A stretch of DNA of 64,000 nt from the IMG/VR virus record IMGVR_UViG_3300036770_007539, positions 186,001 through 250,000 of that record; one strand, 5' to 3'. Under the pieces are notes generated by a model that worked only from the letters and a program-made list of their open reading frames with translations, was not told where the DNA came from and made no database searches. Numbering within the stretch: position 1 is the stretch's first letter; the number at the start of each line of letters is the position of its first letter. The position numbers and the translations under genes are program-made. Positions 1-64,000 of the stretch are shown here, in pieces.

Positions 1-1
1 T

Positions 2-1489
2 GAAAGAACGGGCAATGATACTTTTTCAAGAAAGCAGTTTATTCCCAGCTTTAGTTTAATTTCTAATACTGAATTAACGGATCTTCAAGTTACAACAGAT
101 CCTTTGGTGGTTGGAGCTGCTAAAGATGTCAACCCTAAAAAAAATCCAGTTTTGCTTAAAAACCAAAGTGTAATTGGTCTTGCTAAATCAAATATATTTT
201 GTATTTTGAATCCAGACCCAGATTTAATTACCAATAATTTGGTTGGATCTGTTTTAACTCCTAACCTTTTGTCTAGTAGTAAATTTAAAATTGTTAAAGT
301 TGATTTATGTACAGATGGGTATGGCGATGTAAATGGCGACGGTCAGATCGATTTGTCAGATGTTACTCTTGCGTCTTCTTTAATTGGCGAAAGTATATAT
401 TATCCTGTTACTCAGCAAAAAATTGTTGATGGATACATTAATACATTTGATCTGTTAAGGGCGGACGTGGATGGTGACGGATATATCACTACTAATGATA
501 TTGATTTACTAACTCAATACGTAAATAAATCAATTAATTCATTTCCTGCAGGCACATCATTTAATCATCTATGCCTTGAGCTTCAGCCATTAGTTGGGAG
601 ATACGATGGATACTTTGACTGCGGAGATGGATATGTAAGGGTAGATGGCTCCTCTTCTAATATAATTTCATCTAGTTTACTTAGTGAGTATGAGCTTTTA
701 TATGATGGATATTACATTCCATCTAATCTGGAATTAGATCCTGTATTTTCTACCGTTCCATTTGCAGGAGTTAATTATCAAATTGCTCCTAAGCCATTTT
801 GGCAAGATTGGCAAATAAACTTATCTTCTGATGCAAGACTAGTTCCGGCAGCGTTTACATATCTTGAAAGTTCGGAAACTTTTTCTTGTACTGAGACTGT
901 TGATACGGTGTGCGATTCTCAATATCAAGAAGCTCCAACAATAGACACTGGAAGAAATGACTTTTTTATTCCAAATAATTTATTAATTGGTAATGGTCAA
1001 ATTTTGAATGTTGATGGGTCGCATTTTAAACAAGACTTTGAAATTGCAACTATTGAGCTTAGACTTCCAGAAATTCCTTTAAATGAATCAAAAATTAATA
1101 TTTTTGAAAAATTTGTAGTGGACGTAGGCAGTGGTAAAACAGCTTCTGGATATCCGGCTATGAAATATTCTGATTGCTCAACAGTTCAAATAGAAGATTT
1201 GTTTTTAAATAAAGTTAAATTCAATGTTGCAGTTCAAGCCTTCTATAAAAACTTGGATGGATATGACGCAGATTTAGATGGGTATGTTGTCATTGAAGAT
1301 CCTACGATTGGCGTCCTAATAGATCATTCTACTGGCATTCTTACTTTAAATGCCAGCGATCTTGCCGAAGATACGGTCTTCAAATCATTAGTAACAAAGA
1401 TTTCAGTAACAGTATACTTAAAGAAGGCAGGGTGGAATAATAGACATCTTATTGTGACTTCGAATGAGATACAGGGATTACTCTCATAA
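2..1489 (+). CDS. Putative virion structural protein with dockerin-like (paired EF/F-hand) domain; 5'-truncated by window edge
   Basis: Frame is open from nt 2. Motifs GDVNGDGQIDLSDV and ADVDGDGYITTNDIDLL match the two Ca-binding repeats of type I dockerins; 8 DGY tripeptides. Confidence 0.6.
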   Translation, partial: ERTGNDTFSRKQFIPSFSLISNTELTDLQVTTDPLVVGAAKDVNPKKNPVLLKNQSVIGLAKSNIFCILNPDPDLITNNLVGSVLTPNLLSSSKFKIVKVDLCTDGYGDVNGDGQIDLSDVTLASSLIGESIYYPVTQQKIVDGYINTFDLLRADVDGDGYITTNDIDLLTQYVNKSINSFPAGTSFNHLCLELQPLVGRYDGYFDCGDGYVRVDGSSSNIISSSLLSEYELLYDGYYIPSNLELDPVFSTVPFAGVNYQIAPKPFWQDWQINLSSDARLVPAAFTYLESSETFSCTETVDTVCDSQYQEAPTIDTGRNDFFIPNNLLIGNGQILNVDGSHFKQDFEIATIELRLPEIPLNESKINIFEKFVVDVGSGKTASGYPAMKYSDCSTVQIEDLFLNKVKFNVAVQAFYKNLDGYDADLDGYVVIEDPTIGVLIDHSTGILTLNASDLAEDTVFKSLVTKISVTVYLKKAGWNNRHLIVTSNEIQGLLS

Positions 1490-1510
1490 TCTGCTGTTAT
1501 AGAAAGGCTC

Positions 1511-2605
1511 ATGCGAGTTAAAGTACAAGGATTTTTATTTGGTAAGTCTCATAGCTGGGCATATGTTAATCAAAATTTAGGCAGATCCTTGCTTAAATTG
1601 GGGCATGATGTAGAGTTCGTTTCCACAGATGGCAATGACCCCAAGCATACCCCAAATGATTTAAAACCGTTTATTAAATCATTTGGAATTGGCAATTATG
1701 ATATGCAAATATCTTATACTGCTATGATTAATTTTCCTCAATATTTATCTTCTGGAGATAAAAATAGATTTGGAATATGGTGCTATGAATTTCCAATTAT
1801 TCCAAAAGACTTTATTAAATATTATAAAAGCTGCGATAAAATTCTAGCTCCCAGTAATTTTGCCAAAGATATTTTTATTAATAATAAAGTTCCAGGAGAT
1901 AGTGTTGTAGTCGTTCCTCATGGTATTGATTTAGATGCATTTAATAATAAAAATAAATTTAAATTAAAAACCAATAAAAAAATAAAATTTTTAATTCCAT
2001 TAGGTCAGCCTCATATCAGAAAAGCAATCCCTGAAACCATTGAATCGTTCTATAAAGCATTTACAAATAAAGATGATGTTTGTTTGGTTGCAAAAATACC
2101 AAGTTCTTCTAAAGAAGAGTCCAAGCCTTTCGAGGTTGATGTTAAAAAAATAATTAATAAATTAAATGAAAAATATAGACAGCATCCAGAAATAGAATTA
2201 ATTACTGATTATGTTCCTGATATGGTTTCTTTATTTAATGCTTGCGATGTAGTATATTCATTGACACATGCTGAATGTTTTTTCATGCCAGCACTTGAGG
2301 GTTTTGCTGCTAACAAGTTGGTTGTTGTTCCAGGTCATGGTGGTCAATTAGATTTTTGCAATAATGAAAATAGCTTGCTGATTTCTGGAAAAGAAGTTAG
2401 GGCTCCAATGGAAGCTCAGTATTGGTCCCCATCTCCATTTAATTCTTATTTTGAAGCAAATCAAGAGCACGCAGTAGAAGCATTAAGAAGTGTTTACCGC
2501 TCTTATGATTCTATTTTAGAATCTAAAAAAGAATCTATGAAAAATACGGTTCAAAATTATACTTGGGATAATGCTATTAATTTAATCTTGAAAGAAGTTG
2601 TTTGA
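1511..2605 (+). CDS. Glycosyltransferase family 4 (GT-B)
   Basis: VVPHGID, RKAI, ECFFMPALEG (EGFGLPxLEA-like) motifs. Confidence 0.9.
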   Translation: MRVKVQGFLFGKSHSWAYVNQNLGRSLLKLGHDVEFVSTDGNDPKHTPNDLKPFIKSFGIGNYDMQISYTAMINFPQYLSSGDKNRFGIWCYEFPIIPKDFIKYYKSCDKILAPSNFAKDIFINNKVPGDSVVVVPHGIDLDAFNNKNKFKLKTNKKIKFLIPLGQPHIRKAIPETIESFYKAFTNKDDVCLVAKIPSSSKEESKPFEVDVKKIINKLNEKYRQHPEIELITDYVPDMVSLFNACDVVYSLTHAECFFMPALEGFAANKLVVVPGHGGQLDFCNNENSLLISGKEVRAPMEAQYWSPSPFNSYFEANQEHAVEALRSVYRSYDSILESKKESMKNTVQNYTWDNAINLILKEVV

Positions 2606-3288
2606 TGTTGGTAAGTATTATAATACCTGTATTTAATCAAGTTTCTTTTACTCAGAAATGTATAAAAGACTTATTACAATTAAAAGTAGAAAATGAAATT
2701 ATAGTTATTGATAATAATAGCACAGATGGAACTGATTCTTTTTTTTCAAGTTTAAGCAGTAAAAATTTAAAATATTTAAAATTAAACAGTAATGTTGGAT
2801 TTGGAGCAGCTAATAATATAGGCGTGGAAAATTCTTCTGGTAAAAATTTATTATTTTTAAATAATGATGTTTGTGTTTTAAAAGATAAAGACAGTTGGAT
2901 TGATCCATTATTAAATCTTTGCCAAGATAGATTGTTGTCTTCTCAGTCAGGGTTGTTAGATTTTAATTTTAATTTTGTTAAAGAAGTATCTGACCCTCAT
3001 GTTTTAAAAAATTCTTTTGAGTATTTAAGTGGTTGGTCTTTGTTGGGATCTAGGGAGTTATTTAATCAAATCTCTCAAGAGGAAGGCGTGATATGGTCAA
3101 AAAAATATTTTGCATATTTTGAAGATGCTCATCTTAGCTGGAAGGCAAGAGATTTAAAAATACCAATGGAAGTAGTTAAAACTCCACTTCATCATTTTGG
3201 AAGAATTACTTCGAGTAAAATGGGTCTATCTAAAATGTATCAAGATTCTTATAAGATTTTTTCTAATTATTGGAAAAGTAAAAAATGA
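2602..3288 (+). CDS. Glycosyltransferase family 2
   Basis: VSIIIPVFN, IDNNSTDGT, GFGAANN, LNND, YFED. Confidence 0.9.
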   Translation: MMLVSIIIPVFNQVSFTQKCIKDLLQLKVENEIIVIDNNSTDGTDSFFSSLSSKNLKYLKLNSNVGFGAANNIGVENSSGKNLLFLNNDVCVLKDKDSWIDPLLNLCQDRLLSSQSGLLDFNFNFVKEVSDPHVLKNSFEYLSGWSLLGSRELFNQISQEEGVIWSKKYFAYFEDAHLSWKARDLKIPMEVVKTPLHHFGRITSSKMGLSKMYQDSYKIFSNYWKSKK

Positions 3289-4094
3289 AATTGCACATAT
3301 TAACTTTAACATGGAATGGCTCTTTTCTATTACAAAGATTAGCTCCAGGACTATTAAACAATGTAAAACATGCAAATATTGATTATCATTGGTATGTCCG
3401 CAGTAATGGATGCAAAGATGATTCTATTGATTATCTAAATTCTTTAGAAGAAAAAATTTCTATCTTAAAAAAAGATCATAATAGAGAAAATTTTTCTCAA
3501 GGAGTAAATTCTCTAGCAAATTTAGCCAGAGACAACATTTCAGATGGAGACCTGTTTTTGTTATTAAACAATGACATCTCTTTTAAAGATCCTTTTTCAT
3601 TAAAAAATGTTATTGATTTATATTTAAAATATAATCCTGGAATAGTAGGAGCTAAGTTAAATTATACGAATTCAAATAAGCTTCAACATGCTGGGGTTAT
3701 TTTTTCTACTAAGTATGGCAACATGCCTTGGCATTTTCGAGCAGGCGAAGAAGAGGATGAAGAATCTAAAAAGAATAGATATTTTCAAGCTGTTACTGCT
3801 GCTTTTATGATAACTCCATGCAAATTATTTTTTGAAGCGGGCATGCTGGATGAAAAATTCAATTGGGCATTTGAAGATATTGCTTATAACTTAAAAATTT
3901 CTAATATGGGTCATAAAATAATTTATTGTGGTAATACTCATATAGATCATGGAGAGTCAGTTTCTTTAAAAAAGAATCCAGTAAATAAACTCATGATAGA
4001 CTCAAATGTAAAACATTTTAAAAATAATTATGGGAATCTTTATAAGATAGATCATGATTTGTATTTGAATAATAAAAATTATGGACTAATATGA
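3285..4094 (+). CDS. Glycosyltransferase family 2
   Basis: LLLNND, LQHAGV, AVTAAF, FED, HGES motifs. Confidence 0.88.
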   Translation: MKLHILTLTWNGSFLLQRLAPGLLNNVKHANIDYHWYVRSNGCKDDSIDYLNSLEEKISILKKDHNRENFSQGVNSLANLARDNISDGDLFLLLNNDISFKDPFSLKNVIDLYLKYNPGIVGAKLNYTNSNKLQHAGVIFSTKYGNMPWHFRAGEEEDEESKKNRYFQAVTAAFMITPCKLFFEAGMLDEKFNWAFEDIAYNLKISNMGHKIIYCGNTHIDHGESVSLKKNPVNKLMIDSNVKHFKNNYGNLYKIDHDLYLNNKNYGLI

Positions 4095-5068
4095 AAACTT
4101 TATGCTTGCCCTACTGCCCTGGTATTCCTTGGAATATTAATGACCAAGAAGTTATTGTTAGGAAATTAAATGGAGACCCGCAAGCACTGTTAACAAAAGA
4201 TTTAAATATCGTATGTCATGGTGGCTTACTAGAATCTTTTATTTCAACATTTGCTATAGAATATTTAAAATATAAACATCCATATAAAAAAATTATTTGG
4301 CACGGGAGTCAAGAATTTAAGCACGTAATTGATTATCAAGGAATAGCTACTTATTCAAATGAAATTACTTCTGAAGTGGCTAATTCTTATCCTATACATT
4401 TCTTTAAAGACAAAGAGAACAATACTTATTTTAATTTATTAGATAATTATTTGGATTATCATACTTATCTTGGGAAAAAGATTAAAAAAAATAAAATGAA
4501 CTTCATTGATACTTTTAACAAGAATTTTATGTTGGAAAATTTAATGAAGCATAAACTGCAGTGTAGAAATAAGCCAGAAGATTTAGAATTTATATCTTGG
4601 TGTAATTTAAATAAAAACATATTAAATAAGCCCTATGTTGTCATTCTCCCAGACAGACTGACTACATCTATGCATCATCTAGATTTTATGAATTTTTCTA
4701 TGATGGAATTAAGAGGACTTACATCAGTATTGAATTCTAAGGGGATTCAAGTTATTATTATGTCTAACGATCCCTCTAAGTATTATGGAAATTTTAAGTT
4801 TATAAAATATTCTTTTGCAAGGTTTTTATCTTTGGCAGTAAATTCTAAGATTGTTTTGTCAAGACAGCCCGACTTTTCATTAATAGCATTAATGATTTCT
4901 AGAGCAAATGTATATTCTTATATGATTCGACACATGCCAAAAATCAAATTAAAGCCATCTATTCGAAGAATAAAAGGCAGAATAGATCCAGATTGGAAGT
5001 ATCTAAAGAGACAAAATACTATTCCTTTATTAATAGAAGACATTACTAGGAGAATTTATGAGCGCTAA
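4091..5068 (+). CDS. Hypothetical protein, possibly divergent GT9/heptosyltransferase-like fold
   Basis: Weak resemblance (HGGLLES, KYKHP, PYVVILP) and position in a GT operon. Confidence 0.35.
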   Translation: MKTLCLPYCPGIPWNINDQEVIVRKLNGDPQALLTKDLNIVCHGGLLESFISTFAIEYLKYKHPYKKIIWHGSQEFKHVIDYQGIATYSNEITSEVANSYPIHFFKDKENNTYFNLLDNYLDYHTYLGKKIKKNKMNFIDTFNKNFMLENLMKHKLQCRNKPEDLEFISWCNLNKNILNKPYVVILPDRLTTSMHHLDFMNFSMMELRGLTSVLNSKGIQVIIMSNDPSKYYGNFKFIKYSFARFLSLAVNSKIVLSRQPDFSLIALMISRANVYSYMIRHMPKIKLKPSIRRIKGRIDPDWKYLKRQNTIPLLIEDITRRIYER

Positions 5069-5837
5069 ATTATTAATGGTAACTTATAATAGGTTGGAAT
5101 TAACCAAGAAAACTTTAGATAATATTTTCAAAGTTACTAACTTTCCATTTGAATTGGTTATTGTTGACAATGCTTCTTCTGATGAAACGGTATCATACTT
5201 AAAAGAAATTCTTCCTAATAAATCTTTGAATGATAATTATATTGGAGCCAAGTTATTATGCAACTCAAATAACTTGGGAATAGCCATAGGTAGAAATCAG
5301 ACAATGCTATTAGCTGGTAATTCTGATTGGTACGCAACCCTAGATAATGACGTTCTCCTCCCAGAAGGATGGCTAAAAAAATGCATAGATATAATGACTT
5401 TAAATGCTAAGTATGGTATGATTGGAGTTAATTTTGAAAGCGTTAAGTATCCATTAGTAGATGTTGGACCATATAAAGTTCAGCACAAGAAAGAGGGAAA
5501 CTTAGGAACTGCTTGCATGGTTTTTTCTAAAAAAGTTCATAAAATGATTGGATTCTTTAATGATAAAGATTATGGAAAGTATGGGCTAGAGGATAGTGAT
5601 TATGGATTTAGGACAAGAGTTGCAGGGTTTCAATTGGGATATTTGGAAGATGAAGGTGTTCATTTAGGAGAAGATTCGGCAGATAAAGGCGAATATAGAA
5701 AGTTTAAAACTGAAGAACATAATAAATATTTGCAAAAATTTTATGGTAACTGTAAATTATATTATAATAACTCAAAACCCATCTATTTAAAAATAGACAA
5801 AGAAAAATATCAATTAGATAATATTTTAGAGTTTTAA
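5058..5837 (+). CDS. Glycosyltransferase family 2
   Basis: VTYNR, VDNASSDET, GIAIGRN, LDND, GLEDSDY. Confidence 0.9.
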   Translation: MSAKLLMVTYNRLELTKKTLDNIFKVTNFPFELVIVDNASSDETVSYLKEILPNKSLNDNYIGAKLLCNSNNLGIAIGRNQTMLLAGNSDWYATLDNDVLLPEGWLKKCIDIMTLNAKYGMIGVNFESVKYPLVDVGPYKVQHKKEGNLGTACMVFSKKVHKMIGFFNDKDYGKYGLEDSDYGFRTRVAGFQLGYLEDEGVHLGEDSADKGEYRKFKTEEHNKYLQKFYGNCKLYYNNSKPIYLKIDKEKYQLDNILEF

Positions 5838-8527
5838 TGATATCTGAATATTTTTATGAAGATTTGAAATTCGTATGTGCCTCTGCCGTATCTTGTAAAT
5901 ATAATAAAGAATATATATTAGAGCCTAGATACGGCAAGGTTAATTTCAATTTTATTGAAAAATTTACTTATATAAATTTATTCTTTAAAAGAATTTCTGG
6001 AAATGGAAAAATATTAATTAATAATGTTCCATATGTTATTTCTTCTAAAAGTTCTGATGTGAAAAGCATTTCAGCCAATGATGGCAATATTTTTATATCC
6101 AGACCCATTGATTCTATTGGCGAAGTGGCAATTTTTGGTATAGAACTATATTTGCAAGAAGGAAGTGATATAATGAATTGGAAGTCTTTAGTTAAGAAGT
6201 TGTCTGATTATCGTGGGCTATCATTAATAAATAATGAATTGCTGGCAAAAGAAAATGCTTATATTAGCCCAGCCAGCAGAGTAACTGATATTGTGACTTT
6301 GCCAGAAAATGTTTCGGTTGTTAAAGATGATAAAATTTATTTTAAATATCCTTGTAAAATTTTGCAACTAACATTACAGGATGATCAAGCTTCTAATTCA
6401 AATATTAATATTTTTCCGCCAAGAGAATCTCCAAGTCCTTCAGTTATAAACTTTAATAAAACTGATGATTTAACTTTAAATAGTCAGCAAAACAATATTC
6501 AAGTTATGAATTTTAAATCAACAAACAATCAAAATAATAAAGAAAAAGATCAAATTCTTCGCATCGTTTATGACTCATCGGCTAGTGGTGTAATTAATTC
6601 AAATACTATTAAAAATAATGAAAAATTATTAAAGTTCTCTCATGTTAATGAGAAGAATTATATTTTTATTAAAGCAGGGGGAACGCTGACCCTTCCCTTA
6701 TCGAGCATTGATCATGGAAAAAAATATATTTTAATAATTAATGCCAAGAAGGTTAGTGGTAACGGAAAGGCTCAGATAACTACTTCTTTAGATCAGCATT
6801 TTGATTTTGTTGTATCTAATTCATTTCAAGATAAAAATTTTAATTTTAGTTCTTTTAATTTATCTAAAGAGTATGACATATTTAAATTATCAATTTCTAT
6901 GCCTAATACTTCTTTCGGAGAAATTGTTATTTCTAGAATCATGATTTTAGAAGACTTTAATCAGGACAACCTAACTCTTTTAAATAGCGCTCACAGCCCT
7001 GGCAAGCAAACATATGCTCTTCAAAACAGTTCATATAATAAATTAAATAAAAATAAAAAATTTGTTATTGTTATTCCTAGTTATAAAAATCAAGAATGGG
7101 CAGAGAAAAACATTTTATCGGCATTAAATCAAAATTATTCAGATTTTAGAGTTCTTTTTACTGATGATTGCTCTCCTGATAATACTTTTGATGTTGTAAA
7201 AAAAGCTGCAGAAAATCATCCAAATAAAAATAAATCTGTTATTGTAAAAAATGAAGTTCGTAAAGGGGCTTTAGAAAATCTCTATAATATGATTCATTCC
7301 TGTGATGACGATGAAATTATATTAACATTGGACGGTGATGACTGGCTAGCAAGTCCAGAAGTATTAAATATTTTAAATAGTCATTATTCTGATGATATAT
7401 GGATGACTTATGGTCAGTATCAAAATTATCCAGATGGAGGAAGGGGAATTGCCCAACTAATACCAGACCAAGTTATAAAAAATAAAACTTATAGAAGCCA
7501 TACTTGGTGTTCTTCTCACTTAAGAACTTTTTATGCTTGGCTATTTAAAGAAATTAAAAAAGAAGATTTATTTTATGAAGGCAGGTTTATGGCAATGACC
7601 TGGGACATGGCTATGATGTTTCCAATGTTAGAAATGTCTGGTCACAGATCTAGATTTATAAGCGATTATTTATACATATATAATTTAGTAAATCCAATCA
7701 ACGATCATAAAGTTAATCAAAAATTACAACAAAAGCTAGATAGGCTGGTTAGAAACATGCCTAAATATTCTCTTCTCAACAGAGAGCCATCGCATGTATT
7801 GGAGAACAGAATTAAAAATAAAAATAAAATAGGATTATTAATAATTGCAACCGGCAAGTACGACCAATTTATTTCTCAATTAGTTGAATCTGCTGACAAG
7901 TATTATTTTAATGATTCAAGATTTGATGTAACGTATTTTATTTTTACTGATAAGCAAGTTTCATTAAATACTTTAAGAAATTATAAAGTAATTAATATAC
8001 AGCATCGAGGATTCCCCTATGCTAGTATGGACAGGTTCAAACATTTTACAAATAATTCTGAAGAATTATCTAAAATGGATTATTTATATTATGTAGACGT
8101 TGATTGTAAGTTTGTAGATCACGTCTCTGCTGAGACCTTGGGAGAATTAGTTGGGGTTCGTCATTGTGGTTATTTTAATGGCGGTGGCACGTTTGAAGAA
8201 AATAAAAATTCTGTATTTTATGAAAATCCCCAAAAATATAAATATTATTTTGGAGGAGGATTCAGCGGAGGAAAAGCCTCTTCTTATTTAGAATTGTCAA
8301 AATGGTGTTATGAAATGATAGAAAGAGATTTATCAAATAATATAATTCCAACCTGGCATGATGAAACAGCTTTAAATAGATACTTCTTAGATCACGAGCC
8401 TGAAATTGTATTAACTCCCAGCTATCACTATCCAGAAAATTATTCAAATTATATTGCAAAATGGAGACCCCATAAATTTACTCCTAAAATTATGCTCTTA
8501 GAAAAAAATCATAAGGAAGTAAGATGA
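5837..8527 (+). CDS. Multidomain glycosyltransferase: duplicated N-terminal beta-rich domain + GT2 + GT6 (ABO-type alpha-1,3-Gal/GalNAc transferase)
   Basis: GT2 part: IVIPSY, DDCSPD, LDGDDW. GT6 part: IGLLIIATGKY, YFIFTD, DVD, YYFGGGFSGG, WHDETALNRYF, LTPSY, LEKNH. Confidence 0.88.
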   Translation: MISEYFYEDLKFVCASAVSCKYNKEYILEPRYGKVNFNFIEKFTYINLFFKRISGNGKILINNVPYVISSKSSDVKSISANDGNIFISRPIDSIGEVAIFGIELYLQEGSDIMNWKSLVKKLSDYRGLSLINNELLAKENAYISPASRVTDIVTLPENVSVVKDDKIYFKYPCKILQLTLQDDQASNSNINIFPPRESPSPSVINFNKTDDLTLNSQQNNIQVMNFKSTNNQNNKEKDQILRIVYDSSASGVINSNTIKNNEKLLKFSHVNEKNYIFIKAGGTLTLPLSSIDHGKKYILIINAKKVSGNGKAQITTSLDQHFDFVVSNSFQDKNFNFSSFNLSKEYDIFKLSISMPNTSFGEIVISRIMILEDFNQDNLTLLNSAHSPGKQTYALQNSSYNKLNKNKKFVIVIPSYKNQEWAEKNILSALNQNYSDFRVLFTDDCSPDNTFDVVKKAAENHPNKNKSVIVKNEVRKGALENLYNMIHSCDDDEIILTLDGDDWLASPEVLNILNSHYSDDIWMTYGQYQNYPDGGRGIAQLIPDQVIKNKTYRSHTWCSSHLRTFYAWLFKEIKKEDLFYEGRFMAMTWDMAMMFPMLEMSGHRSRFISDYLYIYNLVNPINDHKVNQKLQQKLDRLVRNMPKYSLLNREPSHVLENRIKNKNKIGLLIIATGKYDQFISQLVESADKYYFNDSRFDVTYFIFTDKQVSLNTLRNYKVINIQHRGFPYASMDRFKHFTNNSEELSKMDYLYYVDVDCKFVDHVSAETLGELVGVRHCGYFNGGGTFEENKNSVFYENPQKYKYYFGGGFSGGKASSYLELSKWCYEMIERDLSNNIIPTWHDETALNRYFLDHEPEIVLTPSYHYPENYSNYIAKWRPHKFTPKIMLLEKNHKEVR

Positions 8528-9243
8528 TTACTTTCAGTCAGCTTGGTCAGTGGGGAAGACTAGGCAATCAATTATTTGAAGTAGCAACTACTGTCGGATT
8601 AGCCTTAAGAGTTAAAGAATCTTATGGATTTCCTGAATGGGAATATTCAAAGCATTGTAACTTACAGAACTGTTATTATGATAATTTAAAAATTACAAAC
8701 ATATATCATGAACCATTTTTTCATTATAAAAAAATAGACAATAAAAATAATAACTTAGATCTAAGAGGGTATTTTCAAAGCTACAAGTATTTTGATGATT
8801 ATAAATATTTTATTTTAGATGCTTTAGTTCCCAATTTAAATTTAAATCCAGAATCTGATTTATGTGGGATTCATGTTAGAAAGGGAGATTATATAAATTT
8901 AAAAGATTGCTATCAACAACTAGACATGAATTATTATAATCAAGCTATAGAAGAAATAAAATCTGATAGATATATTATATTCTCAGATGACATTGAATGG
9001 TGTAAAAAAAATTTTATTGGTGATAAATTTCAATTTTCTCAGGGCAGAGAGCCACATGAAGATTTAGCAATTATGGCAAAACAGTGTGATAATATGATTA
9101 TTGCAAATTCTTCGTTTTCATGGTGGGGAGCTTATTTAAATACAAATTTTAACAAAAAAATTATTGCGCCTAAAAAATGGTTTGGTCCAAAATTACCGCA
9201 TGATACCAGTGATTTATTGCCAAAAGAATGGATTGTTATATGA
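8524..9243 (+). CDS. Alpha-1,2-fucosyltransferase (GT11)
   Basis: GRLGNQLF, GYFQS, HVRKGDY, FSDD, ANSSFSWWGAYL are the GT11 signatures. Confidence 0.93.
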   Translation: MITFSQLGQWGRLGNQLFEVATTVGLALRVKESYGFPEWEYSKHCNLQNCYYDNLKITNIYHEPFFHYKKIDNKNNNLDLRGYFQSYKYFDDYKYFILDALVPNLNLNPESDLCGIHVRKGDYINLKDCYQQLDMNYYNQAIEEIKSDRYIIFSDDIEWCKKNFIGDKFQFSQGREPHEDLAIMAKQCDNMIIANSSFSWWGAYLNTNFNKKIIAPKKWFGPKLPHDTSDLLPKEWIVI

Positions 9244-10202
9244 TAAACTTGCACGTTTTAAAGTATGAGTCGCAAAATTTAGGCGATGATATTCAGAGTG
9301 TAGCTGTTATGGATATTTTAAATGACCTTAATATAAAATATTCATTGGTATCTCGCGACTCACTAGATAAATATCCATTTAGTGAAAATGAAAAAAATTA
9401 TGTCATTTTAAATGGGTGGTTTACTAATGGTTATGGCGTGGATGAATATTACTCTGTTCCAAGGGAATTTAGAGCAAATAAACATGTAAATTTACCGCCT
9501 AAAGGTAATTTTTTGCCAATCATTTATTCTTTTCATATTTCTGAGTGGGGTCCCTTTTATGACCGTGAAGTTCATCCAAGCTTTTTAAGCGAAGAGAGTG
9601 CAAATTTCTATAGAAAATCATTATCTGTAGGTTGCAGGGACGTGCATACATTAGAATTAATGAAAAAAATTAATGTAGATACTTCTTATTTTTCCGGATG
9701 CATCACTCTTTCTTTAAATAAAGAAAAATATTATTTAAAAAATAATCAAGATGATTATATATTATTTGTAGACGTTCCAAAGGAACATGAAAATGTTTTA
9801 GAGCAAAAGACTAAAGAGGTTTTTAAAGATTTAGAAATTATAAAGATGACTCATAATTTAGACTCGTCTTTTACTGATGAAAATTCAAGATTTGATAAAG
9901 CAAAATTACATTTAAAAAAATTCTGTAATGCAAAACTCGTAATTACAACAAGGCTTCATGTCTTTTTGCCCTGCTTAGCTTTTGGAGCGCCTGTAATATT
10001 TGTATTTGACGATGAAGAATTAAATAATTCCAGAGTTAGAGATTATATTAAAATGGTTAATACCATACCTTTTAGTCAGATAAAATCTATTAATTTAAAC
10101 GATTATTTAAAAAATAAATATGATGGAGAGATGTCAGTAAAAATTACAAACAAATTCAAAGAAATAATCAATGAGGTTATTAATGATACATCAGACGCAT
10201 AA
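9240..10202 (+). CDS. Polysaccharide pyruvyl transferase family protein
   Basis: NLGDDIQS, VGCRD, TTRLH; ATG at 9240 overlaps the upstream stop (ATGA). Confidence 0.82.
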   Translation: MINLHVLKYESQNLGDDIQSVAVMDILNDLNIKYSLVSRDSLDKYPFSENEKNYVILNGWFTNGYGVDEYYSVPREFRANKHVNLPPKGNFLPIIYSFHISEWGPFYDREVHPSFLSEESANFYRKSLSVGCRDVHTLELMKKINVDTSYFSGCITLSLNKEKYYLKNNQDDYILFVDVPKEHENVLEQKTKEVFKDLEIIKMTHNLDSSFTDENSRFDKAKLHLKKFCNAKLVITTRLHVFLPCLAFGAPVIFVFDDEELNNSRVRDYIKMVNTIPFSQIKSINLNDYLKNKYDGEMSVKITNKFKEIINEVINDTSDA

Positions 10203-10746
10203 TACTACTAAGATGGATAGGTATCCTAAAATTTTTAATTTTTTATCTGAAAATTATCAAGACTCATTAAAAATTCTATCTTTTGGCTGCTCTTCGGGAG
10301 AAGAATGCTTCTCTTTGAGAAAATACTTTTTAAAATCTAAAATATTTGGGGTAGATGCTAATGATGAAATATTAAAAGAAGCCATTAAAAATAATAATGA
10401 CAATAATATTTATTTTGACAACAGCATAATGAACATTGAATCTGTTGATATGATTTTTGCAATGTCGGTATTTTGTAAGCATCCAGAATCATTTGATTTA
10501 TTAAAAAATACTGTTTATAATTTTAAAGATTATAATGAAGAAGTTAAAAAGCTAGATAGTAAATTAAATAAAAATGGTATTTTTATAAACTATAATTCAA
10601 ATTATTTTTTTTCAGATACCGACGTTTATTATAAATATTCTCCGATTTTGGGAGATTTTGAAAAGGAATTTGTTAAAAAATTTGATAAAAATAAAAATTA
10701 TTCAAATTTAGAATCACCCGTCATTTTTATAAAAAATAAAGTTTGA
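10171..10746 (+). CDS. Class I SAM-dependent methyltransferase (CheR-like motif I)
   Basis: ILSFGCSSGEE, FGVD. Confidence 0.75.
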   Translation: MRLLMIHQTHNTTKMDRYPKIFNFLSENYQDSLKILSFGCSSGEECFSLRKYFLKSKIFGVDANDEILKEAIKNNNDNNIYFDNSIMNIESVDMIFAMSVFCKHPESFDLLKNTVYNFKDYNEEVKKLDSKLNKNGIFINYNSNYFFSDTDVYYKYSPILGDFEKEFVKKFDKNKNYSNLESPVIFIKNKV

Positions 10747-10771
10747 TATAGGTAAATTTTATTGGAGACAT

Positions 10772-11698
10772 ATGAAGCCTGAAAAAATTATTTTATGGGG
10801 ATACCCTCTTCACTCTCATACACATTCTTACATTCATTATGCTTTTAAGCGAGCCTTTGATTATTTGGGATGTGAAACTTATTGGTTTACTGACAAAGAT
10901 GATGTTTCTGGATTTAATTTTAATAACTGTTTATTTATTACTGGCGGAGATCAAGAACAAAATATTCCTTTAAATAAAAGCAGTCGCTATGTGATTCATA
11001 ATGTAAATGCAAAAAAATATTTAGACCAAAATTGTAAGATATTTTTAATACAGACTCATACTAAAGATGCTCCACTAGATACAAATCCTAATTCTCATAG
11101 AATTAATCCTTGGAGTCTATTACATACGGATAATGATATAAAATGTTTATATATGGCATGGGCAACGGACTTACTGCCAAATGAAATTAATTTAAACAAT
11201 GCAACGAATCAAAATCATAATAGAGAATGTGTTTGGGTCGGGACTTCTGGGGGCGGCAATTCTAAATTTGAAAATGGAAGTGCTCTCTATCCTTATTTTG
11301 AAGAATGTAAAAAAAACAATATTATTGTAAATAATATTGATCCCTGGGCTACTCCTGTCTCGCCAGAAAAAAATTTATTATTAGTTAAAAATTCATTTGT
11401 ATCCCCATCGATACAAGGACCTTGGCAAGTAGAGAGCCAATACATTCCCTGCAGAATATTTAAAAATATTTCTTATGGTCATTTTGGAATTACTAATAAT
11501 TCTTATGTGAATCGTATTTTTAATAATCAATTAATATATGATTCTAATTCTACTACGCTGTTCTATAAATCATTGGAGGCTAAGCAAAGCTCCGGGGCAG
11601 TTGATTATATAAAATCTTTAATGCAAGAAGTTAAAAATAATCATACATACATAAATAGAATACAAGTTTTATTTGATTGCATGGGGCTTGAATTATGA
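10772..11698 (+). CDS. Putative glycosyltransferase-like protein (GT-B C-terminal-like motifs)
   Basis: YIPCRIFKNISYG and HTYINRI resemble CgeB/GT1_2-type motifs; GGAG RBS. Confidence 0.5.
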   Translation: MKPEKIILWGYPLHSHTHSYIHYAFKRAFDYLGCETYWFTDKDDVSGFNFNNCLFITGGDQEQNIPLNKSSRYVIHNVNAKKYLDQNCKIFLIQTHTKDAPLDTNPNSHRINPWSLLHTDNDIKCLYMAWATDLLPNEINLNNATNQNHNRECVWVGTSGGGNSKFENGSALYPYFEECKKNNIIVNNIDPWATPVSPEKNLLLVKNSFVSPSIQGPWQVESQYIPCRIFKNISYGHFGITNNSYVNRIFNNQLIYDSNSTTLFYKSLEAKQSSGAVDYIKSLMQEVKNNHTYINRIQVLFDCMGLEL

Positions 11699-12666
11699 AC
11701 GTTTTACATGTTACGTTCCATCAGGGCTGTAAAATAAATCTAGATTATGTTGCTCAAAGTTTAGGTTTTAATCTTACAACTCAAAGAGCTGATTGGAATT
11801 ATAACATAGGCTCAAATAGAGCAAATGAAATTTGGAATAAGTATAAAGACTATTATAATTCATTTGATGCAATAGTTACATCTGACACAGCTCCGCTATC
11901 AAGAATATTTTTACAAAATAATTATAGTAAAAAATTAATTGTATGGGTTTGTAATAGATTCGATTATTGTGATATGTCAACAAATGACTGTGCTTTTCCA
12001 GACCAATCATATTATCAATTAATAAGAGATTCAATAAATAAAAATAATGTAAAATTTTTTTCTTATACTAAATTTGAGCATGAATACGCTCAAAAATATA
12101 GAGGTATAAACTGGGGCAATGAAACAATTAAACCATGCGCATTTTATGATGACACTCCTCCAGTTAATTTTGCTTTAAGTGGAATTGATAAAGAATCTAC
12201 ATTTTTTATTCCCCCATATCATAATGATACTATTTTTATGAATTTAAAATCTAAATGCGATCAGTTAGGGATAAGAGCTTATGCTGGGAGATACAATGGT
12301 CCATTAGATTTAATGAATATTAAAGGAATTATTCACATACCATATGCTTGGTCTAATTTGGCTCTATTTGAAAATTGGTCAATGGGAAATGTTTATTTTG
12401 TTCCTTCTAAAGATTTTCTAATTAATTTAGCACATCAAAATAATTTTTTCTGGAGCCCGCCTTTTCCATTGGACCATATCGAATCGTCCGAATGGTACCT
12501 CCCAGAGCATAAAGATCTTTTTATTTATTTTAATGATTGGAATCATTTAAAAACTTTAAGTAATGATAACGATTTAATAAATTCAAAAAAAACGAAAGTT
12601 TTAAATTATAGCAAAATTCACACGAATGAAATGTTAAATAAATGGAAAAAAGCACTTGACCTATAA
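11695..12666 (+). CDS. Hypothetical protein in glycan locus (possible glycosyltransferase)
   Basis: ORF with ATGA overlap; HIPYAWSNLALFE resembles a GT-B C-terminal motif. Confidence 0.45.
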   Translation: MNVLHVTFHQGCKINLDYVAQSLGFNLTTQRADWNYNIGSNRANEIWNKYKDYYNSFDAIVTSDTAPLSRIFLQNNYSKKLIVWVCNRFDYCDMSTNDCAFPDQSYYQLIRDSINKNNVKFFSYTKFEHEYAQKYRGINWGNETIKPCAFYDDTPPVNFALSGIDKESTFFIPPYHNDTIFMNLKSKCDQLGIRAYAGRYNGPLDLMNIKGIIHIPYAWSNLALFENWSMGNVYFVPSKDFLINLAHQNNFFWSPPFPLDHIESSEWYLPEHKDLFIYFNDWNHLKTLSNDNDLINSKKTKVLNYSKIHTNEMLNKWKKALDL

Positions 12667-12674
12667 GGAATAAA

Positions 12675-13889
12675 ATGATTCAAGGATTTTATACTGGATG
12701 TATAAATTCAGGAAATATTGGAGACGATGTTTTATTTAATATTTTTTTAAATTTATTAAGCGAATGCATTGTTGATAAATATAAAGTTAATTGCTCAATA
12801 GATCAAAATCAATTATTTCTAAAAGATTCTTCTAAAGAATGGATGGAAAACTCTTCTATTGGTGTAGTTGGAGGAGGGTCAATTCTTCATCCAGAAGAAA
12901 TTTCTTATTCAGGTCCTATTAAAAACTATGAATCAAATATTAAAGCATCTTTATTATTTGGAACTGGAATATCAGATACGCCAAATTTTAAAATATCAGA
13001 AAGTGATAAGTTAAATATATTGTCCGGAAAGTATTTAAATTTAAATTTTCCAATAAATAAAATGATGAGTGAAAACATTTTAATTGCTAAAAATATAAAA
13101 TTTGGCGGGCTACGAGGACCATTAGACGTGGCTGTATGTAGAAGTTTTGATGAAACTTTTCGTAAGCCATGGATTTATGATCCGGGACTGTTATTTAATA
13201 GATATTATAATTTAAATTCTTTAAAAAATAAAAATTCTAATATTATTGGAATAAATATTGCCAACATATCTGGAGATAATAGAATTTCATTAAAAAATGA
13301 AAAATACATTGATTATATGAACAGGTTGGAGTCTGTTATTGTAGATGTATGTAATTTTTTAATTAATAAAAATTATAAAATATATTTTTACTCAATGTCC
13401 GATGGTGAAATGCATTTGCATAATACTATTATTAATAAACTGGATAAGAATTTAATAGGATCAAATATATTAACTCACAATAAACCTTTAAATTATGTTG
13501 AATTGGCTTTGTTATCTTCTACTTTTAAATTCGCCATAGCAACTAGACTGCACGCCAATATTTTATTAAATTCTAATTTAATTCCTACCATAAATTTAAT
13601 GTATAATATTAAAGCAAGTAATTATATGAAAAGTATAGAAATGCTTGAACTGGGGGTTCCAACAGATTCTAATATGAATTTAAATAATATAATTAATAAA
13701 TATAATTTTTTAATGCAAAATTACGATAATATTATTAAAACATTAAAGTTTAATGTTGAAAAAGCGTATACGTTGCACTATGATGAAATAATGAAATTAT
13801 TAGATGGTATTAATTTAAAAATAGAAAATGATGTAAATATACAATATCAGATATATAATAGTATATTAGGTTTTTTTAAAATTAATTAA
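12675..13889 (+). CDS. Polysaccharide pyruvyl transferase family protein
   Basis: GNIGDD, VGGGS, LRGP, DPG, TRLHANI. Confidence 0.82.
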   Translation: MIQGFYTGCINSGNIGDDVLFNIFLNLLSECIVDKYKVNCSIDQNQLFLKDSSKEWMENSSIGVVGGGSILHPEEISYSGPIKNYESNIKASLLFGTGISDTPNFKISESDKLNILSGKYLNLNFPINKMMSENILIAKNIKFGGLRGPLDVAVCRSFDETFRKPWIYDPGLLFNRYYNLNSLKNKNSNIIGINIANISGDNRISLKNEKYIDYMNRLESVIVDVCNFLINKNYKIYFYSMSDGEMHLHNTIINKLDKNLIGSNILTHNKPLNYVELALLSSTFKFAIATRLHANILLNSNLIPTINLMYNIKASNYMKSIEMLELGVPTDSNMNLNNIINKYNFLMQNYDNIIKTLKFNVEKAYTLHYDEIMKLLDGINLKIENDVNIQYQIYNSILGFFKIN

Positions 13890-13898
13890 AGGCAAAAA

Positions 13899-14531
13899 AT
13901 GAAAGAGTATAGTTTTGAAGGCGCACAAGATTGGCATCATTATTTTAAAATTATTTTTGATAATTTCAAAGTAAGAAATATGTTAGAGTTTGGTCTTGGC
14001 AATGGTACTGAATTTTTATTAGATCATTGTAACACCGTTACTTCTGTTGAAATTTCATTGGGCGATTATAACAAATCCTGGTATTCTATGTGTTTAAAAA
14101 AATATTCTCATTATAATAATTGGAATCCAATATATATTGAAGCTTGTGATGAAATTAGAGAAGCTAATGAAATCGCTCAAAAGAATAGATATCCGATATC
14201 ATATAATAAACATTTATCTAAATTAGAAGAAATTACAGATCTTGTTTTATCAGATCATGAATATGATGCTATTTTTGTTGATGCTGGAATTCATAATAGA
14301 GGCGATATTTTAAATTTAGTAATGGGCAAAGCTCCTATAATTGCAGCACATGATTCCTCTAGGGATGAAAATAGAATACTTAAAAATATATACGGATACA
14401 ATATTGTTCGAGTTCCGAGTGATTATTTAGAATTTCATTTTGAAGATACGTATATGGGTACTACGATTTGGGTTAAAAAAGATTTTAACAGCAATGTTAT
14501 TAGTTCTTTGTCAGGAAGATTAAACAAATGA
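13899..14531 (+). CDS. SAM-dependent methyltransferase
   Basis: MLEFGLGNGT, VTSVE, YDAIFVDA, AHD. Confidence 0.75.
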   Translation: MKEYSFEGAQDWHHYFKIIFDNFKVRNMLEFGLGNGTEFLLDHCNTVTSVEISLGDYNKSWYSMCLKKYSHYNNWNPIYIEACDEIREANEIAQKNRYPISYNKHLSKLEEITDLVLSDHEYDAIFVDAGIHNRGDILNLVMGKAPIIAAHDSSRDENRILKNIYGYNIVRVPSDYLEFHFEDTYMGTTIWVKKDFNSNVISSLSGRLNK

Positions 14532-15223
14532 AAATTTTAGATACTTATAAAAAGTATTTAGATCTTGGCACAAATGAAGGATTAAGATATAATGATGAGA
14601 GTAAATCTCGTTTTGTTTCTTTTAATATGTGCTTAGAGCGTCTTGCAAAATTAAGTGCCCCTAAAATATTGGAACTAGGGACTAGTCGTAGTTATGTTGA
14701 TGGAAAATTTCCAGGATGTAACTCTGATGATAAAAAATTTTGGAATAAAGATGACTTTTCAAAATGGGACTGGGGCGCAGGGTGTTTTACATTAATGTTT
14801 GGAATGCATCTTCCAAATGCAAAAATTACTACATTAGATTTAATTCCCAATCACATTAATAGATGCCAATATATGACCTCTTCTTTGGATCTTGATAACG
14901 TATCCCATGTTGTATCTGATTCAATAAGTTATTTAAACAGCACGAGTGAATCATATGATCTAATTTATTTAGATACAGGCGATATGCACCCAATAGAGCC
15001 AACTTGCCTTCTCCAGTTGGAAGAGGCTAAATCTATTGTTGGCAAAAAAATATTAAATGCTCAAGGTCTGCTTTTAATTGATGATGTATTAAATGGAACT
15101 CCAAGAGAGATGGGAGATCTATCAAATAGATATGGTAAGTCAGAATTAGCTTTGCCTTATTTATTAAATAATAATTATAAATTATTATTTGAAGGTTATC
15201 AATATATTTTAACGCAAGGATAA
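14528..15223 (+). CDS. SAM-dependent methyltransferase (Methyltransf_24-like)
   Basis: ILELGT, SDS, YDLIYLDT, LLLIDD. Confidence 0.78.
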   Translation: MKILDTYKKYLDLGTNEGLRYNDESKSRFVSFNMCLERLAKLSAPKILELGTSRSYVDGKFPGCNSDDKKFWNKDDFSKWDWGAGCFTLMFGMHLPNAKITTLDLIPNHINRCQYMTSSLDLDNVSHVVSDSISYLNSTSESYDLIYLDTGDMHPIEPTCLLQLEEAKSIVGKKILNAQGLLLIDDVLNGTPREMGDLSNRYGKSELALPYLLNNNYKLLFEGYQYILTQG

Positions 15224-15224
15224 A

Positions 15225-16133
15225 ATGAAAGTTTTAATTACAGGGGGAGCTGGTTTTATTGGAAGCCATCTTGCGGATAAATTATTAGAATTAAATCATG
15301 AAGTTTTTGTTCTTGATGATTTATCTTCTGGAGATTTAAATAATTTATCTGCAAGGTGTAAATTTTTTGAAGTTGAAATATGCGATAAAAATTCAATTTC
15401 AAAAGCTTTTGAAATAGTTAAACCAGATGCTGTTTATCATTTGGCAGCTCAAATTAACGTAAGAAAATCCATTACAGATCCTGTATCAGATGCAGAAATC
15501 AATACTATTGGAACATTGAATGTTTTAAGCGAATGCGTTAAGCATAAAGTTAATAAGATTATTTTTTCTTCTTCTGGTGGTGCTATTTATCAAGATGATA
15601 ATGATTTTCTTAAAACAGAAAATTCTGTAATTCAACCAGCTTCTCCTTATGGAATTTCTAAATGGACAGGTGAGCAGTATATTAAATTTTATAAAGAAAT
15701 TTACGGTCTAGACTATACAATATTAAGATTAAGTAATGTGTATGGTCCCAGACAAAATAGCAAGGGAGAGGCTGGAGTTATTTCTATTTTTATTAATAAT
15801 GTTAAAGGCAATAAGCCCTTAACTGTTTTTGGCACAGGTGAACAAATTAGAGATTATATTTACGTAGAAGATGTCGTTAATGCAATGGAGTTATCTTTAA
15901 GAGTTTCGGGCACATTTAACGTTTCTACTGGAAAAGAAACAAAAGTTAATCAGCTCGTTGATAAAATATGTTCAGAATTTAATTATGATACTGTACTGTA
16001 TGCTCCTAAAATTGAGGGCGAATTGTTTAGAAATTGTTTGTCTTCTAAACTGCTACAGTCTTATGGATGGCAAGTTCTACATGATATAGAATCTGGTCTT
16101 AATAAAACAATAAAATATTTTAAAAATAATTAA
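15225..16133 (+). CDS. NAD-dependent nucleotide-sugar epimerase (UDP-Glc/GlcNAc 4-epimerase-like)
   Basis: TGGAGFIG, HLAAQ, YGISK (YxxxK), NVYGPRQ, RDYIYVED. Confidence 0.9.
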   Translation: MKVLITGGAGFIGSHLADKLLELNHEVFVLDDLSSGDLNNLSARCKFFEVEICDKNSISKAFEIVKPDAVYHLAAQINVRKSITDPVSDAEINTIGTLNVLSECVKHKVNKIIFSSSGGAIYQDDNDFLKTENSVIQPASPYGISKWTGEQYIKFYKEIYGLDYTILRLSNVYGPRQNSKGEAGVISIFINNVKGNKPLTVFGTGEQIRDYIYVEDVVNAMELSLRVSGTFNVSTGKETKVNQLVDKICSEFNYDTVLYAPKIEGELFRNCLSSKLLQSYGWQVLHDIESGLNKTIKYFKNN

Positions 16134-16138
16134 AAATT

Positions 16139-17140
16139 ATGAAGAAAGTTTTAATTACTGGCGTAACAGGTCAAACAGGCTCTATTCTTGTTGAAAATTA
16201 TTTAAAACAAGGAGATTATGTTCACGGTATGATTAGAAGAAATTCTAATTTTAACACTAGAAGAATTGATCATGTATATAATCATCCCAATTTAAAATTA
16301 TTTTATGGTGATTTGGCAGATTATGGTTCTATTTGTTCAGCTGTATCCGATTTAAAGCCTGATTATTTTATTAATTGTGGGGCTCAGTCTTATGTCAAAG
16401 CTTCTTTTGATATTCCTGAATACACTTTTGATATTGATGCAACTGGAACTATTAGATGCCTTGAAGCAATTAGAAAGTTTAGTAAAAATACTAAGTTTTT
16501 ACAGTGCTCTACTTCTGAGTTATATGGTTCAACTCCACCTCCTCAAAGTGAAACTACATCGTTTCATCCACGCTCCCCTTATGGGGCAGCTAAAATTGCT
16601 GCTTACTGGGCAACTGTAAATTATAGAGAAGCATATAATATGTTTGCTGTAAACTCGATCTCGTTCAACCATGAAAACTCTAAAAGATCAGAGCACTTCG
16701 TTACTCGTAAAATTACCCGAGCAGCTACTAGAATTAAACTTGGTCTTCAAGATAAATTAACTCTTGGCAATCTCGAAGCTAAAAGAGATTGGTGTGATGC
16801 TCGTGATATTGCCCGTGGTCAAATGATGATGCTAGATTCTGATGTTCCAGATGATTATGTCTTGTGCTCTGGCAAGTCTCGTTCAGTAAAAGAATTTGCT
16901 GACATTGTTTTTTCTAAATTGGGTCTGAATTATCAAGATTATGTTGAAGTTTCAGATAAGCATTTTAGACCCTCAGAAGTAGATCATCTTTGCGGAGACT
17001 ATACAAAAATTAATAAAGCTTTAGGCTGGGAGCCTCTAATTTCTTTTGATCAAATGGTCGAGGAGATGATCGATCACGATCTCAAGCTTGCCCAACAAGA
17101 GCAGGTCTTAGCTCAAAACGGATTTAAATATACTCTATGA
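16139..17140 (+). CDS. gmd: GDP-mannose 4,6-dehydratase
   Basis: ITGVTGQTGS, AQSYVKASF, STSELYG, PRSPYGAAK, FNHE, FVTRKIT, RPSEVDHL. Confidence 0.95.
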   Translation: MKKVLITGVTGQTGSILVENYLKQGDYVHGMIRRNSNFNTRRIDHVYNHPNLKLFYGDLADYGSICSAVSDLKPDYFINCGAQSYVKASFDIPEYTFDIDATGTIRCLEAIRKFSKNTKFLQCSTSELYGSTPPPQSETTSFHPRSPYGAAKIAAYWATVNYREAYNMFAVNSISFNHENSKRSEHFVTRKITRAATRIKLGLQDKLTLGNLEAKRDWCDARDIARGQMMMLDSDVPDDYVLCSGKSRSVKEFADIVFSKLGLNYQDYVEVSDKHFRPSEVDHLCGDYTKINKALGWEPLISFDQMVEEMIDHDLKLAQQEQVLAQNGFKYTL

Positions 17141-18096
17141 AAGTTTTAGTTACAGGCGCAGCCGGATTTATTGGTGCTAATTTTATTAGGCGCTCTACTT
17201 ACCTAAAAGGTAAAGAACATCAATTTGTATCTATAGACAGTCTTTTATATCCTCATAGCAAAAGTAATTTCTATATCAGTAATGGAAAGTCTGATAGTTT
17301 TTATATGGCTGATATTGCTGATAAAAAGATTATTGATAATATTTTTGAAATTGAAAAACCTGATATTATCGTGCATTTCGCCGCAGAGTCTCATGTAGAT
17401 CATTCTATTGAAACGGCAGCGCCCTTTATACACTCTAATGTTTTGGGTACACAAACTTTAATTGATTGTGCCGTTAAACATAAGGTCAAAACTTTCTTTT
17501 ATATTTCTACGGATGAAGTGTATGGTCAGTTAAAATCTGAAAATGAAGAAGGTTGGGATGAATCCGCTTTCCCTAATCCTAGAAATCCATACTCTGCTTC
17601 TAAATTGTCCGGTGAGTTTTTAGTTAAAGCAGCTCACGAAACTCATAAACTTCAATATATTATTAGTCGATGCTCCAATAATTTTGGACCTAGACAATCC
17701 ACTAGGAACCTTATTCCAAAAGTTATAAAAAATATTGCAGAGGGCGTCGATGTTCCAATTTATGGTCAGGGTCAGCAAATGCGAGAGTGGATCTTTGTAG
17801 AAGACCACTGCGATGCCATCTGGCACATTATAGAGTCTAAACAATATAATCAAATCTATAATATTTCTACTGGCAATGAAATTACTAACCTAGAATTAGT
17901 TAATCATATTGCTAATATTATGGGCAGAGGTCATAATTTATTTAAATTTGTTCCTGATAGACCCGGACATGATTTTAGATACTCTTGCAAATCAGATAAA
18001 CTTCGAGCCTTGGGCTGGAAGCCAAGTGTAAAATTTACTAAGGCGCTAGAGTCTACCATATCATGGTATGACAATAATAGGTGGTTTTTTAAATGA
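17137..18096 (+). CDS. rmlB: dTDP-glucose 4,6-dehydratase
   Basis: HFAAESHVDHSI, STDEVYG, PYSASK, RCSNNFGP, DRPGHDFRY. Confidence 0.95.
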   Translation: MKVLVTGAAGFIGANFIRRSTYLKGKEHQFVSIDSLLYPHSKSNFYISNGKSDSFYMADIADKKIIDNIFEIEKPDIIVHFAAESHVDHSIETAAPFIHSNVLGTQTLIDCAVKHKVKTFFYISTDEVYGQLKSENEEGWDESAFPNPRNPYSASKLSGEFLVKAAHETHKLQYIISRCSNNFGPRQSTRNLIPKVIKNIAEGVDVPIYGQGQQMREWIFVEDHCDAIWHIIESKQYNQIYNISTGNEITNLELVNHIANIMGRGHNLFKFVPDRPGHDFRYSCKSDKLRALGWKPSVKFTKALESTISWYDNNRWFFK

Positions 18097-18668
18097 TAAA
18101 ATATGTCTTTACTAAAGAAGAAGTAGATGCCTGTAAACTTTTCTCTGAGGCAGTAGATACTTCACATTATTCTAAACGTGGACAAAACAATGATCAGAAA
18201 AGGCAAAAGGATGCCTTGATTGGCAAGCTTGGAGAGGTTGCCACGTATCATTCTTTAAAAGATAAAATACATGGTCTTACAATTCCAGATTTTAAAATTT
18301 ATTCAGCAAAAGAAAAATCTTGGGACTTTGATTTAAAAGGTCAAGAAGTAAATGTTCATGTTAAAACTCAAGATGTAGAACAGGGAGAAAAGTATGGAGT
18401 TAGCTGGATTTTCCAATATGGAAATGGAAAAAATCAGCATTATGACAAAGAAATATTTGACAAATTAACGCCCAATCAATATGTTGTCTTTGTGTCTTTG
18501 TCATTAAAAGACAACCTTGCAATAATAAGAGCTATCTTAAAACTAGAATTTCTTCATGAAAGAAAATTATTTGGGCTACCCAAATTAGAATTTTTGCAAA
18601 AAGAAAATAAAAAAGCAGTTTATTTAAAAGATATCGAGAGATATTCTGACCAATTATTTCAATTATAA
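18093..18668 (+). CDS. Hypothetical protein, possible PD-(D/E)xK nuclease fold
   Basis: GKLGE helix, then D..L and HVK spacing typical of restriction-endonuclease-like folds. Confidence 0.35.
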   Translation: MIKYVFTKEEVDACKLFSEAVDTSHYSKRGQNNDQKRQKDALIGKLGEVATYHSLKDKIHGLTIPDFKIYSAKEKSWDFDLKGQEVNVHVKTQDVEQGEKYGVSWIFQYGNGKNQHYDKEIFDKLTPNQYVVFVSLSLKDNLAIIRAILKLEFLHERKLFGLPKLEFLQKENKKAVYLKDIERYSDQLFQL

Positions 18669-18690
18669 GATATAATAACCTAAGGATTAT

Positions 18691-20010
18691 ATGATTAAAA
18701 CCGAAGAAAAGCAAATTGAAAAACCCACAGTTGTTGATGATCTTGATAAAGATACACTCAGCGCTTTAAAAGCAAAACTCGCTAAAAAGGAAGAGTCAAC
18801 TATGTCACCTAAAATTGTAGCACCTAAAAAACGAAGTATTAACCTTGGCGTTGTAGGAACGGGTCAAGGCGGATCTAGATTAGCAGAAGCATTTTATGCC
18901 CTTGGATATAACGCTATTGTTATGAATACCGCTCCACAAGATCTGGAGCACATCGACGTTCCAGAAGCTAATAAACTTCTTTTGCAGTTTGGTCTTGGCG
19001 GAGCCGCAAAAGAATTAGAAATTGGAAAAGAAGCAGCAGAGACTCACCGAGACGCTATTCATCTCTTGGTTCAAGAAAAGCTTGAAGACGCTCAGGCTTT
19101 TGTACTTTGTCTTTCTTTGGGCGGTGGTTCAGGTGCGGGCTCATGCGAAACCGTGATTGATGTCTTGGCATCTGTCGGTAAGCCAATGGTCGTCATTTCT
19201 GTTTTGCCAATGACAAATGATGATGCGCAAACTAAACACAATGCATTAGAAACATTAAGCAAATTGGCAAAACTAGTTCAATCTAAAAAAGTTCAATCTA
19301 TGGTTGTTGTTGACAATGCAAAAATTGAAACTATTTATAGCGATGTTTCTCAGCTTGACTTTTTCTCAGTGGCTAACAAAGCAATTGTTGAACCTATTGA
19401 GCAGTTCAATTTCCTTTCTTCTCAAGCATCTCCTTCTAAAGCCTTAGACTCCACAGAATGGGCAAAACTTTTAATCGATGGCGAAGGCTTAACAGTATTT
19501 GGATCCCTTACAGTTGATAATTATCAAGACGAAACTGCCATTGCAGAAGCCGTAGTTACCAACTTAGATCATAACTTGCTTGCGGGAGGTTTCGATCTTA
19601 AACATTCAAAATATGCTGGATTTATTGTTGCTGCCAATAAAGAAGTTTGGAGTAAAATTCCAAGCTCAGCAGTAAACTATGCAAGGGCATTAATCCAAGA
19701 ACATGCAGGGACTCCGAAGGCACTATTTCATGGAATATATGTTACCGATGATAAAGAAGATAGTGTTAAAATTTATTCTTGTTTTACCGGCTTATCTCTT
19801 CCAATGAGTCGAGTGGATACTCTTAAAAAAGAGGCAATGGAATTAATGAATCAAGCTAAATCAAAAGATACAACTCGTTCTCTTAGCTTATCATTAGATA
19901 CTGGTGCAAATGAAACTGTTTCAGCTGCCCAGAAGGTGAAAGATAAAATTGCAGCTAAATCTTCTGCCTTTGGCAAATTCATGGGCTCAGTTGTAGATAA
20001 AAGAAAGTGA
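18691..20010 (+). CDS. Tubulin/FtsZ-superfamily GTPase (PhuZ/TubZ-like)
   Basis: GTGQGG (T1), NT, LGGGSGAG (T4 signature), VLP, VDN, ALDSTE (T7-like loop). Confidence 0.9.
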   Translation: MIKTEEKQIEKPTVVDDLDKDTLSALKAKLAKKEESTMSPKIVAPKKRSINLGVVGTGQGGSRLAEAFYALGYNAIVMNTAPQDLEHIDVPEANKLLLQFGLGGAAKELEIGKEAAETHRDAIHLLVQEKLEDAQAFVLCLSLGGGSGAGSCETVIDVLASVGKPMVVISVLPMTNDDAQTKHNALETLSKLAKLVQSKKVQSMVVVDNAKIETIYSDVSQLDFFSVANKAIVEPIEQFNFLSSQASPSKALDSTEWAKLLIDGEGLTVFGSLTVDNYQDETAIAEAVVTNLDHNLLAGGFDLKHSKYAGFIVAANKEVWSKIPSSAVNYARALIQEHAGTPKALFHGIYVTDDKEDSVKIYSCFTGLSLPMSRVDTLKKEAMELMNQAKSKDTTRSLSLSLDTGANETVSAAQKVKDKIAAKSSAFGKFMGSVVDKRK

Positions 20011-20021
20011 TTTAATTTTAA

Positions 20022-20070
20022 ACAAAAAAAGGAAAAGAGCGGGTAGATCTCGCTCTTTTCCTTTTTTTGT
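20022..20070. terminator. Bidirectional intrinsic terminator
   Basis: Perfect 20-bp inverted repeat acaaaaaaaggaaaagagcg / cgctcttttcctttttttgt with A and T tracts, directly after the tubulin gene. Confidence 0.92.
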
Positions 20071-20129
20071 CGAGCCTGCCAGATTCTCTTTGAAAAGAAG
20101 TTCTATCTCTAATTAGATAAGAAATTAAA

Positions 20130-21593
20130 ATGAATAAAATTGAAATTTTAGATAATAAAAAAGTTAAAATATTCTTTGATGATTCGGATGATTTTGAAAA
20201 ATTTAAAAATCATTTATCATTTAAAATTGCTGGGGTAGAATATACGAAAGCTTATAAAGCTGGAAATTGGGATGGCATTACATACATGGTAAATGCTAAA
20301 AAAGAATTTCCTATCGGATTGTTAGATAGAGCTAAAAATTATTTAAAAAATAATAAAATAGACTATTCTATTCAAGATAATAGAGCCCCAATTAAAAACT
20401 CCAATTCACTTGACATTTCTAATAGATTAAAAGAATTAGAAATGCCACCAAGAGACTATCAAATTAGAGCGTCTGAGATTATAGATAAATCAAACTTTGG
20501 TATAATAAGAGCGGCAACTGGCGCCGGTAAGACTTTGATAGCCGCCTTAATTGCTGCAAGAATTAATAAGCCAACAATTATATATGTTATTGGTCTTGAT
20601 TTGTTAAATCAATTCTTTGATTTCTTTTCAAAAGTTTTTGATGAGGAAATTGGATATATTGGAAATGGAACTTGCAATATTAAAAGAATTAATATTGCAA
20701 GTGTATGGACTATAGGAAAAGCTTTAGATATACAATTAGATGATTTAACTTTTGATGACGAAATTGACGAGGAAAAATTTCAAGAAAGTAATAAGTACAA
20801 AATTATTTCGCTTTTAAAAGATACCAAGGTTCACTTATTAGATGAGTGCCACGTTGCTACAGCTACAACAATTAGATCTATTCATAAAGTTATTGAGCCA
20901 GAATATTTTTACGGCTTAAGCGGAACTCCATTTAGAGAAGATAATTCTGATCTGCTAATCGAAGGCATTTTAGGACCTAAATTAATAGATATTTCAGCTT
21001 CAGAACTAATTGACAAAGGTGTGCTGGCTCAGCCTATAATTAAATTTATTGAAGTTCCAAAAGAAAAAATATCAGGACCTTATCAGACTATTTATAAAAA
21101 TTATATTATTGAAAATCATATTAGAAATAATTTAATTTTAGAAAATACTTTGAAATTAATTGAAAAAGGATATAAAGTTTTGGTTCTATTTAAAAATATT
21201 AAGCATGGAAAAATTTTATCTAATATTTTTAAAAATAATAATATTAAATATAAAATTCTATCTGGAAATGACTCGCTAGATAAAAGAGAAGATGTTAAAA
21301 AGGCTATTTATAATGGCGAGATAGATGTAATTTTAGCATCAACTATTTTTGACATTGGAGTTGACATAAAGTGTTTGTCTGCGTTAGTTTTAGCTGGCGG
21401 TGGAAAGAGCTATGTTAAAGCTTTACAAAGGATTGGTCGAGTAATACGATCCTATCCTGGAAAAAAATTTGCTGCCATAGTAGATTTCTATGACGATATT
21501 AAATATTTAAAAGCACATTCCACTGAAAGGTGCAAGATTTACATGACTGAAGATGGTTTTAAAGTTATTCCAGCTCCAGGAATGAAAGTATGA
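20130..21593 (+). CDS. Superfamily 2 DNA helicase (UvsW-like)
   Basis: RDYQ, ATGAGKT, LDECH, SGTP, QRIGR. Confidence 0.92.
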   Translation: MNKIEILDNKKVKIFFDDSDDFEKFKNHLSFKIAGVEYTKAYKAGNWDGITYMVNAKKEFPIGLLDRAKNYLKNNKIDYSIQDNRAPIKNSNSLDISNRLKELEMPPRDYQIRASEIIDKSNFGIIRAATGAGKTLIAALIAARINKPTIIYVIGLDLLNQFFDFFSKVFDEEIGYIGNGTCNIKRINIASVWTIGKALDIQLDDLTFDDEIDEEKFQESNKYKIISLLKDTKVHLLDECHVATATTIRSIHKVIEPEYFYGLSGTPFREDNSDLLIEGILGPKLIDISASELIDKGVLAQPIIKFIEVPKEKISGPYQTIYKNYIIENHIRNNLILENTLKLIEKGYKVLVLFKNIKHGKILSNIFKNNNIKYKILSGNDSLDKREDVKKAIYNGEIDVILASTIFDIGVDIKCLSALVLAGGGKSYVKALQRIGRVIRSYPGKKFAAIVDFYDDIKYLKAHSTERCKIYMTEDGFKVIPAPGMKV

Positions 21594-21602
21594 GGAGGAC
21601 CC

Positions 21603-22190
21603 ATGGTAGAAGTTACAGCCGTTAATCTTGGTAAAAGATGGGAAACATTTTTTAAAAAATTATCATTGCATGATTCTACATCTGTAGAAAAATGGAAAGA
21701 ATATCAGATTCTGGGATATTTAATTTCAAGATTAGAAAGATACCTTCAAAGAAAATTCGCATTCACACTCTCTGGGCAGCCATCAAAATGTCCGGAGATG
21801 TTTTTTATAAAAAAAATTATTTATTCTTTAGATACCAAAGACCCTGAGGCAATTAAAAATTACATAGACTGGGTTTTTGATACTAAAATCATTCCAAGCA
21901 AAGTTAAACTTAGAAGCGTTGGATACTTTCATAGCTCTGTCTTTGCAAATCAATTCTTGGATGAAGTTAAAAAATCCAAACAAATTACTAGAACGACTCC
22001 AATTCCAGAAGAATACAGGGTAATTGTTAATTTTTTCAAAGCCCCAGTAGAAACATTTGGAGATCTTGCCTTTGTAAAAAAAGTCATAGAATCTAATCCA
22101 GAAGATGAAGACTCTCAGCAATTTAAAAAAATGTTTATTAACCTAATTTCAATAGGGTTCAAGGAAGAGTGCCTAAAGGACCTGAAATGA
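21603..22190 (+). CDS. Hypothetical protein in replication module
   Basis: GAGGA RBS; lies between helicase and helicase-loader genes. Confidence 0.6.
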   Translation: MVEVTAVNLGKRWETFFKKLSLHDSTSVEKWKEYQILGYLISRLERYLQRKFAFTLSGQPSKCPEMFFIKKIIYSLDTKDPEAIKNYIDWVFDTKIIPSKVKLRSVGYFHSSVFANQFLDEVKKSKQITRTTPIPEEYRVIVNFFKAPVETFGDLAFVKKVIESNPEDEDSQQFKKMFINLISIGFKEECLKDLK

Positions 22191-22675
22191 ATAAGGGAGA
22201 TAAAGTTAAAGTATTTTTAACAAACTCTTTATCTGCAGAAGGCACAGTTGATTCTTATAATGAATTGGAGCTTATACTGGTTTCCAATGGTTACAAATTA
22301 GTCATTAATAATCCTTATAAAAATATAATAATGTATTATGTTTTTTCAAACCCTCAAGTAAATTCAGAATTTTCTGATTTGATTAAAAAATCAGTTGAAT
22401 CAGAAAAAAATATTAGCAATCAAGAGCTGCCAAGAGACCTTGATTTAAGAATTAAAAAATTAGTTGAATTAAAAAGTATGTCGGCAGAAGCTCAGCGAGA
22501 ACAAATTAGAAAAGAGCTTACAACTTTCCATTCTGTTAACACCGAACAAATATTAGGAAAATATGGAACTCCCAGTTTTATCAGCCCTCAGCACAGTGCC
22601 TCAAAAGAAATTAATGATGGAAATGCAGATGACGTTGGAGGCTTGTCCTCAATGCCAAGGCAAGCCCCTCAATAA
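22187..22675 (+). CDS. Hypothetical protein with N-terminal Hfq/Sm-like motif
   Basis: KVKVFLTNSLSAEGTVDSYNELELIL...YKNII parallels Hfq [25 protein letters not shown]...YKHAI; AAGGA RBS. Confidence 0.45.
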   Translation: MNKGDKVKVFLTNSLSAEGTVDSYNELELILVSNGYKLVINNPYKNIIMYYVFSNPQVNSEFSDLIKKSVESEKNISNQELPRDLDLRIKKLVELKSMSAEAQREQIRKELTTFHSVNTEQILGKYGTPSFISPQHSASKEINDGNADDVGGLSSMPRQAPQ

Positions 22676-23282
22676 AGCTTGCCAAGACTGCAATACTTTA
22701 AATACTATTCTTCAAAGGTTTGCAAATGCCAATATCCCTGTCAGATATTGGCGATTAAAAATGTCAGAGTTCTTAGGTCCAACAGCCTTAAAAAAACTTT
22801 ACGATGATACTTCTTCAGACCTTGATAAGTCTTATAGGTCTGGAATATCATTTTGTTTAACTGGCACTCACGGGGTGGGTAAGACCATGACCGTAACTAG
22901 TATTTTAAGATCTGCCCTTGCGAAAGGCTACAGTGGTCTTTATACTACCTTGAATCAAATTGTGTTGAGTCTAACGTCTCATACTGATGAATCTAGAATC
23001 GACATAAGAAAAGCATACACATTAGTTGATTTTTTAGTTATTGATGAGTTTGATCCTAGGCATATGGGCTCGGACAATGCCTCAGATTTGTTTGGAAGAA
23101 TATTAGAAGATATTTTTAGAACTAGGGTTCAAAATAATTTGCCGACTTTGATGTGTACCAATTCTCCAAACGTTCAAGAGTCTTTTCAAGGTTCAATTAA
23201 GACTAGCATTTCCAGCCTGATGAGTTATGTAAAAGAAATTCCAGTAATTGGAAAGGATTTACGTAAGGAAAAGAAATTATGA
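22563..23282 (+). CDS. DnaC/DnaI/IstB-like AAA+ helicase loader
   Basis: CxxC...CxxC, ANIP, Walker A GTHGVGKT, Walker B LVIDE, R...LPTLMCTN, GKDLR. Confidence 0.88.
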   Translation: MELPVLSALSTVPQKKLMMEMQMTLEACPQCQGKPLNKACQDCNTLNTILQRFANANIPVRYWRLKMSEFLGPTALKKLYDDTSSDLDKSYRSGISFCLTGTHGVGKTMTVTSILRSALAKGYSGLYTTLNQIVLSLTSHTDESRIDIRKAYTLVDFLVIDEFDPRHMGSDNASDLFGRILEDIFRTRVQNNLPTLMCTNSPNVQESFQGSIKTSISSLMSYVKEIPVIGKDLRKEKKL

Positions 23283-24703
23283 GTGATAATTTTAATTATT
23301 TGGTAGATGATCAAGACCTAAGAATTATAAAAAATATTTTAGAGGACAAGTCATCTGCAAATGAATTCGTCAAATCTTTTGACGAAAGTATTTTTATTGG
23401 ATCTAGCAAGAAATTAATGAAAGATGTAATATCTTATATTGATTGCTATAAGAGCCCACCTACTAAACGAGTCTTATTAGAGAATATTGAAAATGATACA
23501 TCATTATATAATGAATATTCTTATATTTTTTCTTGCCTGGATAATGTTGAGGCAAATCCTAATGAATTCAAATATGATTTAGACAAGATTTGTTCTAGAT
23601 TTAAAGAACATACTACTTTAAATTTTAAAAAATCAGTACAATCCTTAAAAGATCTTGATAGCATCCAAGAAGCTACCAGAAATTACAATAAAGAAATAGA
23701 AAAAGCTTCTTATAAAAAACAATCCCATGTTCAGAAGCCAATTTCTAGGTTCCTTGATGACTTTAAACGTGATTATAATAATAAATTTCATAATAAAGAC
23801 CAGTCCCAAGGAATTTTAACTCAGTATAAATATTTAGATTATATTACGAATGGGTTACAGCCAGCTGAAATGGTCATTATCGGAGGAGAGACTGGAGCTG
23901 GTAAATCTCAATTGTTAAACAACCTTGCAATCCAGCTATGGATGCAAAACAATACTATAGACGACAGAGGTGCTTTTAAAAAGGGTTATAATGTTTTATA
24001 TTTCTCTTTAGAAATGCCATACAAGCAATGCTTTAACAGAACAGTGTCTAGAATTTCTCAATTAGAGCTTTATGGTATTCGAGATGCTACTTTAGCACCT
24101 TCTGAGGTTGAAAAACTATATAAAGCTTGTGAATTTATTGAATCTTACCCTTATCAATTTGAAATTGTTGATATTCCGCGTGGAGTTACAGTAGAAGATG
24201 TCGAGGAAAGATATTTAGAAGCAAAATCGAAGTTCAATCCAGATATTATTGTAGTTGATTATCTTGGGCTTCTAGAAGATAAAGATGCGCCAGGTGATGA
24301 TTGGTTGAAACTAGGTCACATTGCTGGGAAGCTTCATGAAATGTCTCGTGTATATGGATGTGCAATGCTAACAGCCGTTCAATTAAATAGATTGGCTAAA
24401 AATTCTGATAATAGAATTGGATTGCATCGATTTGGAAGATCTAGTCTTATCGCCACTCACGCTACGTTATGTTTACAAATTGAAACAAGACCTGATGAAA
24501 ATCAGTTTGGTGATATGGTAGTTCATATCATTAAAAATAGAAACGGAGCGTTGGGTCATTTTTCTTTGCAGAGAGATTTTTCACGATCTTTACTTTTGGA
24601 CTATGATGAAGTATTCTTGCCTTCTGGCAAAGAGCCTAAAATGCTTATGCCTTCTGATGTTGCCGATGTTTCTAAACTATTAGAGAAATATAGTTGGATT
24701 TAA
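23279..24703 (+). CDS. dnaB: DnaB-like replicative helicase
   Basis: GETGAGKS, FSLEM, IVVDYL, QLNR, KNRNG. Confidence 0.92.
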   Translation: MSDNFNYLVDDQDLRIIKNILEDKSSANEFVKSFDESIFIGSSKKLMKDVISYIDCYKSPPTKRVLLENIENDTSLYNEYSYIFSCLDNVEANPNEFKYDLDKICSRFKEHTTLNFKKSVQSLKDLDSIQEATRNYNKEIEKASYKKQSHVQKPISRFLDDFKRDYNNKFHNKDQSQGILTQYKYLDYITNGLQPAEMVIIGGETGAGKSQLLNNLAIQLWMQNNTIDDRGAFKKGYNVLYFSLEMPYKQCFNRTVSRISQLELYGIRDATLAPSEVEKLYKACEFIESYPYQFEIVDIPRGVTVEDVEERYLEAKSKFNPDIIVVDYLGLLEDKDAPGDDWLKLGHIAGKLHEMSRVYGCAMLTAVQLNRLAKNSDNRIGLHRFGRSSLIATHATLCLQIETRPDENQFGDMVVHIIKNRNGALGHFSLQRDFSRSLLLDYDEVFLPSGKEPKMLMPSDVADVSKLLEKYSWI

Positions 24704-24897
24704 TTATGGTAAAATTATCACCTAATCACATTGTTGCAGAAATGATAAGAATGGAAGTAAAACCAAGTACTGGTCAATTATATTTAATCTTCGAGGTAAG
24801 CGATCCTCTCTTTAAAAAAGAGATGTTAAAAGATTGGACTCAAGATTTTGAGTTAAAAGTTACAGAAACAAAACTTCTTTATATTAAGAAAGGTTAA
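24694..24897 (+). CDS. Hypothetical protein
   Basis: Short ORF filling the operon gap; start uncertain. Confidence 0.55.
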   Translation: MDLIMVKLSPNHIVAEMIRMEVKPSTGQLYLIFEVSDPLFKKEMLKDWTQDFELKVTETKLLYIKKG

Positions 24898-24901
24898 GGC
24901 A

Positions 24902-25192
24902 ATGCCTACATACGAACATCTTTGTCAAAGCTGCAGTCACGAATGGGAAGAATTTTATAGTATTAAATCAGACCCTCCAACAGTATGTCCCAGCTGTAAG
25001 ACTGAAGGAACTGTAAAAAGATTAATTTCTGGAGGTTCAGGTAAAGGAAAAGTAGAGCTAACGGGTCATGAATATAAAGAAAAAGTCATGTCGGATGCTA
25101 ACGCTTTAAAGAGAGAAGCTTATAGAAATGAAAATGTAATGGCAAATTTAGTCGGGGAAAGTAAATATCATCGAAATCAAAGCAGTAGGTGA
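24902..25192 (+). CDS. FmdB-family zinc-ribbon protein
   Basis: MPTYEHLCQSC...CPSC...KRLIS. Confidence 0.88.
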   Translation: MPTYEHLCQSCSHEWEEFYSIKSDPPTVCPSCKTEGTVKRLISGGSGKGKVELTGHEYKEKVMSDANALKREAYRNENVMANLVGESKYHRNQSSR

Positions 25193-25195
25193 TGT

Positions 25196-25837
25196 ATGAA
25201 CTTTACACAAGAACAGCTTGAACAAATGGCAATAGACTATCTTGACATTCAAGACAATATAAAAAAAACTCAAAATTCTTCTGAGCTTAGGAAGTTTAAA
25301 TCTCAACAAGAGCAAATTATTAAAAATTTAAAATGTTTGGTTAATATCAGATCTTTTAAGTATAAAAAATTTTCTAATTTTCCAGATTTAGAACAAGAAG
25401 GTTTAGAGGCTTTAGTTATGGCGCTTAATACTTTCAAGCCAAATAGATCTTCTTTTACTTGGTGGGCAGATAAATATATAAGCACTAGGCTTTCCCGAGC
25501 AGCAAATGCTCACTCTACCGTAAGAGTTCCTATTAAACATGCCAGGGAATTTAAACCTTTAAAATCTTCTGTGATTCCATTAATTGTTGATGAGAGAAAT
25601 GGTCACTCTGAGTTAGAAATAAAAGATGTTGAAAAGAGGGTAAATGAAGCTATAAATAAGCTTCCGGAGATGAATAAAAAATTTATTTCTATGTTGTACG
25701 GTCTTAATGGAATAAGACAATATAATATTACTCAGTTGTGTGAAAAGTTTTCTTTAAACAAGTCAGAGTCATTAAAGTTAATTAATGATTCTAAAAGGAA
25801 ACTAAAAAATATTTTGGAAACATATGAAGAAGTTTAA
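25196..25837 (+). CDS. Sigma-70 family RNA polymerase sigma factor
   Basis: Region 2 DLEQEGLEALVMALNTFKP..FTWWA; region 4-like C-terminal HTH. Confidence 0.85.
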   Translation: MNFTQEQLEQMAIDYLDIQDNIKKTQNSSELRKFKSQQEQIIKNLKCLVNIRSFKYKKFSNFPDLEQEGLEALVMALNTFKPNRSSFTWWADKYISTRLSRAANAHSTVRVPIKHAREFKPLKSSVIPLIVDERNGHSELEIKDVEKRVNEAINKLPEMNKKFISMLYGLNGIRQYNITQLCEKFSLNKSESLKLINDSKRKLKNILETYEEV

Positions 25838-25915
25838 AAACAAAATATTTCACTGGATGCATTTAGATTATTTTATTTTATTTTAATTTTTGATTAAAAA
25901 TCAAACAACTTAACT

Positions 25916-25933
25916 TGACTAATTTATTAGTCA
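25916..25933. promoter_or_regulatory. Palindromic candidate operator upstream of nrdB
   Basis: TGACTAAT-TT-ATTAGTCA; the ACTAAT-N2-ATTAGT core recurs at 42746-42759. Confidence 0.45.
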
Positions 25934-25961
25934 GTGGTGTCTTATATTTTAGGAGAAACGA

Positions 25962-26936
25962 ATGAGTATTTTAACGCCAAGAGTAACGTATGGACCTTTT
26001 GAATATCCACAATTTTATGATATGTGGCTTAAACAGCAAGCTTCATTTTGGATGTTCACCGAAGTTCAAATGTCCAGTGATATTAATGATTTTAAATTAA
26101 ATTTAACAGATTCAGAGCGAAATGTTATTGGCAATACTTTAAAGGGCTTCGTACAAGCCGAGATCTTTATTGAAGACTATTGGAGTTCTAAAGTTTCTCG
26201 CTGGTTTAAAAAGCCAGAAATTCAAATGATGTCATCTGCTTTTGCTTCTTTTGAAAGCATTCATGCCACGGCATATTCTTACTTAGAAGAATCTCTTGGT
26301 ATTCAAAATTATGAGGCTTTTTTGCATGAGCCAACTTCAAAAGCTAAAATCGATCGACTGATTAATATTAAAGGAAAATCAAAAGAAGATATTGCAAAAA
26401 GCCTTGCTATATTCTCCGCTTTCAATGAAGGTGTTAATTTATTCTCTTCTTTTAGTATTTTGTTAAGTTTTTCTCGCAGGAATTTATTAAAAGGAGTCGG
26501 TAAAATTATTGAATGGTCTATCAGAGACGAAAGCCTTCATTCAAAAGCCGGGTGCATGTTATTTAAAATTTTGGTAACCGAACACCCCGAAGTTTTTACA
26601 GATGAATTAAAGAAAGATATTTATGATGCCGCTAGATTGACAGTTCAGCTCGAAGATGCTTTTATTGATAAAGCTTTTGAGCTAGGACCAATCGAAGGTC
26701 TTGACCCCAAAGATCTCAAGAATTATATTCGTTATCGTGCCAACACAAAGCTTCAAGAGCTTGGCTTAAAAAGCAATTGGAAAAACATTGATAAAGAAGC
26801 TCTTGAAAGATTAAATTGGTTCGATGTATTAAGTAACGGCGTAACATTGCAAGACTTCTTTGCAAGTCGAGAGACTGCTTATGCCAAATCTATTGTAGAT
26901 TTTGAAGACATATGGAATGGAGCACAGCATGGATGA
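25962..26936 (+). CDS. nrdB: Ribonucleotide reductase class Ia beta subunit
   Basis: ESIHATAYS, EGVNLFSSF, RDESLH di-iron motifs; DFF C-terminal tail; AGGAG RBS. Confidence 0.95.
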   Translation: MSILTPRVTYGPFEYPQFYDMWLKQQASFWMFTEVQMSSDINDFKLNLTDSERNVIGNTLKGFVQAEIFIEDYWSSKVSRWFKKPEIQMMSSAFASFESIHATAYSYLEESLGIQNYEAFLHEPTSKAKIDRLINIKGKSKEDIAKSLAIFSAFNEGVNLFSSFSILLSFSRRNLLKGVGKIIEWSIRDESLHSKAGCMLFKILVTEHPEVFTDELKKDIYDAARLTVQLEDAFIDKAFELGPIEGLDPKDLKNYIRYRANTKLQELGLKSNWKNIDKEALERLNWFDVLSNGVTLQDFFASRETAYAKSIVDFEDIWNGAQHG

Positions 26937-28659
26937 ATTGGAAGTATTAAAAGAAAAAGGTGAAGCGCCAGAGTGGTTAACCTCTGAAGGCTTTACCACT
27001 TTAAAAAATGGTTATCTCCTCCCAGGAGAAACACCAGTGCAGCTTTATAGGCGAGTTGCCAACACTTCTGCATCAAGGCTTAACAAACCAGATTTGGCTT
27101 CTAAGTTTTTTGATTATATTTTTAATAATTGGATTTGTTTAGCCACTCCAGTAGCAGCTAATTTGGGAGCGGAGCGAGGTCTTCCTATTTCTTGCTTTAG
27201 TACCCACGTTCATGATACTACCGATGATATTTTCAAATCATATCATGAGGTTGCCATGCTGACTAAACATGGCGGTGGCATTGGCAAATATTGGGGCGAT
27301 GTTCGTGGTCGAGGCGTGCCTATTAAAGGCGGTGGAGCCAGTGAAGGCATTATCCCTTGGTTAAAAATTGAAGAGACTGTTTTGCAAGCAGTCTCTCAGT
27401 CTGGAACTCGCAGAGGAGCAGGAGCTAATTATTTAGATATTGAACATCCTGATGCCGATGAATTTATTGATATACGCAGACCTACCGGCGATCTTACTCG
27501 CCGTTGTTTGACAAGTAACTTTCATCATGCTATTAAAGTTACAGATAATTTTATGCAAAGCATGATGGATGGGAATGAAAAAAATAGAGAACTTTGGGTT
27601 AAGTTATTAAAAGCCAGAGTAGAGACTGGTGAGCCCTACGTTATGTTTACGGATAATTCAAATAGCAATCTCCCACAGGCATATATAAATAATAACTTAA
27701 AAGTAAGTACCAGTAATTTATGCTCTGAAATCTTTTTGCATACAGATAAAGATCACACTTTTGTATGCTGTCTTAGCAGTTTAAATCTTGCCAGATATGA
27801 TGAATGGAAAGATACTGATGTTGTAGAAACTGCAATTTGGTTTCTTGATGGCGTCATGGAAGAATTTATTATCAAGGCAAGTAAGTTGCCAGGATTTGAA
27901 AAGGCAGTTCGCTTTGCAGTTAAATCCAGGGCTTTAGGTCTTGGTGTTCTTGGATGGCACACACTGCTTCAAGCAAAACTAATTGCATTTGATAGCTTTG
28001 ATGCAATGAAATTAAATGCTGAAGTTTTTAGAAAAATTAAAGCAGACGCAGAAAAAGCAAGCAGAGAATTGGCTCAACAATATGGAGAGCCAGAATGGTG
28101 CAAAGGTACCGGCATGAGAAATACTCATACTTGCGCAATTGCTCCAACGGTTTCTAACTCTTTAATTTCTGGAGGCGTATCTCAAGGAATTGAGCCAATT
28201 ATTGCAAATTATTATGCACAGAAATCTGCTAAAGGTACATTTATTAGAAAGAATCCGATACTAGAAAAGTTTCTTAACGAAACTAATAGAAATTCACCAG
28301 AAGTATGGCAGCAAGTTTCGGTTGACTCCGGATCTGTTAAAAATGTTAAATGTTTATCAGATCATGAAAAGGAAGTTTTTCAAACAGCTAGAGAAATTAA
28401 TCAATTTGCTATTGTTCGTCAAGCGGCTCAGCGTCAGAAATATATTGATCAGGGTCAAAGCATTAATCTTTTCTTTGCAGCTCCTTCTGATATACAAGAT
28501 GTATCTATAAAAAAACGCCTAGCTCAATATATTCACGATGTGCATTTAGAAGCTTGGCAAGGTGGAGTTAAGAGTTTGTATTATTTAAGAGTCGATTCTG
28601 TTTTAAAAGGCGATTCAGTATTTAAGGAGGCTTCTGACTGCAAAGCATGTGAGGCATGA
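26929..28659 (+). CDS. nrdA: Ribonucleotide reductase class Ia alpha subunit (short, no ATP-cone)
   Basis: PISCF, SNLCSEI, CCLSSLN, APTVS, SLYYLR, C-terminal CKAC. Confidence 0.95.
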   Translation: MDELEVLKEKGEAPEWLTSEGFTTLKNGYLLPGETPVQLYRRVANTSASRLNKPDLASKFFDYIFNNWICLATPVAANLGAERGLPISCFSTHVHDTTDDIFKSYHEVAMLTKHGGGIGKYWGDVRGRGVPIKGGGASEGIIPWLKIEETVLQAVSQSGTRRGAGANYLDIEHPDADEFIDIRRPTGDLTRRCLTSNFHHAIKVTDNFMQSMMDGNEKNRELWVKLLKARVETGEPYVMFTDNSNSNLPQAYINNNLKVSTSNLCSEIFLHTDKDHTFVCCLSSLNLARYDEWKDTDVVETAIWFLDGVMEEFIIKASKLPGFEKAVRFAVKSRALGLGVLGWHTLLQAKLIAFDSFDAMKLNAEVFRKIKADAEKASRELAQQYGEPEWCKGTGMRNTHTCAIAPTVSNSLISGGVSQGIEPIIANYYAQKSAKGTFIRKNPILEKFLNETNRNSPEVWQQVSVDSGSVKNVKCLSDHEKEVFQTAREINQFAIVRQAAQRQKYIDQGQSINLFFAAPSDIQDVSIKKRLAQYIHDVHLEAWQGGVKSLYYLRVDSVLKGDSVFKEASDCKACEA

Positions 28660-29048
28660 AATACTCAGTAATAACAAATCATGATAGGGCTTCTATCAAT
28701 GAAGCTATAGAAGAAGAAAAACTACAATTTTTAGTTTTTGTTTTAGATTCTATGGGTTTAAATTTGGAGGGTTGTTTTCCAGATCCTTTAAATCCAAAAG
28801 AGATTACAGTTGATCACAGATCAAAACTTTTTGAGACTTTACAAAAGTTTAATATTTCTGTTATAGATTACGCTGATAAAACCTTTGAACTTTATCTTGA
28901 GAAAGATAAAGTTGCCTCTTGGGGCAAGCATTGGGTAGAGTTAAAAAAAGATTTATCGGAAATTAATCCGAAACGCAAGATATATGTAGAAATACATTTG
29001 GATTGTTGGTCTATATTTGAACAAAAAGAGGATGAAAATCATGAGTGA
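28656..29048 (+). CDS. Hypothetical protein
   Basis: ORF with ATGA overlap. Confidence 0.65.
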   Translation: MKYSVITNHDRASINEAIEEEKLQFLVFVLDSMGLNLEGCFPDPLNPKEITVDHRSKLFETLQKFNISVIDYADKTFELYLEKDKVASWGKHWVELKKDLSEINPKRKIYVEIHLDCWSIFEQKEDENHE

Positions 29049-29382
29049 TGCAAAAAAAGCAGATAAAATTTCAGTAGAAGAATTACACTTTCTTGAAACT
29101 CTCAAGAAAGAATTTAATATGCTCAACCTAAAAGTTGATAATACCAAACTTCAATATGAAAATGCACTATTTAAAATCATGAGAAAATATGATTTAAAAG
29201 AATCAGATTCTATTGATGAGACCACTGGTAATATTGTTCGACGGACGCCTCCAGCTCCAGTGGCACCACCACCTCCCTCGCCACTAGTTCCGGAATTACC
29301 CCCACAAGCCTTTGAAACTCCGGAACCAGCAGCAGAGCCCGAACCGGTAAAAGCCAAAAAAGGAAGAAGAGATTCTAAATGA
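29041..29382 (+). CDS. Hypothetical protein with coiled coil and Pro-rich/basic tail
   Basis: GAGGA RBS; PPAPVAPPPPSP segment. Confidence 0.65.
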   Translation: MSDAKKADKISVEELHFLETLKKEFNMLNLKVDNTKLQYENALFKIMRKYDLKESDSIDETTGNIVRRTPPAPVAPPPPSPLVPELPPQAFETPEPAAEPEPVKAKKGRRDSK

Positions 29383-29927
29383 ACGTAAATAATTTGCACG
29401 CATTAATAGTTTTAAGAAATCATGCGCAATCCATTCTTAATGGGGCAAGAGCTGATTTAAAATTAACTAAAGAAGAAAAGTCCTCATTAACGAATGGACT
29501 TAAAAAAGTTGATGAAGTTTTTATTAAAAACTTTGAAACTTGTGTAGAAGCATCTAATACATCTTCTAAAGTAAGAAGTTGGACATCTACCGAGAGTGAA
29601 GAAAGTGTTCTCTTGGGCGCTATGTCGTTAGTTAATACAGTGGCATCTGTTCACCCTGAAGCTCTTACAGATGAAATCAAAAAAGATATTCATCATGTAG
29701 CTGAATTAGTTGGTGTATTGCCCAAAACTTCAAATCATAAAGATGGACTCTTTTCAAGAGTAGATGCTACTGAGCAAAGAGATCGCTTGGTAGCAGCAGC
29801 CGTCAAGGGACTGGGAACAGAATCTGTAATAGCTGAAGATAAGGCTTCTGAAGTTGTCACGGTTCCAGTAGTTACCACGAAAGATAAGGCTGATAAAAAA
29901 GCAAAAAGAGGTCCTAAAAAGGCATGA
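29379..29927 (+). CDS. Hypothetical protein
   Basis: ORF with ATGA overlap; basic C-terminus. Confidence 0.65.
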   Translation: MNVNNLHALIVLRNHAQSILNGARADLKLTKEEKSSLTNGLKKVDEVFIKNFETCVEASNTSSKVRSWTSTESEESVLLGAMSLVNTVASVHPEALTDEIKKDIHHVAELVGVLPKTSNHKDGLFSRVDATEQRDRLVAAAVKGLGTESVIAEDKASEVVTVPVVTTKDKADKKAKRGPKKA

Positions 29928-30673
29928 GCTTAACAAGATCATTTTCAGACCATCAATTGGTTGTTCTGCAAGATGATGAATGGCTGGAGCGACAGCGAAT
30001 AGCTGGTCGCTCCGTTGTTTTTTGTCTAGAATCAGCCAAATCTATGATTGAAAATAGAAAAGAGTTGACCGTCTCTTCTTTAAAGGGTGAGGCAGTACTT
30101 TTAATGAAGGGCTTTGATTGCACTCAGGTTCTAACAAGAGATAAGTCTCATAAGTCTTCAGTTAACATTTATGTCAACGGTATCTTTAATAAAGAAGATG
30201 ATTCTTATAAGTTTCAAGACGGAGATCTTATAAAATTAGAAATAGCAAGTTCTCACAAGGGAGCCGTTGCTAAATCAATAATTACTGTAATCAAGGGCAA
30301 ATCAAAATCTTTTGCTCAAACTGAAATGTTAAAAGTATGTCAAAAGGCATTAGAAAATGCTATTGCACAAATTGAGGTAGGTAAAAGATTGGGGTCAATA
30401 GGTGCTGGCATAAAATATATTGTTAAAAATAGTTCATTTAGAATAGTTCAAGAACATTTTGGAAATGGCTTGGATGAAGATAATATTTTTGCTAATCCTG
30501 TAGTTTTAAACAAGTCTCAATTTAATACGGGAATTAGAATCCAGCCAGGCATGACTTTTACTGTGTCTCCAGCTTTATCAATAGATGGTAAACTAGGTTG
30601 CTGTTTTGAAAAAACAATTTTTGTTAATGAAAATAAAGTTGAAATAATAACTCCTTGGAGCGAGGTAAATTAA
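29924..30673 (+). CDS. Methionine aminopeptidase (M24) homologue lacking most metal ligands
   Basis: R.AG, DGDL, G.RL..IG, G.GL, I.PGMTFTV.P, FE.TI align with MetAP; ligand positions substituted. Confidence 0.8.
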   Translation: MSLTRSFSDHQLVVLQDDEWLERQRIAGRSVVFCLESAKSMIENRKELTVSSLKGEAVLLMKGFDCTQVLTRDKSHKSSVNIYVNGIFNKEDDSYKFQDGDLIKLEIASSHKGAVAKSIITVIKGKSKSFAQTEMLKVCQKALENAIAQIEVGKRLGSIGAGIKYIVKNSSFRIVQEHFGNGLDEDNIFANPVVLNKSQFNTGIRIQPGMTFTVSPALSIDGKLGCCFEKTIFVNENKVEIITPWSEVN

Positions 30674-30856
30674 ATGAAGATCTCTTTCGAGTCAGGTGAA
30701 TATGTGGAAGTTGTTCCAAACAAAGGAAATGTTGTGCTATCTATAGCATCAAAGCATCCTTCCAAACCAAAATCTTTACTTGTAAATTCAGCAGAGCTTA
30801 CGGTAGAGCAATTTAAACAATTATCATTAGATATCTTTCAGGAGAAAGAAATATGA
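30674..30856 (+). CDS. Hypothetical protein
   Basis: 60-aa ORF with GAGG RBS. Confidence 0.6.
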   Translation: MKISFESGEYVEVVPNKGNVVLSIASKHPSKPKSLLVNSAELTVEQFKQLSLDIFQEKEI

Positions 30857-31173
30857 CAATTAGTAAACGCACACGTCAAATGGTATCATCAGTTGATTCA
30901 CGCCGCATTCGCAATAATACACAGCGTGTATTGCTTGCACTCCTCCGAGCAGAAGGAGATTGGGTTCCTCGTACATCTGTGCGGGTGCGCAATGCTACTT
31001 CCCGCATGAGAGAACTTCGCCGTTCTGAATACGGAGGCTTTGATGTTCAGGTTGCCACAGCATCAGAGCTTGGTCGTCCAGGCGGTTCACGTCGAACTTA
31101 TTATCGAATCAACCCCCGCACAATTACCGCTGACCGCGTTGCGGTCGTAATGCGAGATGCCGTTACGGTTTGA
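30853..31173 (+). CDS. Arg-rich putative winged-helix DNA-binding protein
   Basis: RVLLALL...W...SRMRELRR..GG..V...Y.I pattern; AGGAG RBS; 21 Arg, 1 Lys. Confidence 0.6.
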   Translation: MTISKRTRQMVSSVDSRRIRNNTQRVLLALLRAEGDWVPRTSVRVRNATSRMRELRRSEYGGFDVQVATASELGRPGGSRRTYYRINPRTITADRVAVVMRDAVTV

Positions 31174-31206
31174 AAAATATAAAATCTTAAAATTATAAAC
31201 CAATAT

Positions 31207-31247
31207 AAATATAAAAGCCTACTAGATAATAGTAGGCTTTTATATTT
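31207..31247. terminator. Intrinsic terminator
   Basis: 18-bp perfect inverted repeat aaatataaaagcctacta-gataa-tagtaggcttttatattt. Confidence 0.85.
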
Positions 31248-31288
31248 GTTGCGCATATTATTGTATTTCTTGGTAGGGAATAACAACT

Positions 31289-32569
31289 ATGAGCACTAGT
31301 TTATATCCAAATCAGCTTGATAATTCTACTTCTATACCTATTGCTACGGATAAAGTTACTCCCGTAAATGCAGAGTCGGTAAATAGACTTCGTGATGCTA
31401 TTATTTCTATTGAAAGTGAATTGGGATTAAATCCCTCTGGCACCTTCGGTACCGTTAAAGATAGATTGGACTTTATTGAGGCAAATGGTGGCGGCGGCGG
31501 TGGTGGTGGCTCAGTTTCCGTTGAGGACAACGGGTCTATTATTGTGCCTGTTGCCTCTACTTTGAATTTCGTTGGAACAGGAGTAACTGTAACAAATCCG
31601 ACGACTGGCACTGCAGAGATTAATATTGCGGGGGGATCTGCAACTCAAGTTCAAGAAACTATTGCAGTAACCTCTCCTGGACAAACTTCTTTTACTTTAT
31701 CTCAAATACCTGCTCAAGCATCTGCTTTGCAGATGTTTTTAAATGGTAGCAAGTTAGAAGAAGGCGTGGAGTATGTCAATACTCCGTCAACAACCGCTGT
31801 AACATATACAGGTTTAATTTCATTAAATTTAATTGACATTGTAGAATTTTGGTATTTAGTAGATGCAACTTCCATAGTTTCAACTTATAATCTCACTATT
31901 AAAGACAGTGGCTCAATAGTAGAAGCAGCTGCAACATCAATAGATTTTACTGGGAACGTAACAGTTACTAGTATATCTTCTGGTCTAGTTGAAGTTAATG
32001 TTCCAAATGCAACAGTTGCAGTAGAGAATAATGGAGCCCCAGTAGATTCTGCCGTTGTTCTTATTGACACGGTTGGAAAGTTAATATCTACTTCTGTATC
32101 TCCTGGTAATGTTCAATTTGAAGTTCCAGAGGCAAAAATTAGAGTTTATATTGATTCTGCTAATTTTTCAGGTGCGACATCTGGTATTGATCAAACTATT
32201 ACTTGGAACGGTACATCTACTAAAATTACCCCTGCAAATGCTTCTCTATCTGGAGGAACTCAGTTAACTACTACTAAATCTGGTACGTATTTAGTTCAAG
32301 GGCAATTAACAATACAGCCTACTGTGGACTCTATTAGCGGGATTATAATCAAAATAATTCACAATGGATTAACTGACGTTCATACTATTTATGACGCTGG
32401 TGCGGTGTGGGGAACGGGAATTAATCGTTCTTTTAGTTTTAATTTTCCTATAGAATTAGATACTTCAGATACTTTGGAAGTTACTTGGCAGCATACTGGA
32501 AGCGCATTATCTGCTACAGATTTAGTCTTTGGAGATAATTTATCTTGGTTTTCAATTGTTTTAGTTTAA
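31289..32569 (+). CDS. Putative virion fibre/decoration protein with C-terminal C1q/BclA-like beta-sandwich
   Basis: Poly-Gly hinge, three V.V.(D/N)(N/S)G..V......(N/D)(F/T)(V/T)G repeats, SGTYLVQGQLT...LDTSDTLEV...SWFSIV tail. Confidence 0.6.
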   Translation: MSTSLYPNQLDNSTSIPIATDKVTPVNAESVNRLRDAIISIESELGLNPSGTFGTVKDRLDFIEANGGGGGGGGSVSVEDNGSIIVPVASTLNFVGTGVTVTNPTTGTAEINIAGGSATQVQETIAVTSPGQTSFTLSQIPAQASALQMFLNGSKLEEGVEYVNTPSTTAVTYTGLISLNLIDIVEFWYLVDATSIVSTYNLTIKDSGSIVEAAATSIDFTGNVTVTSISSGLVEVNVPNATVAVENNGAPVDSAVVLIDTVGKLISTSVSPGNVQFEVPEAKIRVYIDSANFSGATSGIDQTITWNGTSTKITPANASLSGGTQLTTTKSGTYLVQGQLTIQPTVDSISGIIIKIIHNGLTDVHTIYDAGAVWGTGINRSFSFNFPIELDTSDTLEVTWQHTGSALSATDLVFGDNLSWFSIVLV

Positions 32570-32581
32570 AATAAGGTAACG

Positions 32582-35500
32582 ATGCCTCAATTTAGAAAAG
32601 AACAGCTTAATCTTTTAAGTGCAAATTGGTCTACATACACTTATTCTGCTGCCGCAGGAGACACATTCACTGATTTGCCCGCTGGATTTGAATCATCTAC
32701 GGTAACTCAAGTCTCCGGAGGAGAGACTTCTGGACCTACCAGGGGCATTGTTACTAGTGCTCCAGATAATTATATTAAATTGCGTTTGGAACAAGACGGA
32801 TCGTCATTAGTAAATAATGGCGTTATTTTTGGGAGATTAACTTATTTATCTGGGGTTTACACTCTTACCTATTACGTTCTTTCTGGCGGATCTGAGGTTT
32901 CTGCTACTTTGCCTGGCTCTGGAATTTACAATGTAACAATGTTATTTCCAGAAGTAATGAAACTTGAAGAGATACCATCAAATTCTACTATAACATTTGC
33001 ACAGTCAGAGGCGCTTGGCGGTTCAGGTGCAATTATCATTCCAGATGGTGGGAATATATCTGGCACTTATGCTTCTGATGTTTTTTGCGAAGGCAATGCC
33101 AATATAGTTGGCAATTTATGGGTTAAAGGAGATTTAATTGTAGATGGTGACTTAATTAACTCGGATGGGTATTCTGCCTCTATTGCAGGAGATCTTCGAG
33201 CAGTAAATTTGAATTTTGACAGGGCAGATACTAGTCAGCCGCAGGGAAATTTAAATGTTGGTGGCGATTTATTATTTTCAGAAAACATGTATTATAGACC
33301 CACTGCAGTTGGAACCGTTGATTTAACTGTAAATGGAAATATAATTGGCGGATCTTCGATTGGTTCCGAAATGAATTGTAATGGCTACGAAGACACTAAC
33401 GGGTTAAATGTTTTTGTTGGTGGTAATTTAATTGTTGGATATTTAGATGTTTCTGGTGGTGATGCAGATTCCATAGGTGCAGGTAATGGCGGAACTATCT
33501 TTGTTCGTGGTGATTTAAATGTTACTATTTATTTGTCTTCTTCTGGTGGCGATTCAGCTGCTGGACTTAACGCAGGAAACGCTGGAGAGATCATTGTTTA
33601 TGGAAACTTGTCCAATTCATACAATTCTGGATTTTTTGGCTCTGTATTACTGCTGGACGGCGGTGACTCTATTGGTGCAGACGCATCTGCTGGAAATGGT
33701 GGCACTTTAACAGTTTTTGGAAACGCCAATCTTAGATACTGTGATATGGTGGGAGGATATTGCGACTCGTCTATTGAATCTAATAATTCTGGTCAAGGTG
33801 GAAGTGTAAATATTTTTGGCTCAGCTGTTGCTTACAGCTTAGATGTTTCTGGCGGTGATAGAGGAGGCACTTTAACTGCAGAAGGTTCTGCTACTCCTCC
33901 ACACGCAGGCTCAATATTTATTCAAGGAAATTTAACTTCTTATGACGCTATTGGCGGAACAGGTGGAACAATTTCTTCATCAAATTTTGCCCCCAGTTTT
34001 GCGGGTGATGGCGCAGTGGTTTCAGTCGAAGGGGATTGCAATGCAGAAACAATACTAGTTTCTGGTGGGGATTTTATATTTTCCTCATCTCTTTCTTATG
34101 GGGCTGGAAATGCTGGAGATTTTGATGTTGGCGGCAATTTGTACTGCGGAAATATATATGCGGATGGAGGCAACTGCAGCTCCGGAACTAACGCTGGAAA
34201 TGGAGCAGATATTAGTATTTTAGGCTCTGCAAATTGTTATTTTATTTTCATGCCAGGCGGAAATGCTACTGAATCATCAGCAGGAGACGCTGGTTACTTA
34301 GAAATTAGAGGCAATTTTTTATGTTCTGAAATATCTATATATGGAGGGTCTTGTGACTCTTCTGTAGAAACTCATAATGCTGGACTTGGGGGATACATAG
34401 AATGCGACTCTTTTAACGTTGATAATTTTTCAATTTATGGAGGCACACGCTCAGGAGCCACAACTGTTTCATATGCTTCACAGCAGCCTAATGCTGGATC
34501 TATATTAGTAAGAGGGGATTTTCACTGTGAAGGATGGGCAGAATGTTTTGGTGGCGATGTTATTACGGATGAACCTAATGCTTTAGGTGGCGATGGTGCA
34601 AATATTGATATTTTTGGAAGTGCATATATGGCAACATTACAAGCTCAAGGGGGCAATTGTGATTTAAATCGTGGCGGTAATGGTGGCAATATTAGCATTG
34701 TTAGCGGGAATCTTAACATATCTAATCAATTTTTAATAAATGGAGGAGATTCTTCATATAATTCTTTTGGTGGTGGAAATGGCGGTTCTCTCTCTGTAAA
34801 TGGAAATTTGAACGGTAATATAGATCTTTTTGCCAAAGGAGGGGTTGGGACGGATGCGCCTGGTGGTTCTGGCGGAACAATTCAAATTAAAGGCAATGTT
34901 AATTTGCAAGAGCTAGATGTTAGTGGCGGGAGCAGTGTTTCCACTGATGGTTCATACTCAGCTGGAAATGGTGGGAGTATTACAATACAAGGTAATTCTA
35001 ACATTGAAGAAGCTTCTTTTTTTGGTGGAGAAGGAACTCAGGCTTCCGGTGGAAATGGCGGTAATTTTTATATTTATGGTATGGCTAATTCAATTTTTGT
35101 TATTGGCTTTGGTGGAAATTGCGATTCTGACTATGAAACTAATAGAGCTGGTACTGGCGGAAGTGTTTTCGCTCAATCGGCAGTATTTTATAATGTTGAT
35201 GTTTCTGGCGGTAATAGATTTGGAACTTTATCATCTTCCGGATCTCAATTACCTGCAGATAGTGGAAACATACAAATCAACGGCTCAATAACTGCCATGG
35301 ATATTTATGCAAATGGAGGCGCTATAAATACTCTTAATTTTGCACCTTCTTCTGCTGGCTCTGGGGGAAATATTCAAATAGGGGGAGTGGTCAATGTTTC
35401 TAGCGATATTGACCTTTATGGCGGAGATGCTTCGGTTGGCAACGCTGGAGATGGCGGAACGTTAAACGTTCCATACGGTAATGTTATAACTGAAGGAATA

Positions 35501-36511
35501 AATGCTAGCGGCGGACAATCTTCTCAAGGCTCTGGCGGTGATGGCGGAGGAATATATTGCACTTTTAGTGACGTTGGCGGAGTAATTTATCTAGATGGTG
35601 GAGATTCGGTTAATGGAAATGGCGGTAATGCTGGTGAGATATATGCATCAAGTATTCGTGCGTTTATTAGTTTAAGCGGTGGAAACTGCGATTCTTCAGA
35701 CGAAAATCACGTCGCTGGAAATGGCGGATATATTGCTTGCATTAATCTTGATGGCACTGACGTTTATATTGATGGCGGAGATCGATCTGGGTCCTTAGTT
35801 TCTTCTGGGTCTGTTCTTGTTGGACCATCTGCAGGAAGTGTAAATGTAAATGGACAGGTAAATTTGTTATATTTATATGGCAGAGGCGGGGACGTTACCA
35901 CAAATCTTAAATGCGCCCCAGGGGGGAATGGAGCTGAAGTTTTAATTGGTTTGGGCAATACAGTATCGTCCGCAAACATTGCATTTATAAATATCAGTGG
36001 GGGCGATAGTAATGGATATGATGGAGGTGCTTCTGGTCAGTTGAAAAGCACTGGTTCAGCGGTTATCAGTGAAGAATTATTAGCAGTAGGTGGAATATCT
36101 TATCCTTCTTTAGATGCGGCAGCAGCAAGGAATGGAATGGGACCTGCACTTGTCCAGTTTTCTGGCGGTGTAACCGCTAGATATGTTACTTTGCAAGATG
36201 GTTATGGATCTGGATCTCCCCCTTTAAACACTGGCTCTACAGAGGTTATTTTAAGGTTGGCTGGAAGTTGCACTTTTCATACTTTGGACATGACTAGTAG
36301 ACAAGGATTTATATTGCCGCACAATGATGACAGCACTCCTGCTTCTGTTATATTTAAGGTGCAAAATATGCCGGATAAATCTACTTTGAATGTTCCAGAA
36401 TTTACAGATCTTTTACGTTCTAATACTTCGGATATATCTTCTGACTTGGAAGATAGTGTTTTTATATCAGGTCAAGCTAATTGGTATAAATTAACAGGAA
36501 CAGCAATATAA
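32582..36511 (+). CDS. Large Gly-rich repeat (beta-solenoid-like) protein, putative tail fibre/adhesin
   Basis: Dozens of GGD/N...GNGG.I.V.GN repeats; acidic and very Lys-poor. Confidence 0.7.
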   Translation: MPQFRKEQLNLLSANWSTYTYSAAAGDTFTDLPAGFESSTVTQVSGGETSGPTRGIVTSAPDNYIKLRLEQDGSSLVNNGVIFGRLTYLSGVYTLTYYVLSGGSEVSATLPGSGIYNVTMLFPEVMKLEEIPSNSTITFAQSEALGGSGAIIIPDGGNISGTYASDVFCEGNANIVGNLWVKGDLIVDGDLINSDGYSASIAGDLRAVNLNFDRADTSQPQGNLNVGGDLLFSENMYYRPTAVGTVDLTVNGNIIGGSSIGSEMNCNGYEDTNGLNVFVGGNLIVGYLDVSGGDADSIGAGNGGTIFVRGDLNVTIYLSSSGGDSAAGLNAGNAGEIIVYGNLSNSYNSGFFGSVLLLDGGDSIGADASAGNGGTLTVFGNANLRYCDMVGGYCDSSIESNNSGQGGSVNIFGSAVAYSLDVSGGDRGGTLTAEGSATPPHAGSIFIQGNLTSYDAIGGTGGTISSSNFAPSFAGDGAVVSVEGDCNAETILVSGGDFIFSSSLSYGAGNAGDFDVGGNLYCGNIYADGGNCSSGTNAGNGADISILGSANCYFIFMPGGNATESSAGDAGYLEIRGNFLCSEISIYGGSCDSSVETHNAGLGGYIECDSFNVDNFSIYGGTRSGATTVSYASQQPNAGSILVRGDFHCEGWAECFGGDVITDEPNALGGDGANIDIFGSAYMATLQAQGGNCDLNRGGNGGNISIVSGNLNISNQFLINGGDSSYNSFGGGNGGSLSVNGNLNGNIDLFAKGGVGTDAPGGSGGTIQIKGNVNLQELDVSGGSSVSTDGSYSAGNGGSITIQGNSNIEEASFFGGEGTQASGGNGGNFYIYGMANSIFVIGFGGNCDSDYETNRAGTGGSVFAQSAVFYNVDVSGGNRFGTLSSSGSQLPADSGNIQINGSITAMDIYANGGAINTLNFAPSSAGSGGNIQIGGVVNVSSDIDLYGGDASVGNAGDGGTLNVPYGNVITEGINASGGQSSQGSGGDGGGIYCTFSDVGGVIYLDGGDSVNGNGGNAGEIYASSIRAFISLSGGNCDSSDENHVAGNGGYIACINLDGTDVYIDGGDRSGSLVSSGSVLVGPSAGSVNVNGQVNLLYLYGRGGDVTTNLKCAPGGNGAEVLIGLGNTVSSANIAFINISGGDSNGYDGGASGQLKSTGSAVISEELLAVGGISYPSLDAAAARNGMGPALVQFSGGVTARYVTLQDGYGSGSPPLNTGSTEVILRLAGSCTFHTLDMTSRQGFILPHNDDSTPASVIFKVQNMPDKSTLNVPEFTDLLRSNTSDISSDLEDSVFISGQANWYKLTGTAI

Positions 36512-36518
36512 GGTTAAT

Positions 36519-36929
36519 ATGCAATACATTTATTTGGTGAGAAATGACCGTACCGGTCAATATTTAAACAAAAAAGGTTCTTGGTCTAAAAATTTACTTT
36601 CTTATAGATTGGCAGAATTTGAAACCGAAGAGTTGGCTAAAGCCGCTATGCCTTCAGGAGTAAAGTGTTTAGTTACACGTAGAGAAAAAAAAGAGTTAGA
36701 TACCTCTGGTAAATATAAATTCTTTTTAAAAGATTTAAAAACTAAATGTTATTTAAATTCTTTGGATCAATTTAAAGTTTGGGCTCCAATGCCTAGCGCC
36801 GTGTCTTTTAATACTGAGGCGGAAGCCTTAGATAAAGCGGAATCTTTAGGTTTAGATCTAGATAGTATTTCTGTTTTGAAAATGCCAATATTCGAAGAGA
36901 TCGGTCAAGGAACCAATACAGATGAATGA
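36519..36929 (+). CDS. Hypothetical protein with internal duplication (possible fibre accessory)
   Basis: Two similar halves: YLVRNDRTGQYL..AEFETEELA and FFLKDLKTKCYL..VSFNTEAEA. Confidence 0.6.
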   Translation: MQYIYLVRNDRTGQYLNKKGSWSKNLLSYRLAEFETEELAKAAMPSGVKCLVTRREKKELDTSGKYKFFLKDLKTKCYLNSLDQFKVWAPMPSAVSFNTEAEALDKAESLGLDLDSISVLKMPIFEEIGQGTNTDE

Positions 36930-37584
36930 TAGAATATTTAAGTTTTTATATTTATTGAAGAGTAAATACGAAGTCCAAATAAAGTATAAAAACTCTTCGT
37001 CCTTTATGAAGTTTTTATCTTATATTTTATTTTTTGTTCCTGACTTCATGACTAGATTTACAACTACGATTGGAAGTACTATTTACTTCCCTAATGAAGA
37101 AGCTCTCAAAGACGAAGGTAAAATAGTTACTTTAGCCCATGAAGTCCGTCACATTCACGATAGTCAACTAGATAAATTATATAATTTAAAATATTTATTT
37201 CCTCAAGTTTTTTCAATTTTATTTTTTACTTTAAGCCTTGTTTCGTTATGGTTTTTAATTCCATCTTTTATTTTATTAGCGCCACTGCCAGCTTATTGGA
37301 GAATGAAACTTGAGTTGAGGGGATATGCTACTTCTTTATTTGTATTAAATTTAATGCTAAAAGAAAAAGAAGAGCACCTAGAAAATAGATTAAAAATTTT
37401 ATTGGATAGAGCGGATAAAATTAATGGAAATTTTACGGGACCTTCTTATTATTTTATGTGGGTGACTGGTGTTAGATTAGGGCTTGCAGATATAGTATAT
37501 AAAATATTAGAAGAAAAATTAGAAAAAGAAGATTCTTTTTATCTCTTTATTAAAGATTGTTTTAATCAATCTAAGCTTGGCTAG
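36922..37584 (+). CDS. Putative membrane-associated zinc metallopeptidase
   Basis: LAHEVRH (HExxH), downstream ELRGY, hydrophobic segment between them. Confidence 0.65.
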   Translation: MNDRIFKFLYLLKSKYEVQIKYKNSSSFMKFLSYILFFVPDFMTRFTTTIGSTIYFPNEEALKDEGKIVTLAHEVRHIHDSQLDKLYNLKYLFPQVFSILFFTLSLVSLWFLIPSFILLAPLPAYWRMKLELRGYATSLFVLNLMLKEKEEHLENRLKILLDRADKINGNFTGPSYYFMWVTGVRLGLADIVYKILEEKLEKEDSFYLFIKDCFNQSKLG

Positions 37585-37672
37585 AATTAAAATAAAAAAT
37601 AAAATTATTTATTTACCATTTATGGCTTGATATATTAAGCTATTAGTTTAATTACTTTTTGGAGAACATAAT

Positions 37673-38872
37673 ATGATCTATGATTTGGCGATTATTGGTG
37701 CTGGCGTTGCTGGTTGCTTTGCCGCACAAAGACTTTCTGAAAATTATAATTTAAAAATATTATTATTAGATTTGGGGAGACCTTTTGCAAAAAGAAGGCG
37801 TCAAATTGAAGGGGCTATGGGATGTTTGCCATCAGGTGATGGTAAATGGTATTTATCTCATATAGACCAGTTCCAACATTTGGATGGTAGAAAATTGAAC
37901 GCCGCTCGGAAATGGCTTGATAAAAAATTTGAAGAATGTGGTAGTGGAAAGATTATAAAAGACAATTTGCCATCTTCGGGCGTAAGAAACAGAGCATCTA
38001 AATTAGGATACAGCCCTCAGTTAAATGATTTTATTCAATGGAAACCAGATAACATTCATAAATTAAGCAAGATTTTTAGTGATACATTTGAGCAAGATGA
38101 AAATATTAAAATGCAATTCGACACTGAGGTTTTCAAAGTTTTCAAAAAGAAAAATAATTTTATAATTCACACTGAAGGTCAAGATTTCTTTGCTAAGAAA
38201 ATACTATTTAATCCTGGAAGGTCGGGATGGCGTTGGGCTAACGACTTTTATAAAGAGCTTGGGCTACAAGTTCAGGATAACTATTCTCACTATGGCGTTA
38301 AATTTGAAATTGCCGGTCAATACGTGAAAGAACTTCAAAAGACCAATTGTTCTTTTATAAAAGACAATGTGGAAATAGGACCTTTTTTATGGAACGGCAC
38401 TGTAATCCCAGAAGACCATGCGGATATGGTTATCTCTTCATTTAGATCAAATGAGGAGCGGTGGAAGACTGAAAAGGTTACGTTCTCCTATATGAATAAA
38501 TTTAAATGTGAAAATGACGGCGTAAATCAAACTGAAAGAATTGCAAAATTAACTTATTTATTATTCAATGACCGAGTTAGTAGAGAAAAAAATAGAATTT
38601 ATTTAAAAGGAAACAGTCAATTAAATCTCTTGCCAGAATTTAATTGGTTATCTTCCGCTATTCAAGAAGTAGGTAATTTATTACCTGATTTTGTTAATAG
38701 AGGAGCCTATCATATTCCTGAAATTTTGCCACTTCCTGGAAAAATTAACTTAGACAGCAATCACATGTCAGAAATTACAGATTTATATATAGCAGGAGAG
38801 AGTGCGGGCTATCGTGGAATTATGGGCGCAGCTTTGTCGGGAATTTTAGCAGCAGAAGGAGTTGTAAAATGA
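37673..38872 (+). CDS. FAD-dependent oxidoreductase
   Basis: IIGAGVAG, GAMG..SGDGK, PGRSG, LYIAGE...GIMGAALSG. Confidence 0.85.
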   Translation: MIYDLAIIGAGVAGCFAAQRLSENYNLKILLLDLGRPFAKRRRQIEGAMGCLPSGDGKWYLSHIDQFQHLDGRKLNAARKWLDKKFEECGSGKIIKDNLPSSGVRNRASKLGYSPQLNDFIQWKPDNIHKLSKIFSDTFEQDENIKMQFDTEVFKVFKKKNNFIIHTEGQDFFAKKILFNPGRSGWRWANDFYKELGLQVQDNYSHYGVKFEIAGQYVKELQKTNCSFIKDNVEIGPFLWNGTVIPEDHADMVISSFRSNEERWKTEKVTFSYMNKFKCENDGVNQTERIAKLTYLLFNDRVSREKNRIYLKGNSQLNLLPEFNWLSSAIQEVGNLLPDFVNRGAYHIPEILPLPGKINLDSNHMSEITDLYIAGESAGYRGIMGAALSGILAAEGVVK

Positions 38873-39210
38873 GAGATGATGATTTTGGAGTTGGTAATTC
38901 AGAGGTTAGAAATTTTGCATATCATTTAACTAAAGCAGAGAATGAGTTCTTTAAAGAAGAACTTTACAAAGCAAATTCCGTTATAAGAATAAAAAGAAAG
39001 TATTCAAAAAAGAACGGTGAAGAGTGGCAAATTATGCAAGATGGTAAGATTGCTTTGACACTCAAGGAATCTAGATTTACTATCGCGGAAAGGTCTTTCC
39101 TCCACACCGTGGATGGGATGCAATTTTTAATCAATTCTTTTAAATCTGGTCTTTTTTCAGTTTCTAAAATTAAAGAAGCTATAAAAGAAATTTTAAATAG
39201 GAAAAAATGA
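38869..39210 (+). CDS. Hypothetical protein
   Basis: ORF with ATGA overlap and AGGAG RBS. Confidence 0.65.
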   Translation: MRDDDFGVGNSEVRNFAYHLTKAENEFFKEELYKANSVIRIKRKYSKKNGEEWQIMQDGKIALTLKESRFTIAERSFLHTVDGMQFLINSFKSGLFSVSKIKEAIKEILNRKK

Positions 39211-39410
39211 TTATTTATAATAAGTTATATAAAAAAGATCGTCAGGATTTTATATCATTTGTAAATGATAAGGGCTGGGAAGTTTCAATTCCTATTGATT
39301 TTTTTCACGCTAATAGAATTGCTTTATATTTGGAGCAAATTGGGGGAACATCAAACCCCGTTAATATTCAAGAGAATAATTTAAAAGAGGAGTCAGAAGA
39401 AGATATATGA
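39207..39410 (+). CDS. Hypothetical protein
   Basis: ORF with ATGA overlaps on both sides. Confidence 0.6.
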   Translation: MIIYNKLYKKDRQDFISFVNDKGWEVSIPIDFFHANRIALYLEQIGGTSNPVNIQENNLKEESEEDI

Positions 39411-40054
39411 GTGATTCTTATGTAATTTATGTAATTGATACTGAGACTACAGGTTTCGATCCAGTAAATAATGATATTATAGAATTGTCAGCATTGCGTT
39501 TGATAAAAGAAGGGCAAGAATTTAAAAGAGAGCAAAAAACTTGGTATATAAAACCTACCAACATTTATAGCATTTCAGACGAGGCATTAAAAGTTAACGG
39601 TCATAAAAAAGAAGACATCTTAGGAAATACCAAAGAGGGAAAGGATAAGTATCTTGATTTAAAAGATGTTGTTTCAGATTTTGAGCTTTGGGTCATGGAA
39701 GATTGCGCATCGGTAATGGACCGAATTTTTGCAGGTCACAATCCAGTGTTTGATGCTAACTTTATGAAGTCCGCTTGGTCAAAAGCAGGATCTGAATCTA
39801 CCTTTCCTTTTGACTTAACTGCAAATAATAGGATATTAGATACTAAACAGTTGGTAATTTTTATTGATATTTGTACTGGAAGGCGTCGCTCCAAATATAA
39901 CTTATCTGAAATTGTTAAGTGCTTTGATATTAAAAAGGGCAAAGCTCACAGGGCAGACGAAGACACTCGTATGACGGCTGATTTCTTAGAAAAGATAGTT
40001 AAATCTTCTGAGAATGTATTTAATGAATTATATAAAGATGCATATAGCGAGTGA
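39407..40054 (+). CDS. DEDDh 3'-5' exonuclease (DnaQ-like)
   Basis: DTETTG, HNPVFD, HRADED. Confidence 0.92.
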   Translation: MSDSYVIYVIDTETTGFDPVNNDIIELSALRLIKEGQEFKREQKTWYIKPTNIYSISDEALKVNGHKKEDILGNTKEGKDKYLDLKDVVSDFELWVMEDCASVMDRIFAGHNPVFDANFMKSAWSKAGSESTFPFDLTANNRILDTKQLVIFIDICTGRRRSKYNLSEIVKCFDIKKGKAHRADEDTRMTADFLEKIVKSSENVFNELYKDAYSE

Positions 40055-40079
40055 GTTATTAATAGTGACTTAAAAAATA

Positions 40080-41120
40080 ATGAAAATTTTATATGCCATT
40101 TCTGACAGACCCAGCGCTTGGTTGCAAGCCTCTATAGTGTTATCTGAGCTTAGAAGTCAGCATGAAGTCAAATTAGCAGGTTACAAAACTTTACATCCTT
40201 ATATTAAAAATATTGATTATAATCTTTCATCGCTATATACCGCAAGAGACTACGTTGGTAAAAAATACAACTTAACATTAAGTCCATGCAATGGTAAAGT
40301 TTTTTCTTCTTACATTAATCATATTAATGAATATTCTCCAGATTTAATAATTTCAGATCATGAGGAGTATACTTTGGCGGCTGGTCACATTTTAAAAATT
40401 AAAACATGGAATGTATCTCCATTAAATTTAATTTATCATTGGTTTCCAGTTGCCATGAGATATTATTATGATTTTATTTTATATTATTACAAAAGACAAA
40501 CATTAAGATACAATCGGGAATTTTTCTGGGGAAACATGAATATTACATATTCGCCCTTGTGTCATATGAAAATTCCAATGGATTGGAGAAATGATAAAAT
40601 AATATGGGTAAATCCATATACTCCAAAAGTTGAATTTATAGATTCCCCATGCAGTCAGTTACATACACATTTTAGACCTCAATTAGAATCTTACTTTGAT
40701 CAAGTACCTAGGATTGAAAATCAATTTAATCCAGATGTTACTTCTATAAAAGCAAGTAAGAATATTAATTTTTGCTCGGGAGAAAGTGGATATTTATATT
40801 CTTTGTTAAATAATCAATTTATTTTTGATAAAAATTCTTCTTACAGAGTTCATATTGTTCCTAACTTAAATGATATTGAAACAATAATGAATGCTGTTGT
40901 GATTAAAAATAATCAGGTAGGAATGGATCTTGGGCAAGTTGAAAATATGAAAGATTATTCAATTACTAGGATTGATTCAGTGTTAGATATGCCTGAAAGA
41001 ATGCCCTTAAATTTTAAATTATCTCACCTTCCCAAGTTTCGTAAATCAATAAAGTTTTCCTTATTAGAAAGGGTAAATTATCATGAAAGTCGTTTTGGAC
41101 ATAGGAAACGTCTTAGTTAA
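40080..41120 (+). CDS. Divergent GT-B-fold protein (MJ1255-like glycosyltransferase N-terminus)
   Basis: MKILYAI...HEV...SPDLIISDHE. Confidence 0.45.
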   Translation: MKILYAISDRPSAWLQASIVLSELRSQHEVKLAGYKTLHPYIKNIDYNLSSLYTARDYVGKKYNLTLSPCNGKVFSSYINHINEYSPDLIISDHEEYTLAAGHILKIKTWNVSPLNLIYHWFPVAMRYYYDFILYYYKRQTLRYNREFFWGNMNITYSPLCHMKIPMDWRNDKIIWVNPYTPKVEFIDSPCSQLHTHFRPQLESYFDQVPRIENQFNPDVTSIKASKNINFCSGESGYLYSLLNNQFIFDKNSSYRVHIVPNLNDIETIMNAVVIKNNQVGMDLGQVENMKDYSITRIDSVLDMPERMPLNFKLSHLPKFRKSIKFSLLERVNYHESRFGHRKRLS

Positions 41121-41721
41121 TGTTTCAATTGATGGTTTTGTTAAAAAAATATCTGAATTAATTCCAGAAGAAAATGACCCCCTATTGTTTTTAGAAACTA
41201 TTCAAGGGATGCATGACATTGGTTTGCTTACTATGAGACAGGCATTCCGAGACAGATATGAATTATCTCATTCTAGTAAAGTTTCATTAGAAGATCTTTT
41301 ATTGTTATGGAATCAAGTTGTTACTAGAAATGATTTTATGATTAATTTCATGAAAGATTTGCATTTTCAGGGAGTAAGATTTGGTCTAGTTTCTAATATG
41401 GGCTTTGAGCATCATCAGTATTTGCAAGAAATTTGTCCAGAAATCTTTGAACTTTCAGAAATTCATCATTTGTCTTATCAGGTAGGTGCTAGAAAACCTA
41501 GCAAACTATATTTTCAATCATTTCTTCAAGATCACCCTTCTTGGATTGGATGCGTCTATTTGGATGACAGAATGGATAATATTTTAGCAGGAAAGTCTTA
41601 TGGGTTTAGGACTGTTCCATTCAATTTAGAAGACTTCAGTTCAATAAAAGATTTAAAATCTTCAACGGATTCAATTAAAAAATTAATTCTAAAACATAGA
41701 GTCAACGAAGATTTGAAGTAA
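41083..41721 (+). CDS. HAD-superfamily phosphatase (YihX-like)
   Basis: LDIGNVL, VSN, RKP, YLDDR.DN. Confidence 0.88.
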   Translation: MKVVLDIGNVLVNVSIDGFVKKISELIPEENDPLLFLETIQGMHDIGLLTMRQAFRDRYELSHSSKVSLEDLLLLWNQVVTRNDFMINFMKDLHFQGVRFGLVSNMGFEHHQYLQEICPEIFELSEIHHLSYQVGARKPSKLYFQSFLQDHPSWIGCVYLDDRMDNILAGKSYGFRTVPFNLEDFSSIKDLKSSTDSIKKLILKHRVNEDLK

Positions 41722-42690
41722 TTAAATCTTAGACGTGTCATATTCTTTGTATCCTTGCCTGTCAGATACCAAAGAAAACATTTTGGGATTATTAATCATT
41801 GCTTTTAATGATATTGCTACTTTGGATCCATCAGGTTTTGTAATTACAGCCTGATCTTTTACTAGCTTATCAATGGTTATCTCGTACTCAGTATAATGAG
41901 TTTTAACAGCTCCAGCATGAGCCTTTGCTTCTGGTTGCCAGGCTCCTACGAAACTAATTTTATCATTTCCATCATCCAATGGTTGAATTATATGTTTTGA
42001 GTCATTGTAATACAATCCATCAGGATTTTTTTGCATCTCTTCCATTATCTTTTGAGTATAGGCAAGACCTGCCCTAGTATCAGAAATATGATATTTGGCA
42101 ACTTCCTCTGGGGTATAGCTTTTTCCAGTTGTAGGATCGATATATCCGGATGAGCTTAAAGGAGATACTTTAATTCTTTTTCCTTTTCCCTTTTGCTCTG
42201 CCTTGTCTACTTTTTTTTCTATAAATTTTAGCATCTTTCCTGTTGGAAGAATCATATCCCATTTTTTTGCCAAAGCTTGGAGTGTAGAGGGGGAGGGGTT
42301 GGGAATAACAGTGTCTGTACCTGTTCCGATTTTTTTAGGAGCTTTTAACACCTGCATGGTGAGCCTATAGCCATTACCAATATTTACTGTTACAGGATGT
42401 AAATCGTTTGGAGTTACATCGGGCGTATATTTTAATATTAATTTTTGTTTTGTCTCAGGGTCTGCCTCAGAATAAGCTTGTTTAAAGGATTTGGAAGATT
42501 TTTCAGTTTTGTCAGCTTTTTCTTCTGTCTGTAAGAAAATTTGCTCGCTTTTTTCTTCTGTTAACTTTTCTTTATTTTTATTTTTTAATTTTTCTTCTAC
42601 GAGCATTGATAAAGCTCCGCCCGCTATAGCGTATACTATTAATTTTTCAGTTCGAGTCATCATGTTGTTTATATTTCCCATGTTGGTCAT
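41722..42690 (-). CDS. Hypothetical protein with N-terminal signal anchor
   Basis: Long ORF against the local strand; hydrophobic LIVYAIAGGALSMLV; start uncertain. Confidence 0.65.
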   Translation of the reverse strand: MTNMGNINNMMTRTEKLIVYAIAGGALSMLVEEKLKNKNKEKLTEEKSEQIFLQTEEKADKTEKSSKSFKQAYSEADPETKQKLILKYTPDVTPNDLHPVTVNIGNGYRLTMQVLKAPKKIGTGTDTVIPNPSPSTLQALAKKWDMILPTGKMLKFIEKKVDKAEQKGKGKRIKVSPLSSSGYIDPTTGKSYTPEEVAKYHISDTRAGLAYTQKIMEEMQKNPDGLYYNDSKHIIQPLDDGNDKISFVGAWQPEAKAHAGAVKTHYTEYEITIDKLVKDQAVITKPDGSKVAISLKAMINNPKMFSLVSDRQGYKEYDTSKI

Positions 42691-42745
42691 TGAGCTATAA
42701 GTGCCTAATGAAATATATCTTGCCTATATGACAAATTATTATAAT

Positions 42746-42759
42746 ACTAATCAATTAGT
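42746..42759. promoter_or_regulatory. Palindromic candidate operator in divergent intergenic region
   Basis: ACTAAT-CA-ATTAGT, same core as upstream of nrdB. Confidence 0.45.
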
Positions 42760-42826
42760 GCTTTGTCGAGGAATCCCCGCTAGACATAACGTAATTATGT
42801 CTTATTCTTTATGAGAAAGGTTTGAA

Positions 42827-43909
42827 ATGAAAAATTCTTTATTACAATCTCTTATAGATCGCGGCATCTTATTTAAAAATATTCATACAGATGAATACGA
42901 TATCAATCCATTGTTAGATCTGTTTAATTCGGAAGTGTCCTATGGCTTTGAAGATATTGCCATTACCCAGCAGAAAAATATTTGCAAGTCAAGGTTGGAC
43001 GCTGATACCTCTTCTGAGATTATAAGAGGTGTAACGGTAAAGCTTCCTTTAATTGCTAGCAATATGTCTACTGTTATTAACAGTAGTTTTTATATTAAAC
43101 TTTATAACCTTGGTGCATTTGCTTTTATGCATCGAGCTGCCTCGGATGAAGTATTAGAACAAGAAGTTTCTGTAATTGCAAAAAATTGTCAGTGGGTAGC
43201 CGCTTCAATCGGAATTGATGATTGGCAGTTTAACTTAGCTAAAAAGCTAATTAATGCAGGGGCGAATATTTTGGTTATCGATATTGCTCATGGCTATACT
43301 GATTCTATTTTTGATTTGGCTAGAAGGATTAAATCCTATTCAAAGGATGTTAAAGTTGTGATTGGTAATGCTACCAATCCCGAGATCATGTATGAATGCA
43401 ATGATTTTGTAGATGCAGTTAAGGTTGGAATTGCTCAAGGATTTGCATGTGAAACCAAAAATACGGCAGGATGCACTGAAAAACAATTTTCTGCTGTTTT
43501 AAAATTTAAATCATTGTCTCGCAAATTTGGTATACCCATCATATCTGATGGGGGCACTAGAGAGCCAGCTGATTTGGTTAAGGCAATTGCAGCAGGCGCA
43601 AACTCTATTATTGCTGGTAAAATTTTTGCCGCCTGTCCCGAAAGTGCTGCTGAAACAGAGCTGGTTAATGGGGCTTTGAAAAAGGTTTATGCTGGGATGG
43701 CTTCTCGTTATGTTCAAGACCGATGGAAAGGCGGTCTTAAGCCCGGTACCTGCCCAGAAGGCGGGGTAAGATACCTTGATGTTGGTGAGTCTGCAGAGAA
43801 GCTCCTTGAAAGATATGGCGGTGCATTAAAATCTGGAATTACTTATGCAGGAGCAAATGATATTAAATCTTTCCAAGATAAAGTTAAATTTGTTAGATTT
43901 GCAAAATGA
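42827..43909 (+). CDS. IMP dehydrogenase / GMP reductase family protein (no CBS domains)
   Basis: ASNM, IDIAHG, GN, KVGI..G.AC.T (catalytic Cys loop), ISDGG, YAGMAS, EG. Confidence 0.9.
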   Translation: MKNSLLQSLIDRGILFKNIHTDEYDINPLLDLFNSEVSYGFEDIAITQQKNICKSRLDADTSSEIIRGVTVKLPLIASNMSTVINSSFYIKLYNLGAFAFMHRAASDEVLEQEVSVIAKNCQWVAASIGIDDWQFNLAKKLINAGANILVIDIAHGYTDSIFDLARRIKSYSKDVKVVIGNATNPEIMYECNDFVDAVKVGIAQGFACETKNTAGCTEKQFSAVLKFKSLSRKFGIPIISDGGTREPADLVKAIAAGANSIIAGKIFAACPESAAETELVNGALKKVYAGMASRYVQDRWKGGLKPGTCPEGGVRYLDVGESAEKLLERYGGALKSGITYAGANDIKSFQDKVKFVRFAK

Positions 43910-44268
43910 ATATTTTATCAATTCCTTATTATGCTCAAATCTTTTTTGAAAAGATAGTTGAGCCACATTTATCCGATAAAATAAAAAAAATAATAGTAAA
44001 TCTTAATAAAGAAGCTGTTGTATATTTGCAAGATCTATTTAGCCTAGAGTTATGCAAAGACGAACAAGTCATCAACGATATTATATATTCTTTTCAAGAA
44101 TTATTTGAAAATTCTGATAAAAGAAAAATATACTATGCACATCTATTTCATCACATAGATAATTATTTTAAAATTAATAAAATTGAATATTTTATAGATT
44201 CAACTGGTAAGAAAATAATTTTAAAATTAAATTATAATTTTTCTCCCGGAGCTTCATATGAATGTTAA
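43906..44268 (+). CDS. Hypothetical protein
   Basis: ORF with ATGA overlap. Confidence 0.55.
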   Translation: MNILSIPYYAQIFFEKIVEPHLSDKIKKIIVNLNKEAVVYLQDLFSLELCKDEQVINDIIYSFQELFENSDKRKIYYAHLFHHIDNYFKINKIEYFIDSTGKKIILKLNYNFSPGASYEC

Positions 44269-44788
44269 GGCTATTGCGGCTGTTGATTTGAATTATTTGA
44301 TGGGTTACAATAACTCTATTCCTTGGAACAAACCTGCAGACTTAAAAAGATTTAAGCAGAAGACTTTAAGTAGCATTGTTGTGATGGGAAGAAAAACTTA
44401 TGAATCAATTGGCAGACCTTTGCCAGATAGAATTAATTGTGTAATCTCTAGAGACCCAGGTAAAATAAAAAATTTAAATTCAAGTGTCTTGGTTAACAGC
44501 TCTTTGGATGAGTTTTTTAAAAACTTATCAAATACAGATAAAAATATTTGGATTATAGGAGGCTCTCAAATTTATTCCGAAGCATTTTTAATGGACGTAG
44601 TATCTGAAATAGATTTAACCATTCTAAATGGAAGGTGGATCCCTCCTCCAACTGATTCGGTTGATGATTTTAAAGAAAAAAGAGTATTATTTCCAAGAAT
44701 ACCTTTGGAGTTTACAATTGAATCAGAAGAAATAAACAAGGAAGATCCAACATTAATGCATAGAAAATACGTCAAAAGTTACTGGTGA
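44258..44788 (+). CDS. folA: Dihydrofolate reductase
   Basis: IPW..P.DLKRFK, MGRKTYESIGRPLPDR, IIGGSQIY. Confidence 0.95.
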   Translation: MNVKAIAAVDLNYLMGYNNSIPWNKPADLKRFKQKTLSSIVVMGRKTYESIGRPLPDRINCVISRDPGKIKNLNSSVLVNSSLDEFFKNLSNTDKNIWIIGGSQIYSEAFLMDVVSEIDLTILNGRWIPPPTDSVDDFKEKRVLFPRIPLEFTIESEEINKEDPTLMHRKYVKSYW

Positions 44789-44791
44789 GAA

Positions 44792-45502
44792 TTAACTATT
44801 TTTAATAATTAATTCTTCCATTAGACATGACATTTTATAAATATCTAACGCTGAGTTGGATGACGCTTTTGATTTTTTAAAAGAGCCAACTGGCTTACCT
44901 ATAACTTTAGACAAGGGGTCTACCGAAACATTATCTATCTTTGTCGATAAATGTACGTGTGGAGCTGTGCCCTTAGCAGATCCTGTATCGCCATTTTTTC
45001 CAATTACTGTGTTTTGAGTTACTTTGTCTCCAACAGCAACGTTGATTTGACTTAAATGTGCATAATATGAAATTAAGTTTTCGTCCGGAAAATGTTTAAT
45101 TTTACAATTAATTCCACCCTTGCCACTTTTAGGGTTATTTTCCACACTAATAACTGTTCCTGGACCTATGGGATACACAGGAACTCCCATTCCAATACTC
45201 CAATTGTTTTTTGATCCTGGTACGATTACGTCAATTGCAGGATGACCATCTGGGTGTCTGCTTAAAGATGCAACAGACCCTGGCTTATTAACAGCTTGTT
45301 CCTTTGAAACGAAACGACTTAAAATCTCTCCATTTTTCAATGGCAATTGATATTTTAAATTTAAATCTTCTTCAGGGCTCTCAGGCTCTTCAAGCTCTCC
45401 GGTCAATTTTTTTTGCAATTCTTCTAAATCAGCATCATCAAAATTATTCGAGTAGCCGGATTCATCCAATAAGCTTATTTGAGATTGTGGTTTTAAAGCC
45501 AT
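44792..45502 (-). CDS. M23 family peptidoglycan endopeptidase
   Basis: HPAID, YAHL, G.TG...APHVH; likely start MALKPQ at 45502 rather than 45571. Confidence 0.88.
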   Translation of the reverse strand: MALKPQSQISLLDESGYSNNFDDADLEELQKKLTGELEEPESPEEDLNLKYQLPLKNGEILSRFVSKEQAVNKPGSVASLSRHPDGHPAIDVIVPGSKNNWSIGMGVPVYPIGPGTVISVENNPKSGKGGINCKIKHFPDENLISYYAHLSQINVAVGDKVTQNTVIGKNGDTGSAKGTAPHVHLSTKIDNVSVDPLSKVIGKPVGSFKKSKASSNSALDIYKMSCLMEELIIKNS

Positions 45503-45563
45503 GATATTATAATATATCATTATTGCGTGAATTTTCATAGCATTTTTAAATACGAGGAATAAT

Positions 45564-45797
45564 GTGAACAATATAAATAAACCATCTTTAATTTATTATA
45601 CTGTTAAATTAGAAGCAGACGTGCCAACTCTTATAGAATATAAAATCCTCGCTTCCTCTCCTGAGGAAGCTTTGGAGAAAATTAAAACTTCTAACGCAAT
45701 CGAATCTGTTAAACCTATTCTTCCAAAAATGAAAAGGAAAAACGCTAAAGTGTATAAGCGTGGAACTATTGAAATTCAAGCCTCTAAGAGATATTAA
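45564..45797 (+). CDS. Hypothetical protein
   Basis: GAGGA RBS, GTG start. Confidence 0.6.
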   Translation: MNNINKPSLIYYTVKLEADVPTLIEYKILASSPEEALEKIKTSNAIESVKPILPKMKRKNAKVYKRGTIEIQASKRY

Positions 45798-45798
45798 A

Positions 45799-46413
45799 AT
45801 GTCAGGATTAAAATATTATATCATAGATACTGAAACAACGGGGCTAAGCGCAAATTACCATGAGATAATTGAAATTTCAATTATCAGAGCCGATGATAAA
45901 CATCAACTAACTAAATTTATCAAAGCAGAATACCCTCAAAGAGCCTCCCCAGAAGCTTTAAAAGTTACAAATAAAACTCCCAAGGATTTATTAAGAGGAG
46001 AATCTAAAAATTCGGCAGTTGAAGCTATTGATTTATTTTTATCTCAAGATCAAAGCACTCCAGAGCATAGAGTTTTCGTAGCCCATAACGCTCCATTCGA
46101 TAGAAGATTTTGCCATGCTTTATGGTCAAGTGTAAATAAAATTTTTCCAGCTAATTGTTGGCTAGATACTAAGACCCTAGTAAAAGAAACTTTGGTTAAA
46201 AATGGAATCTCAAAACCTAAAGATTTAACTTTAAAGGGCGCCATGTCTCAAATTGGAGCAAAAGCATATGAGGGAGCCCACAACGCTCTTGTAGATTCTA
46301 GAAATTGTTATCTTTTGTGGAAGAAAGCAATGGATAATAATGTTAATTACTTGCCGCATATTAAACGATCCCCTCACGTTTTAAATGGAGACATGCCAGA
46401 TGAAGATGATTGA
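45799..46413 (+). CDS. DEDDh 3'-5' exonuclease (second DnaQ-like paralogue)
   Basis: DTETTG, AHNAPFD, HNALVD. Confidence 0.92.
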   Translation: MSGLKYYIIDTETTGLSANYHEIIEISIIRADDKHQLTKFIKAEYPQRASPEALKVTNKTPKDLLRGESKNSAVEAIDLFLSQDQSTPEHRVFVAHNAPFDRRFCHALWSSVNKIFPANCWLDTKTLVKETLVKNGISKPKDLTLKGAMSQIGAKAYEGAHNALVDSRNCYLLWKKAMDNNVNYLPHIKRSPHVLNGDMPDEDD

Positions 46414-46909
46414 GGCTAAAATTTATAACTTAATTATAAATGGAGTTATTGATTTTAAAGATGAAAATGAAGAAGATGTTGCAATTGATTTTTTAATAAC
46501 TTCAGCTCAAAAGCATCCAGAAATTTTACTATCTGTTATTGCAAAGGCTTTTACCTATGATTATATAGGTATGTCAATTCCGGCATTAGCAGCTTACTTA
46601 TGCAACTCTGACGGCAATCATTTTAATGATAAGATAAGATTTCATATTATAAATCTAATTGAATCTCTAGACCCTGCCGCCCTTCTGGAATTGGTAGAGT
46701 ATATAAAAAGTAAAGTTTTTAAAGGGGGACTGGGCTCTAAAAATCAAAAATTAATCAGAGAGGTGATGGAGAGATGGAGCTTAGATATATTAAAAAAATA
46801 TGCTACATCTTATCCCTCTGAATTGAAAACTTTATTAGAATTAATACATCCAAGATTTCAAGGTGAAAAAAGCTTTATTATTAAAACTGTAACTAATAAA
46901 AAGGTATAG
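46385..46909 (+). CDS. Hypothetical helical protein, possible partial TROVE (Ro60/Rsr-like) domain
   Basis: GGLGS...K.I....W.....KY.......LL.L.HP resembles the TROVE core. Confidence 0.35.
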   Translation: METCQMKMIEAKIYNLIINGVIDFKDENEEDVAIDFLITSAQKHPEILLSVIAKAFTYDYIGMSIPALAAYLCNSDGNHFNDKIRFHIINLIESLDPAALLELVEYIKSKVFKGGLGSKNQKLIREVMERWSLDILKKYATSYPSELKTLLELIHPRFQGEKSFIIKTVTNKKV

Positions 46910-46945
46910 TTTTGTCGGGAAGCAATGAGACATTGATTTAAATTT

Positions 46946-47164
46946 ATGGGAACAGATATGAGCGCATATATTTTATCTGAATCGAGTGCTTCTGTAGAAG
47001 AATCCGTAGATAATAAAGAAGAGCTAGAGGCATTTAATAAGCTTTTGGTTTTAGAAAAAGACTTAACAAAACTTAAAAGCATTGTAGATGAAGTAAAAAA
47101 ATTAAAAAAGTGCTGTTCTGTTTCATCGGAATTAGAGGAAATCAATGCCTCCCGTAAAAAATGA
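46946..47164 (+). CDS. Hypothetical coiled-coil protein
   Basis: Short ORF upstream of, and overlapping, the next gene. Confidence 0.5.
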   Translation: MGTDMSAYILSESSASVEESVDNKEELEAFNKLLVLEKDLTKLKSIVDEVKKLKKCCSVSSELEEINASRKK

Positions 47165-47558
47165 CTTACTAACTCAGGAGTTAGTGAAGAATTTAGATCT
47201 TACTAATGAATTAGTGAGAGAGTTGGTATCTAGTTTACACGCCGGAGAAGTTGACTTTGCTAAATTAAGCACCGAGTTAAGTCATCTTGTTGCTCAATTT
47301 AAAGAATTGTCTACCTCTTTAGACCAAACTGACGAATTAATTCTTAATATTAATTTAAAAATAGCTTTGTTAGAAAAGACAGTAAACGATCTTGAAGCTT
47401 CAATTAAGGAGCAAAGAAAGAGAGAGCAAGATCGTTCATTGCAAAATGAAATCGCCGATAAAGCTGGTAAGTGGAGAATTTTAACTTCTCTTATTGCTGG
47501 TGTGCTTGGCATATTAGGTTCTTTAATTGCAATAATACTAAATTATATAAACAAGTAA
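47145..47558 (+). CDS. Coiled-coil protein with C-terminal transmembrane helix (holin/XhlA-like architecture)
   Basis: Heptad pattern followed by ILTSLIAGVLGILGSLIAIIL; GAGGA RBS. Confidence 0.55.
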   Translation: MPPVKNDLLTQELVKNLDLTNELVRELVSSLHAGEVDFAKLSTELSHLVAQFKELSTSLDQTDELILNINLKIALLEKTVNDLEASIKEQRKREQDRSLQNEIADKAGKWRILTSLIAGVLGILGSLIAIILNYINK

Positions 47559-47598
47559 AGAAACGCAGGGTTTTCGTTTCAAAATAAAAATAATAGCT

Positions 47599-47637
47599 TA
47601 TCATGGAGGGTAGCGCTTTTCGCTACCCTCCATGATA
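47599..47637. promoter_or_regulatory. GC-rich 17-bp perfect hairpin without U-tract
   Basis: tatcatggagggtagcg-ctttt-cgctaccctccatgata. Confidence 0.7.
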
Positions 47638-47663
47638 TATATTATGATGAAGGAGAAAGAAAA

Positions 47664-47843
47664 ATGACATATGAATATTTATGCACTAGTTGCAACCATC
47701 AGTGGGAAGCAGAACAATCTATTAAAGATGATTCTTTAAAAACCTGTCCCAAATGCGAAAATGAAACGGCTAAAAGATTAATTTCTAAATCTAGTTTCGT
47801 TCTACAAGGTAGTGGCTGGGCAAAAGACAACTATTCAAAATGA
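47664..47843 (+). CDS. FmdB-family zinc-ribbon protein (59 aa, absent from ORF track)
   Basis: Hand translation MTYEYLCTSCNHQWEAEQSIKDDSLKTCPKCENETAKRLISKSSFVLQGSGWAKDNYSK; AAGGAG RBS; ATGA overlap with next gene. Confidence 0.9.
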   Translation: MTYEYLCTSCNHQWEAEQSIKDDSLKTCPKCENETAKRLISKSSFVLQGSGWAKDNYSK

Positions 47844-48487
47844 TAAATAATCGCCAGGCTTTAATTCGGCTTGAAAAATGGATATTGTCTCAAGTCCCAG
47901 CAAACTATAAGGCAGCATGGGTTAACATAGATGAAACATCTGACATTAAACTGGATTGCAAGTTAATAGATGCATATCAAAAAAATCAGTCTATTGCATT
48001 AAAGCAAATTTGTTTAAAAAACAATATTCCTTTTATAACTTATACTGCAAGCCCATCTTTATCAGATAAAGATAGACTAAGTGAGTATTCCAAATTTTTA
48101 ATTTGGAAATCAGAAAATTACAACACTATTCTTTTTAGCAAGTTGTTAAAAGAGCATTTGTATTTTGGTGAGTATAAAAAATATTCTCTTGATAATTTAG
48201 ATTATTATCCTTTTATTAATTTTACTCAATCACAAGTCGATAGCATCGTTGAATTATTGCTTTCTGGAACGGATGTTGTTAGCCATCCTGTTAACTCTAT
48301 GTTAGAATGGTTATACATGCAGGATGTGCAATTTAAAGTAATTTCATCAAGTGATAGCCCTACAAAGCATTCTAGATGGGGAACTTACAGTTTAGAGCAA
48401 AAGTCTGTAATAGCTAAATATTTCGCTCTAGCCAGGAGCCGAGAACATAAAATAAAAAATTTAAACACTTTTAATTTTAATGATTAA
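47840..48487 (+). CDS. Degenerate NAD synthetase (NadE)-like protein lacking the PP-loop
   Basis: GEYKKYSLDNLDYYPFINFTQSQV resembles GFFTKYGDG.AD..PL..L.K.Q; C-terminal REHK resembles EHKR; no SGGxDS. Confidence 0.5.
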   Translation: MINNRQALIRLEKWILSQVPANYKAAWVNIDETSDIKLDCKLIDAYQKNQSIALKQICLKNNIPFITYTASPSLSDKDRLSEYSKFLIWKSENYNTILFSKLLKEHLYFGEYKKYSLDNLDYYPFINFTQSQVDSIVELLLSGTDVVSHPVNSMLEWLYMQDVQFKVISSSDSPTKHSRWGTYSLEQKSVIAKYFALARSREHKIKNLNTFNFND

Positions 48488-49010
48488 TAAAAATTTAGTT
48501 TCTTTAAAAGCGTCTAATCCAAATAATTTCCCGCCTTTAAAGTTTTTAATAGAATCATTTGGGATGAAGTCTAGCATTTGGACTCAGTGGGAAAATAATT
48601 TCGGAGATCAAATTTTAATATTTGATGATGGTCAAAAATTAAATTATAAATTTAAATTTAAAGATTTAAATGACTTATTACAATTTTCTACTTTTGGTAC
48701 AATGCTAAGCGCCTCTTCTTCATTGATTGGCTTGAAAAAAGCCAACACTTTAAAAGTTTTCTTTTTAGGAAAAGATAACTTTATTAGATTTTTTTATTAT
48801 GATGGTAGCGACTGGAGCATGCGCCATTTGTTTTCTGAATCTACTTCATTAATTTTTAATATTATCAAAATGTTTTTAGGTCTAGATGATTCTATTTCAA
48901 AAAATTTACATTATGAAGATATAGTGATTTTAACTCATCCGTTTGATGATTTGACTGAATATAGAAAAAACAATAATTTTAATGAACTTTGGAAAGAATT
49001 AGAGGATTAA
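48480..49010 (+). CDS. Hypothetical protein
   Basis: ORF overlapping upstream gene, abutting downstream gene. Confidence 0.55.
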   Translation: MINKNLVSLKASNPNNFPPLKFLIESFGMKSSIWTQWENNFGDQILIFDDGQKLNYKFKFKDLNDLLQFSTFGTMLSASSSLIGLKKANTLKVFFLGKDNFIRFFYYDGSDWSMRHLFSESTSLIFNIIKMFLGLDDSISKNLHYEDIVILTHPFDDLTEYRKNNNFNELWKELED

Positions 49011-49496
49011 ATGTCGGGATTAAAAGGTTTACTAAGATATCGGTCAGGAGATGCAACTTTTCCTCATGGTGGTGGGCATAAAATTATTATGCACGTTTGT
49101 AATAATTTGGGCGGTTGGGGGGCGGGTTTTGTTTTAGCGCTTTCCAAGCGCTGGAAAACTCCAGAACAAGAATACAGAAAATGGTTTACCGGCAAGAATA
49201 ATTTTAAGCTAGGAGAAACTCAGTTTGTTTTTGTTCAAACTGACATAACCGTAGCTAACATGTTAGCTCAGCACGGCTTTCGATCCAATAATGATGAGCC
49301 CCCCGTGGTTGATGTTAAGGACTTGGAACTATGCCTGCAAAAAGTTTATCAGCATGCCTTTGAAAATGGTTCCACGGTTCATGCCCCCAGAATTGCATCA
49401 GGATTGGCAGGATTAAAATGGGAAGAAGTAGAACCACTAATTAAGAAGCATTTAATAGACAAGGGCGTTGACGTAATAATATATGATTTAAAATGA
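49011..49496 (+). CDS. Macrodomain ADP-ribose glycohydrolase (TARG1/DarG-like class)
   Basis: GDAT, HVCN..GGWGAGF, PRIASGLAGLKW. Confidence 0.88.
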   Translation: MSGLKGLLRYRSGDATFPHGGGHKIIMHVCNNLGGWGAGFVLALSKRWKTPEQEYRKWFTGKNNFKLGETQFVFVQTDITVANMLAQHGFRSNNDEPPVVDVKDLELCLQKVYQHAFENGSTVHAPRIASGLAGLKWEEVEPLIKKHLIDKGVDVIIYDLK

Positions 49497-49921
49497 ACTA
49501 CCTAGAACTAATTCAAATAATTAAAAAGCATCCAGTGGAGCCGGGTGAAATTCACCCGGCAGACGCTATCTTGAATCATATGGCGAAAAGTAGTAATGAT
49601 TATTTAGAATCTATCTACTTAATTTTTAACAGTTATCCAGAGCTTAGAGCGGATCTTTTTAAATTAATTTCTAGATTGGATAATAAATATTTAGATAATT
49701 TAGTTTTTTATAATTTGGCTAGAAGACATTTAAATGATTCTAATATTGAAGTTGTTGATGCTGCTATTGGAATGTTTGAATCTTTTTCTAATAAATCTTC
49801 TTTAAAAGAATGGTTAGATTGCAGCCCTAGTCAGCCCAAGTGGATTTTGGATTACGCTGTTCAAGTTTTAAATCAAGATTCTTCTTTGCATCTAATGGCT
49901 AACCATTCTACAAATTCATGA
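49493..49921 (+). CDS. Hypothetical helical (HEAT-like) protein
   Basis: HLNDSNIEVVDAAI motif; ATGA overlap. Confidence 0.5.
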   Translation: MNYLELIQIIKKHPVEPGEIHPADAILNHMAKSSNDYLESIYLIFNSYPELRADLFKLISRLDNKYLDNLVFYNLARRHLNDSNIEVVDAAIGMFESFSNKSSLKEWLDCSPSQPKWILDYAVQVLNQDSSLHLMANHSTNS

Positions 49922-50592
49922 TCAAAACCTGTTGGGTCTATTTTATTAGTAGTGATATTATAATGACCCAATAAACCTTTATATTTATCTACTTCAGGGA
50001 CAACTGCTTTAATGTATTTATTATCTTTGTCTTTAGGAAAGCTTAATTCTACGGCGGGACAAAAGTGATTTACTGCGAAGGCTATTCTGCCAGCTGCTTC
50101 TAATTGAGCTTTGGTTGGCTTAAACACCTTCATGTTCATATTGTGAATTTTTTCAGAAACAATCTCATGTTCTTGAACTTTATATTTTTTTCTATTAGCT
50201 TCGCTATATAGATTTTCGTCTTGCCAGGCTTGGGGCATATAGCAAATTTCTACGCCAGGACCGAGCTGATTCACTGGCTTTTGTGACCATCCAATGTCTT
50301 TAATCATTAGGCATTGATAAATGGTTGCACAGCCATCTTCGTTGATGTCATCATCTACAATGAAGTTAACACTCAGACCCCTAGCATTTAACCCCGTATA
50401 AGTTTGTTTTGCGTTATAAGTTACAGTATGATGCATGACGCATTGTTTTATTTCTTTTAAAGCCTTGTTACTGTCACGAGATTGATACTTTCCCGAACTG
50501 TAAAAGCTATAATTTGGAGACTCATTCCAAAGAACTACCTTGCATCCAACATCGACTTTGTTATTTTCATCAAAATAAATATATGAACTCAT
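49873..50592 (-). CDS. N-acetylmuramoyl-L-alanine amidase (Amidase_2, endolysin-like)
   Basis: VMHHT, SVNFIV, GVEI, GHY, KIDP. Confidence 0.85.
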   Translation of the reverse strand: MSSYIYFDENNKVDVGCKVVLWNESPNYSFYSSGKYQSRDSNKALKEIKQCVMHHTVTYNAKQTYTGLNARGLSVNFIVDDDINEDGCATIYQCLMIKDIGWSQKPVNQLGPGVEICYMPQAWQDENLYSEANRKKYKVQEHEIVSEKIHNMNMKVFKPTKAQLEAAGRIAFAVNHFCPAVELSFPKDKDNKYIKAVVPEVDKYKGLLGHYNITTNKIDPTGFDHEFVEWLAIRCKEES

Positions 50593-50597
50593 AAGAC

Positions 50598-51410
50598 CTA
50601 TTTCTTAGTAAGAAATTTAACAACTAAATAAATAAATTCTTTAATTAATTCAAATAATTTATTACTTGAGTTAATTTTTTCTATGGTGATATTAGAGACT
50701 TTTGATTGTCTTGTTTCTTTGGACTGTTCTGATGATGGTTCTGGTTCTGGGGTGGAAGGCAAAGTATTATGCGTTTCTTCCGTGGTGGTTTCTTTTTTAG
50801 GAATCGATTCTCTAACTGTTGGCGGTAAGCTATCTGGTAAGTCTTCAGATTCCTTTTCATAATTTTCGGGCACAAATGTCATAAACTCATTGCTTTTTTT
50901 ATCAAAAGACTTTGATAGTTTAATCATTAAATTAGTATAGTAATTTAAATCAGCTGTGAAGTATCCGCCTTCTTTTAATTTGGCGCAGTATTTAGGTATG
51001 CTGCCTTCTTTTAAGGCTTCTAATGCTGGCTGATACCTTTTCTTGTTTAGAAATTGTAAATAAGCCTTAGCGCCTTCTATTGGGCTGTCCCAGTGCTGGA
51101 AAAATGTTTGGGGGTGGTATGGTTCAAACCAATGAGTTTTACCATTTAAAATCTCATTGCATTTATATGACGTATATGTAACTCCTGGTTTTCTTTTAAT
51201 ATTCCCAAAATTATTGTTATAAATAAACTTTCCTCTACCTACCTCTAAAGAGGTATGACACCACAAAATACATAATTGTTCTTTTGTTATTTCTTGATTA
51301 TATAATTCTTTCCAAGCCTGCCTCAGATAAAAAGCTAGCTCATTTTCATTTAAAGATGTGATGACGGCATCTCTGAATAAAGGATCGTTGGGTCTGGTAG
51401 AATGGTCCAT
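50598..51410 (-). CDS. GH73/FlgJ-like peptidoglycan glucosaminidase with low-complexity C-terminal tail
   Basis: SLEVGRG, NNFGNIK, GYFTA..YY; Pro/Glu/Thr-rich linker. Confidence 0.72.
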   Translation of the reverse strand: MDHSTRPNDPLFRDAVITSLNENELAFYLRQAWKELYNQEITKEQLCILWCHTSLEVGRGKFIYNNNFGNIKRKPGVTYTSYKCNEILNGKTHWFEPYHPQTFFQHWDSPIEGAKAYLQFLNKKRYQPALEALKEGSIPKYCAKLKEGGYFTADLNYYTNLMIKLSKSFDKKSNEFMTFVPENYEKESEDLPDSLPPTVRESIPKKETTTEETHNTLPSTPEPEPSSEQSKETRQSKVSNITIEKINSSNKLFELIKEFIYLVVKFLTKK

Positions 51411-51424
51411 AAGGTCCTCATAAT

Positions 51425-51463
51425 AAAAAACTCCTGAAAAAAGTTTCCTTCTTTCAAGAGTTT
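51425..51463 (-). terminator. Intrinsic terminator with GAAA tetraloop
   Basis: Minus strand aaactcttgaaagaag-gaaa-cttttttcaggagtttttt; two G-U pairs form only on the minus strand. Confidence 0.8.
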
Positions 51464-51493
51464 GTTAGATAATTATATTTCAAATTATGCAAA

Positions 51494-52324
51494 CTAATTC
51501 ATTATTTTAATCCAAACATCTTTAAATTTGTTTAAATATTTTTCTTGCAGCAAAGAATTAAATCCTAATTCTGAGAATTTGACAGATAGTTTTTCTAAAT
51601 CAAAAACTCCTTCTTTAACTTTCCAGTCGTTTGAATCAGAGTCTTTAATTGTAACAAAATTAATCAGAATCATATTCCTTTGATAGATTGAAAGCTCTTC
51701 TTCATTTAGAAGATCTACGAAATTTTCTTTTATAACAGTTTTCTCTGCTTTCTTTTCGCCCATGATTCCGGGAATATTATCAGCTGTGTCTCCTTTGAGA
51801 GATTTAAATCTTACATAGTCGTAAGTTGGTGCTTCCATGAATTTTTTAGAAAAAGGATTGTAAATTTGAACGTTTAATTCTTTTTCTTGCAAGAGTTGCA
51901 GGTAGTCAGAATCATTGCTAATGACAATATTTTCATGTTCTTTATTTTTTCTAACTAAAGTATTAATAACATCATCGCATTCATATTTGGCATGGCTAAT
52001 TACTGTCATGGGTAAATGATCTAAAATCTCATAAATTTTATATTTATTTTCGCGGAATAAATCTCTAACTTCTTGTTGAGCCGCTGTTTTAACAATTCGA
52101 TTAGCCTTATAAGAAGCTAATAACTGATATCTGAATTCAGGATGACCCTCCAAAACAAAATAAACTTTGTCAGGACTGAATTGTTCCACTGTGGCTTTTA
52201 AATTTCTAATGAAATTAAAAGTCATAGCAAAGCTATCATCGGCATCTGATTTGCTTTTGCCAAATTTAATATTGGCACGCCACATGGCATTCATGCCATC
52301 AAAATATAAAATTTTCACATTCAC
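51494..52324 (-). CDS. 5'-3' exonuclease / flap endonuclease (T4 RNase H-like)
   Basis: FDG.N, YKANR, ECDDVI, SNDSDYLQL, GDTADNIPGI. Confidence 0.92.
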   Translation of the reverse strand: MNVKILYFDGMNAMWRANIKFGKSKSDADDSFAMTFNFIRNLKATVEQFSPDKVYFVLEGHPEFRYQLLASYKANRIVKTAAQQEVRDLFRENKYKIYEILDHLPMTVISHAKYECDDVINTLVRKNKEHENIVISNDSDYLQLLQEKELNVQIYNPFSKKFMEAPTYDYVRFKSLKGDTADNIPGIMGEKKAEKTVIKENFVDLLNEEELSIYQRNMILINFVTIKDSDSNDWKVKEGVFDLEKLSVKFSELGFNSLLQEKYLNKFKDVWIKIMN

Positions 52325-52325
52325 C

Positions 52326-53252
52326 TCAAAGAGTAATATTAAAATCTTTTACAGCTTTATGAATTGCAAGATTTTTCATTTTGAATTCAAATTCAATATC
52401 TAGCTTCTCTTCATTGTTTAATTTTCTTTGAAGCTCTGGAATGTAGTGAACATAATCAGAATGTTTTCTTCGATCTTTAAAGGATCCTTCTTTAAGCAAA
52501 GGATCTGTATTGCTTAAATGAGTTAATGCTTTTACTTGCCATGTCTTCATAGATTTCTCTAGCCCTTCATCAATGCTCATGCCTCCATCGTTAAAGACGT
52601 GATGGTGGCTATCGAAGCAAATAGGAACGCCTGTTTCTTCAAAACATTGATATAAGTCATTGACATTATAGCAAAGCTCGTCATTTTCTAACGTTAACCT
52701 GTTTTTAACATTTTCTGGTAGCTTTTTAATGCTATCAATTAAAGTTGTTAGCTGATCCCTTGTTCCGCCATGAATGTTAATTGCATAAAACGGACTCTGT
52801 TCTAGTTCCATAGAGTCAAAAATCCAGGCATGGTGTTCTAAAATTTTAATGCTTTTTCCAATAATGTCGTTTGTTTTAGACGAGATTACGCAAAATTGAT
52901 CAGGATGACAGGTAACTCGAACGTTTGATTCTTTGAGCTTTTTGCCAATCATCTTTAGTTTGTTATTAATCAAATTATTGTTAATTAACAAATGACTCAC
53001 CAAGTCATACAAAGGAAACAAATTAGAAGACAACCTAAAAACTTTGAATCCTTCTTTGATAACTTCATTTAAAGTCATAGAAAGATTATCCAAATTTGAC
53101 ATCCAAGTTTGGATTATTTGTTCTTCTGAGTATTTACCTTCATTGAATCTTCCAAATTGAAGATTTTTTTCTTCCATGGCATTGAAATATTCAATGATTC
53201 CATTTCTCTTCTCTTTTGATTTTAAATATTGACAGCACAAACCTATTGACAT
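52326..53252 (-). CDS. uvdE: UV damage endonuclease (UvdE/UvsE)
   Basis: FRLSSNLFP, HPDQF, NIHGG, LENDE, FDSHHH, RKHSD, EFKMK. Confidence 0.92.
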   Translation of the reverse strand: MSIGLCCQYLKSKEKRNGIIEYFNAMEEKNLQFGRFNEGKYSEEQIIQTWMSNLDNLSMTLNEVIKEGFKVFRLSSNLFPLYDLVSHLLINNNLINNKLKMIGKKLKESNVRVTCHPDQFCVISSKTNDIIGKSIKILEHHAWIFDSMELEQSPFYAINIHGGTRDQLTTLIDSIKKLPENVKNRLTLENDELCYNVNDLYQCFEETGVPICFDSHHHVFNDGGMSIDEGLEKSMKTWQVKALTHLSNTDPLLKEGSFKDRRKHSDYVHYIPELQRKLNNEEKLDIEFEFKMKNLAIHKAVKDFNITL

Positions 53253-53800
53253 TGTTCGCCGAACCCTTCCAAGTCTATGACTTTGATCTTTAAAGAAGCA
53301 TCACGCATGATGTTTGCGTACCATAAGTCAATGTGCTTATAAGTAAACTCAGATAAAAATTGCCAGAAGCTATTTATTCTTTGAGTTTTAGTTTTGTGTA
53401 TTTTAAATGGTTTTTCTTCTGTTATGAATCGATGATAGCGGTCGCAGTTATATTCTATTTCATTCATTTCATATTTTTTCAATGGTAATAATTTTTCTCC
53501 GACATACCAAAGAAATTTACCATCTAATATTTCGCCAAAATCATAAATATCCATGATATGTAAAGGCTTATTATTCTTTACATATTCACAAATTTCAAAA
53601 AAGTTATTTTTATTTACTCTTGGATCTAAATTAATTTTAATAATTTTGTCATCATCATATTCGTAGATAATTCCTTCTGATCCGTATCCAATTCTGGATT
53701 TAATTTTATTTTTATTTATTTTGCTGGGAAGTAATTGAAATATCTCTTCATCTTTCAATTCTTCGAATGTCAAATCATAAAATGCTTCTGTTATCCCCAT
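53243..53800 (-). CDS. Minimal protein kinase-like protein
   Basis: IGYGSEGIIY Gly loop, IIKI, HIDLWYAN (HxDxxxxN), VIDL. Confidence 0.75.
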   Translation of the reverse strand: MGITEAFYDLTFEELKDEEIFQLLPSKINKNKIKSRIGYGSEGIIYEYDDDKIIKINLDPRVNKNNFFEICEYVKNNKPLHIMDIYDFGEILDGKFLWYVGEKLLPLKKYEMNEIEYNCDRYHRFITEEKPFKIHKTKTQRINSFWQFLSEFTYKHIDLWYANIMRDASLKIKVIDLEGFGEQCQ

Positions 53801-54137
53801 AAATACACAATTTGTCCCAAGTTAAATTTACTACACGGTATGTGATGCCATGTGGACCAATTTTATTGTGCAACACATGTGCCATCCCTAGCTTAACAAA
53901 GATATTTACATCTGTCAAGCTTCTGTTAAAATTATCTTGATAAGAGCGAATTACTAAAATTCTTTTATTTAATTTCTTATTATCTTCAATGTATGAGGCG
54001 TAGCCATCAATGGAAGAATCAAAAGTATATCCATCAATGATTTCATCAATAAACAATTGCTTAACCAACATGTTTTTAACATTATCGGTTAAGTCATTAT
54101 TTACTACGATAATTGCTGATGGGTAAAGACCACCCAT
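53775..54137 (-). CDS. Hypothetical protein (two DGY motifs)
   Basis: IIDGYTF...IDGYASY; overlaps both neighbours. Confidence 0.6.
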   Translation of the reverse strand: MGGLYPSAIIVVNNDLTDNVKNMLVKQLFIDEIIDGYTFDSSIDGYASYIEDNKKLNKRILVIRSYQDNFNRSLTDVNIFVKLGMAHVLHNKIGPHGITYRVVNLTWDKLCIYGDNRSIL

Positions 54138-54907
54138 CAGCTCTCTTCCTCAAAGTCCTCATCTTCCTCTTCCTCTTCCTCTTCCTCTTCCTCTTCCTCT
54201 TCTAGCTTATTCATTAAATTAAGAAGATTAACTTCGTTTTCATCATCAGAACTGTCAGCTAACTTTTTAAAAGTCGAATCATGAATATTTAACATTTTTA
54301 AATTTGACTCTTGAAACTTTGCAGTTCTCAGCAAGGACAAATACAAATCATCAACTTCTTTATCAGAAACATAATTCATGTCGTCTGAAGAATTAACGTC
54401 TTGAGTGTCTTCAACGTCTCCGCCATCTTCATCGCTTGAATCGTCCATGCCTTGATTATATGAAGCATCATTAGCGTCATCTTCGATTTTATCATCTTCT
54501 TTTTCTTTATTTTCTTTTCTATGACGCCTTTTGGGAAGCATTTTAACTTCTCCCAAATCATCAACTGAGACATGTTGCTCAACTCCATCTACAATATAGC
54601 CAACATCGCCAGAATCATAAAATATAGCATCTGAAGCATTCGTTAAATCCATATGTTGGATTGTCTTATGGAACTTCATCATGTCTTTTCTAGCTGCATT
54701 TACTTGGCTTCTGGTTTTTTCTAAAGCAGCATTAATTTTGCTTGCTTGAGATTCCAAGTCATTTAAAGCCGCCTTGAGTCTACTGTAATTTTTTTTAGCT
54801 TTTTCTAAAGACGAAACTACTTTTTTTCTGCCAGTTTTTTCTTTAGCAGCTAATTTTTCAATAGCGGTAGCAAATTCTTCTGATGCTGAATGAATTTCTT
54901 TTATCAT
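54137..54907 (-). CDS. Coiled-coil protein with highly acidic C-terminal half
   Basis: N-terminal heptads; Asp/Glu-rich tail ending in a poly-Glu run encoded by GAAGAG repeats. Confidence 0.7.
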   Translation of the reverse strand: MIKEIHSASEEFATAIEKLAAKEKTGRKKVVSSLEKAKKNYSRLKAALNDLESQASKINAALEKTRSQVNAARKDMMKFHKTIQHMDLTNASDAIFYDSGDVGYIVDGVEQHVSVDDLGEVKMLPKRRHRKENKEKEDDKIEDDANDASYNQGMDDSSDEDGGDVEDTQDVNSSDDMNYVSDKEVDDLYLSLLRTAKFQESNLKMLNIHDSTFKKLADSSDDENEVNLLNLMNKLEEEEEEEEEEEEEDEDFEEES

Positions 54908-54928
54908 GTCATTATGTTTTATTATTGA

Positions 54929-55654
54929 TTAATAATGTAGGTTTTTCTTATTTGCCCAGTATACATTTGCTTTTAATAAATTGTCATAAGTTCCAGCGTC
55001 TTGCCAATATCCATTTAACATGGAGTGCTTTAATTGATTCTTATTTAGATACAAATTCAATACATCTGTAATTTCCAGCTGGTTTCTGTGAGAAGGAGAT
55101 ACTTCATTTATCAGAGAGGACAATTGCTCATCAAACAAATATAATCCGGTAACGGCAAATTGACTTCCTGGATTGCTTGGTTTTTCAATAATTTCTAATA
55201 TATTTCCATTTGAATCAAAAGATGGGCAGCCAAAATTCTCAGGATCGGGAACTTCTTTTAAGAAGATTTTAGCTCCCTGAGAGAAGTCATTTACATCTTG
55301 ATAAATACTTGCGTCGGTGGTGTTGTCTCCAAGAATTACCGCCACTTGGCTGTCTTTGATAAAACTATCAGCTGCCTTAATGGCATCAGCAATACCACCG
55401 TCAGCTTTATCTTGATAGAAAAAAGACAGACTATTCAATCCAAAATCTTTTCCATTATTTAAAACTCTAATAAAATTACCAGCAAAAGGACCTGATACTA
55501 CAATTCCAATATCTTTTACTCCTGCACTGACCAAAGTTTCTAGGGGATAGAAGATCATTGGCTTATCATAAATAGGTAAAAGATGCTTATTATTGGATTG
55601 GGTTAATAGTCCAAGTCTCGTACCTAGTCCACCAGCTACAATTAAACCTTTCAT
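54929..55654 (-). CDS. rmlA: Glucose-1-phosphate thymidylyltransferase (RmlA/SpsI-like)
   Basis: AGGLGTRL, NKHLLPIYDKPMI, LGDN, EKP, AVTGLY, LEITD, W.DAGT. Confidence 0.93.
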   Translation of the reverse strand: MKGLIVAGGLGTRLGLLTQSNNKHLLPIYDKPMIFYPLETLVSAGVKDIGIVVSGPFAGNFIRVLNNGKDFGLNSLSFFYQDKADGGIADAIKAADSFIKDSQVAVILGDNTTDASIYQDVNDFSQGAKIFLKEVPDPENFGCPSFDSNGNILEIIEKPSNPGSQFAVTGLYLFDEQLSSLINEVSPSHRNQLEITDVLNLYLNKNQLKHSMLNGYWQDAGTYDNLLKANVYWANKKNLHY

Positions 55655-55667
55655 ATTTTTCTCAATC

Positions 55668-55919
55668 TCAGTTTAGTTTCATCATTTCTTTATTAATGGA
55701 TTCGTTAATTACGACATCTTCAATCTCTGAATCAATTAAATATTCTTTATAATATTGATTGAAATTTAAATTTAAATATTCTACTTCTTCCGCTGATAAT
55801 TTTTTCATTCTGCTACTTAATAGTAATGATTCTGTTTTAATTAGAAAATCTGGATAGCCATTGTCTTTCATTAGTTTAAATCGGCACATGCTTCGAATAG
55901 TTAAATTTAAATTTTCCAT
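55668..55919 (-). CDS. Hypothetical protein
   Basis: ORF in tight minus-strand operon. Confidence 0.6.
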   Translation of the reverse strand: MENLNLTIRSMCRFKLMKDNGYPDFLIKTESLLLSSRMKKLSAEEVEYLNLNFNQYYKEYLIDSEIEDVVINESINKEMMKLN

Positions 55920-55920
55920 T

Positions 55921-56268
55921 TTATGATAAATCCTTTGGGTTTTTTGTTGAGGGCTCTAGCCATGATGATGATTTTAATAATTCATCATGACCAATTACTG
56001 TTTTTGCATTTTGCCAAAAGTCCTTGGATACTTCTAAAAAGTCTTCCAGCGACATCCCTAATTCAATAGCGCAGTTGGCTGATAATGACAATAACACATT
56101 AAATATTGATATCGTGCTGTCATAATTATATTTTTTTTCATAACTTGAACCAACTTTATCTATTACTTCTAAAAATTTCTCCGCAAGAAGTTGATTGAAT
56201 TCTTCATGAATTTTTTCTATTTCTTCTTCGGACATTTTTGTTTTTTTATAAGTTTTTTTCTTAGTCAA
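55921..56268 (-). CDS. Hypothetical protein
   Basis: ORF in tight minus-strand operon; AAGGA RBS. Confidence 0.6.
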   Translation of the reverse strand: MTKKKTYKKTKMSEEEIEKIHEEFNQLLAEKFLEVIDKVGSSYEKKYNYDSTISIFNVLLSLSANCAIELGMSLEDFLEVSKDFWQNAKTVIGHDELLKSSSWLEPSTKNPKDLS

Positions 56269-56942
56269 AATATTTTCCTTTTTAATTTTTTACAAAGTCT
56301 ATAAATTCCTATTTCAGTTTTGGCGTCCGTTAAATAACCAGAGAGAATATGATTCAAAGCATCTTCTATTGATATTTTAAATGTTTGAGTATGTTTTTCT
56401 AATGGATGACCGTCACCAATAACTGGAACTTTATTTTCATTTTTTATCTCTATATCTAAAAAGAATAGCCTTTCCCCACCTGTACCTGAGAAAACTCTTT
56501 TTCCGAGAAATGACATTTCATCGGGATTTACAACCAAGCCTGTTTCTTCTTTTAATTCTCTGGCAGCTGCCATCTTATAGCCTTTTACCAGTTGTTTAGA
56601 TTCTTCTGGCTCCACAGCTCCTGCTGGCAATTCCCAAGTATTTCCAATTCCTACTTCTTCTGGAAAAGCCAAGTAATCTCCCGAACAAAAATCTTTTGTG
56701 GGTCGAAAGCAGCTTGTTAAATAAATGTGAGGTTCAGTCTCCAAGCTATAAGGTACAATAACTACTGCATCTAGAAACTTATTAAGTGCAAGGTCTAGCT
56801 CAAACTCCTCTGATACTTCTTGCGGATCTGTGTCGTATCGAATTACACCTTTTGTTTTCCAGATTTCATGCCATCCAGAATGAATAATTTTATAATCACT
56901 TAATTCTAATTTATGTTGTATGTGTGGTAATTTACAAGTCAT
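56265..56942 (-). CDS. NUDIX hydrolase (ADP-ribose pyrophosphatase-like)
   Basis: WELPAGAVE...AAARELKEETGL Nudix box with a short insertion; DAKT. Confidence 0.85.
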   Translation of the reverse strand: MTCKLPHIQHKLELSDYKIIHSGWHEIWKTKGVIRYDTDPQEVSEEFELDLALNKFLDAVVIVPYSLETEPHIYLTSCFRPTKDFCSGDYLAFPEEVGIGNTWELPAGAVEPEESKQLVKGYKMAAARELKEETGLVVNPDEMSFLGKRVFSGTGGERLFFLDIEIKNENKVPVIGDGHPLEKHTQTFKISIEDALNHILSGYLTDAKTEIGIYRLCKKLKRKIF

Positions 56943-57766
56943 TTTTGTATCTCCGGGCACCACCAAGTGGTTCTTTTGTCCAATGTTTCTTCTTTGAGAA
57001 TTTTCATATTATCGATTTGATTTTTACCATAAACTTTCAGGAAATTTTCAAAACCACCTTCTGCACCATTTGCATCTTTATAAGTCATTAAAGAAGCTCC
57101 CTGGAGATTATAACTTTCTTTTAAAACATTTTCAATAGATTCTTTTAAAAGTTCTAGTTCATTATCAGATAGAGATAAGCCCGTTCGATGAGGGCTTAAT
57201 TTTGCTCTGAACAAAGCTTCAGCTTTGACATAATTTCCAACCCCAGAAATATTCTTTTGATTCATCAAAATTTCTGGCAAAGTTTTGTCTTGTTTGATTT
57301 TCTTGTTAAAATCTTCTTGAGATGGAGGCGAATTTAACATGTCAGGTCCAATGGAGTTTAATTTTTCTTGCAATTCTTTTTCAGTCACTCGTTTAATTGT
57401 TCCGAAGTGCCTAGTATCATTAAAATAAATAATTTCTCGAATATTTATTCCTGGTTCAAAAGGCAATGATAAATGAATTCCAACTCCACTGTGTTTGCTT
57501 GGATTAAACTGCCAAGCCCCGCTCATTCCTAGAGTAGAAATCAGGTTAGTCGAATCAGATAATTTCCAATATATAAACTTGCCCTTACAATTAATCGCTT
57601 TAATAATTGGATATTGGCAATTGTTTAATTCTTCTTGAAATTTTGATAAAGAAATATCGGGTTTAGTTTTGAATCTGCCTCCGATTAGATCTAGTTTAAT
57701 TATTTTTGAATTTTCGATCTTTTTAATTTGATCGACAATAGTTCTTACTTCAGCGCCTTCAGGCAT
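56939..57766 (-). CDS. Fpg/Nei family DNA glycosylase
   Basis: N-terminal MPEG, KGK, LGMSG, D.RHFG, H2TH SGVGNY..E.LF, C-terminal RTTWWCP..Q. Confidence 0.92.
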   Translation of the reverse strand: MPEGAEVRTIVDQIKKIENSKIIKLDLIGGRFKTKPDISLSKFQEELNNCQYPIIKAINCKGKFIYWKLSDSTNLISTLGMSGAWQFNPSKHSGVGIHLSLPFEPGINIREIIYFNDTRHFGTIKRVTEKELQEKLNSIGPDMLNSPPSQEDFNKKIKQDKTLPEILMNQKNISGVGNYVKAEALFRAKLSPHRTGLSLSDNELELLKESIENVLKESYNLQGASLMTYKDANGAEGGFENFLKVYGKNQIDNMKILKEETLDKRTTWWCPEIQK

Positions 57767-57789
57767 TGCATATCTTCCTTTAATTCAAA

Positions 57790-58089
57790 TCAAGAAATGT
57801 TATTAATTTTTTTCTTATTTTGTAAAAATGTAAGAGATTCAAGATCGTCTGTTTTGTTTAATACTTTTTTCTGTTGCTCTCTTAATGCAACTTCAATTTC
57901 GCAGCTAATTAATTTAGGATACAAATCCAATACGTCTTGGGCATTAAAATTCCCTGGACCCATTAAATCTTCCAAAATGACTTTGCAAGTTTTCAATGTT
58001 TCATAGCAAAGAGAGGCGCCTTCTTTTGCATAAATTAAGTAATCGGTCTTCTTTTCTAATTCAACTAATCTATCTTTAAATGACGACAT
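57790..58089 (-). CDS. Hypothetical protein
   Basis: AGGAG RBS. Confidence 0.6.
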   Translation of the reverse strand: MSSFKDRLVELEKKTDYLIYAKEGASLCYETLKTCKVILEDLMGPGNFNAQDVLDLYPKLISCEIEVALREQQKKVLNKTDDLESLTFLQNKKKINNIS

Positions 58090-58097
58090 AATTCTCC

Positions 58098-58313
58098 TTA
58101 ACTGTTTTTACATGACCAACATTTGAAATGTGGTTTAAGTTCCGCATAAGGATAAAACTCAAAACAACTTTGACAAGTCGCCCCTGTAACTTGGCAAGTA
58201 TCAAATACAGGCAATTTAACAGAAAAATCAAACTCTAATTGTTGATTAGAGTTTTGATTTTTAAGTTTATTAATCATTTTTTCTTGTAAAATTTCTATAT
58301 CTTTATCAATCAT
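58098..58313 (-). CDS. Small Cys-rich (CxxC...CxxC) protein
   Basis: CQSC...CWSC. Confidence 0.6.
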   Translation of the reverse strand: MIDKDIEILQEKMINKLKNQNSNQQLEFDFSVKLPVFDTCQVTGATCQSCFEFYPYAELKPHFKCWSCKNS

Positions 58314-58758
58314 TTTTTCTCTTTTTATATGAATAAGTGTCTCCGCTTATATGATTTGAAACTTCTATATATTTTACATCTGTTACAGCCGAAATGCTGT
58401 AAATTGTTTCAGGATATATTTCATAAGCGTCGTCTGGGAGTAATTTTATAGTATGCGATGAATTGCCTTTTTCTACAAAAAGATCCATTCTACCTGAGAT
58501 TATGAAAAAAGTTTTTATGGTATTTTTATGAAACTTTTTAGTTAAAATAGTTCTTCTTTTCAAGAAGATATTTTTAGCTATATATAATCTATTGTTTGTC
58601 CAGCGGCTTTCTTCGCCCCACAAGAACTTTTCTTTTTTTATTGAAATTTTTTTTGTTATTATTTTGTTTTGGTTCAAATAATGAACATATATCTTTACAA
58701 GATAAAGATAGCTAAAAATTCCAAATAAAAAAAAAAAAATACCACTCAGCCCAGCCAA
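58306..58758 (-). CDS. Membrane-anchored cupin (mannose-6-P-isomerase C-terminal-like), degenerate metal site; 5' end crosses a T13 tract
   Basis: WG.E...Y..K.I...FH....T...SG...EVS cupin pattern; N-terminal hydrophobic segment. Confidence 0.65.
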   Translation of the reverse strand: MAGLSGIFFFLFGIFSYLYLVKIYVHYLNQNKIITKKISIKKEKFLWGEESRWTNNRLYIAKNIFLKRRTILTKKFHKNTIKTFFIISGRMDLFVEKGNSSHTIKLLPDDAYEIYPETIYSISAVTDVKYIEVSNHISGDTYSYKKRKND

Positions 58759-58785
58759 ATCCGCTCATAACAATATACTTAAAAT

Positions 58786-59079
58786 TTAGTTAATATCTTC
58801 TTTAACTGAATTATCTTTTAAAAGTTTTTCAACATAAATTCCGGCAGAATCAATCATTTCTGATAATTTATTTTTGTATTTGTATTTTTTTTCTAGTTCT
58901 TTTATTGCTTCTCTACACCAGAAATCATTGTGAGCTAAAATCATCAATTCTTCCGAAGAGAGCTTTCTCTTAGATTTATTTTCAAAATAAGCTCTAATAT
59001 GGTTCGAAAGTTTCTCTGTTTGCTCTGCACAATCATCTTCTTCTTTGACTAAATATTTAAATTCAGAACTGTTAAACAT
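58786..59079 (-). CDS. Hypothetical protein
   Basis: AAGGAG RBS and upstream sigma70-like promoter. Confidence 0.65.
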   Translation of the reverse strand: MFNSSEFKYLVKEEDDCAEQTEKLSNHIRAYFENKSKRKLSSEELMILAHNDFWCREAIKELEKKYKYKNKLSEMIDSAGIYVEKLLKDNSVKEDIN

Positions 59080-59108
59080 ATGCTCTCCTTCTTGGCAAAG
59101 TTTGTTTA

Positions 59109-59136
59109 ATTATCAGGCGTGAATTGTTTTTGTCAA
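59109..59136 (-). promoter_or_regulatory. Sigma70-like promoter
   Basis: Minus strand TTGACA-N16-GATAAT about 30 nt upstream of the ATG at 59079. Confidence 0.6.
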
Positions 59137-59151
59137 GTTGTTATTTTTGAT

Positions 59152-59334
59152 TTAAGTGAATTCTTTAACCAATTCCATTGCTATTTGGCAAAATTTTTCC
59201 ATAGAATCTTCTAATTTTTCGCCAGAAGATTCTAAAAAAATTTTACCGTAACTTCCACAAACAACAAATTTATTATTTTTTTTAGTAAACTTTAACTTAA
59301 AACCTTTTTGTTTTAATTCAAAATATTTTTCCAT
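59152..59334 (-). CDS. Hypothetical protein
   Basis: Likely start MEKYF at 59334, which avoids overlap with the upstream gene. Confidence 0.5.
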   Translation of the reverse strand: MEKYFELKQKGFKLKFTKKNNKFVVCGSYGKIFLESSGEKLEDSMEKFCQIAMELVKEFT

Positions 59335-59350
59335 TTTTTCCGAAAAAGCA

Positions 59351-59578
59351 TCAGGTAAATTCTTTCCAAGAAATTGACCCAACGAACGAGTCGGTGCCAC
59401 CGCCAAATTTTTGTACTGCAAGCACTAACTGGTCGGATATTTCAACTGCTCCAGTTCCTTCATTAATAAATAATAAAGATTCATTATCGATAATGTTTAT
59501 TAAAATGTCCGGTTGTACCGAAAAAGAATTAGAAGAAACTAAAACCTTTTCAAAAAAGAATCTATCTCTTCGGCTCAT
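59351..59578 (-). CDS. Hypothetical protein
   Basis: AAGG RBS and upstream GATATA motif. Confidence 0.55.
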   Translation of the reverse strand: MSRRDRFFFEKVLVSSNSFSVQPDILINIIDNESLLFINEGTGAVEISDQLVLAVQKFGGGTDSFVGSISWKEFT

Positions 59579-59603
59579 AAAACCTTTATAATAAAATTAT
59601 ATC

Positions 59604-60047
59604 TCACTGTTGAAACCAGCGATAAGTAACTCCCAGCATCACATTGCTGGCGCCTGTATTTTCATAAGTTATTTTAATGCATACCCCTTCTGGAATAATT
59701 AAAACGGCAGAAGTGGTAATTTCGTGCAAATGATCCCAAGGCGCAATGTATAAATCTTCAACATACTCGCCTACTATACTGTCAAGCCCTCTTCCTAAAA
59801 CGTTATTTTTATCCACAATTGATAGAGAAAATTTATCTCCTAAATTTGGAGTTTTGACCCAATAACATAATCCTTGGAGTCGAACAGAAGAGCTAATCAT
59901 CTTTTCATGTATTGAAGTTCCTGGCGTACACGTATATAGTTCACCAATAAATCTTGGGTTAATTTCGGTGTAAGCATAAGGAGATTGTGCAATAATTGGA
60001 GTTCCATCACTGGTTTTTGGATTTCCCCCTGAAATAAATCCACTCAT
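59604..60047 (-). CDS. Putative virion protein (beta-rich)
   Basis: Last gene of the structural-type array; AAGGAG RBS. Confidence 0.55.
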   Translation of the reverse strand: MSGFISGGNPKTSDGTPIIAQSPYAYTEINPRFIGELYTCTPGTSIHEKMISSSVRLQGLCYWVKTPNLGDKFSLSIVDKNNVLGRGLDSIVGEYVEDLYIAPWDHLHEITTSAVLIIPEGVCIKITYENTGASNVMLGVTYRWFQQ

Positions 60048-60673
60048 ACTGACTCCTTATATCCGCGAGCAATGCATCGAAAAGTATTTATAGAAGTTAA
60101 ATTATCTCTAATAGTAATCTTTAAAGAATCGCTTCCTCCAGAGGTAAGAACTACAGGCTTGTCAAAATTAATGTCAAAATGAATATAGTCTTCTGTAGAA
60201 CTCACTGAGTTAATTAAGTTTGTGAAAGAGTCTGCATATTTCAAAAAATCACCTAAAAATCTAATAGGCTCATTTGAAATGTCTACTGTTTCTCCGGATT
60301 GAACAGTTTGTATAAGAATTCCATTAGTTAATGGCGTTCCGCCGCCTGTAGCGGTTCCAAATCTTCGAAAATCAGCAGTGTTTATTTCTAAGCTGGCATC
60401 TTCTAAAAATATTCTGATTCCATTAATCCATTGAGTAAATCCCGGAATAGAAACAATATTAAAAGTCACATTAGTTACCGATCCGTTAACATTCATATCA
60501 GGCGAAATGCCGTTTACTAAATATTCTCTTAGCTGTCTTAAATTGGACAAATCAGGCGATGGAACTCCTTTAGAAGTTTCTGGCAACAACTGCACTCTAA
60601 GAGCATTGTTTTCAGTTACTGCAACTGCTCTATTGGTTCCAGTTCCATCAATAATTACTGATTTTAAGCTCAT
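60044..60673 (-). CDS. Putative virion protein, IxDGxG N-terminal family
   Basis: IIDGTGTNRAVAVTENNALRV N-terminus; Gly/Thr/Ser-rich. Confidence 0.6.
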   Translation of the reverse strand: MSLKSVIIDGTGTNRAVAVTENNALRVQLLPETSKGVPSPDLSNLRQLREYLVNGISPDMNVNGSVTNVTFNIVSIPGFTQWINGIRIFLEDASLEINTADFRRFGTATGGGTPLTNGILIQTVQSGETVDISNEPIRFLGDFLKYADSFTNLINSVSSTEDYIHFDINFDKPVVLTSGGSDSLKITIRDNLTSINTFRCIARGYKESV

Positions 60674-60682
60674 AAATTAACC

Positions 60683-61270
60683 TCATGCAAAATACGCACA
60701 AATTAAATTCAAAGATACGTCTGCATTGGCTCCAACAGGTGTAAAAGTTACGGCAATTGTATCAGAAGTTCCTAAAACCAAAGCGCCTTGAAGAACTAGT
60801 TCATTAAAGCCAGCTGAAACATAGCCCAAAGATATTTCATTTCCTGCAGAAGATCCTACTGTTTGACCTGATGCATTTGCCCTATAAGCAACCCCAGAGA
60901 ATCCCTTGCTGCTAGGAACATATAACTGTATTGGAGTTACAGCCGTTCCGCCAGATAATACTGTTCCGCCAGTAGTTTTTCTCCAAAGTTTCCAAACGCC
61001 CGCCGTAGTGCTACCAGCTGAAATTCCACCAACCGATAGCGGAAACAAGCCGTCATTTCTAACCCACAAAACTCCAGATTCTGTACCGGCTACCAAGCCA
61101 GTAATAAGACCTGTAGCAGAGTTTACAGCGGTATTTATTGTAAAAGCATCCTGTCTTTCTGCTGATGCCAATGCAATTGAGGGGATTGATTCTGCTTGTA
61201 CTTTTAATTTGTTTTTCGAAGTAACTGCAGCTAAATACCCTTGACCCGTTCCATCTTCAATTTTTGACAT
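60683..61270 (-). CDS. Putative virion protein, IxDGxG N-terminal family
   Basis: IEDGTGQGYLAAVTSKNKLKV N-terminus. Confidence 0.6.
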   Translation of the reverse strand: MSKIEDGTGQGYLAAVTSKNKLKVQAESIPSIALASAERQDAFTINTAVNSATGLITGLVAGTESGVLWVRNDGLFPLSVGGISAGSTTAGVWKLWRKTTGGTVLSGGTAVTPIQLYVPSSKGFSGVAYRANASGQTVGSSAGNEISLGYVSAGFNELVLQGALVLGTSDTIAVTFTPVGANADVSLNLICAYFA

Positions 61271-61284
61271 ATTAATCCCTTGAT

Positions 61285-61869
61285 TTAAGCCACATTAACA
61301 TAACCGGAAAAACCGGTATATGCATTAATTGTTTGAGCGCCATTAGCTGTGATAGTTACTAATAGGCTTTGTCCTCTTGGAATAGTTAGGTCTACTTCGC
61401 CAAATACTCTTGTTGAGGCTGTTTGAGTTTGAAATAATAGTGGTGAAGAAGGCGGCGTTGCAAGCAAAGGCGTACCAGAATCTTGCTTCTTTGCATCAAA
61501 TGCAAAAGATCTTCCTTCTCCAATTCGTCTGTTTTGAGGTGTAATGGCGACTCCCCCTGATACAGCGCTTGGATTTGCCCAAACTTTTAATAAAGCATTT
61601 TCAGTAGGTGCTCCACCAGCCACTCCAAGACCAATAAACCAGGCAGATATAAGAACATCATATGGCTCATTGTTTTTAAAATAAAATAATGGAGTTTGGG
61701 TTCCAATAGTAATAGATACAAATTCTGTATTTAAATTAAAACCTAAGCCTTTAGCGCTTGCTTCTTCAAAAGTGGTTTGATTAACCGCTGAAGTAACTAA
61801 TCTATTGTTATTATCAACGGAAGCCAGAAATCCTCTGCCTTTTCCGTCTTGAATAAAACTATTATTCAT
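61285..61869 (-). CDS. Putative virion protein, IxDGxG N-terminal family
   Basis: IQDGKGRGFLASVDNNNRLVT N-terminus. Confidence 0.6.
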   Translation of the reverse strand: MNNSFIQDGKGRGFLASVDNNNRLVTSAVNQTTFEEASAKGLGFNLNTEFVSITIGTQTPLFYFKNNEPYDVLISAWFIGLGVAGGAPTENALLKVWANPSAVSGGVAITPQNRRIGEGRSFAFDAKKQDSGTPLLATPPSSPLLFQTQTASTRVFGEVDLTIPRGQSLLVTITANGAQTINAYTGFSGYVNVA

Positions 61870-62387
61870 AATGGGTCCTTTTCACCTGTAATTGATTCGA
61901 GCTGTCTACGTATTAATGTTAATTCAGATAGCATTTGACTCATTAACATTGTTAATTGCCTGGATTCTACCGATAAAGAATTGGTATTATTTATCTCGGC
62001 AGAAGATAATTTTGCACCACTTCCATCTGAAATTTTTACATTCAAAGTTTCTGGAAATTTTTTTCTAAAAATAGAAGCTGTTACTCCAGCGACAGATGTT
62101 CCTGATAATGCCCAGTGAACTTTTACCGTTGGACTTTTGTTTAAATTTAAAATAATTACCTGAGCCACAGGCTCATTAATTGTAACAGATGATATTGCCT
62201 CTCCTATGAGAGTATTTTCATCTGCTGGATCGACTTCAGATAAACTAAATGTTATAGAAGACCCTGAAGTTACTGGACCTGCAATATTATATACCAATCC
62301 TACTTCTGAGAATGAACCGGCTCTAAAAATAAAAGAACCATCAGAAGTAATGGTTTGATTATTTAATACAATTTCTGCGTCGCTCAT
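61866..62387 (-). CDS. Putative virion protein (beta-sandwich + C-terminal helix)
   Basis: GGAG RBS before ATG at 62387; C-terminal LSELTLIRRQLESITGE helix. Confidence 0.55.
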   Translation of the reverse strand: MSDAEIVLNNQTITSDGSFIFRAGSFSEVGLVYNIAGPVTSGSSITFSLSEVDPADENTLIGEAISSVTINEPVAQVIILNLNKSPTVKVHWALSGTSVAGVTASIFRKKFPETLNVKISDGSGAKLSSAEINNTNSLSVESRQLTMLMSQMLSELTLIRRQLESITGEKDPL

Positions 62388-64000
62388 CTTATCTCCGACC
62401 AAGTTAAATCAGCTTCGACATTGGTTCTGCCCACTGCCTCATTAACAGCTACAACAGTTAACGTATCAGCAACATTTGTTCCAGTTCCAGAAAAACCAGC
62501 AGTTCTGATGATTCTGCCTTGAATATTAAAGAATTTAGAAATATCTATGTCTTGATGTCCTGAGTCTTCGGGTATAAACCCATGATAAATTAATTCCCCT
62601 CCAGAATAAGAAGTTGCTGATTCATCGTACTCGACACCAGATTTAGAATTAACAGAATTCCAACTGCTGCCCGTTAAAGTTGCACCATAAATTAATTTAA
62701 AAGATATTTTATATCCTTCCGTGCTAGCAGATAATAACTTTGGAAGAATCAACATTCTATTTGTGACTCCATTAAATGTAGCCTTGGGTCGAATTGATAA
62801 TACGGGAATTTCTGTTAAACCAACTAATTTTGGAACACTAGAATCAATAGCATGGATCCATTCAAAAGGTTCTTGCTGTTGCCCTTGAGCAGCTACACGA
62901 GCACAAATTAATTTTACAGATCCTGCTGATGAAGCTGCCGTATTAGTAACTCGAACTTGAATTGGTAATGTGGCGGTCTTCATGTATGGAGCCGTTAAAG
63001 TGTTGGCATGTTTTACTTCATGAACTAAAACTCCATCAACTGAATATCTTGTTGTTCCAACCCCAAACCATTGAAGTTCTATTTGGAAAATATTTCCCTT
63101 ACTTAAATCCAATGTTATTCCGCTAGGACCGCTACCATTCAAAGGATCAATATTCCAGGCGCTTTGATTATAAGTGGTTTCTACCGGAGCGCCTGAAGTA
63201 CTGCTTCTTTCTACAATGGAAAAAGTTGTGCCTGATAATCTGAAAAATAACCCATCTTGATCATCAAAGTAGCCCCACTCCCTAACTTGATTAACTTGCC
63301 CGGTATCCGAATTAATAATAGACATATCAACTAATTGAGTATAGCTTGATTGATACTTGTAATATGTATTGGTTCTTATTTCAGAAGTGGAACCTGATGC
63401 ACTTGTGACTTCAACTTTTATAGCCGACTCTGCAGCTTCGTGAGTGGCAGCGCCTCCAGTAGAAGTTTTAATATCCCAATAACGAGAATCTAATTCATAT
63501 TTGCTAGTTAAATCCGCAAATGTGTATAATTGTGCAACTTTTAATTCTTGTGATAAAGTGGCTTTGACTGGAGTGTTATTAGAGTCAAATAATTGAATCG
63601 GCTGTTTGGTCGTTCCAGTAGGATCGACCCTTAAAGGATTGCTTGAAGTTCCTGTTTCAACAGAGCCTCCAGATGCACTGGCTCTAAGCATGCTGCCAAT
63701 AACATATTCATTTCCAACACCAGTATTTGCATCAAAGACTCTGGCGCTTTGCATGTTGGAGCCATCATTGAATCCTGAAGCAGTTCCATTTTCAGGAAAT
63801 GGAAAATCGAAAGGATCGGTTGATGTGTAACCATCGCCACTGCCGCCGCCACCAGTGGATTGAGCAAAGTTATATATTGACGCATCATTTTGAATAAGGA
63901 TAGTGGCTGATACACCAGCTACTAGTCTAAACCAAATTTTATTAATGTTTGAATAATTAACTAATAAACTCTTGATTCCTAAAGTAGAATTTAATTCACC
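62384..64000 (-). CDS. Putative virion protein with lectin-like beta-sandwich; 5'-truncated by window edge
   Basis: Frame stays open to nt 64000 (hand translation ...AQSTGGGGSGDGYTSTDPF...NMQSARVF); WGYFDDQDGLFF and QWFGVG motifs. Confidence 0.65.
   Translation of the reverse strand, partial: GELNSTLGIKSLLVNYSNINKIWFRLVAGVSATILIQNDASIYNFAQSTGGGGSGDGYTSTDPFDFPFPENGTASGFNDGSNMQSARVFDANTGVGNEYVIGSMLRASASGGSVETGTSSNPLRVDPTGTTKQPIQLFDSNNTPVKATLSQELKVAQLYTFADLTSKYELDSRYWDIKTSTGGAATHEAAESAIKVEVTSASGSTSEIRTNTYYKYQSSYTQLVDMSIINSDTGQVNQVREWGYFDDQDGLFFRLSGTTFSIVERSSTSGAPVETTYNQSAWNIDPLNGSGPSGITLDLSKGNIFQIELQWFGVGTTRYSVDGVLVHEVKHANTLTAPYMKTATLPIQVRVTNTAASSAGSVKLICARVAAQGQQQEPFEWIHAIDSSVPKLVGLTEIPVLSIRPKATFNGVTNRMLILPKLLSASTEGYKISFKLIYGATLTGSSWNSVNSKSGVEYDESATSYSGGELIYHGFIPEDSGHQDIDISKFFNIQGRIIRTAGFSGTGTNVADTLTVVAVNEAVGRTNVEADLTWSEIR

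What the first reader, a model, noticed from the sequence alone, without database searches (positions are those of the whole stretch)
18691..20010. Tubulin/FtsZ-family protein with long terminal extensions at the head of the replication block
Seen: GTPase signatures (GQGG, GGGSGAG) in a 439-aa protein with a charged ~45-aa N-terminal extension and a C-terminal coiled coil ending in a basic amphipathic segment (SAFGKFMGSVVDKRK). It has its own upstream motif and a strong terminator. Known: PhuZ spindles position DNA in nucleus-forming jumbo phages; TubZ partitions plasmids and prophages. Inference: a distinct phage cytoskeletal lineage, possibly membrane-tethered. No TubR, centromere repeats or chimallin were recognised in this window.
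Basis: partly seen in the sequence, partly recalled or inferred. Interest (0 to 1): 0.62.

Follow-up and report, generated by a model that had tools for sequence, protein, structure and literature searches.

The report
TubZ-like tubulin of uncultured megaphages
The gene encodes a real tubulin-type GTPase, closest to the plasmid-partition tubulin TubZ, that is fixed next to the replication genes of an abundant group of uncultured phages with genomes of about 350-470 kb that show no detectable 'phage nucleus' shell, so it probably builds a filament of a kind not yet studied in phages.

Summary
Window 18691-20010 (+) encodes a 439-aa tubulin/FtsZ-superfamily protein with intact T1 (GTGQGG) and T4 (GGGSGAG) loops, a ~50-aa N-terminal extension, a long C-terminal helix and a basic flexible tail, followed by a strong terminator.

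It is not a host FtsZ and not a PhuZ. Pfam, profile searches and structure comparison all put it nearest TubZ/RepX: VIA-align Z is 40 for TubZ and 30-32 for FtsZ, and PhuZ is absent from the top 50. In a tree it forms its own well-supported clade.

The family holds more than 1,000 sequences and is almost entirely viral. It occurs once per genome and sits upstream of a UvsW-like helicase in 65 of 66 helicase-anchored loci.

Five relatives rated complete (428-473 kb) lack chimallin (phiKZ control positive). Ten large relatives lack integrase and ParB. No TubR or centromere repeats were found.

Two terminal motifs, N 'DD…KLxxLKxK' and C '[ST]xF[GSN][KR]Φ…DRRK', are as conserved as the core. The tail could bind membrane, but it also resembles true TubZ tails, so it is best read as a docking peptide whose partner is unknown.

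Verdict: a new variant of a known kind; function is inferred, not shown. Side finding: inteins sit in the T1 and T4 loops of relatives.

The parts
18691..20010 (+). Tubulin/TubZ-like GTPase gene, 439 aa (P0001)
   Evidence: ORF. Pfam Tubulin E 2.2e-17 and TubZ-like_C E 1e-7, both above their cut-offs. AF2 model pLDDT 83. TubZ is the top structural match.
18682..18686 (+). Shine-Dalgarno-like AAGGA, 4 nt before the ATG. A TATAAT lies at 18671-18676, just after the stop of the upstream ORF.
   Evidence: Read from the sequence. The TATAAT-containing 13-mer is not a recurring exact motif.
18691..18840 (+). N-terminal extension (residues 1-50): acidic start, predicted helix 20-36, basic linker
   Evidence: AF2 model: pLDDT 41-66, helix 20-36. 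Charges.
18736..18777 (+). Conserved N-terminal motif, residues 16-29 (DD…KLxxLKxK)
   Evidence: Mean top-residue frequency is 0.70 for residues 21-30, against 0.39-0.41 in the flanking blocks, across 42 non-redundant homologs. D16 and L26 are invariant or nearly so.
18850..19338 (+). GTPase domain (residues 54-216) with T1 loop G56-G61 (18856-18873), T4 signature G144-G150 (19120-19140) and T7-region acidic residues D208…E213 (19312-19329)
   Evidence: Pfam PF00091. G58, G61, G145, G146, G148, D208, N209 and E213 are invariant in 41 sequences. D208-N-A-K aligns with the RepX 'IDNAKL'.
19405..19803 (+). TubZ-like C-terminal domain (residues 239-371)
   Evidence: Pfam PF22453, 32.5 bits against a cut-off of 26. 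pLDDT is mostly 85-95.
19804..19890 (+).
   Evidence: DSSP helix 372-400. VIA-align to TubZ-Bt covers model 43-411 and to TubZ-Bc covers 46-392.
19891..20007 (+). Flexible basic tail (residues 401-439) with the conserved terminal motif …VSAAQKvKdKIAaKSSAFGKΦ……D[KR]RK (residues about 410-439, nt 19918-20007)
   Evidence: pLDDT 48-56. Conservation 0.67-0.68, equal to the core. S425 is invariant; K392, R396 and R438 are nearly so. The motif is kept down to about 35% identity. Hydrophobic moment 0.41, charge +4.
20022..20070 (+). Intrinsic terminator: perfect 20-nt inverted repeat with a 9-nt loop, then a T-run
   Evidence: I7; -32.3 kcal/mol, z -6.8.
17137..18096 (+). Conserved upstream neighbour: NAD-dependent epimerase/dehydratase, the last of three tandem paralogs at 15225-18096
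   Evidence: Pfam. Present near the tubulin in 58 of 60 related loci and is the gene at position -1 in 39 of 61.
18093..18668 (+). 191-aa ORF inserted between epimerase and tubulin; not part of the conserved unit
   Evidence: Found in 1 of 60 related loci. No Pfam or PHROG hit. Atlas lead to T4 endonuclease IV family, score 0.95.
20130..24703 (+). Conserved downstream replication block: UvsW-like SF2 helicase (20130-21593), 195-aa gp59-like lead (21603-22190), 168-aa ORF, IstB-like AAA+ loader (22563-23282), DnaB-type helicase (23279-24703)
   Evidence: Pfam. Atlas lead. Present in 51-60 of 60 loci. The tubulin lies 0-4.3 kb upstream of the helicase in 65 of 66 helicase-anchored loci.

Best explanation
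The gene encodes a GTP-dependent, filament-forming tubulin homolog of the TubZ type. It has become a fixed, single-copy gene of a large clade of uncultured phages with genomes of about 350-470 kb.

**Shown**
- Superfamily membership, with all nucleotide-binding loops intact and under strong conservation.
- A TubZ-like two-domain fold with the long terminal helix.
- A separate clade from TubZ/RepX, PhuZ and FtsZ.
- Strict synteny at the boundary between a glycan-biosynthesis block and the UvsW/loader/DnaB replication block.
- No detectable chimallin, integrase, ParB, TubR or iterons.

**Inferred**
- The protein polymerises head-to-tail. The T7-region residues D208/E213 of one subunit would complete the GTPase site of the next, giving dynamic (treadmilling) filaments during lytic infection.
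- The flexible linker (about 401-410) presents the conserved basic peptide (KSSAFGKΦ…DRRK) as a docking motif that couples the filament to a cargo or anchor. The tails of TubZ (TubR-DNA), FtsZ (FtsA/ZipA) and tubulin do the same.
- The conserved N-terminal helix is a second docking or bundling element.

**Most likely job.** To position or move something large in the infected cell, such as replicating phage DNA or assembling particles, without a chimallin shell.

**What the tail binds** (a phage adaptor on DNA, the membrane directly, or a host protein) is not known.
For: **Family and fold**
- Pfam Tubulin 64 bits and TubZ-like_C 32.5 bits, both above their cut-offs.
- Family profile against PDB sequences: RepX 8e-39, TubZ-Bt 4e-26, M. 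jannaschii FtsZ 7e-25.
- hhalign: phage G gp138 3.5e-35, Bacillales plasmid TubZ-likes 1e-29 to 1e-30, RepX 5e-26, TubZ-Bt 2.5e-21, E. coli FtsZ 5e-13, PhuZ 1e-7.
- AF2 model pLDDT 83. Foldseek: TubZ-Bt TM 0.71/0.78.
- VIA-align: TubZ-Bc Z 40.5, TubZ-Bt 39.6, FtsZ 30-32.

**Activity-relevant residues.** 26 columns are invariant, including the T1, T4 and T7 residues.

**Own clade.** SH-aLRT 98-99.

**Abundance**
- 1,112 hits among the scored candidates, on contigs up to 492 kb.
- 1,725 cluster representatives at 50% identity with E up to 0.001, of which 131 are below 1e-30.

**Fixed gene**
- One copy in each of 10 large relatives.
- Present in 65 of 66 helicase-anchored loci.
- Inteins sit in its T1 and T4 loops in relatives. 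By general knowledge, inteins favour conserved active-site loops of functionally important proteins.

**Tail as docking motif**
- It is as conserved as the core although predicted disordered.
- True TubZ tails carry similar basic F-containing peptides: pBtoxis 'KNSAFKR…NPFKKR' and RepX 'KLNFG…KKKLSF'.

**Lytic setting without a nucleus**
- No chimallin in the window's own genome or in five complete relatives, with phiKZ as positive control.
- No phiKZ-type RNAP subunit, with 201phi2-1 as control.
- No integrase or ParB in ten relatives.
Against: - No biochemical or expression evidence exists.
- The role is argued by analogy only. No partner, cargo or centromere was identified.
- Gene position is ambiguous. 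The tubulin is as tightly packed with the upstream envelope-glycan genes (median gap 12 nt) as with whatever follows (median gap 1 nt). In this window a terminator separates it from the replication genes.
- The chimallin test uses one Pfam model built on phiKZ-like proteins, so a very divergent shell protein would be missed.
- The tree has a single FtsZ and no CetZ or eukaryotic tubulin. It was built by the quick method, and the named references sit on long branches.
- CetZ scores nearly as high as TubZ structurally (Z 35-38).
Confidence: 0.6

Rival explanations
1. Membrane-tethered filament. The C-terminal amphipathic basic peptide inserts directly into the inner membrane like a MinD/FtsA targeting helix. 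The filament would act at the envelope, for example to scaffold or redirect cell-wall or glycan synthesis, or to interfere with host division and cell size to make room for a very large virion.
For: - Residues 412-431 have hydrophobic moment 0.41, mean hydrophobicity 0.15-0.34 and charge +2 to +4, with a HeliQuest-type D up to 1.7.
- Hydrophobic positions recur at i, i+3/4 (V416, I420, F427, F430/M431, V434).
- The gene abuts an envelope-glycan block: an epimerase sits directly upstream in most loci.
- A GH25 muramidase gene lies next to the tubulin in 15 of 60 loci and overlaps its stop codon in the three loci.
- One relative is annotated as a GT1 glycosyltransferase-tubulin fusion (P0147).
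Against: - Helix confidence in the tail is low (pLDDT about 50-55) and the segment is glycine-rich in most homologs (…FGKLVGGVVDRRK).
- The D score is driven mostly by charge.
- Equally basic F-containing tails occur in TubZ proteins, whose partner is a DNA-bound adaptor.
- GH25 adjacency is a minority state, and the genes between tubulin and helicase are a variable insertion spot.
- The GT1 fusion may be a gene-call artefact (not checked).
Confidence: 0.25
2. Classical TubZRC-type partition system. The filament segregates the phage genome as a low-copy plasmid-like prophage (pseudolysogeny). A TubR-like adaptor and centromere would be encoded elsewhere in the genome.
For: - The nearest characterised relatives are the partition/replication proteins RepX and TubZ.
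- The tail resembles TubZ tails.
- IMG/VR labels 4 of 10 large relatives 'provirus'.
- Known TubRs are too weakly conserved to be ruled out by sequence.
Against: - No small winged-helix gene is conserved next to the tubulin. The neighbours are an epimerase and a helicase.
- There are no iteron arrays within 12 kb and no tandem repeats near the gene.
- tblastn with three TubRs and TubY finds nothing better than E 0.09.
- No integrase or ParB is found in ten relatives, eight of them at least 92% complete.
- Genomes of 430-470 kb with a full replication apparatus and terminal repeats in one case look like virulent megaphages.
Confidence: 0.12
3. PhuZ-like spindle that centres or rotates a phage nucleus built from a shell protein too divergent to be recognised.
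For: - It is a jumbo-phage tubulin.
- The held literature links phage tubulins with nucleus formation (PMC7824862, PMC9123017, PMC10299810).
- The chimallin model used is phiKZ-centred.
Against: - PhuZ is the most distant of all references (hhalign 1e-7; BFVD PhuZ models TMq 0.46-0.56; none in the VIA top 50).
- The tail is basic, whereas the 201phi2-1 PhuZ tail is acidic (net -4) and both PhuZ tails end in acidic Asp-rich stretches.
- No chimallin is found in five complete relatives, with a positive control.
- No phiKZ-type RNAP subunit is found.
- A sigma-70-like gene sits in the replication block (weak hit). That would fit use of the host RNA polymerase.
Confidence: 0.05

Closest known systems
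TubZ / RepX of Bacillus plasmids pBtoxis and pXO1 (type III partition, TubZRC)
   Same: - Best match by sequence profile (RepX 8e-39; hhalign 5e-26) and by structure (Z 40.5 and 39.6).
- Pfam TubZ-like C domain.
- Long terminal helix followed by a flexible tail carrying a basic F-containing peptide.
- Encoded by a mobile element next to replication functions.
   Different: - Only 19-24% identity, and a separate clade.
- No adjacent TubR, no iterons, no lysogeny or plasmid markers.
- An extra conserved N-terminal motif.
- Host element is a phage of about 450 kb, with an apparently lytic setting.
Bacillus phage G gp138 and 'tubulin-like domain' proteins of Bacillales plasmids (Brevibacillus, Pontibacillus)
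   Same: - Closest named sequences (hhalign 3.5e-35 to 5e-29).
- Phage G gp138 is the only GenBank phage hit (23.5% identity).
- Phage G is also a megaphage without chimallin.
   Different: - In the tree they fall in the unresolved group that also holds RepX and TubZ-Bt, not with the window's clade.
- They are shorter (359-448 aa), with different tails and no N-terminal motif.
- The function of phage G gp138 is unknown, and it was not detected proteomically (PMC12484599).
PhuZ of nucleus-forming Chimalliviridae (phiKZ gp039, 201phi2-1 gp59)
   Same: A phage-encoded tubulin of a jumbo phage. Presumably it positions large structures during lytic infection.
   Different: - Most distant reference.
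- In PhuZ an acidic tail mediates filament contacts, whereas here the tail is basic.
- No chimallin or phiKZ-type RNAP is detected.
TubZ of Clostridium phage c-st (TubZRC plus TubY, plasmid prophage)
   Same: A phage-borne TubZ-type protein, structurally similar (Z 33).
   Different: - c-st has adjacent TubR and TubY and is a plasmid prophage.
- Its tail is acidic (net -8).
- hhalign gives only 1.3e-16.
FtsZ and archaeal CetZ
   Same: Same superfamily fold (Z 30-32 and 35-38), with a flexible linker and a short conserved C-terminal docking peptide in FtsZ.
   Different: - No FtsZ_C Pfam domain.
- About 19-23% identity.
- Not cellular: one 1-kb MAG fragment among the genomes of 185,579 species.
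- The terminal peptide lacks the D-I-P-x-F-L-R-K pattern seen in E. coli FtsZ.

Membership tests
Tubulin/FtsZ superfamily | GTPase domain with T1 (GxGxxG) and T4 (GGGTG[ST]G-type) nucleotide-binding loops | tested here: met
   PF00091 at 64 bits against a cut-off of 33. GTGQGG at 56-61 and GGGSGAG at 144-150, with glycines invariant in 41 homologs.
Tubulin/FtsZ superfamily | Two-domain fold with a core helix linking the GTPase and C-terminal domains | tested here: met
   AF2 model with pLDDT above 85 over residues 50-400. At least 500 PDB matches at E up to 0.001; every listed row is TubZ, CetZ or FtsZ. Z 30-40.
Tubulin/FtsZ superfamily | T7-loop acidic residues that activate GTP hydrolysis in the neighbouring subunit | tested here: inconclusive
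   D208, N209 and E213 are invariant, and D208 aligns with the RepX 'IDNAKL'. The catalytic role is inferred, not assayed.
Tubulin/FtsZ superfamily | GTP-dependent polymerisation | not testable with these tools
   The self-association prediction gave no verdict. This needs biochemistry.
TubZ (type III partition tubulin) | TubZ-like C-terminal domain and long terminal helix | tested here: met
   PF22453 at 32.5 bits against a cut-off of 26. Helix 372-400 aligns with TubZ-Bt and TubZ-Bc.
TubZ (type III partition tubulin) | Flexible C-terminal tail that docks the adaptor TubR | tested here: inconclusive
   A flexible basic tail with a conserved peptide is present and resembles pBtoxis and pXO1 tails. 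No partner was identified.
TubZ (type III partition tubulin) | Operon with a small DNA-binding adaptor (TubR) and a centromere of iterons (tubC) | tested here: not met
   The neighbours are an epimerase and a helicase in 58-60 of 60 loci. No iterons or tandem repeats lie nearby. TubR and TubY tblastn gives E of 0.09 or worse. Caveat: TubRs are poorly conserved and have no dedicated Pfam model.
TubZ (type III partition tubulin) | Carried by a plasmid or plasmid-like prophage that needs partition | tested here: not met
   No integrase and no ParB in ten large relatives. One relative has direct terminal repeats. The absence of hits is not proof.
TubZ (type III partition tubulin) | Groups with characterised TubZ/RepX in a phylogeny | tested here: inconclusive
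   It forms a separate, supported clade. Deeper branching among TubZ, RepX, PhuZ and this clade is unresolved, with long branches.
PhuZ (nucleus-forming phage tubulin) | Sequence and structure closest to PhuZ | tested here: not met
   hhalign 1e-7 against 5e-26 for RepX. PHROG PhuZ gives only a partial hit at 4e-7. BFVD PhuZ models score TMq 0.46-0.56.
PhuZ (nucleus-forming phage tubulin) | Acidic C-terminal tail that inserts into the neighbouring subunit | tested here: not met
   The tail at 401-439 has net charge +4. The 201phi2-1 PhuZ tail is net -4, and both PhuZ tails end in acidic D-rich stretches.
PhuZ (nucleus-forming phage tubulin) | Co-occurs with chimallin | tested here: not met
   PF25677 is absent from the window's own 301 kb and from five complete relatives. 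The phiKZ control scores 1121 bits.
PhuZ (nucleus-forming phage tubulin) | Co-occurs with phiKZ-type multisubunit RNA polymerases | tested here: not met
   phiKZ gp055 finds 201phi2-1 at 1.6e-185 but nothing in G000-G005. The sensitivity of a single-sequence search is limited. The PF00623 test is void because it misses phiKZ itself.
FtsZ (cell-division tubulin) | FtsZ_C domain, cellular gene, conserved C-terminal peptide of the D-I-P-x-F-L-R-K type | tested here: not met
   No FtsZ_C hit at E up to 1. The family is viral. The terminal peptide is KSSAFGKF…DKRK, against E. coli DIPAFLRKQAD.

The most novel reading that the evidence does not exclude
This would be a third functional class of phage tubulin. 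It is a core gene of a globally abundant clade of virulent megaphages of about 450 kb. It would organise the infected cell (replication factory, giant capsids or the envelope) without a chimallin nucleus and without a TubR/centromere. It would do so through two clade-specific docking peptides (N-terminal KLxxLKxK helix, C-terminal SxFGKΦ…RRK), one of which tethers the filament directly to the membrane or to a host division protein.
Probability: 0.3. Interest if true: 0.78.

Novelty: new variant of a known kind. Interest (0 to 1): 0.58.

Why it matters
- Two phage and plasmid tubulin systems are understood: TubZRC partition, and the PhuZ spindle of nucleus-forming phages. The reviews and comparative papers I could read tie phage tubulins to the phiKZ-like shell/RNAP group (PMC7824862, PMC9123017, PMC13282480).
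- Here is a very large family, conserved in position, found in the biggest class of phage genomes. It fits neither system: it has a TubZ-like body but no adaptor, no centromere, no lysogeny markers and no shell.
- If it is a cytomotive filament used in lytic infection, cytoskeleton-based organisation of the infected cell is more widespread among huge phages than the Chimalliviridae.
- The conserved tail peptides give a direct experimental handle, through pull-down, liposome binding and truncation.
- The inteins in the two nucleotide-binding loops are a further sign of strong functional constraint. They may be the first noted in this superfamily, but I could not establish that.

Tried and rejected
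1. **Complex prediction** (two copies plus GTP): score 0.00, 'no answer'. This is not evidence either way.
No reads were laid, so there is no expression evidence.
3. **RNAP beta-prime Pfam PF00623** as a test for msRNAP. I rejected it after it failed to detect phiKZ's own polymerase and replaced it with a phiKZ gp055 query.
4. **T4 gp23 capsid Pfam**: no hit, so it did not help place the clade.
5. **Genome-contig scan.** Alignment A1 was too diverse. A2 found only a 1-kb MAG fragment, so there is no host hint.
6. **The listing of cluster members** gave no accessions or organisms.
7. **Megablast** of the region against GenBank phages found no match.
8. **tblastn with TubR/TubY** and **Pfam of known TubRs** gave no usable adaptor model.
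9. **Genome-wide upstream 8-mer enrichment** found no phage promoter motif.
10. **The two neighbours of unknown function as adaptor candidates.**
   - The 195-aa ORF looks gp59-like.
   - The 191-aa ORF looks T4 endonuclease-IV-like and is present in only 1 of 60 loci.
   - Both were rejected as TubR candidates.
11. **Resemblance of the tail to the FtsZ C-terminal peptide** (host FtsA/ZipA mimicry). It was considered from memory only. The shared feature is little more than 'F plus basic residues'. The host is unknown, so it was not tested and is not claimed.
12. **GH25 muramidase as an operon partner.** Rejected as a general feature, because it is present in only 15 of 60 loci.
Full report
**1. 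The observation**

Window 18691-20010 (+) is an open frame of 439 codons. Its product matches two Pfam domains above their curated cut-offs:
- the Tubulin/FtsZ GTPase domain (residues 54-216, E 2.2e-17)
- the TubZ-like C-terminal domain (residues 239-371, E 1e-7)

GQGG is part of the T1 loop (G56-G61) and GGGSGAG is the T4 tubulin signature (G144-G150).

In an alignment of 41 homologs at 36-72% identity, 26 columns are invariant. They include the T1 and T4 glycines and D208, N209 and E213 in the T7 region.

The AlphaFold2 model is confident over the core (mean pLDDT 83; mostly above 85 from residue 50 to 400). It shows:
- the first strand at residue 52, so the N-terminal extension is about 50 residues, with a helix at 20-36
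- one long helix at 372-400
- a low-confidence tail at 401-439

It superposes on the terminal helix of TubZ (VIA-align model ranges 43-411 for TubZ-Bt and 46-392 for TubZ-Bc).

The terminator is genuine. It is a perfect 20-nt inverted repeat at 20022-20070, with -32.3 kcal/mol and z -6.8.

The 'own upstream motif' is weak:
- The gap to the upstream ORF is 22 nt.
- There is an AAGGA 4 nt before the ATG and a TATAAT at 18671-18676.
- The motif does not recur exactly.
- No upstream 8-mer is enriched genome-wide.

**2. What genome this is**

The window is bases 186001-250000 of a 301,007-bp IMG/VR virus record, estimated 71% complete. It has no nucleotide match in GenBank phages. The only protein-level hit there is Bacillus phage G gp138 at 23.5% identity.

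The protein family is large in metagenomes:
- 1,112 hits among the scored candidates, most at 60-66% identity and about 452 aa, on contigs up to 492 kb
- 1,725 cluster representatives at 50% identity with E up to 0.001 in the exhaustive search, 131 of them below 1e-30

IMG/VR holds many related contigs. Five are rated 100% complete at 428-473 kb, one of them with direct terminal repeats.

A pattern scan over the genomes of 185,579 prokaryote species found only a 1-kb fragment in one MAG. As far as the patterns used can tell, the family is viral.

**3. Which tubulin**

Every line of comparison ranks TubZ-type proteins first and PhuZ last.

| Reference | phmmer, P0001 vs PDB | Family profile vs PDB | hhalign with A1 | VIA-align Z |
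|---|---|---|---|---|
| Phage G gp138 | – | – | 3.5e-35 | – |
| Brevibacillus plasmid tubulin-like | – | – | 1.4e-30 | – |
| Pontibacillus plasmid tubulin-like | – | – | 5e-29 | – |
| RepX / TubZ-Bc (4ei7) | 1.9e-17 | 8e-39 | 4.9e-26 | 40.5 |
| TubZ-Bt (pBtoxis) | 3e-7 | 4e-26 | 2.5e-21 | 39.6 |
| CetZ | – | – | – | 35-38 |
| c-st phage TubZ | – | 4e-22 | 1.3e-16 | 33 |
| FtsZ | 7e-10 | 7e-25 (M. jannaschii) | 4.8e-13 (E. coli) | 30-32 |
| PhuZ | – | – | about 1e-7 | none in top 50 entries |

Further structural results:
- Foldseek against PDB ranks TubZ-Bt first (TM 0.71 by query, 0.78 by target).
- In BFVD the best hit is an unnamed 'FtsZ' of an uncultured Caudovirales phage (59% identity). 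PhuZ models reach only TMq 0.46-0.56.

I built a maximum-likelihood tree of 63 sequences: family members, more distant representatives and nine named references. The window protein falls in a 12-row clade (SH-aLRT 99) inside a 19-row clade (98). That clade is separate from RepX, TubZ-Bt, phage G gp138 and the plasmid proteins, from PhuZ plus c-st TubZ, and from E. coli FtsZ.

Limits of the tree:
- it used the quick search
- it has one FtsZ and no CetZ or eukaryotic tubulin
- the named references sit on long branches
- the deep order of clades is unresolved

No FtsZ_C domain is found at E up to 1.

**4. Context**

In 60 related loci the order is conserved:
- NAD-epimerase/dehydratase (58 of 60)
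- tubulin
- UvsW-like helicase (60 of 60)
- a 195-aa protein (51 of 60; atlas lead to the T4 gp59 loader)
- IstB-like AAA+ loader (57 of 60)
- DnaB-type helicase (56 of 60)
- small proteins and a weak sigma-70-like protein

To avoid circularity I also collected loci through the helicase. Of 66 loci with at least 5 kb upstream, 65 carry the tubulin 0-4.3 kb upstream. Ten large relatives each have exactly one tubulin gene.

The space between tubulin and helicase is variable. A GH25 muramidase sits next to the tubulin in 15 of 60 loci. In this window there are no genes in that space, only the terminator.

The 191-aa ORF just upstream (18093-18668) occurs in 1 of 60 loci and looks like a T4 endonuclease-IV-type insert.

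Genes are tightly packed on both sides of the tubulin in the relatives: median gap 12 nt upstream and 1 nt downstream. 'Head of the replication block' and 'tail of the glycan block' are therefore equally fair descriptions.

**5. Accessories of the known systems**

*Chimallin*
- The Pfam model PF25677 finds phiKZ gp054 at 1121 bits.
- It finds nothing in the window's own genome, in five complete relatives or in phage G.

*phiKZ-type RNA polymerase*
- The generic beta-prime model is useless for this question, because it misses phiKZ itself.
- phiKZ gp055 as query finds 201phi2-1 at 1.6e-185 and nothing in G000-G005.

*TubR, TubY and centromere*
- tblastn gives nothing better than E 0.09.
- No iterons or tandem arrays lie near the gene.
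- Known TubRs have no dedicated Pfam model, so they cannot be excluded elsewhere in the genome.

*Lysogeny and partition*
- No tyrosine integrase and no ParB were found in ten relatives.

**6. The extensions**

Both carry short motifs that are as conserved as the catalytic core, while their flanks are not. The measure is the mean frequency of the commonest residue per column.

| Segment | Mean top-residue frequency |
|---|---|
| Residues 21-30 (N motif) | 0.70 |
| N-terminal flanks | about 0.40 |
| Residues 411-430 (C motif) | 0.67-0.68 |
| Residues 381-390 | 0.42 |

The C-terminal motif ([ST]-x-F-[GSN]-[KR]-hydrophobic, then a polybasic end) persists to about 35% identity, including in intein-bearing members. 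Still more distant relatives have acidic tails.

The tail is amphipathic and basic: hydrophobic moment 0.41, charge up to +4, D up to 1.7. The globular core has net charge -16.

The tails of true TubZ proteins contain similar peptides:
- pBtoxis TubZ: 'KNSAFKR…NPFKKR'
- RepX: 'KLNFG…KKKLSF'
- the Brevibacillus protein: 'NPFKRK'

From my own knowledge of the TubZRC literature, not checked here, the TubZ tail is the element that binds the TubR-DNA complex. The safest reading is that the tail is a docking peptide on a flexible linker. Its partner is unknown.

**7. Mechanism**

I commit to a GTP-driven, TubZ-like cytomotive filament used during lytic infection. It would be coupled through its terminal peptides to a cargo or anchor, most likely to position replicating DNA or assembling particles (confidence 0.6 for the overall statement). 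Of that statement:
- the family assignment and the distinct lineage are well supported
- polymerisation is likely
- the cellular role is inference

Rivals:
- direct membrane tethering with an envelope or division role (0.25)
- true TubZRC partition with an unrecognised adaptor (0.12)
- a PhuZ-like spindle with an unrecognised shell (0.05)

**8. Novelty**

The papers I could read link phage tubulins either to nucleus-forming phages or to TubZ partition (PMC7824862, PMC10299810, PMC9123017, PMC13282480, PMC7162821). Phage G's homolog is noted but uncharacterised (PMC12484599). I found no description of this clade, although absence from the held library is not proof. I rate it a new variant of a known kind.

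**9. Not done**

- The complex prediction gave no verdict.
- No host was identified.

Noticed in passing
L044:8357-11134 (+) and L054:8312-11131 (+); also proteins P0169, P0170, P0176, P0188, P0211, P0236, P0237, P0259: Inteins interrupt the tubulin gene of relatives at two different nucleotide-binding loops.
- T1 loop: an insert of about 470 aa sits between G61 and S62 (GxGQAG|CIDGNT…FTHN|SRLAESF) in two close relatives.
- T4 signature: an intein with a LAGLIDADG homing endonuclease sits at GGG|SGAG (about residue 146/147) in many distant members.
- A paper search for TubZ plus intein found nothing relevant.
   Followed up: partly
protein P0147 (812 aa): A relative at 41% identity is annotated as one protein with an N-terminal GT1 glycosyltransferase domain fused to the tubulin. 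It may be a real fusion or a gene-call or frameshift artefact, given that glycosyltransferase genes lie upstream in this clade.
   Followed up: no
window 4091-15223 (+): A run of about ten genes is absent from nearly all 60 related loci. It includes glycosyltransferases (an 896-aa multi-domain one at 5837-8527) and a weak pyruvyl-transferase hit at 12675-13889. It looks like a lineage-specific expansion of the surface-glycan island. Three tandem paralogous NAD-epimerase/dehydratase genes follow at 15225-18096 (D1).
   Followed up: partly
window 32582-36511 (+): A 1,309-aa ORF has no Pfam or PHROG match. It lies in the most GC-rich and most GC-skewed part of the window (GC 0.39-0.41, skew up to 0.28). 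It was not found within the 10-kb flanks of the related loci, whose reach mostly stops short of it.
   Followed up: no
window 2-1489 (+): The ORF running off the window start carries a type I dockerin domain (E 1.1e-8). This is unusual in a phage protein and could hint at the host or at cell-surface attachment. Homologs are present in 33 of 60 related loci.
   Followed up: no
window 18093-18668 (+): The 191-aa ORF inserted directly upstream of the tubulin occurs in only 1 of 60 relatives. It resembles the T4 endonuclease IV family by language-model features (0.95, 208 of 256 features). It is probably a mobile nuclease gene at an insertion hot spot.
   Followed up: partly
window 25196-25837 (+) and 24902-25192 (+): A weak sigma-70 region-2-like protein (E 0.009) is conserved in 38 of 60 loci. 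A 96-aa protein kept at 52% identity in 43 of 60 loci has a relative in L002 that is a Zn-ribbon protein. Both close the replication block. A phage sigma factor would fit use of the host RNA polymerase.
   Followed up: no
window about 49900 onward: The coding strand switches from + to - near 49.9 kb, and the sign of the GC skew changes with it. A perfect TCTTCC x 6.8 tandem repeat lies at 54162-54202.
   Followed up: no
L165 (IMGVR_UViG_3300043411_000910): This is the only one of 66 helicase-anchored loci without a tubulin within 10 kb upstream. Its helicase match starts at residue 135, as in L141 and L166, which suggests an insert or split in the helicase gene itself.
   Followed up: no

What the first reader, a model, noticed from the sequence alone, without database searches (positions are those of the whole stretch)
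29924..30673. Catalytically dead methionine aminopeptidase homologue
Seen, by eye against E. coli MetAP numbering: D97 to E, D108 to K (AVAKS for HGDT), H171 to N (FGNGL for GHGIG), E204 to S (TVSP for TIEP), H79 loop lost; only E235 is kept. The ORF is full length and intact. Known: MetAP docks at the ribosomal exit tunnel, and eukaryotic Ebp1/Arx1 are inactive MetAP folds that bind there. Inference: a phage pseudo-enzyme that may occupy the tunnel exit and modulate host translation or nascent-chain processing.
Basis: partly seen in the sequence, partly recalled or inferred. Interest (0 to 1): 0.7.

Follow-up and report, generated by a model that had tools for sequence, protein, structure and literature searches.

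The report
Dead methionine aminopeptidase in a jumbo phage
A very large phage carries an intact, selectively maintained copy of the enzyme that trims the first methionine off new proteins, but the copy has lost its metal site and its methionine pocket, so it can only work by binding something, and what it binds is unknown.

Summary
ORF 29924-30673 (+, 249 aa) is a true type-1 MetAP homologue: Pfam PF00557 E 1e-16, and an AF2 model (pLDDT 93.5) matches bacterial MetAPs at TM 0.86. It lacks four of five metal ligands (E106, K117, N181, S215; only E229 kept) and both catalytic histidines.

New findings:
- **Clade-wide loss.** All 15 relatives share the loss. All 126 other aligned relatives keep every ligand.
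- **Pocket gone.** The Met pocket is dismantled, and a 22-aa beta-hairpin is cut to 4-9 aa. In E. coli that hairpin carries W221 and the four ribosome-docking lysines.
- **Origin.** The clade arose once, nested among ligand-complete MetAPs of other huge phages. It sits at the same operon position as they do.
- **Not decaying.** omega is 0.15-0.28 and every copy is intact. It still evolves 5-10 times faster relative to RNR than the one active phage MetAP pair available.
- **Phage context.** The record is a 301-kb viral contig that also encodes an intact peptide deformylase and IF3.
- **Embedded hairpin.** The ORF's 5' end holds a nucleotide-invariant 24-bp hairpin plus T-run that active relatives lack.

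Verdict: a real phage pseudo-MetAP. The Ebp1-like tunnel-exit role is untested, and the hairpin deletion counts against the one mapped docking mode.

The parts
29924..30673 (+). Pseudo-MetAP ORF: 249 aa, type-1 MetAP (pita-bread) fold, catalytically dead
   Evidence: ORF. Pfam PF00557 E 1e-16. AF2 pLDDT 93.5, pTM 0.90. Foldseek hits to bacterial MetAPs at TM 0.86.
30239..30241 (+). E106, equivalent of ligand D97. In the clade it is E in 11, D, T, S or C in the other 4
30272..30274 (+). K117, replacing the bridging ligand D108. K in 14 of 15 and R in 1. A cationic side chain sits where the metals sat
30464..30466 (+). N181, equivalent of ligand H171. Hypervariable in the clade (Y, N, I, V, L, S, C)
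30566..30568 (+). S215, equivalent of ligand and general base E204. S, A or C in the clade
30608..30613 (+). E229 (equivalent of E235, the only ligand kept, invariant) and K230 (equivalent of H236, invariant K in the clade)
30569..30601 (+). Site of the beta-hairpin deletion. Residues 216-226 stand in for E. coli 205-232. W221 and the positions of K211, K218 and K224 are gone
   Evidence: Docking lysines from PMC9810338.
29971..30027 (+). Nucleotide-invariant 24-bp imperfect hairpin with a GC-rich core, followed by a T-run. It lies inside codons 16-35 and is present only in the dead clade
   Evidence: dS is 0.18-0.26 here against about 1 elsewhere. Alignment A8. Fold z -3.4. 24 pairs with 2 compensatory changes. 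Absent in L003 and L023.
25962..28659 (+). Ribonucleotide reductase small and large subunits, at the head of the same gene string. The large-subunit stop overlaps the start of p130
28656..29927 (+). Three overlapping ORFs of unknown function: p130, p121 and p182. p182 is translationally coupled to the pseudo-MetAP by an ATGA overlap
30674..30856 (+). p60, a small ORF that starts one base after the pseudo-MetAP stop. It is present in all clade members and, as a 58-aa homologue, next to the active MetAP of L003
30853..31173 (+). p106, an Arg-rich protein with a winged-helix-like lead. Also conserved next to active MetAPs in L003 and L023
31207..31247 (+). Intrinsic-terminator-like hairpin plus T-run that closes the operon. 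Every relative has one, with different stem sequences

Best explanation
SHOWN (confidence about 0.9). The gene encodes a folded, non-catalytic descendant of a phage-encoded type-1 methionine aminopeptidase.
- A lineage of very large phages carried an active MetAP in a conserved operon: RNR, p130, p121-like, p182-like, MetAP, p60, p106, terminator.
- On the stem of one tight sub-lineage the enzyme lost four of five metal ligands, both catalytic histidines, the methionine (S1) pocket, and the beta-hairpin that lids the pocket.
- A lysine (K117) now occupies the position of the bridging aspartate, next to the retained E229.
- The protein has since stayed intact and under purifying selection, but evolves several-fold faster than before.

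INFERRED.
- K117 salt-bridges to E229 and E106 and takes the structural place of the metal ions, so the fold is stable without metal.
- The protein works by binding, through surfaces outside the former cleft. Candidates are the clade-specific invariant KSQxN turn at 197-201 and the 224-248 segment.

MECHANISM I COMMIT TO (about 0.3-0.35). It remains in the co-translational N-terminal-processing niche of its ancestor as a non-cleaving stand-in. Expressed with early or middle genes, it would occupy a MetAP binding site on the ribosome exit region or on a processing partner (PDF or trigger factor). That would alter access of the host MetAP or chaperones to nascent chains, while the phage's own active PDF keeps deformylating. 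If so, it must dock differently from E. coli MetAP, because the lysine loop is gone.
For: - Homology and fold.
- Loss of ligands and pocket in 15 of 15 clade members against 0 of 126 others.
- Single origin. The clade is monophyletic (SH-aLRT 100) on a 0.59 stem, nested among ligand-complete P0014-P0028 and P0041.
- Positional orthology with active MetAPs in L003 (119.6-kb viral contig) and L023 (224-kb contig).
- Purifying selection: omega 0.15-0.28 on codons 41 to the end, CI upper limit 0.42 or less, neutral ORF survival 0.0004 or less.
- Operon membership, with a terminator only after p106, conserved in all relatives.
- Translation toolkit in the same phage: a PDF with the G-x-G-x-A-x-x-Q, EGCLS and HExxH motifs, and an IF3 35-45% identical to bacterial infC.
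- Pseudopeptidases generally keep binding roles tied to their active relatives (review PMC11266112). Huge phages carry PDF and IF3 (PMC7162821).
Against: Against the committed mechanism:
- The hairpin carrying the only mapped ribosome-docking lysines of a bacterial MetAP is deleted.
- The former cleft is the most variable surface, so it is unlikely to hold nascent N-termini.
- The protein is the fastest-evolving in its operon. Its dN is 5-10 times that of the RNR large subunit, against 1.2 times for an active phage MetAP pair. This fits relaxed constraint or an arms-race interface as well as a ribosome role.
- The basic pI (median 8.4) is shared with the nearest active relatives, so it is not a new RNA-binding signature.
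- The apparent invariance of the N-terminal 35 residues is confounded by a nucleotide-level element.
- No partner was predicted (no answer), and no RNA run was listed.

Against the core claim: none found. Loss of activity is inferred from sequence, not assayed.
Confidence: 0.4

Rival explanations
1. Exapted scaffold unrelated to translation. After catalysis was lost, the stable pita-bread fold was kept as a binding or structural module for another phage or host partner. Examples are an operon neighbour, a host-defence or takeover target, or a virion or assembly component.
For: - Fast evolution relative to its neighbours, typical of host-interface proteins.
- The cleft, the S1 pocket and the ribosome-docking hairpin are all discarded.
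- Every operon partner is of unknown function.
- The gene lies next to variable fibre-like genes.
Against: - A conserved terminator separates it from the fibre-like genes, and it is strung with RNR, so it is not in a late structural unit.
- No partner was predicted with p60 or p182, although that result is uninformative.
- The operon, p60 and p106 included, is the same next to active MetAPs, so no new partner gene accompanied the change.
Confidence: 0.3
2. New metal-independent catalysis in the remodelled cleft, for example using the clade-specific C227, K117 and E229 as a Cys-Lys-Glu set, by analogy with non-metal M24 enzymes such as creatinase.
For: C226-C227, K117, E229 and K230 are conserved in 14-15 of 15 members and line the old active site.
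Against: - P0004 has R at position 117 and P0011 has N at position 227, so no candidate triad is universal.
- The surrounding pocket positions are hypervariable and the pocket lid is deleted.
- There is no extra N-terminal domain of the kind creatinase and prolidase have.
Confidence: 0.07
3. The reading frame is kept open only as a carrier. It would serve the embedded hairpin and the translational coupling to p60 and p106, and the protein itself would have no function.
For: - A nucleotide-invariant hairpin lies in codons 16-35.
- Start and stop codons abut or overlap on both sides of the ORF.
Against: - Selection acts on amino acids across codons 41-249. omega is 0.15-0.28, where about 1 would be expected.
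- The sequence still predicts a confident complete fold.
- Length is held at 246-251 aa in all copies.
Confidence: 0.05
4. Recent pseudogene in simple decay, or still an active MetAP using other ligands.
For: Evolution is accelerated relative to the active phage MetAP pair.
Against: - Ten distinct DNA copies are intact at dS of about 1, and neutral ORF survival is 0.0004 or less.
- The bridging Asp is replaced by Lys. H171 and E204 have no conserved substitute nearby, and W221 is deleted.
Confidence: 0.03

Closest known systems
Bacterial type-1a methionine aminopeptidase (E. coli Map, T. maritima TM1478; MEROPS M24A)
   Same: - Same fold and length class (TM 0.86, rmsd about 2 A).
- 21-27% identity, with recognisable motifs around every catalytic position.
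- No large N-terminal domain.
   Different: - Four of five metal ligands, H79, H178 and the S1 pocket residues are replaced.
- The 208-229 hairpin (W221 and the docking lysines) is deleted.
- About 11 extra N-terminal residues, shared with phage-type active MetAPs.
Ligand-complete MetAPs of huge phages (P0014 on a 119.6-kb viral contig, P0019 on 224-270-kb contigs, the ORF in 595-kb LR756511)
   Same: - Nearest relatives at 31-38% identity.
- Same operon position downstream of RNR, with p130, p60 and p106 homologues.
- Same short N-terminal extension and a basic pI.
   Different: - They keep all ligands, the hairpin and the pocket.
- They lack the intragenic hairpin.
- The one active pair available evolves at about the rate of RNR.
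Ebp1/PA2G4 and Arx1 (eukaryotic MetAP-fold pseudo-enzymes at the ribosomal tunnel exit)
   Same: A pita-bread fold with most metal ligands lost, retained for a non-catalytic role (PMC11266112 and PMC7005732).
   Different: - Those derive from type-2 MetAP and carry its helical insert.
- By my recollection, not tested here, they bind through the insert and a Lys-rich C-terminus to eukaryote-specific elements.
- The phage protein is an independent loss in a type-1 scaffold, with no insert and no basic tail.
- Its ribosome binding is untested.
Phage-encoded peptide deformylase (cyanophage S-SSM7 PDF; huge-phage PDFs)
   Same: A phage copy of a co-translational N-terminal processing enzyme. One is present and intact in this same genome (PMC3660681; PMC7162821).
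   Different: Phage PDFs are active enzymes. This MetAP relative is not.

Membership tests
Peptidase family M24 / MetAP type 1 (homology) | Significant match to the M24 profile and the pita-bread fold | tested here: met
   PF00557 at 61.9 bits against a 23-bit cut-off. Foldseek hits to 1o0x, 2mat and others at TM 0.85-0.87.
Functional methionine aminopeptidase | Five metal ligands: D97, D108, H171, E204, E235 (E. coli numbering) | tested here: not met
   E106, K117, N181, S215, E229. Only E235 is kept. The pattern is the same in 15 of 15 clade members, and 126 of 126 other relatives are complete.
Functional methionine aminopeptidase | Catalytic and substrate-positioning histidines H79 and H178 | tested here: not met
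   N89 and F189. Position 79 is variable in the clade.
Functional methionine aminopeptidase | Hydrophobic S1 methionine pocket. The residue list (59, 62, 65, 70, 79, 177, W221) is from my own knowledge of E. coli MetAP | tested here: not met
   All positions are replaced and variable within the clade, and W221 is deleted.
Functional methionine aminopeptidase | Peptidase activity on Met-X peptides with Co, Mn or Fe | not testable with these tools
   Needs an enzyme assay.
Ribosome-docking bacterial MetAP (E. coli mode) | Positively charged loop with K211, K218, K224 and K226 | tested here: not met
   The loop is deleted (22 residues cut to 4-9). K211, K218 and K224 align to gaps in all but 3 members, where the K211 column holds Y, G or S. 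K226 is a gap or a non-basic residue in all but one, P0011. Loop role from PMC9810338. These lysines are not conserved in other MetAPs either.
Ebp1/PA2G4/Arx1-type pseudo-MetAP | Type-2 MetAP scaffold with the helical insert domain | tested here: not met
   249 aa with no insert. The best structural and sequence matches are type-1 enzymes.
Ebp1/PA2G4/Arx1-type pseudo-MetAP | Loss of most metal ligands with the fold retained | tested here: met
Ebp1/PA2G4/Arx1-type pseudo-MetAP | Binding at the ribosomal tunnel exit | not testable with these tools
   Needs co-sedimentation or cryo-EM. The host is unknown.
Pseudoenzyme (maintained, non-catalytic homologue) | Purifying selection and intact ORFs across diverged copies | tested here: met
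   omega 0.15-0.28 with CI upper limit 0.42 or less. Ten distinct DNA copies intact. Neutral ORF survival 0.0004 or less.
Intrinsic terminator (for the intragenic hairpin 29971-30027) | GC-rich stem-loop directly followed by a U-run, conserved | tested here: met
Intrinsic terminator (for the intragenic hairpin 29971-30027) | Actually ends or attenuates transcripts | not testable with these tools
   No RNA run was listed. Its location inside an ORF is atypical.

The most novel reading that the evidence does not exclude
A phage-encoded, type-1-derived pseudo-MetAP that docks at the bacterial ribosomal exit site by a new interface and blocks or re-routes host nascent-chain processing. This would be an independently evolved prokaryotic-virus counterpart of Ebp1/Arx1. 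Its own expression may be gated by the conserved hairpin embedded in its 5' coding region.
Probability: 0.15. Interest if true: 0.8.

Novelty: new variant of a known kind. Interest (0 to 1): 0.5.

Why it matters
MetAP-fold pseudo-enzymes are known only from eukaryotes (Ebp1/PA2G4, Arx1). The 2024 pseudopeptidase review lists only EBP1 for family M24. My literature searches found no phage MetAP, active or dead, discussed anywhere.

Here the dead form and its active orthologues sit in the same operon slot in related huge phages. That gives a clean natural before-and-after pair for asking what a MetAP fold does once catalysis is removed.

If the protein acts at the ribosome, it would be a new way for phages to interfere with host protein maturation, alongside phage PDF and IF3. 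If it acts elsewhere, it documents how quickly a housekeeping enzyme fold is re-purposed in phage genomes.

Tried and rejected
- **Better alignment restoring ligands.** Rejected. MAFFT with 7 and with 141 sequences and HMMER against 1o0x all agree.
- **Nitrilase-like Glu-Lys-Cys triad (E229, K117, C227).** Rejected as universal. P0004 has R117 and P0011 has N227.
- **p60 as a newly gained partner of the dead form.** Rejected. A 58-aa homologue sits next to the active MetAP in L003.
- **Conserved N-terminal extension as a docking motif.** Downgraded. The extension predates the loss, and its invariance is confounded by nucleotide-level constraint.
- **Basic pI as a new RNA-binding feature.** Rejected. 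The nearest active relatives share it.
- **Complex prediction of pseudo-MetAP with p60 and p182.** No answer, neither for nor against.
- **Pfam and PHROGs on operon neighbours.** Nothing usable.
- **Rfam on the hairpin region.** No match.
- **GenBank phages.** No near relative. The 'Pseudomonas phage Y1' hit is a host-like active map in an unverified record.
- **Host assignment from IF3.** Unresolved. It is 35-45% identical to many phyla.
- **PDF in the L003 record.** No hit, but that record is only 21% complete, so this is uninformative.
- **RNA-seq evidence.** No run was listed.
- **Model coordinates.** I could not obtain them, so the K117-E229 salt bridge and the surface mapping remain inferences.
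Full report
**1. Observation**

The ORF at 29924-30673 (+) is 249 aa, intact and ATG-initiated. It is a genuine M24 homologue. Pfam Peptidase_M24 matches at E 9.7e-17, 61.9 bits against a 23-bit cut-off, over profile positions 5-208 of 208. phmmer finds solved type-1 MetAPs down to E 2.7e-16.

I took E. coli map from NC_000913 as a numbering reference. I aligned it with the protein and within a 141-sequence alignment. The equivalences are:
- H79 -> N89
- D97 -> E106
- D108 -> K117
- H171 -> N181
- H178 -> F189
- E204 -> S215
- E235 -> E229

HMMER's independent alignment to 1o0x gives the same pairs.

Only 15 residues separate the E204 and E235 equivalents, against 32 in E. coli. This removes the beta-hairpin 208-229.

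**2. It is a clade, and the loss is complete**

A search of 5.8 billion proteins found 13 relatives at 48-72% identity plus one at 37%. Loci from viral and metagenome collections added two more distinct sequences.

A profile search of 1.84 billion representatives gave 3,582 hits, of which I aligned 141 full-length ones. All 126 sequences outside the clade keep H79, D97, D108, H171, E204 and E235. All 15 inside lack them:

| E. coli position | State in the 15 clade members |
|---|---|
| D108 | K in 14, R in 1 |
| H171 | seven different residues |
| E204 | S, A or C |
| H79 | variable |
| D97 | E in 11, otherwise D, T, S or C |
| E235 | invariant E |

The hairpin is 18-29 residues in the others and 4-9 in the clade. 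The S1 pocket positions are 59, 62, 65, 70, 79, 177 and W221; that list comes from my own knowledge of E. coli MetAP. All are replaced and variable within the clade, and W221 is deleted. The cleft is therefore not merely inactivated. It is no longer constrained.

**3. Fold**

AF2 with a 76-row alignment gives pLDDT 93.5 and pTM 0.90. Foldseek's best PDB matches are bacterial type-1 MetAPs at TM 0.85-0.87 and rmsd about 2 A. Among predicted viral structures only giant-virus M24 proteins match.

**4. Where it lives**

The window is bases 186001-250000 of a 301,007-bp IMG/VR viral record that CheckV rates 71% complete. It holds one M24 gene. DNA runs that contain the sequence are labelled subsurface metagenome, and partial matches are labelled freshwater or lake.

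The window also encodes:
- glycosyltransferases
- a TubZ/PhuZ-like tubulin
- UvsW and DnaB helicases
- class I RNR
- an IMPDH/GMP-reductase-family protein

Elsewhere the record encodes a peptide deformylase with all three catalytic motifs. Directly upstream of it is an IF3 that is 35-45% identical to bacterial infC. It also carries five tRNAs. PDF and IF3 are known cargo of huge phages. MetAP is not mentioned in that study's main text.

**5. Origin**

On an 81-row ML tree the dead clade is monophyletic (SH-aLRT 100). It sits on a long stem (0.59) and is nested among the ligand-complete P0014-P0028 and P0041.

These relatives are from large contigs: P0014 on a 119.6-kb viral contig rated 21% complete, and P0019 on 224-270-kb contigs. 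A 595-kb GenBank huge phage also has a ligand-complete MetAP.

Synteny is conserved. In every clade locus the order is RNR small, RNR large, p130, p121, p182, pseudo-MetAP, p60, p106, then variable fibre-like genes. In L003 the active MetAP sits in the same string, with homologues of p130, the p182 N-terminus, p60 (58 aa) and p106. The dead gene is therefore the positional orthologue of an active phage MetAP, and catalysis was lost once.

**6. Selection**

Pairwise NG86 on ten distinct DNA copies gives omega 0.17-0.44 with dS about 1. On codons 41 to the end, the least saturated pairs give 0.15-0.28, with bootstrap upper limits of 0.42 or less. Simulated neutral divergence of 17-32% leaves an open frame in 0.0004 of trials or fewer. 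Simple decay is excluded.

The gene is nevertheless the loosest in its operon:

| Gene | omega |
|---|---|
| RNR (small, large) | 0.02-0.05 |
| p106 | 0.04-0.13 |
| p60 | 0.09-0.29 |
| p182 | 0.12-0.35 |

In a pair of phages with active MetAPs (L011 and L012), MetAP dN is 1.2 times that of the RNR large subunit, with omega 0.12. In the dead clade the ratio is 5-10. That calibration rests on a single pair. It points to constraint that is retained but clearly reduced, or to a partly diversifying interface.

**7. Expression unit**

A canonical hairpin plus T-run follows p106 (31207-31247). Every relative has an equivalent with a different stem sequence, followed by a conserved motif ahead of the fibre-like gene. 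The pseudo-MetAP therefore belongs to the RNR-side transcription unit, not to the structural genes downstream. The timing (early or middle) is an inference.

**8. An embedded nucleotide element**

In a sliding window, dS drops to 0.18-0.26 over codons 1-37. The DNA alignment shows about 95 nt that are almost invariant, third positions included.

The core (29971-30027) folds into a 24-pair imperfect hairpin with a GC-rich centre, and its 3' arm runs into a T-run:
- The 100-nt fold is -35.8 kcal/mol, z -3.4, and 0 of 200 shuffles fold as well.
- Of the few substitutions, two are compensatory, three are G-U/G-C switches and one breaks a pair. One compensatory change costs an amino-acid change.
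- The segment is 54% GC in a 34% GC gene.
- It is unique in the record, has no Rfam match, and is absent at the same codons in the active relatives L003 and L023.

Its role is unknown. It could be a leaky terminator or attenuator, an RNase III site, or a recombination junction. It matters here because it confounds the apparent protein-level invariance of residues 6-34.

**9. How it probably works**

Shown: the protein is folded, maintained, non-catalytic and derived from a phage MetAP.

Inferred: K117, at the bridging-Asp position, pairs with E229 and E106 and replaces the metals structurally. Function is then by binding through surfaces outside the cleft. Outside the nucleotide-constrained 5' end, the most constrained protein segments are residues 192-216, which include a clade-specific KSQxN turn (omega 0.12), and 224-248 (omega 0.15).

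The specific mechanism I consider most likely, at about 0.3-0.35, is a non-cleaving stand-in within the co-translational processing hub. This rests on ancestry, on the general behaviour of pseudopeptidases, and on the phage's PDF and IF3.

Against it:
- E. coli Map docks on ribosomes through K211, K218, K224 and K226 in one loop (PMC9810338). That loop is within the deleted hairpin. These lysines are not conserved across MetAPs in any case.
- The cleft that faces the tunnel in Ebp1 is the most variable part here.
- The basic pI is inherited from active relatives.

The main rival, at about 0.3, is exaptation to an unrelated binding role. New catalysis is unlikely because the candidate residues are not universal. 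A pure carrier ORF is unlikely given amino-acid-level selection.

**10. Comparison and novelty**

The protein is a homologue of type-1 MetAP but fails every functional criterion that can be read from sequence. It resembles Ebp1 and Arx1 only in being a ligand-poor pita-bread protein. It lacks their type-2 insert, and its ribosome binding is untested.

I found no description of a phage MetAP, active or dead, in the searched literature. I rate it a new variant of a known kind, namely M24 pseudopeptidases and phage copies of nascent-chain processing enzymes. Interest is moderate: the function is open, but the active and dead orthologue pair makes it directly testable.

**11. Limits**

- There is no activity assay and no expression data.
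- There are no model coordinates for surface analysis.
- The host is unknown.
- The genome is incomplete, so a second, active MetAP cannot be excluded.
- dS is saturated, so omega values are approximate.
- The complex prediction gave no answer.

Noticed in passing
window 29971-30027 (within 29936-30030): A nucleotide-invariant 24-pair hairpin with a GC-rich core runs into a T-run, embedded in codons 16-35 of the pseudo-MetAP. Local dS is about 0.2 against about 1 elsewhere. Two compensatory changes are seen. It is absent from active relatives, has no Rfam family and is unique in the genome. Role unknown: attenuator, RNase III site or recombination junction.
   Followed up: partly
window 31207-31247 and 31248-31288: A canonical terminator lies after p106 and is conserved in all relatives with different stem sequences. 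It is followed by a conserved motif of about 40 nt (TGCGCATATT...GGAATAACAACT) directly upstream of the fibre-like gene. The motif is a likely phage promoter or 5' leader.
   Followed up: partly
outside the window: G000:C1 about 66147-67135 (L022 920-1908): An IF3 homologue (180 aa, 35-45% identical to bacterial infC) overlaps the start of an intact peptide deformylase (162 aa) that has all three catalytic motifs. The phage therefore pairs an active PDF with a dead MetAP.
   Followed up: partly
window 18691-20010 (+): A tubulin/FtsZ-family GTPase with a TubZ-like C-terminal domain, PhuZ-like, as in some jumbo phages.
   Followed up: no
window 104-18096 (+): A long run of same-strand genes. Of the three sampled against Pfam, one is a dockerin-domain protein, one is an 896-aa GT2+GT6 fusion, and one has a weak pyruvyl-transferase-like match below the Pfam cut-off. 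The run is possibly a large glycan-modification module and has the lowest GC in the window (25-30%).
   Followed up: no
window 30853-31173 (+): p106 is Arg-rich and resembles winged-helix (HTH_39/HTH_91-like) phage proteins by language-model features only. It is the most conserved small gene of the operon (omega 0.04-0.13) and also sits next to active MetAPs.
   Followed up: partly
window 31289-36511 (+): p426 (with a Gly7 run) and p1309 vary strongly in length and sequence among relatives (346-596 aa and 940-1320 aa). The first 65 residues or so of p426 are 63% identical even in the distant L003 phage. This looks like a fibre with a conserved anchor and a variable tip.
   Followed up: no
L003 5184-8996: The RNR large subunit of the related phage is 1270 aa, against 585 aa here. 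This suggests an intein or other large insertion.
   Followed up: no
whole record (G000), outside the window: Five tRNA genes (Gln-TTG, Ser-GGA, Thr-GGT, Lys-TTT, Leu-CAA) lie in two clusters near 30-39 kb and 292-294 kb.
   Followed up: no
ESM Atlas clusters (no coordinates): The nearest Atlas clusters include short M24 families (227-238 aa), one of them with many Uroviricota members. These may be this clade or further shortened phage MetAP-like proteins.
   Followed up: no

What the first reader, a model, noticed from the sequence alone, without database searches (positions are those of the whole stretch)
29924..58758. Pattern: several intact but active-site-eroded enzyme homologues in one genome segment
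Seen: MetAP-like (29924), NadE-like (47840), cupin (58306) and possibly MJ1255-like GT (40080), GT9-like (4091) and TROVE-like (46385) ORFs keep fold-level motifs and operon coupling but lack key catalytic residues or domains. None has an internal stop. Inference: systematic exaptation of host enzymes as binding proteins, decoys or structural parts, as described for large eukaryotic DNA viruses but less so for phages.
Basis: inference. Interest (0 to 1): 0.62.

Follow-up and report, generated by a model that had tools for sequence, protein, structure and literature searches.

The report
Jumbo-phage inactive methionine aminopeptidase homologue
A 300-kb phage from a subsurface metagenome carries a conserved, catalytically dead copy of the enzyme that trims the first methionine from proteins, descended from an intact phage version, and probably a second dead enzyme (NAD-synthetase-like); the claimed genome-wide pattern of six such genes does not hold.

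Summary
The window is bases 186001-250000 of a 301-kb IMG/VR jumbo-phage record (TubZ tubulin, UvsW, DnaB, RNR, an 18-kb glycan cluster).

- **MetAP-like ORF (29924-30673): firmly confirmed.** It matches Peptidase_M24 (E 1e-16) but keeps 1 of 5 metal ligands. It has also lost H79 and H178 and an ~18-residue hairpin. Twelve relatives share these losses. The 42 nearest other relatives keep 5/5 ligands (one 4/5), including an intact orthologue at the syntenic locus of a related phage. The eroded clade is monophyletic, on the longest internal branch, with short crown branches and pN well below pS.
- **NadE-like ORF (47840-48487): probable.** A family profile hits NadE (E 8e-4) and the top fold matches are PP-loop ATPases (Z 8.3-5). 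The SGGxDS loop is absent in all 7 members.
- **Cupin (58306-58758): ambiguous.** It has a cupin fold, keeps 1 of 4 canonical metal ligands, and has an N-terminal hydrophobic helix and many invariant polar residues. It may be a metal-free enzyme.
- **MJ1255-like GT, GT9-like and TROVE-like ORFs: erosion not shown.** The fold evidence is weak or failed.
- **Controls.** About 31 other enzyme or NTPase homologues are recognisable, and all 17 that were motif-checked are intact.

These are two or three separate cases, not a systematic pattern.

The parts
29924..30673 (+). MetAP-like pseudoenzyme (249 aa), type-I M24 pita-bread homologue. The positions of the metal ligands are E106, K117, N181, S215 and E229, and only E229 is kept. 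H79 is replaced by N89 and H178 by F189. The hairpin equivalent to E. coli ~210-227 is deleted. C226-C227 are nearly invariant within the clade.
   Evidence: PF00557 E 9.7e-17; PDB MetAPs E 2.7e-16; alignments; tree; dN 0.30, pN 0.25, pS 0.59 against the IMG/VR relative.
29379..29927 (+). Upstream ORF (182 aa, no family hit). Its stop overlaps the MetAP-like start by 4 bases. It evolves fast (48% identity to the relative).
   Evidence: conserved in L008 and L010.
30674..31173 (+). Two small conserved ORFs (60 aa and 106 aa) directly downstream of the MetAP-like gene. They are syntenic in all related contigs, including the one with the intact MetAP.
   Evidence: hyp106 is 46% identical in L005 and 82-88% in closer relatives.
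47840..48487 (+). NadE-like protein (215 aa) with an adenine-nucleotide alpha-hydrolase fold and no PP-loop. The central NadE segment is conserved (E105, G110, K113, D121, P124, S131), and so is the C-terminal part.
   Evidence: A2 profile against 3fiu E 7.9e-4; VIA Z 8.3-5 to GMP synthetase, NadE, LarE, PAPS reductase and TilS; all-viral NAD synthase cluster TM 0.46/0.40; no SGGxDS motif or GG pair; 51% identity, dN 0.45.
47664..47843 (+). Zinc-ribbon ORF (59 aa) with two CxxC pairs. Its stop overlaps the NadE-like start. An inverted repeat lies upstream at about 47600-47640.
   Evidence: The similar ORF at 24902-25192 corresponds to genes called PF09723 Zn_ribbon_8 in relatives.
48480..49010 (+). 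Downstream ORF (176 aa, no family hit) overlapping the NadE-like stop by 8 bases. It evolves fast (49% identity).
58306..58758 (-). Small cupin (150 aa) with an N-terminal hydrophobic helix. In motif 1 the first His is K/R/S (variable), H77 is kept, and the Glu ligand is K82 (invariant). In motif 2 the His is S/I/L at position 121. Invariant residues include H77, K78, K82, H102, E113, Y115, E117 and Y120.
   Evidence: phrog_7851 E 3.1e-11; Cupin_2 or Cupin_1 hits among orthologues; alignment A3; motif registration against 7zvm.
58098..58313 (-). Cys-rich ORF (71 aa) overlapping the cupin stop by 8 bases.
   Evidence: 63% identical in the relative.
40080..41120 (+). GT-B-like protein (346 aa). 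Only the N-terminal ~105-115 residues match MJ1255/PF13528 profiles. Residues 111-175 form an aromatic-rich segment that is ~90% conserved. Erosion is not demonstrated.
   Evidence: 70% identity, dN 0.21.
4091..5068 (+). The 'GT9-like' ORF (325 aa), embedded in the glycan-synthesis cluster. It has no detectable family, and its relatives are viral hypothetical proteins.
46385..46909 (+). The 'TROVE-like' ORF (174 aa, or 169 aa from the Met at 46400). It is a helical protein about one third the size of a TROVE protein and overlaps the end of a DEDD exonuclease gene.
   Evidence: 48% identity, dN 0.41.
45760..46413 (+). RNase T/DEDDh exonuclease with intact motifs, translationally coupled to the TROVE-like ORF.
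   Evidence: PF00929 E 3e-15; motifs.

Best explanation
The segment belongs to a ~300-kb jumbo phage. It contains two, possibly three, independent pseudoenzyme-type genes among a majority of ordinary, intact phage enzymes.

MetAP-like gene, what is shown. A phage lineage carried a type-I methionine aminopeptidase with all catalytic residues at a fixed locus (RNR, three small ORFs, MetAP, then ORFs of 60 and 106 aa). In one descendant clade a single episode of rapid change did three things. It replaced four of the five ligands of the dinuclear metal site. It removed the substrate-positioning histidines (H79, H178). It deleted the lysine-rich hairpin that carries W221. After that episode the protein evolved slowly under purifying selection.

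MetAP-like gene, what is inferred. The protein cannot bind the two metals or hydrolyse a peptide bond. The invariant Lys/Arg at the former D108 position probably pairs with the retained E229 and E/D106 and fills the empty metal site, keeping the pita-bread fold stable. The protein now acts as a non-catalytic binding or scaffold module. Its most constrained surface is the N-terminal extension and first helix (residues ~5-35), which it inherited from its active phage ancestors.

The phage also encodes an intact peptide deformylase, so a role connected with N-terminal protein processing is the most economical guess. The partner is unknown.

NadE-like protein. It is most likely a descendant of a (phage) NAD synthetase that kept the NadE core and C-terminal elements and lost the ATP-pyrophosphatase PP-loop. 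It probably binds a nucleotide-like ligand, or a partner, without adenylating it.

Other ORFs. The cupin lacks the canonical metal triad or tetrad, but it may be a metal-independent enzyme or a sensor anchored in the membrane. The two GT-like ORFs and the TROVE-like ORF are not shown to be eroded.
For: Phage identity.

MetAP-like gene:
- Family match.
- Site table: 13 of 13 clade members keep 1-2 of 5 ligands, against 5/5 in 41 and 4/5 in 1 of the 42 nearest other relatives.
- Hairpin absent in 13/13 clade members and present in all intact relatives.
- Orthologous locus with an intact MetAP in a related 119.6-kb contig, with homologous flanks.
- Tree: monophyly SH-aLRT 100, stem 0.74 (the longest internal branch), crown branches 0.06-0.28, nested at support 89 among intact sequences.
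- Selection: pN 0.25 against pS 0.59 and no stops; residues 21-30 are 94% column-identical.
- Only one PF00557 match in the 301-kb record.
- Peptide deformylase with EGCLS and HEIDH intact.
- Phage dependence on MetAP activity: Labrie et al. 2019, as cited in PMC8829019.

NadE-like gene.

Cupin.

Intact controls. Recognisable enzymes have dN 0.03-0.19, against 0.28-0.45 for the MetAP-like, NadE-like, TROVE-like and cupin ORFs.
Against: - No biochemical or structural data exist. Loss of activity is inferred from residue identity alone.
- No model of the MetAP-like protein was made, because the two fold jobs went to other ORFs. The Lys-fills-the-site idea is therefore untested.
- The NadE-like model has low confidence (pLDDT 64). 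Foldseek gave no hit below E 0.13, and VIA Z values of 7-8 are in the range the tool itself calls 'middling'. The NadE profile hit covers only 60 residues.
- dS is saturated, so dN/dS values are rough.
- All relatives come from metagenomes, and no RNA data show expression.
- The flagged genes evolve no faster than many unannotated neighbours, so their rate alone does not mark them as special.
- The deleted hairpin overlaps what is thought to be the ribosome-docking loop of bacterial MetAP (10.1101/312850; the residue mapping is from memory). This argues against the simplest binding model, in which the protein sits at the ribosome exit as MetAP does.
Confidence: 0.72

Rival explanations
1. The 'eroded' proteins are still enzymes with changed chemistry. 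The MetAP-like protein would be a metal-independent hydrolase or transferase, as creatinase is within the M24 fold, perhaps using the clade-specific Cys-Cys pair. The cupin would be a metal-free sugar isomerase or epimerase, and the NadE-like protein would use another nucleotide-binding mode.
For: Each family has many invariant polar residues. The cupin has H77, K78, K82, H102, E113, Y115, E117 and Y120. The NadE-like family has E105, K113, D121 and others. The MetAP-like clade has C226-C227, E229 and K117. The cupin lies near a sugar-nucleotidyl transferase and a Nudix gene. Metal-free cupins and the metal-free M24 enzyme creatinase are established knowledge, recalled from memory.
Against: In the MetAP-like clade the former ligand positions vary freely (D97: E/D/T/S/C; H171: N/I/V/L/S/Y/C; E204: S/A/C). 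The pocket elements H79, H178 and the W221 hairpin are gone, so the old pocket is not conserved as a pocket. The PP-loop region is the least conserved part of the NadE-like family. These genes have dN 2-10 times that of the clear enzymes.
Confidence: 0.17
2. One reading: there is a systematic, genome-wide tendency of this phage to convert captured host enzymes into binders, decoys or structural parts, including all six named ORFs.
For: Two or three cases lie within 30 kb. The E-to-K change in the cupin and the D-to-K change in the MetAP-like protein are parallel replacements of a metal-binding carboxylate by lysine.
Against: Three of the six assignments could not be supported. All 17 motif-checked enzymes are intact. 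The MetAP ancestor was already phage-borne. The frequency is about that expected for enzyme families in general.
Confidence: 0.07
3. These are decaying genes or assembly artefacts: relics drifting neutrally that happen still to be open.
For: The flagged genes are among the faster-evolving genes of the segment.
Against: pN is well below pS in every case. Thirteen MetAP-like, seven NadE-like and nine cupin sequences from different samples are all open. Rates are strongly uneven along the proteins, and crown branches are short. The locus is identical in contigs of three runs, although these are from one study and may be the source.
Confidence: 0.02

Closest known systems
Ebp1/PA2G4 and Arx1 (eukaryotic MetAP-fold pseudoenzymes; PMC7005732, PMC3888471)
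   Same: They have an M24 pita-bread fold that lost its metal ligands and peptidase activity, and they are retained under selection as binding proteins.
   Different: They derive from type-II MetAP, carry the type-II insert, and bind the 80S/60S ribosome tunnel exit. The phage protein derives from a short type-I MetAP, is viral, and has lost the lysine-rich hairpin thought to dock bacterial MetAP on the ribosome. The same binding mode cannot therefore be assumed. The similarity is convergent, not family membership.
Bacterial type-I methionine aminopeptidase (E. coli Map; T. maritima 1o0x)
   Same: Homologous over the full length (E 1e-16 to 1e-13), with the same domain size. E235 and the GMTFT and AG motifs are kept.
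   Different: Four of the five metal ligands, H79, H178 and residues ~210-227 are lost, and there is an extra N-terminal extension. It is not expected to be a peptidase.
Phage-encoded N-terminal processing enzymes (cyanophage peptide deformylase, PMC3660681) and the intact phage MetAPs found here (P0014, P0030-P0044)
   Same: The same theme of phages carrying genes of the N-terminal maturation pathway. This phage also has an intact deformylase. The intact phage MetAPs are the direct sister group and share the N-terminal extension.
   Different: Those proteins keep their catalytic residues; this clade does not.
NH3-dependent NAD synthetase NadE / PP-loop ATP pyrophosphatases (3fiu, 3p52, 2ywb)
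   Same: The central segment aligns with Francisella NadE (E 8e-4), and the overall alpha/beta fold has PP-loop ATPases as its top matches.
   Different: There is no SGGxDS PP-loop, the protein is ~35-60 residues shorter, and it has no PF02540 match. No NAD-pathway partner genes are present in the phage record.
Cupin_2 / small bacterial cupins (7zvm, 7zvy), PHROG 7851 'cysteine dioxygenase'
   Same: The two-motif beta-barrel signature is recognisable, and it is a small single-domain protein.
   Different: It keeps one of the four canonical ligands, with Lys in place of the Glu ligand, and it has an N-terminal hydrophobic helix.

Membership tests
Peptidase M24 / methionine aminopeptidase type I | Sequence-profile match to the pita-bread domain | tested here: met
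   PF00557 61.9 bits against a cut-off of 23. The MetAP equivalog models are all far below their cut-offs, e.g. TIGR00500 79.8 against 171.
Peptidase M24 / methionine aminopeptidase type I | Five ligands of the dinuclear metal centre (E. coli D97, D108, H171, E204, E235) | tested here: not met
   The window protein has E106, K117, N181, S215 and E229, so one of five is kept. The same holds in 13 of 13 clade members.
Peptidase M24 / methionine aminopeptidase type I | Substrate and transition-state histidines H79 and H178, and S1-pocket W221 | tested here: not met
   N89 and F189 replace the histidines, and the hairpin that carries W221 is deleted.
Pseudoenzyme (a selected, non-catalytic descendant of an enzyme) | Descent from catalytically competent ancestors | tested here: met
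   The clade is nested among intact relatives, and an intact orthologue sits at the syntenic locus.
Pseudoenzyme (a selected, non-catalytic descendant of an enzyme) | Maintained by purifying selection | tested here: met
   pN 0.25 against pS 0.59; 13 open copies; short crown branches; a 94% conserved N-terminal block.
Pseudoenzyme (a selected, non-catalytic descendant of an enzyme) | Demonstrated absence of catalysis | not testable with these tools
   This needs an enzyme assay and a metal analysis.
NAD synthetase (NadE) / PP-loop ATP pyrophosphatase | SGGxDS PP-loop after strand beta-1 | tested here: not met
   No such motif and no Gly-Gly pair in 7 of 7 members. The window copy has no glycine in residues 1-60, and residues 31-40 are the least conserved block.
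NAD synthetase (NadE) / PP-loop ATP pyrophosphatase | Profile or fold similarity to the family | tested here: inconclusive
   For: 3fiu E 7.9e-4 over 60 residues; VIA Z 8.3-5 with PP-loop ATPases at the top; a viral NAD synthase cluster at TM 0.46. Against: no PF02540 hit; Foldseek E 0.13 or worse; model pLDDT 64.
Cupin superfamily (metal-binding type) | Motif 1 HxH...E and motif 2 His metal ligands | tested here: not met
   K/R/S (variable), H77 kept, K82 in place of Glu, S/I/L at position 121.
Cupin superfamily (metal-binding type) | Profile match to cupin domains | tested here: inconclusive
   phrog_7851 E 3e-11. Cupin_2 in 4 of 9 members, best E 9.5e-4 and below the cut-off. No Cupin_2 match in the genome-wide six-frame search.
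MJ1255/VC2487 glycosyltransferase (GT-B) | Full-length match above the family cut-off, including the donor-binding C-terminal domain | tested here: not met
   TIGR00661 24 bits against 195.9, covering residues 63-123 only. PF13528 matches only residues 1-105. No PDB profile hit.
MJ1255/VC2487 glycosyltransferase (GT-B) | GT-B two-Rossmann fold | tested here: inconclusive
   The AF2 model has pLDDT 31 and is unusable.
Glycosyltransferase family 9 | Match to PF01075 | tested here: not met
   No hit. The only lead is an Atlas feature neighbour in which 10% of members carry PF01075.
TROVE / Ro60 | TROVE domain match, ~350-aa HEAT ring plus vWA domain | tested here: not met
   No PF05731 match. The ORF is 174 aa, and its neighbours are an exonuclease and a coiled-coil ORF. 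The only support is TM 0.50-0.57 from a model with pLDDT 0.59.

The most novel reading that the evidence does not exclude
The eroded MetAP clade would be the first viral (prokaryotic-virus) M24 pseudoenzyme. In this reading it works with the phage's intact peptide deformylase as a non-cleaving factor that binds N-termini or acts near the ribosome. It might, for example, shield selected phage proteins from host methionine excision, or interfere with host MetAP. That would make it a bacterial-virus counterpart of Ebp1/Arx1, evolved independently from a type-I enzyme. The PP-loop-less NadE-like protein would likewise act as a nucleotide-binding sponge or sensor rather than a synthetase.
Probability: 0.12. 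Interest if true: 0.72.

Novelty: new variant of a known kind. Interest (0 to 1): 0.45.

Why it matters
Pseudoenzymes are well documented in eukaryotes and their large viruses but are rarely traced in phages. The literature searches here found no phage MetAP or phage pseudo-MetAP.

This case gives an unusually clean natural experiment. The active and inactive forms sit at the same locus in related jumbo phages, and the data fit a single transition. The case therefore offers paired proteins for testing what a metal-free pita-bread scaffold is used for.

It also shows that some jumbo phages carry their own MetAP as well as a deformylase. That fits the reported dependence of phages on host methionine excision.

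For annotation, the lesson is practical. These proteins are labelled 'methionine aminopeptidase' in source databases, and that label is probably wrong for this clade.

Tried and rejected
- **Split Ro60 gene.** I tested whether the TROVE-like ORF is a fragment of a split Ro60 gene (217 + 174 + 137 aa). This is rejected: the upstream ORF is an RNase T exonuclease and the downstream ORF is a coiled-coil/hydrophobic protein. Rfam finds no Y RNA or any other family in the window, and there are no tRNAs.
- **Structure of the MJ1255-like GT.** The AF2 model with 5 sequences gave pLDDT 31, so no fold search was run on it.
- **PDB profile searches.** The GT, GT9-like and TROVE-like alignments gave nothing, or chance-level annexin hits.
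- **Foldseek PDB search of the NadE-like model.** No hit below E 0.13.
- **hhalign of A2 against E. coli NadE.** It aligned only 39 columns at E 0.008, with probability 5%.
- **Alignment-based scans of viral contigs** for distant NadE-like or cupin relatives returned only the one known contig.
- **Searching the 119.6-kb contig** that carries the intact MetAP for a NadE-like gene was not possible, because the record is not held.
- **NAD-salvage context.** There is no NAPRTase/Nampt or NMNAT in the record.
- **Expression.** No RNA runs hold the locus.
- **Crude motif patterns** for the methyltransferase and FEN found nothing, which is uninformative.
- **Megablast of 20 kb against the phage collection** gave no match.

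Full report
**What the window is.**
The 64-kb window is bases 186001-250000 of a single 301,007-bp IMG/VR virus record, estimated 71% complete. It is about 31% G+C and densely coded. It encodes a TubZ-type tubulin, UvsW and DnaB helicases, both ribonucleotide reductase subunits, an IMPDH/GMP-reductase homologue and DHFR. It also encodes two DEDD exonucleases, FEN, UvdE, Fpg/Nei, Nudix and several peptidoglycan hydrolases, plus an 18-kb glycan-synthesis cluster. The only hit in the phage collection is a 23.5%-identity match of the tubulin to Bacillus phage G. The DNA occurs in subsurface metagenomes. This is a divergent jumbo phage.

**The observation, ORF by ORF.**
All six ORFs are open and translationally coupled to their neighbours. 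Sequence-family searches recognise only some of them.
- The MetAP-like ORF matches PF00557 at E 9.7e-17.
- The cupin matches phrog_7851 at E 3e-11.
- The N-terminus of the GT at 40080 matches TIGR00661 at E 1.9e-5 and PF13528 at E 0.0055, both far below their cut-offs.
- The NadE-like, GT9-like and TROVE-like ORFs have no hit in Pfam, NCBIfam or PHROGs.

**MetAP-like gene (29924-30673): the losses.**
I aligned it with E. coli Map (taken from NC_000913) and with 13 homologues from the word-index search.
- The five metal ligands D97, D108, H171, E204 and E235 read E106, K117, N181, S215 and E229 in the window protein.
- H79 reads N89 and H178 reads F189.
- An ~18-residue hairpin (E. coli ~210-227, containing DGWTV) is missing.
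- Twelve other sequences at 48-72% identity share all of this.
- The former ligand positions vary freely among them (D97: E/D/T/S/C; H171: N/I/V/L/S/Y/C; E204: S/A/C). The D108 position is always Lys or Arg, and E235 is always kept.

**MetAP-like gene: comparison with intact relatives.**
The exhaustive profile-library search found 740 relatives. Of the 42 nearest full-length ones outside the clade, 41 keep 5/5 ligands and one keeps 4/5. All of them keep the hairpin.

The closest intact relative is P0014 (37% identity). It lies on a 119.6-kb contig in the same gene order as the window: UvsW, IstB-like, DnaB, zinc ribbon, RNR large subunit, small ORFs, MetAP, small ORFs. Its flanking genes are homologous to the window's (hyp130 39%, hyp106 46%). 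The intact and eroded genes are therefore orthologues at one phage locus.

**MetAP-like gene: evolution.**
A maximum-likelihood tree (the quick IQ-TREE search; the careful search did not finish) gives these results:
- The 13 eroded sequences are monophyletic, SH-aLRT 100.
- They sit on the longest internal branch, 0.74 changes per site.
- Crown branches are short, 0.06-0.28.
- The clade is nested, at support 89, with ten intact sequences.

This is the expected signature of one loss event, a burst of change, and then renewed constraint. Two further observations agree with that.
- Against the collinear IMG/VR relative (58% identity), pN is 0.25 and pS is 0.59, and there are no stops.
- Conservation is uneven along the protein, with residues 21-30 at 94% column identity.

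The conserved N-terminal extension and helix (DD.WLE.QR.AG) are shared with the intact sisters. That feature therefore predates the loss of catalysis.

**MetAP-like gene: genomic setting.**
The 301-kb record holds no second M24 gene. It does hold a peptide deformylase with EGCLS and HEIDH intact. The locus sequence is identical in contigs from three runs of one study, which may be the source of the assembly and so are not independent.

**NadE-like gene (47840-48487).**
Seven family members (49-100% identity) were aligned. The evidence for a NadE origin is as follows.
- Their profile hits Francisella NadE/NMN synthetase 3fiu at E 7.9e-4. The match covers residues 89-148, the segment that in NadE runs from the strand before the Mg-binding Glu through the GxxTKxGDG-like loop to the LxKxQV helix.
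- An AF2 model (pLDDT 64) gave no Foldseek hit below E 0.13, though many PP-loop enzymes appear in the list.
- The Foldseek-independent aligner ranked GMP synthetase (Z 8.3 and 7.3), NAD synthetases (7.0, 6.6, 6.1, 6.0), LarE, PAPS reductase and TilS at the top.
- The ESM Atlas shape search returned an all-viral NAD synthase family as the match with the lowest rmsd.

The fold assignment is therefore probably right, but at moderate confidence.

The defining PP-loop is absent. No member has an SGGxDS-like motif or even a Gly-Gly pair. The window copy has no glycine in residues 1-60. The stretch after strand beta-1 is the least conserved block.

The gene evolves fast (51% identity, dN 0.45) but stays open in all the samples. 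The record has no PF02540, NAPRTase or NMNAT gene. A 59-aa CxxC zinc-ribbon ORF is coupled upstream.

**Cupin (58306-58758, minus strand).**
Eight homologues (54-70% identity) all have an N-terminal hydrophobic helix. Cupin_2 or Cupin_1 profiles are hit weakly in several members.

I registered motif 1 on the 7zvm cupin.
- The first His is a variable K/R/S.
- The second His is kept (H77).
- The Glu ligand is an invariant Lys (K82).
- The motif-2 His is S/I/L.

The canonical metal site is therefore absent. The family nevertheless has many invariant polar residues, and metal-free cupin enzymes are common (from my own knowledge). I regard 'eroded' as unproven for this ORF.

**The three 'possible' ORFs.**
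- *GT at 40080.* All five orthologues hit PF13528 through the N-terminal ~105-115 residues only. Residues 111-175 are ~90% conserved and residues 176-260 only ~56%. There is no PDB profile hit and the model failed. At 70% identity and dN 0.21 it behaves like an ordinary enzyme. Erosion is not shown.
- *GT9-like ORF.* It sits inside the glycan cluster between GT2 genes. Its nearest Atlas neighbours are large viral families of hypothetical proteins. There is no PF01075 signal anywhere in the record.
- *TROVE-like ORF.* It is a 174-aa helical protein. A low-confidence Atlas model resembles part of viral TROVE proteins. This is a lead only, and TROVE is not an enzyme.

**Is there a pattern?**
Roughly 31 other ORFs in the window have enzyme or NTPase family hits. 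I checked signature motifs in 17 and all are intact. Their dN against the relative is 0.03-0.19, compared with 0.28-0.45 for the MetAP-like, NadE-like, TROVE-like and cupin ORFs. The flagged genes do belong to the fast class. So do many unannotated neighbours, such as hyp182, hyp426, hyp322 and hyp176. Two or three eroded genes among ~34 is not an unusual share. The evidence supports separate events, not a systematic tendency.

**Mechanism.**
Shown:
- loss of ligands, histidines and hairpin;
- a single origin from an intact phage gene;
- purifying selection afterwards.

Inferred:
- the protein is metal-free and inactive;
- the invariant Lys/Arg at the D108 position compensates for the missing metals;
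- the protein serves as a binding module through its conserved N-terminal region.

A link to N-terminal processing is suggested by the intact deformylase, and by the known dependence of phages on host MetAP (Labrie et al. 2019, via PMC8829019).

The deleted hairpin coincides with the positively charged loop proposed to dock bacterial MetAP on the ribosome (Sandikci et al. 2013, as cited in 10.1101/312850). The residue mapping K211-K226 and the role of W221 in the S1 pocket are from my memory. An Ebp1-like position at the tunnel exit (PMC7005732) is therefore only a minority possibility.

**Limits and compliance.**
There is no assay, no structure of the MetAP-like protein, no expression data and no known host. 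dS is saturated.

No alternative genetic code was applied by me; the TAG=Q remark on L011 is the tool's own.

Noticed in passing
window 104-18096: An 18-kb glycan-synthesis cluster in a phage. It holds a dockerin/EF-hand-like protein, GT4, two GT2, an 896-aa GT, a GT11 (fucosyltransferase family), two polysaccharide pyruvyl transferases, two methyltransferases, GDP-mannose 4,6-dehydratase and two NAD-dependent epimerases. This suggests synthesis of a GDP-fucose-type sugar and a pyruvylated, methylated glycan.
   Followed up: partly
window 18691-20010: A TubZ/PhuZ-like tubulin (PF00091 plus TubZ-like_C, signature GGGSGAG), 23.5% identical to a Bacillus phage G gene. It is conserved at the same place in relatives (L008).
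   Followed up: partly
window 32582-36511: A 1309-aa ORF with no Pfam or PHROG hit, locally raised G+C (0.40 against ~0.31) and strong GC skew. It is present in L008 (1306 aa) and L010 (1320 aa), shorter in L009 (940 aa), and absent from the collinear IMG/VR relative L002.
   Followed up: no
G000:C1:66728-67129 (outside the window; L017): A phage-encoded peptide deformylase (PF01327 E 1.2e-29) with EGCLS and HEIDH intact and motif 1 reading GIGLACPQ.
   Followed up: yes
L005 5208-9011: In the related phage that has the intact MetAP, the RNR large subunit is a different, intein-containing gene (1267 aa, Intein_splicing plus LAGLIDADG). It is only 25% identical to the window's, and no small-subunit gene is called beside it.
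   Followed up: no
L011 217-1020: An intact MetAP sister (P0030) lies on a 1-kb contig whose gene translates to the recorded protein only with TAG read as Gln. This hints that some phages of this wider group use a recoded stop codon.
   Followed up: no
window 39407-40054 and 45760-46413: Two paralogous DEDDh (RNase T-type) exonucleases with intact motifs, about 6 kb apart.
   Followed up: partly
window 56939-57766 (-): An Fpg/Nei glycosylase with the N-terminal Pro-Glu but only one Cys near the C-terminus, so it apparently lacks the usual four-Cys zinc finger (a 'zincless finger' type).
   Followed up: no
window 56265-56966 (-): A Nudix protein whose Nudix box has a longer spacer than the canonical seven residues between the Gly-x5-Glu and the RELKEETG part.
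   Followed up: no
window 24902-25192, 47664-47843 and 58098-58313 (-): Three small CxxC-rich zinc-ribbon-like ORFs. Two of them are translationally coupled to flagged genes (NadE-like and cupin). The first is 72% identical even in the distant L005 lineage, making it the most conserved protein of that comparison.
   Followed up: no
window 44792-45571 (-), 49873-50592 (-), 50598-51410 (-): Three different peptidoglycan hydrolase types lie within 7 kb: M23 with HxxxD and HxH intact, Amidase_2, and a glucosaminidase. The M23 gene is among the fastest-evolving genes (40% identity to the relative).
   Followed up: no
window 47596-47640: A G+C-rich inverted repeat (ggagggtagcg...cgctaccctcc) in the 105-base gap before the zinc-ribbon/NadE-like operon. 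It is a likely terminator or regulatory hairpin.
   Followed up: no
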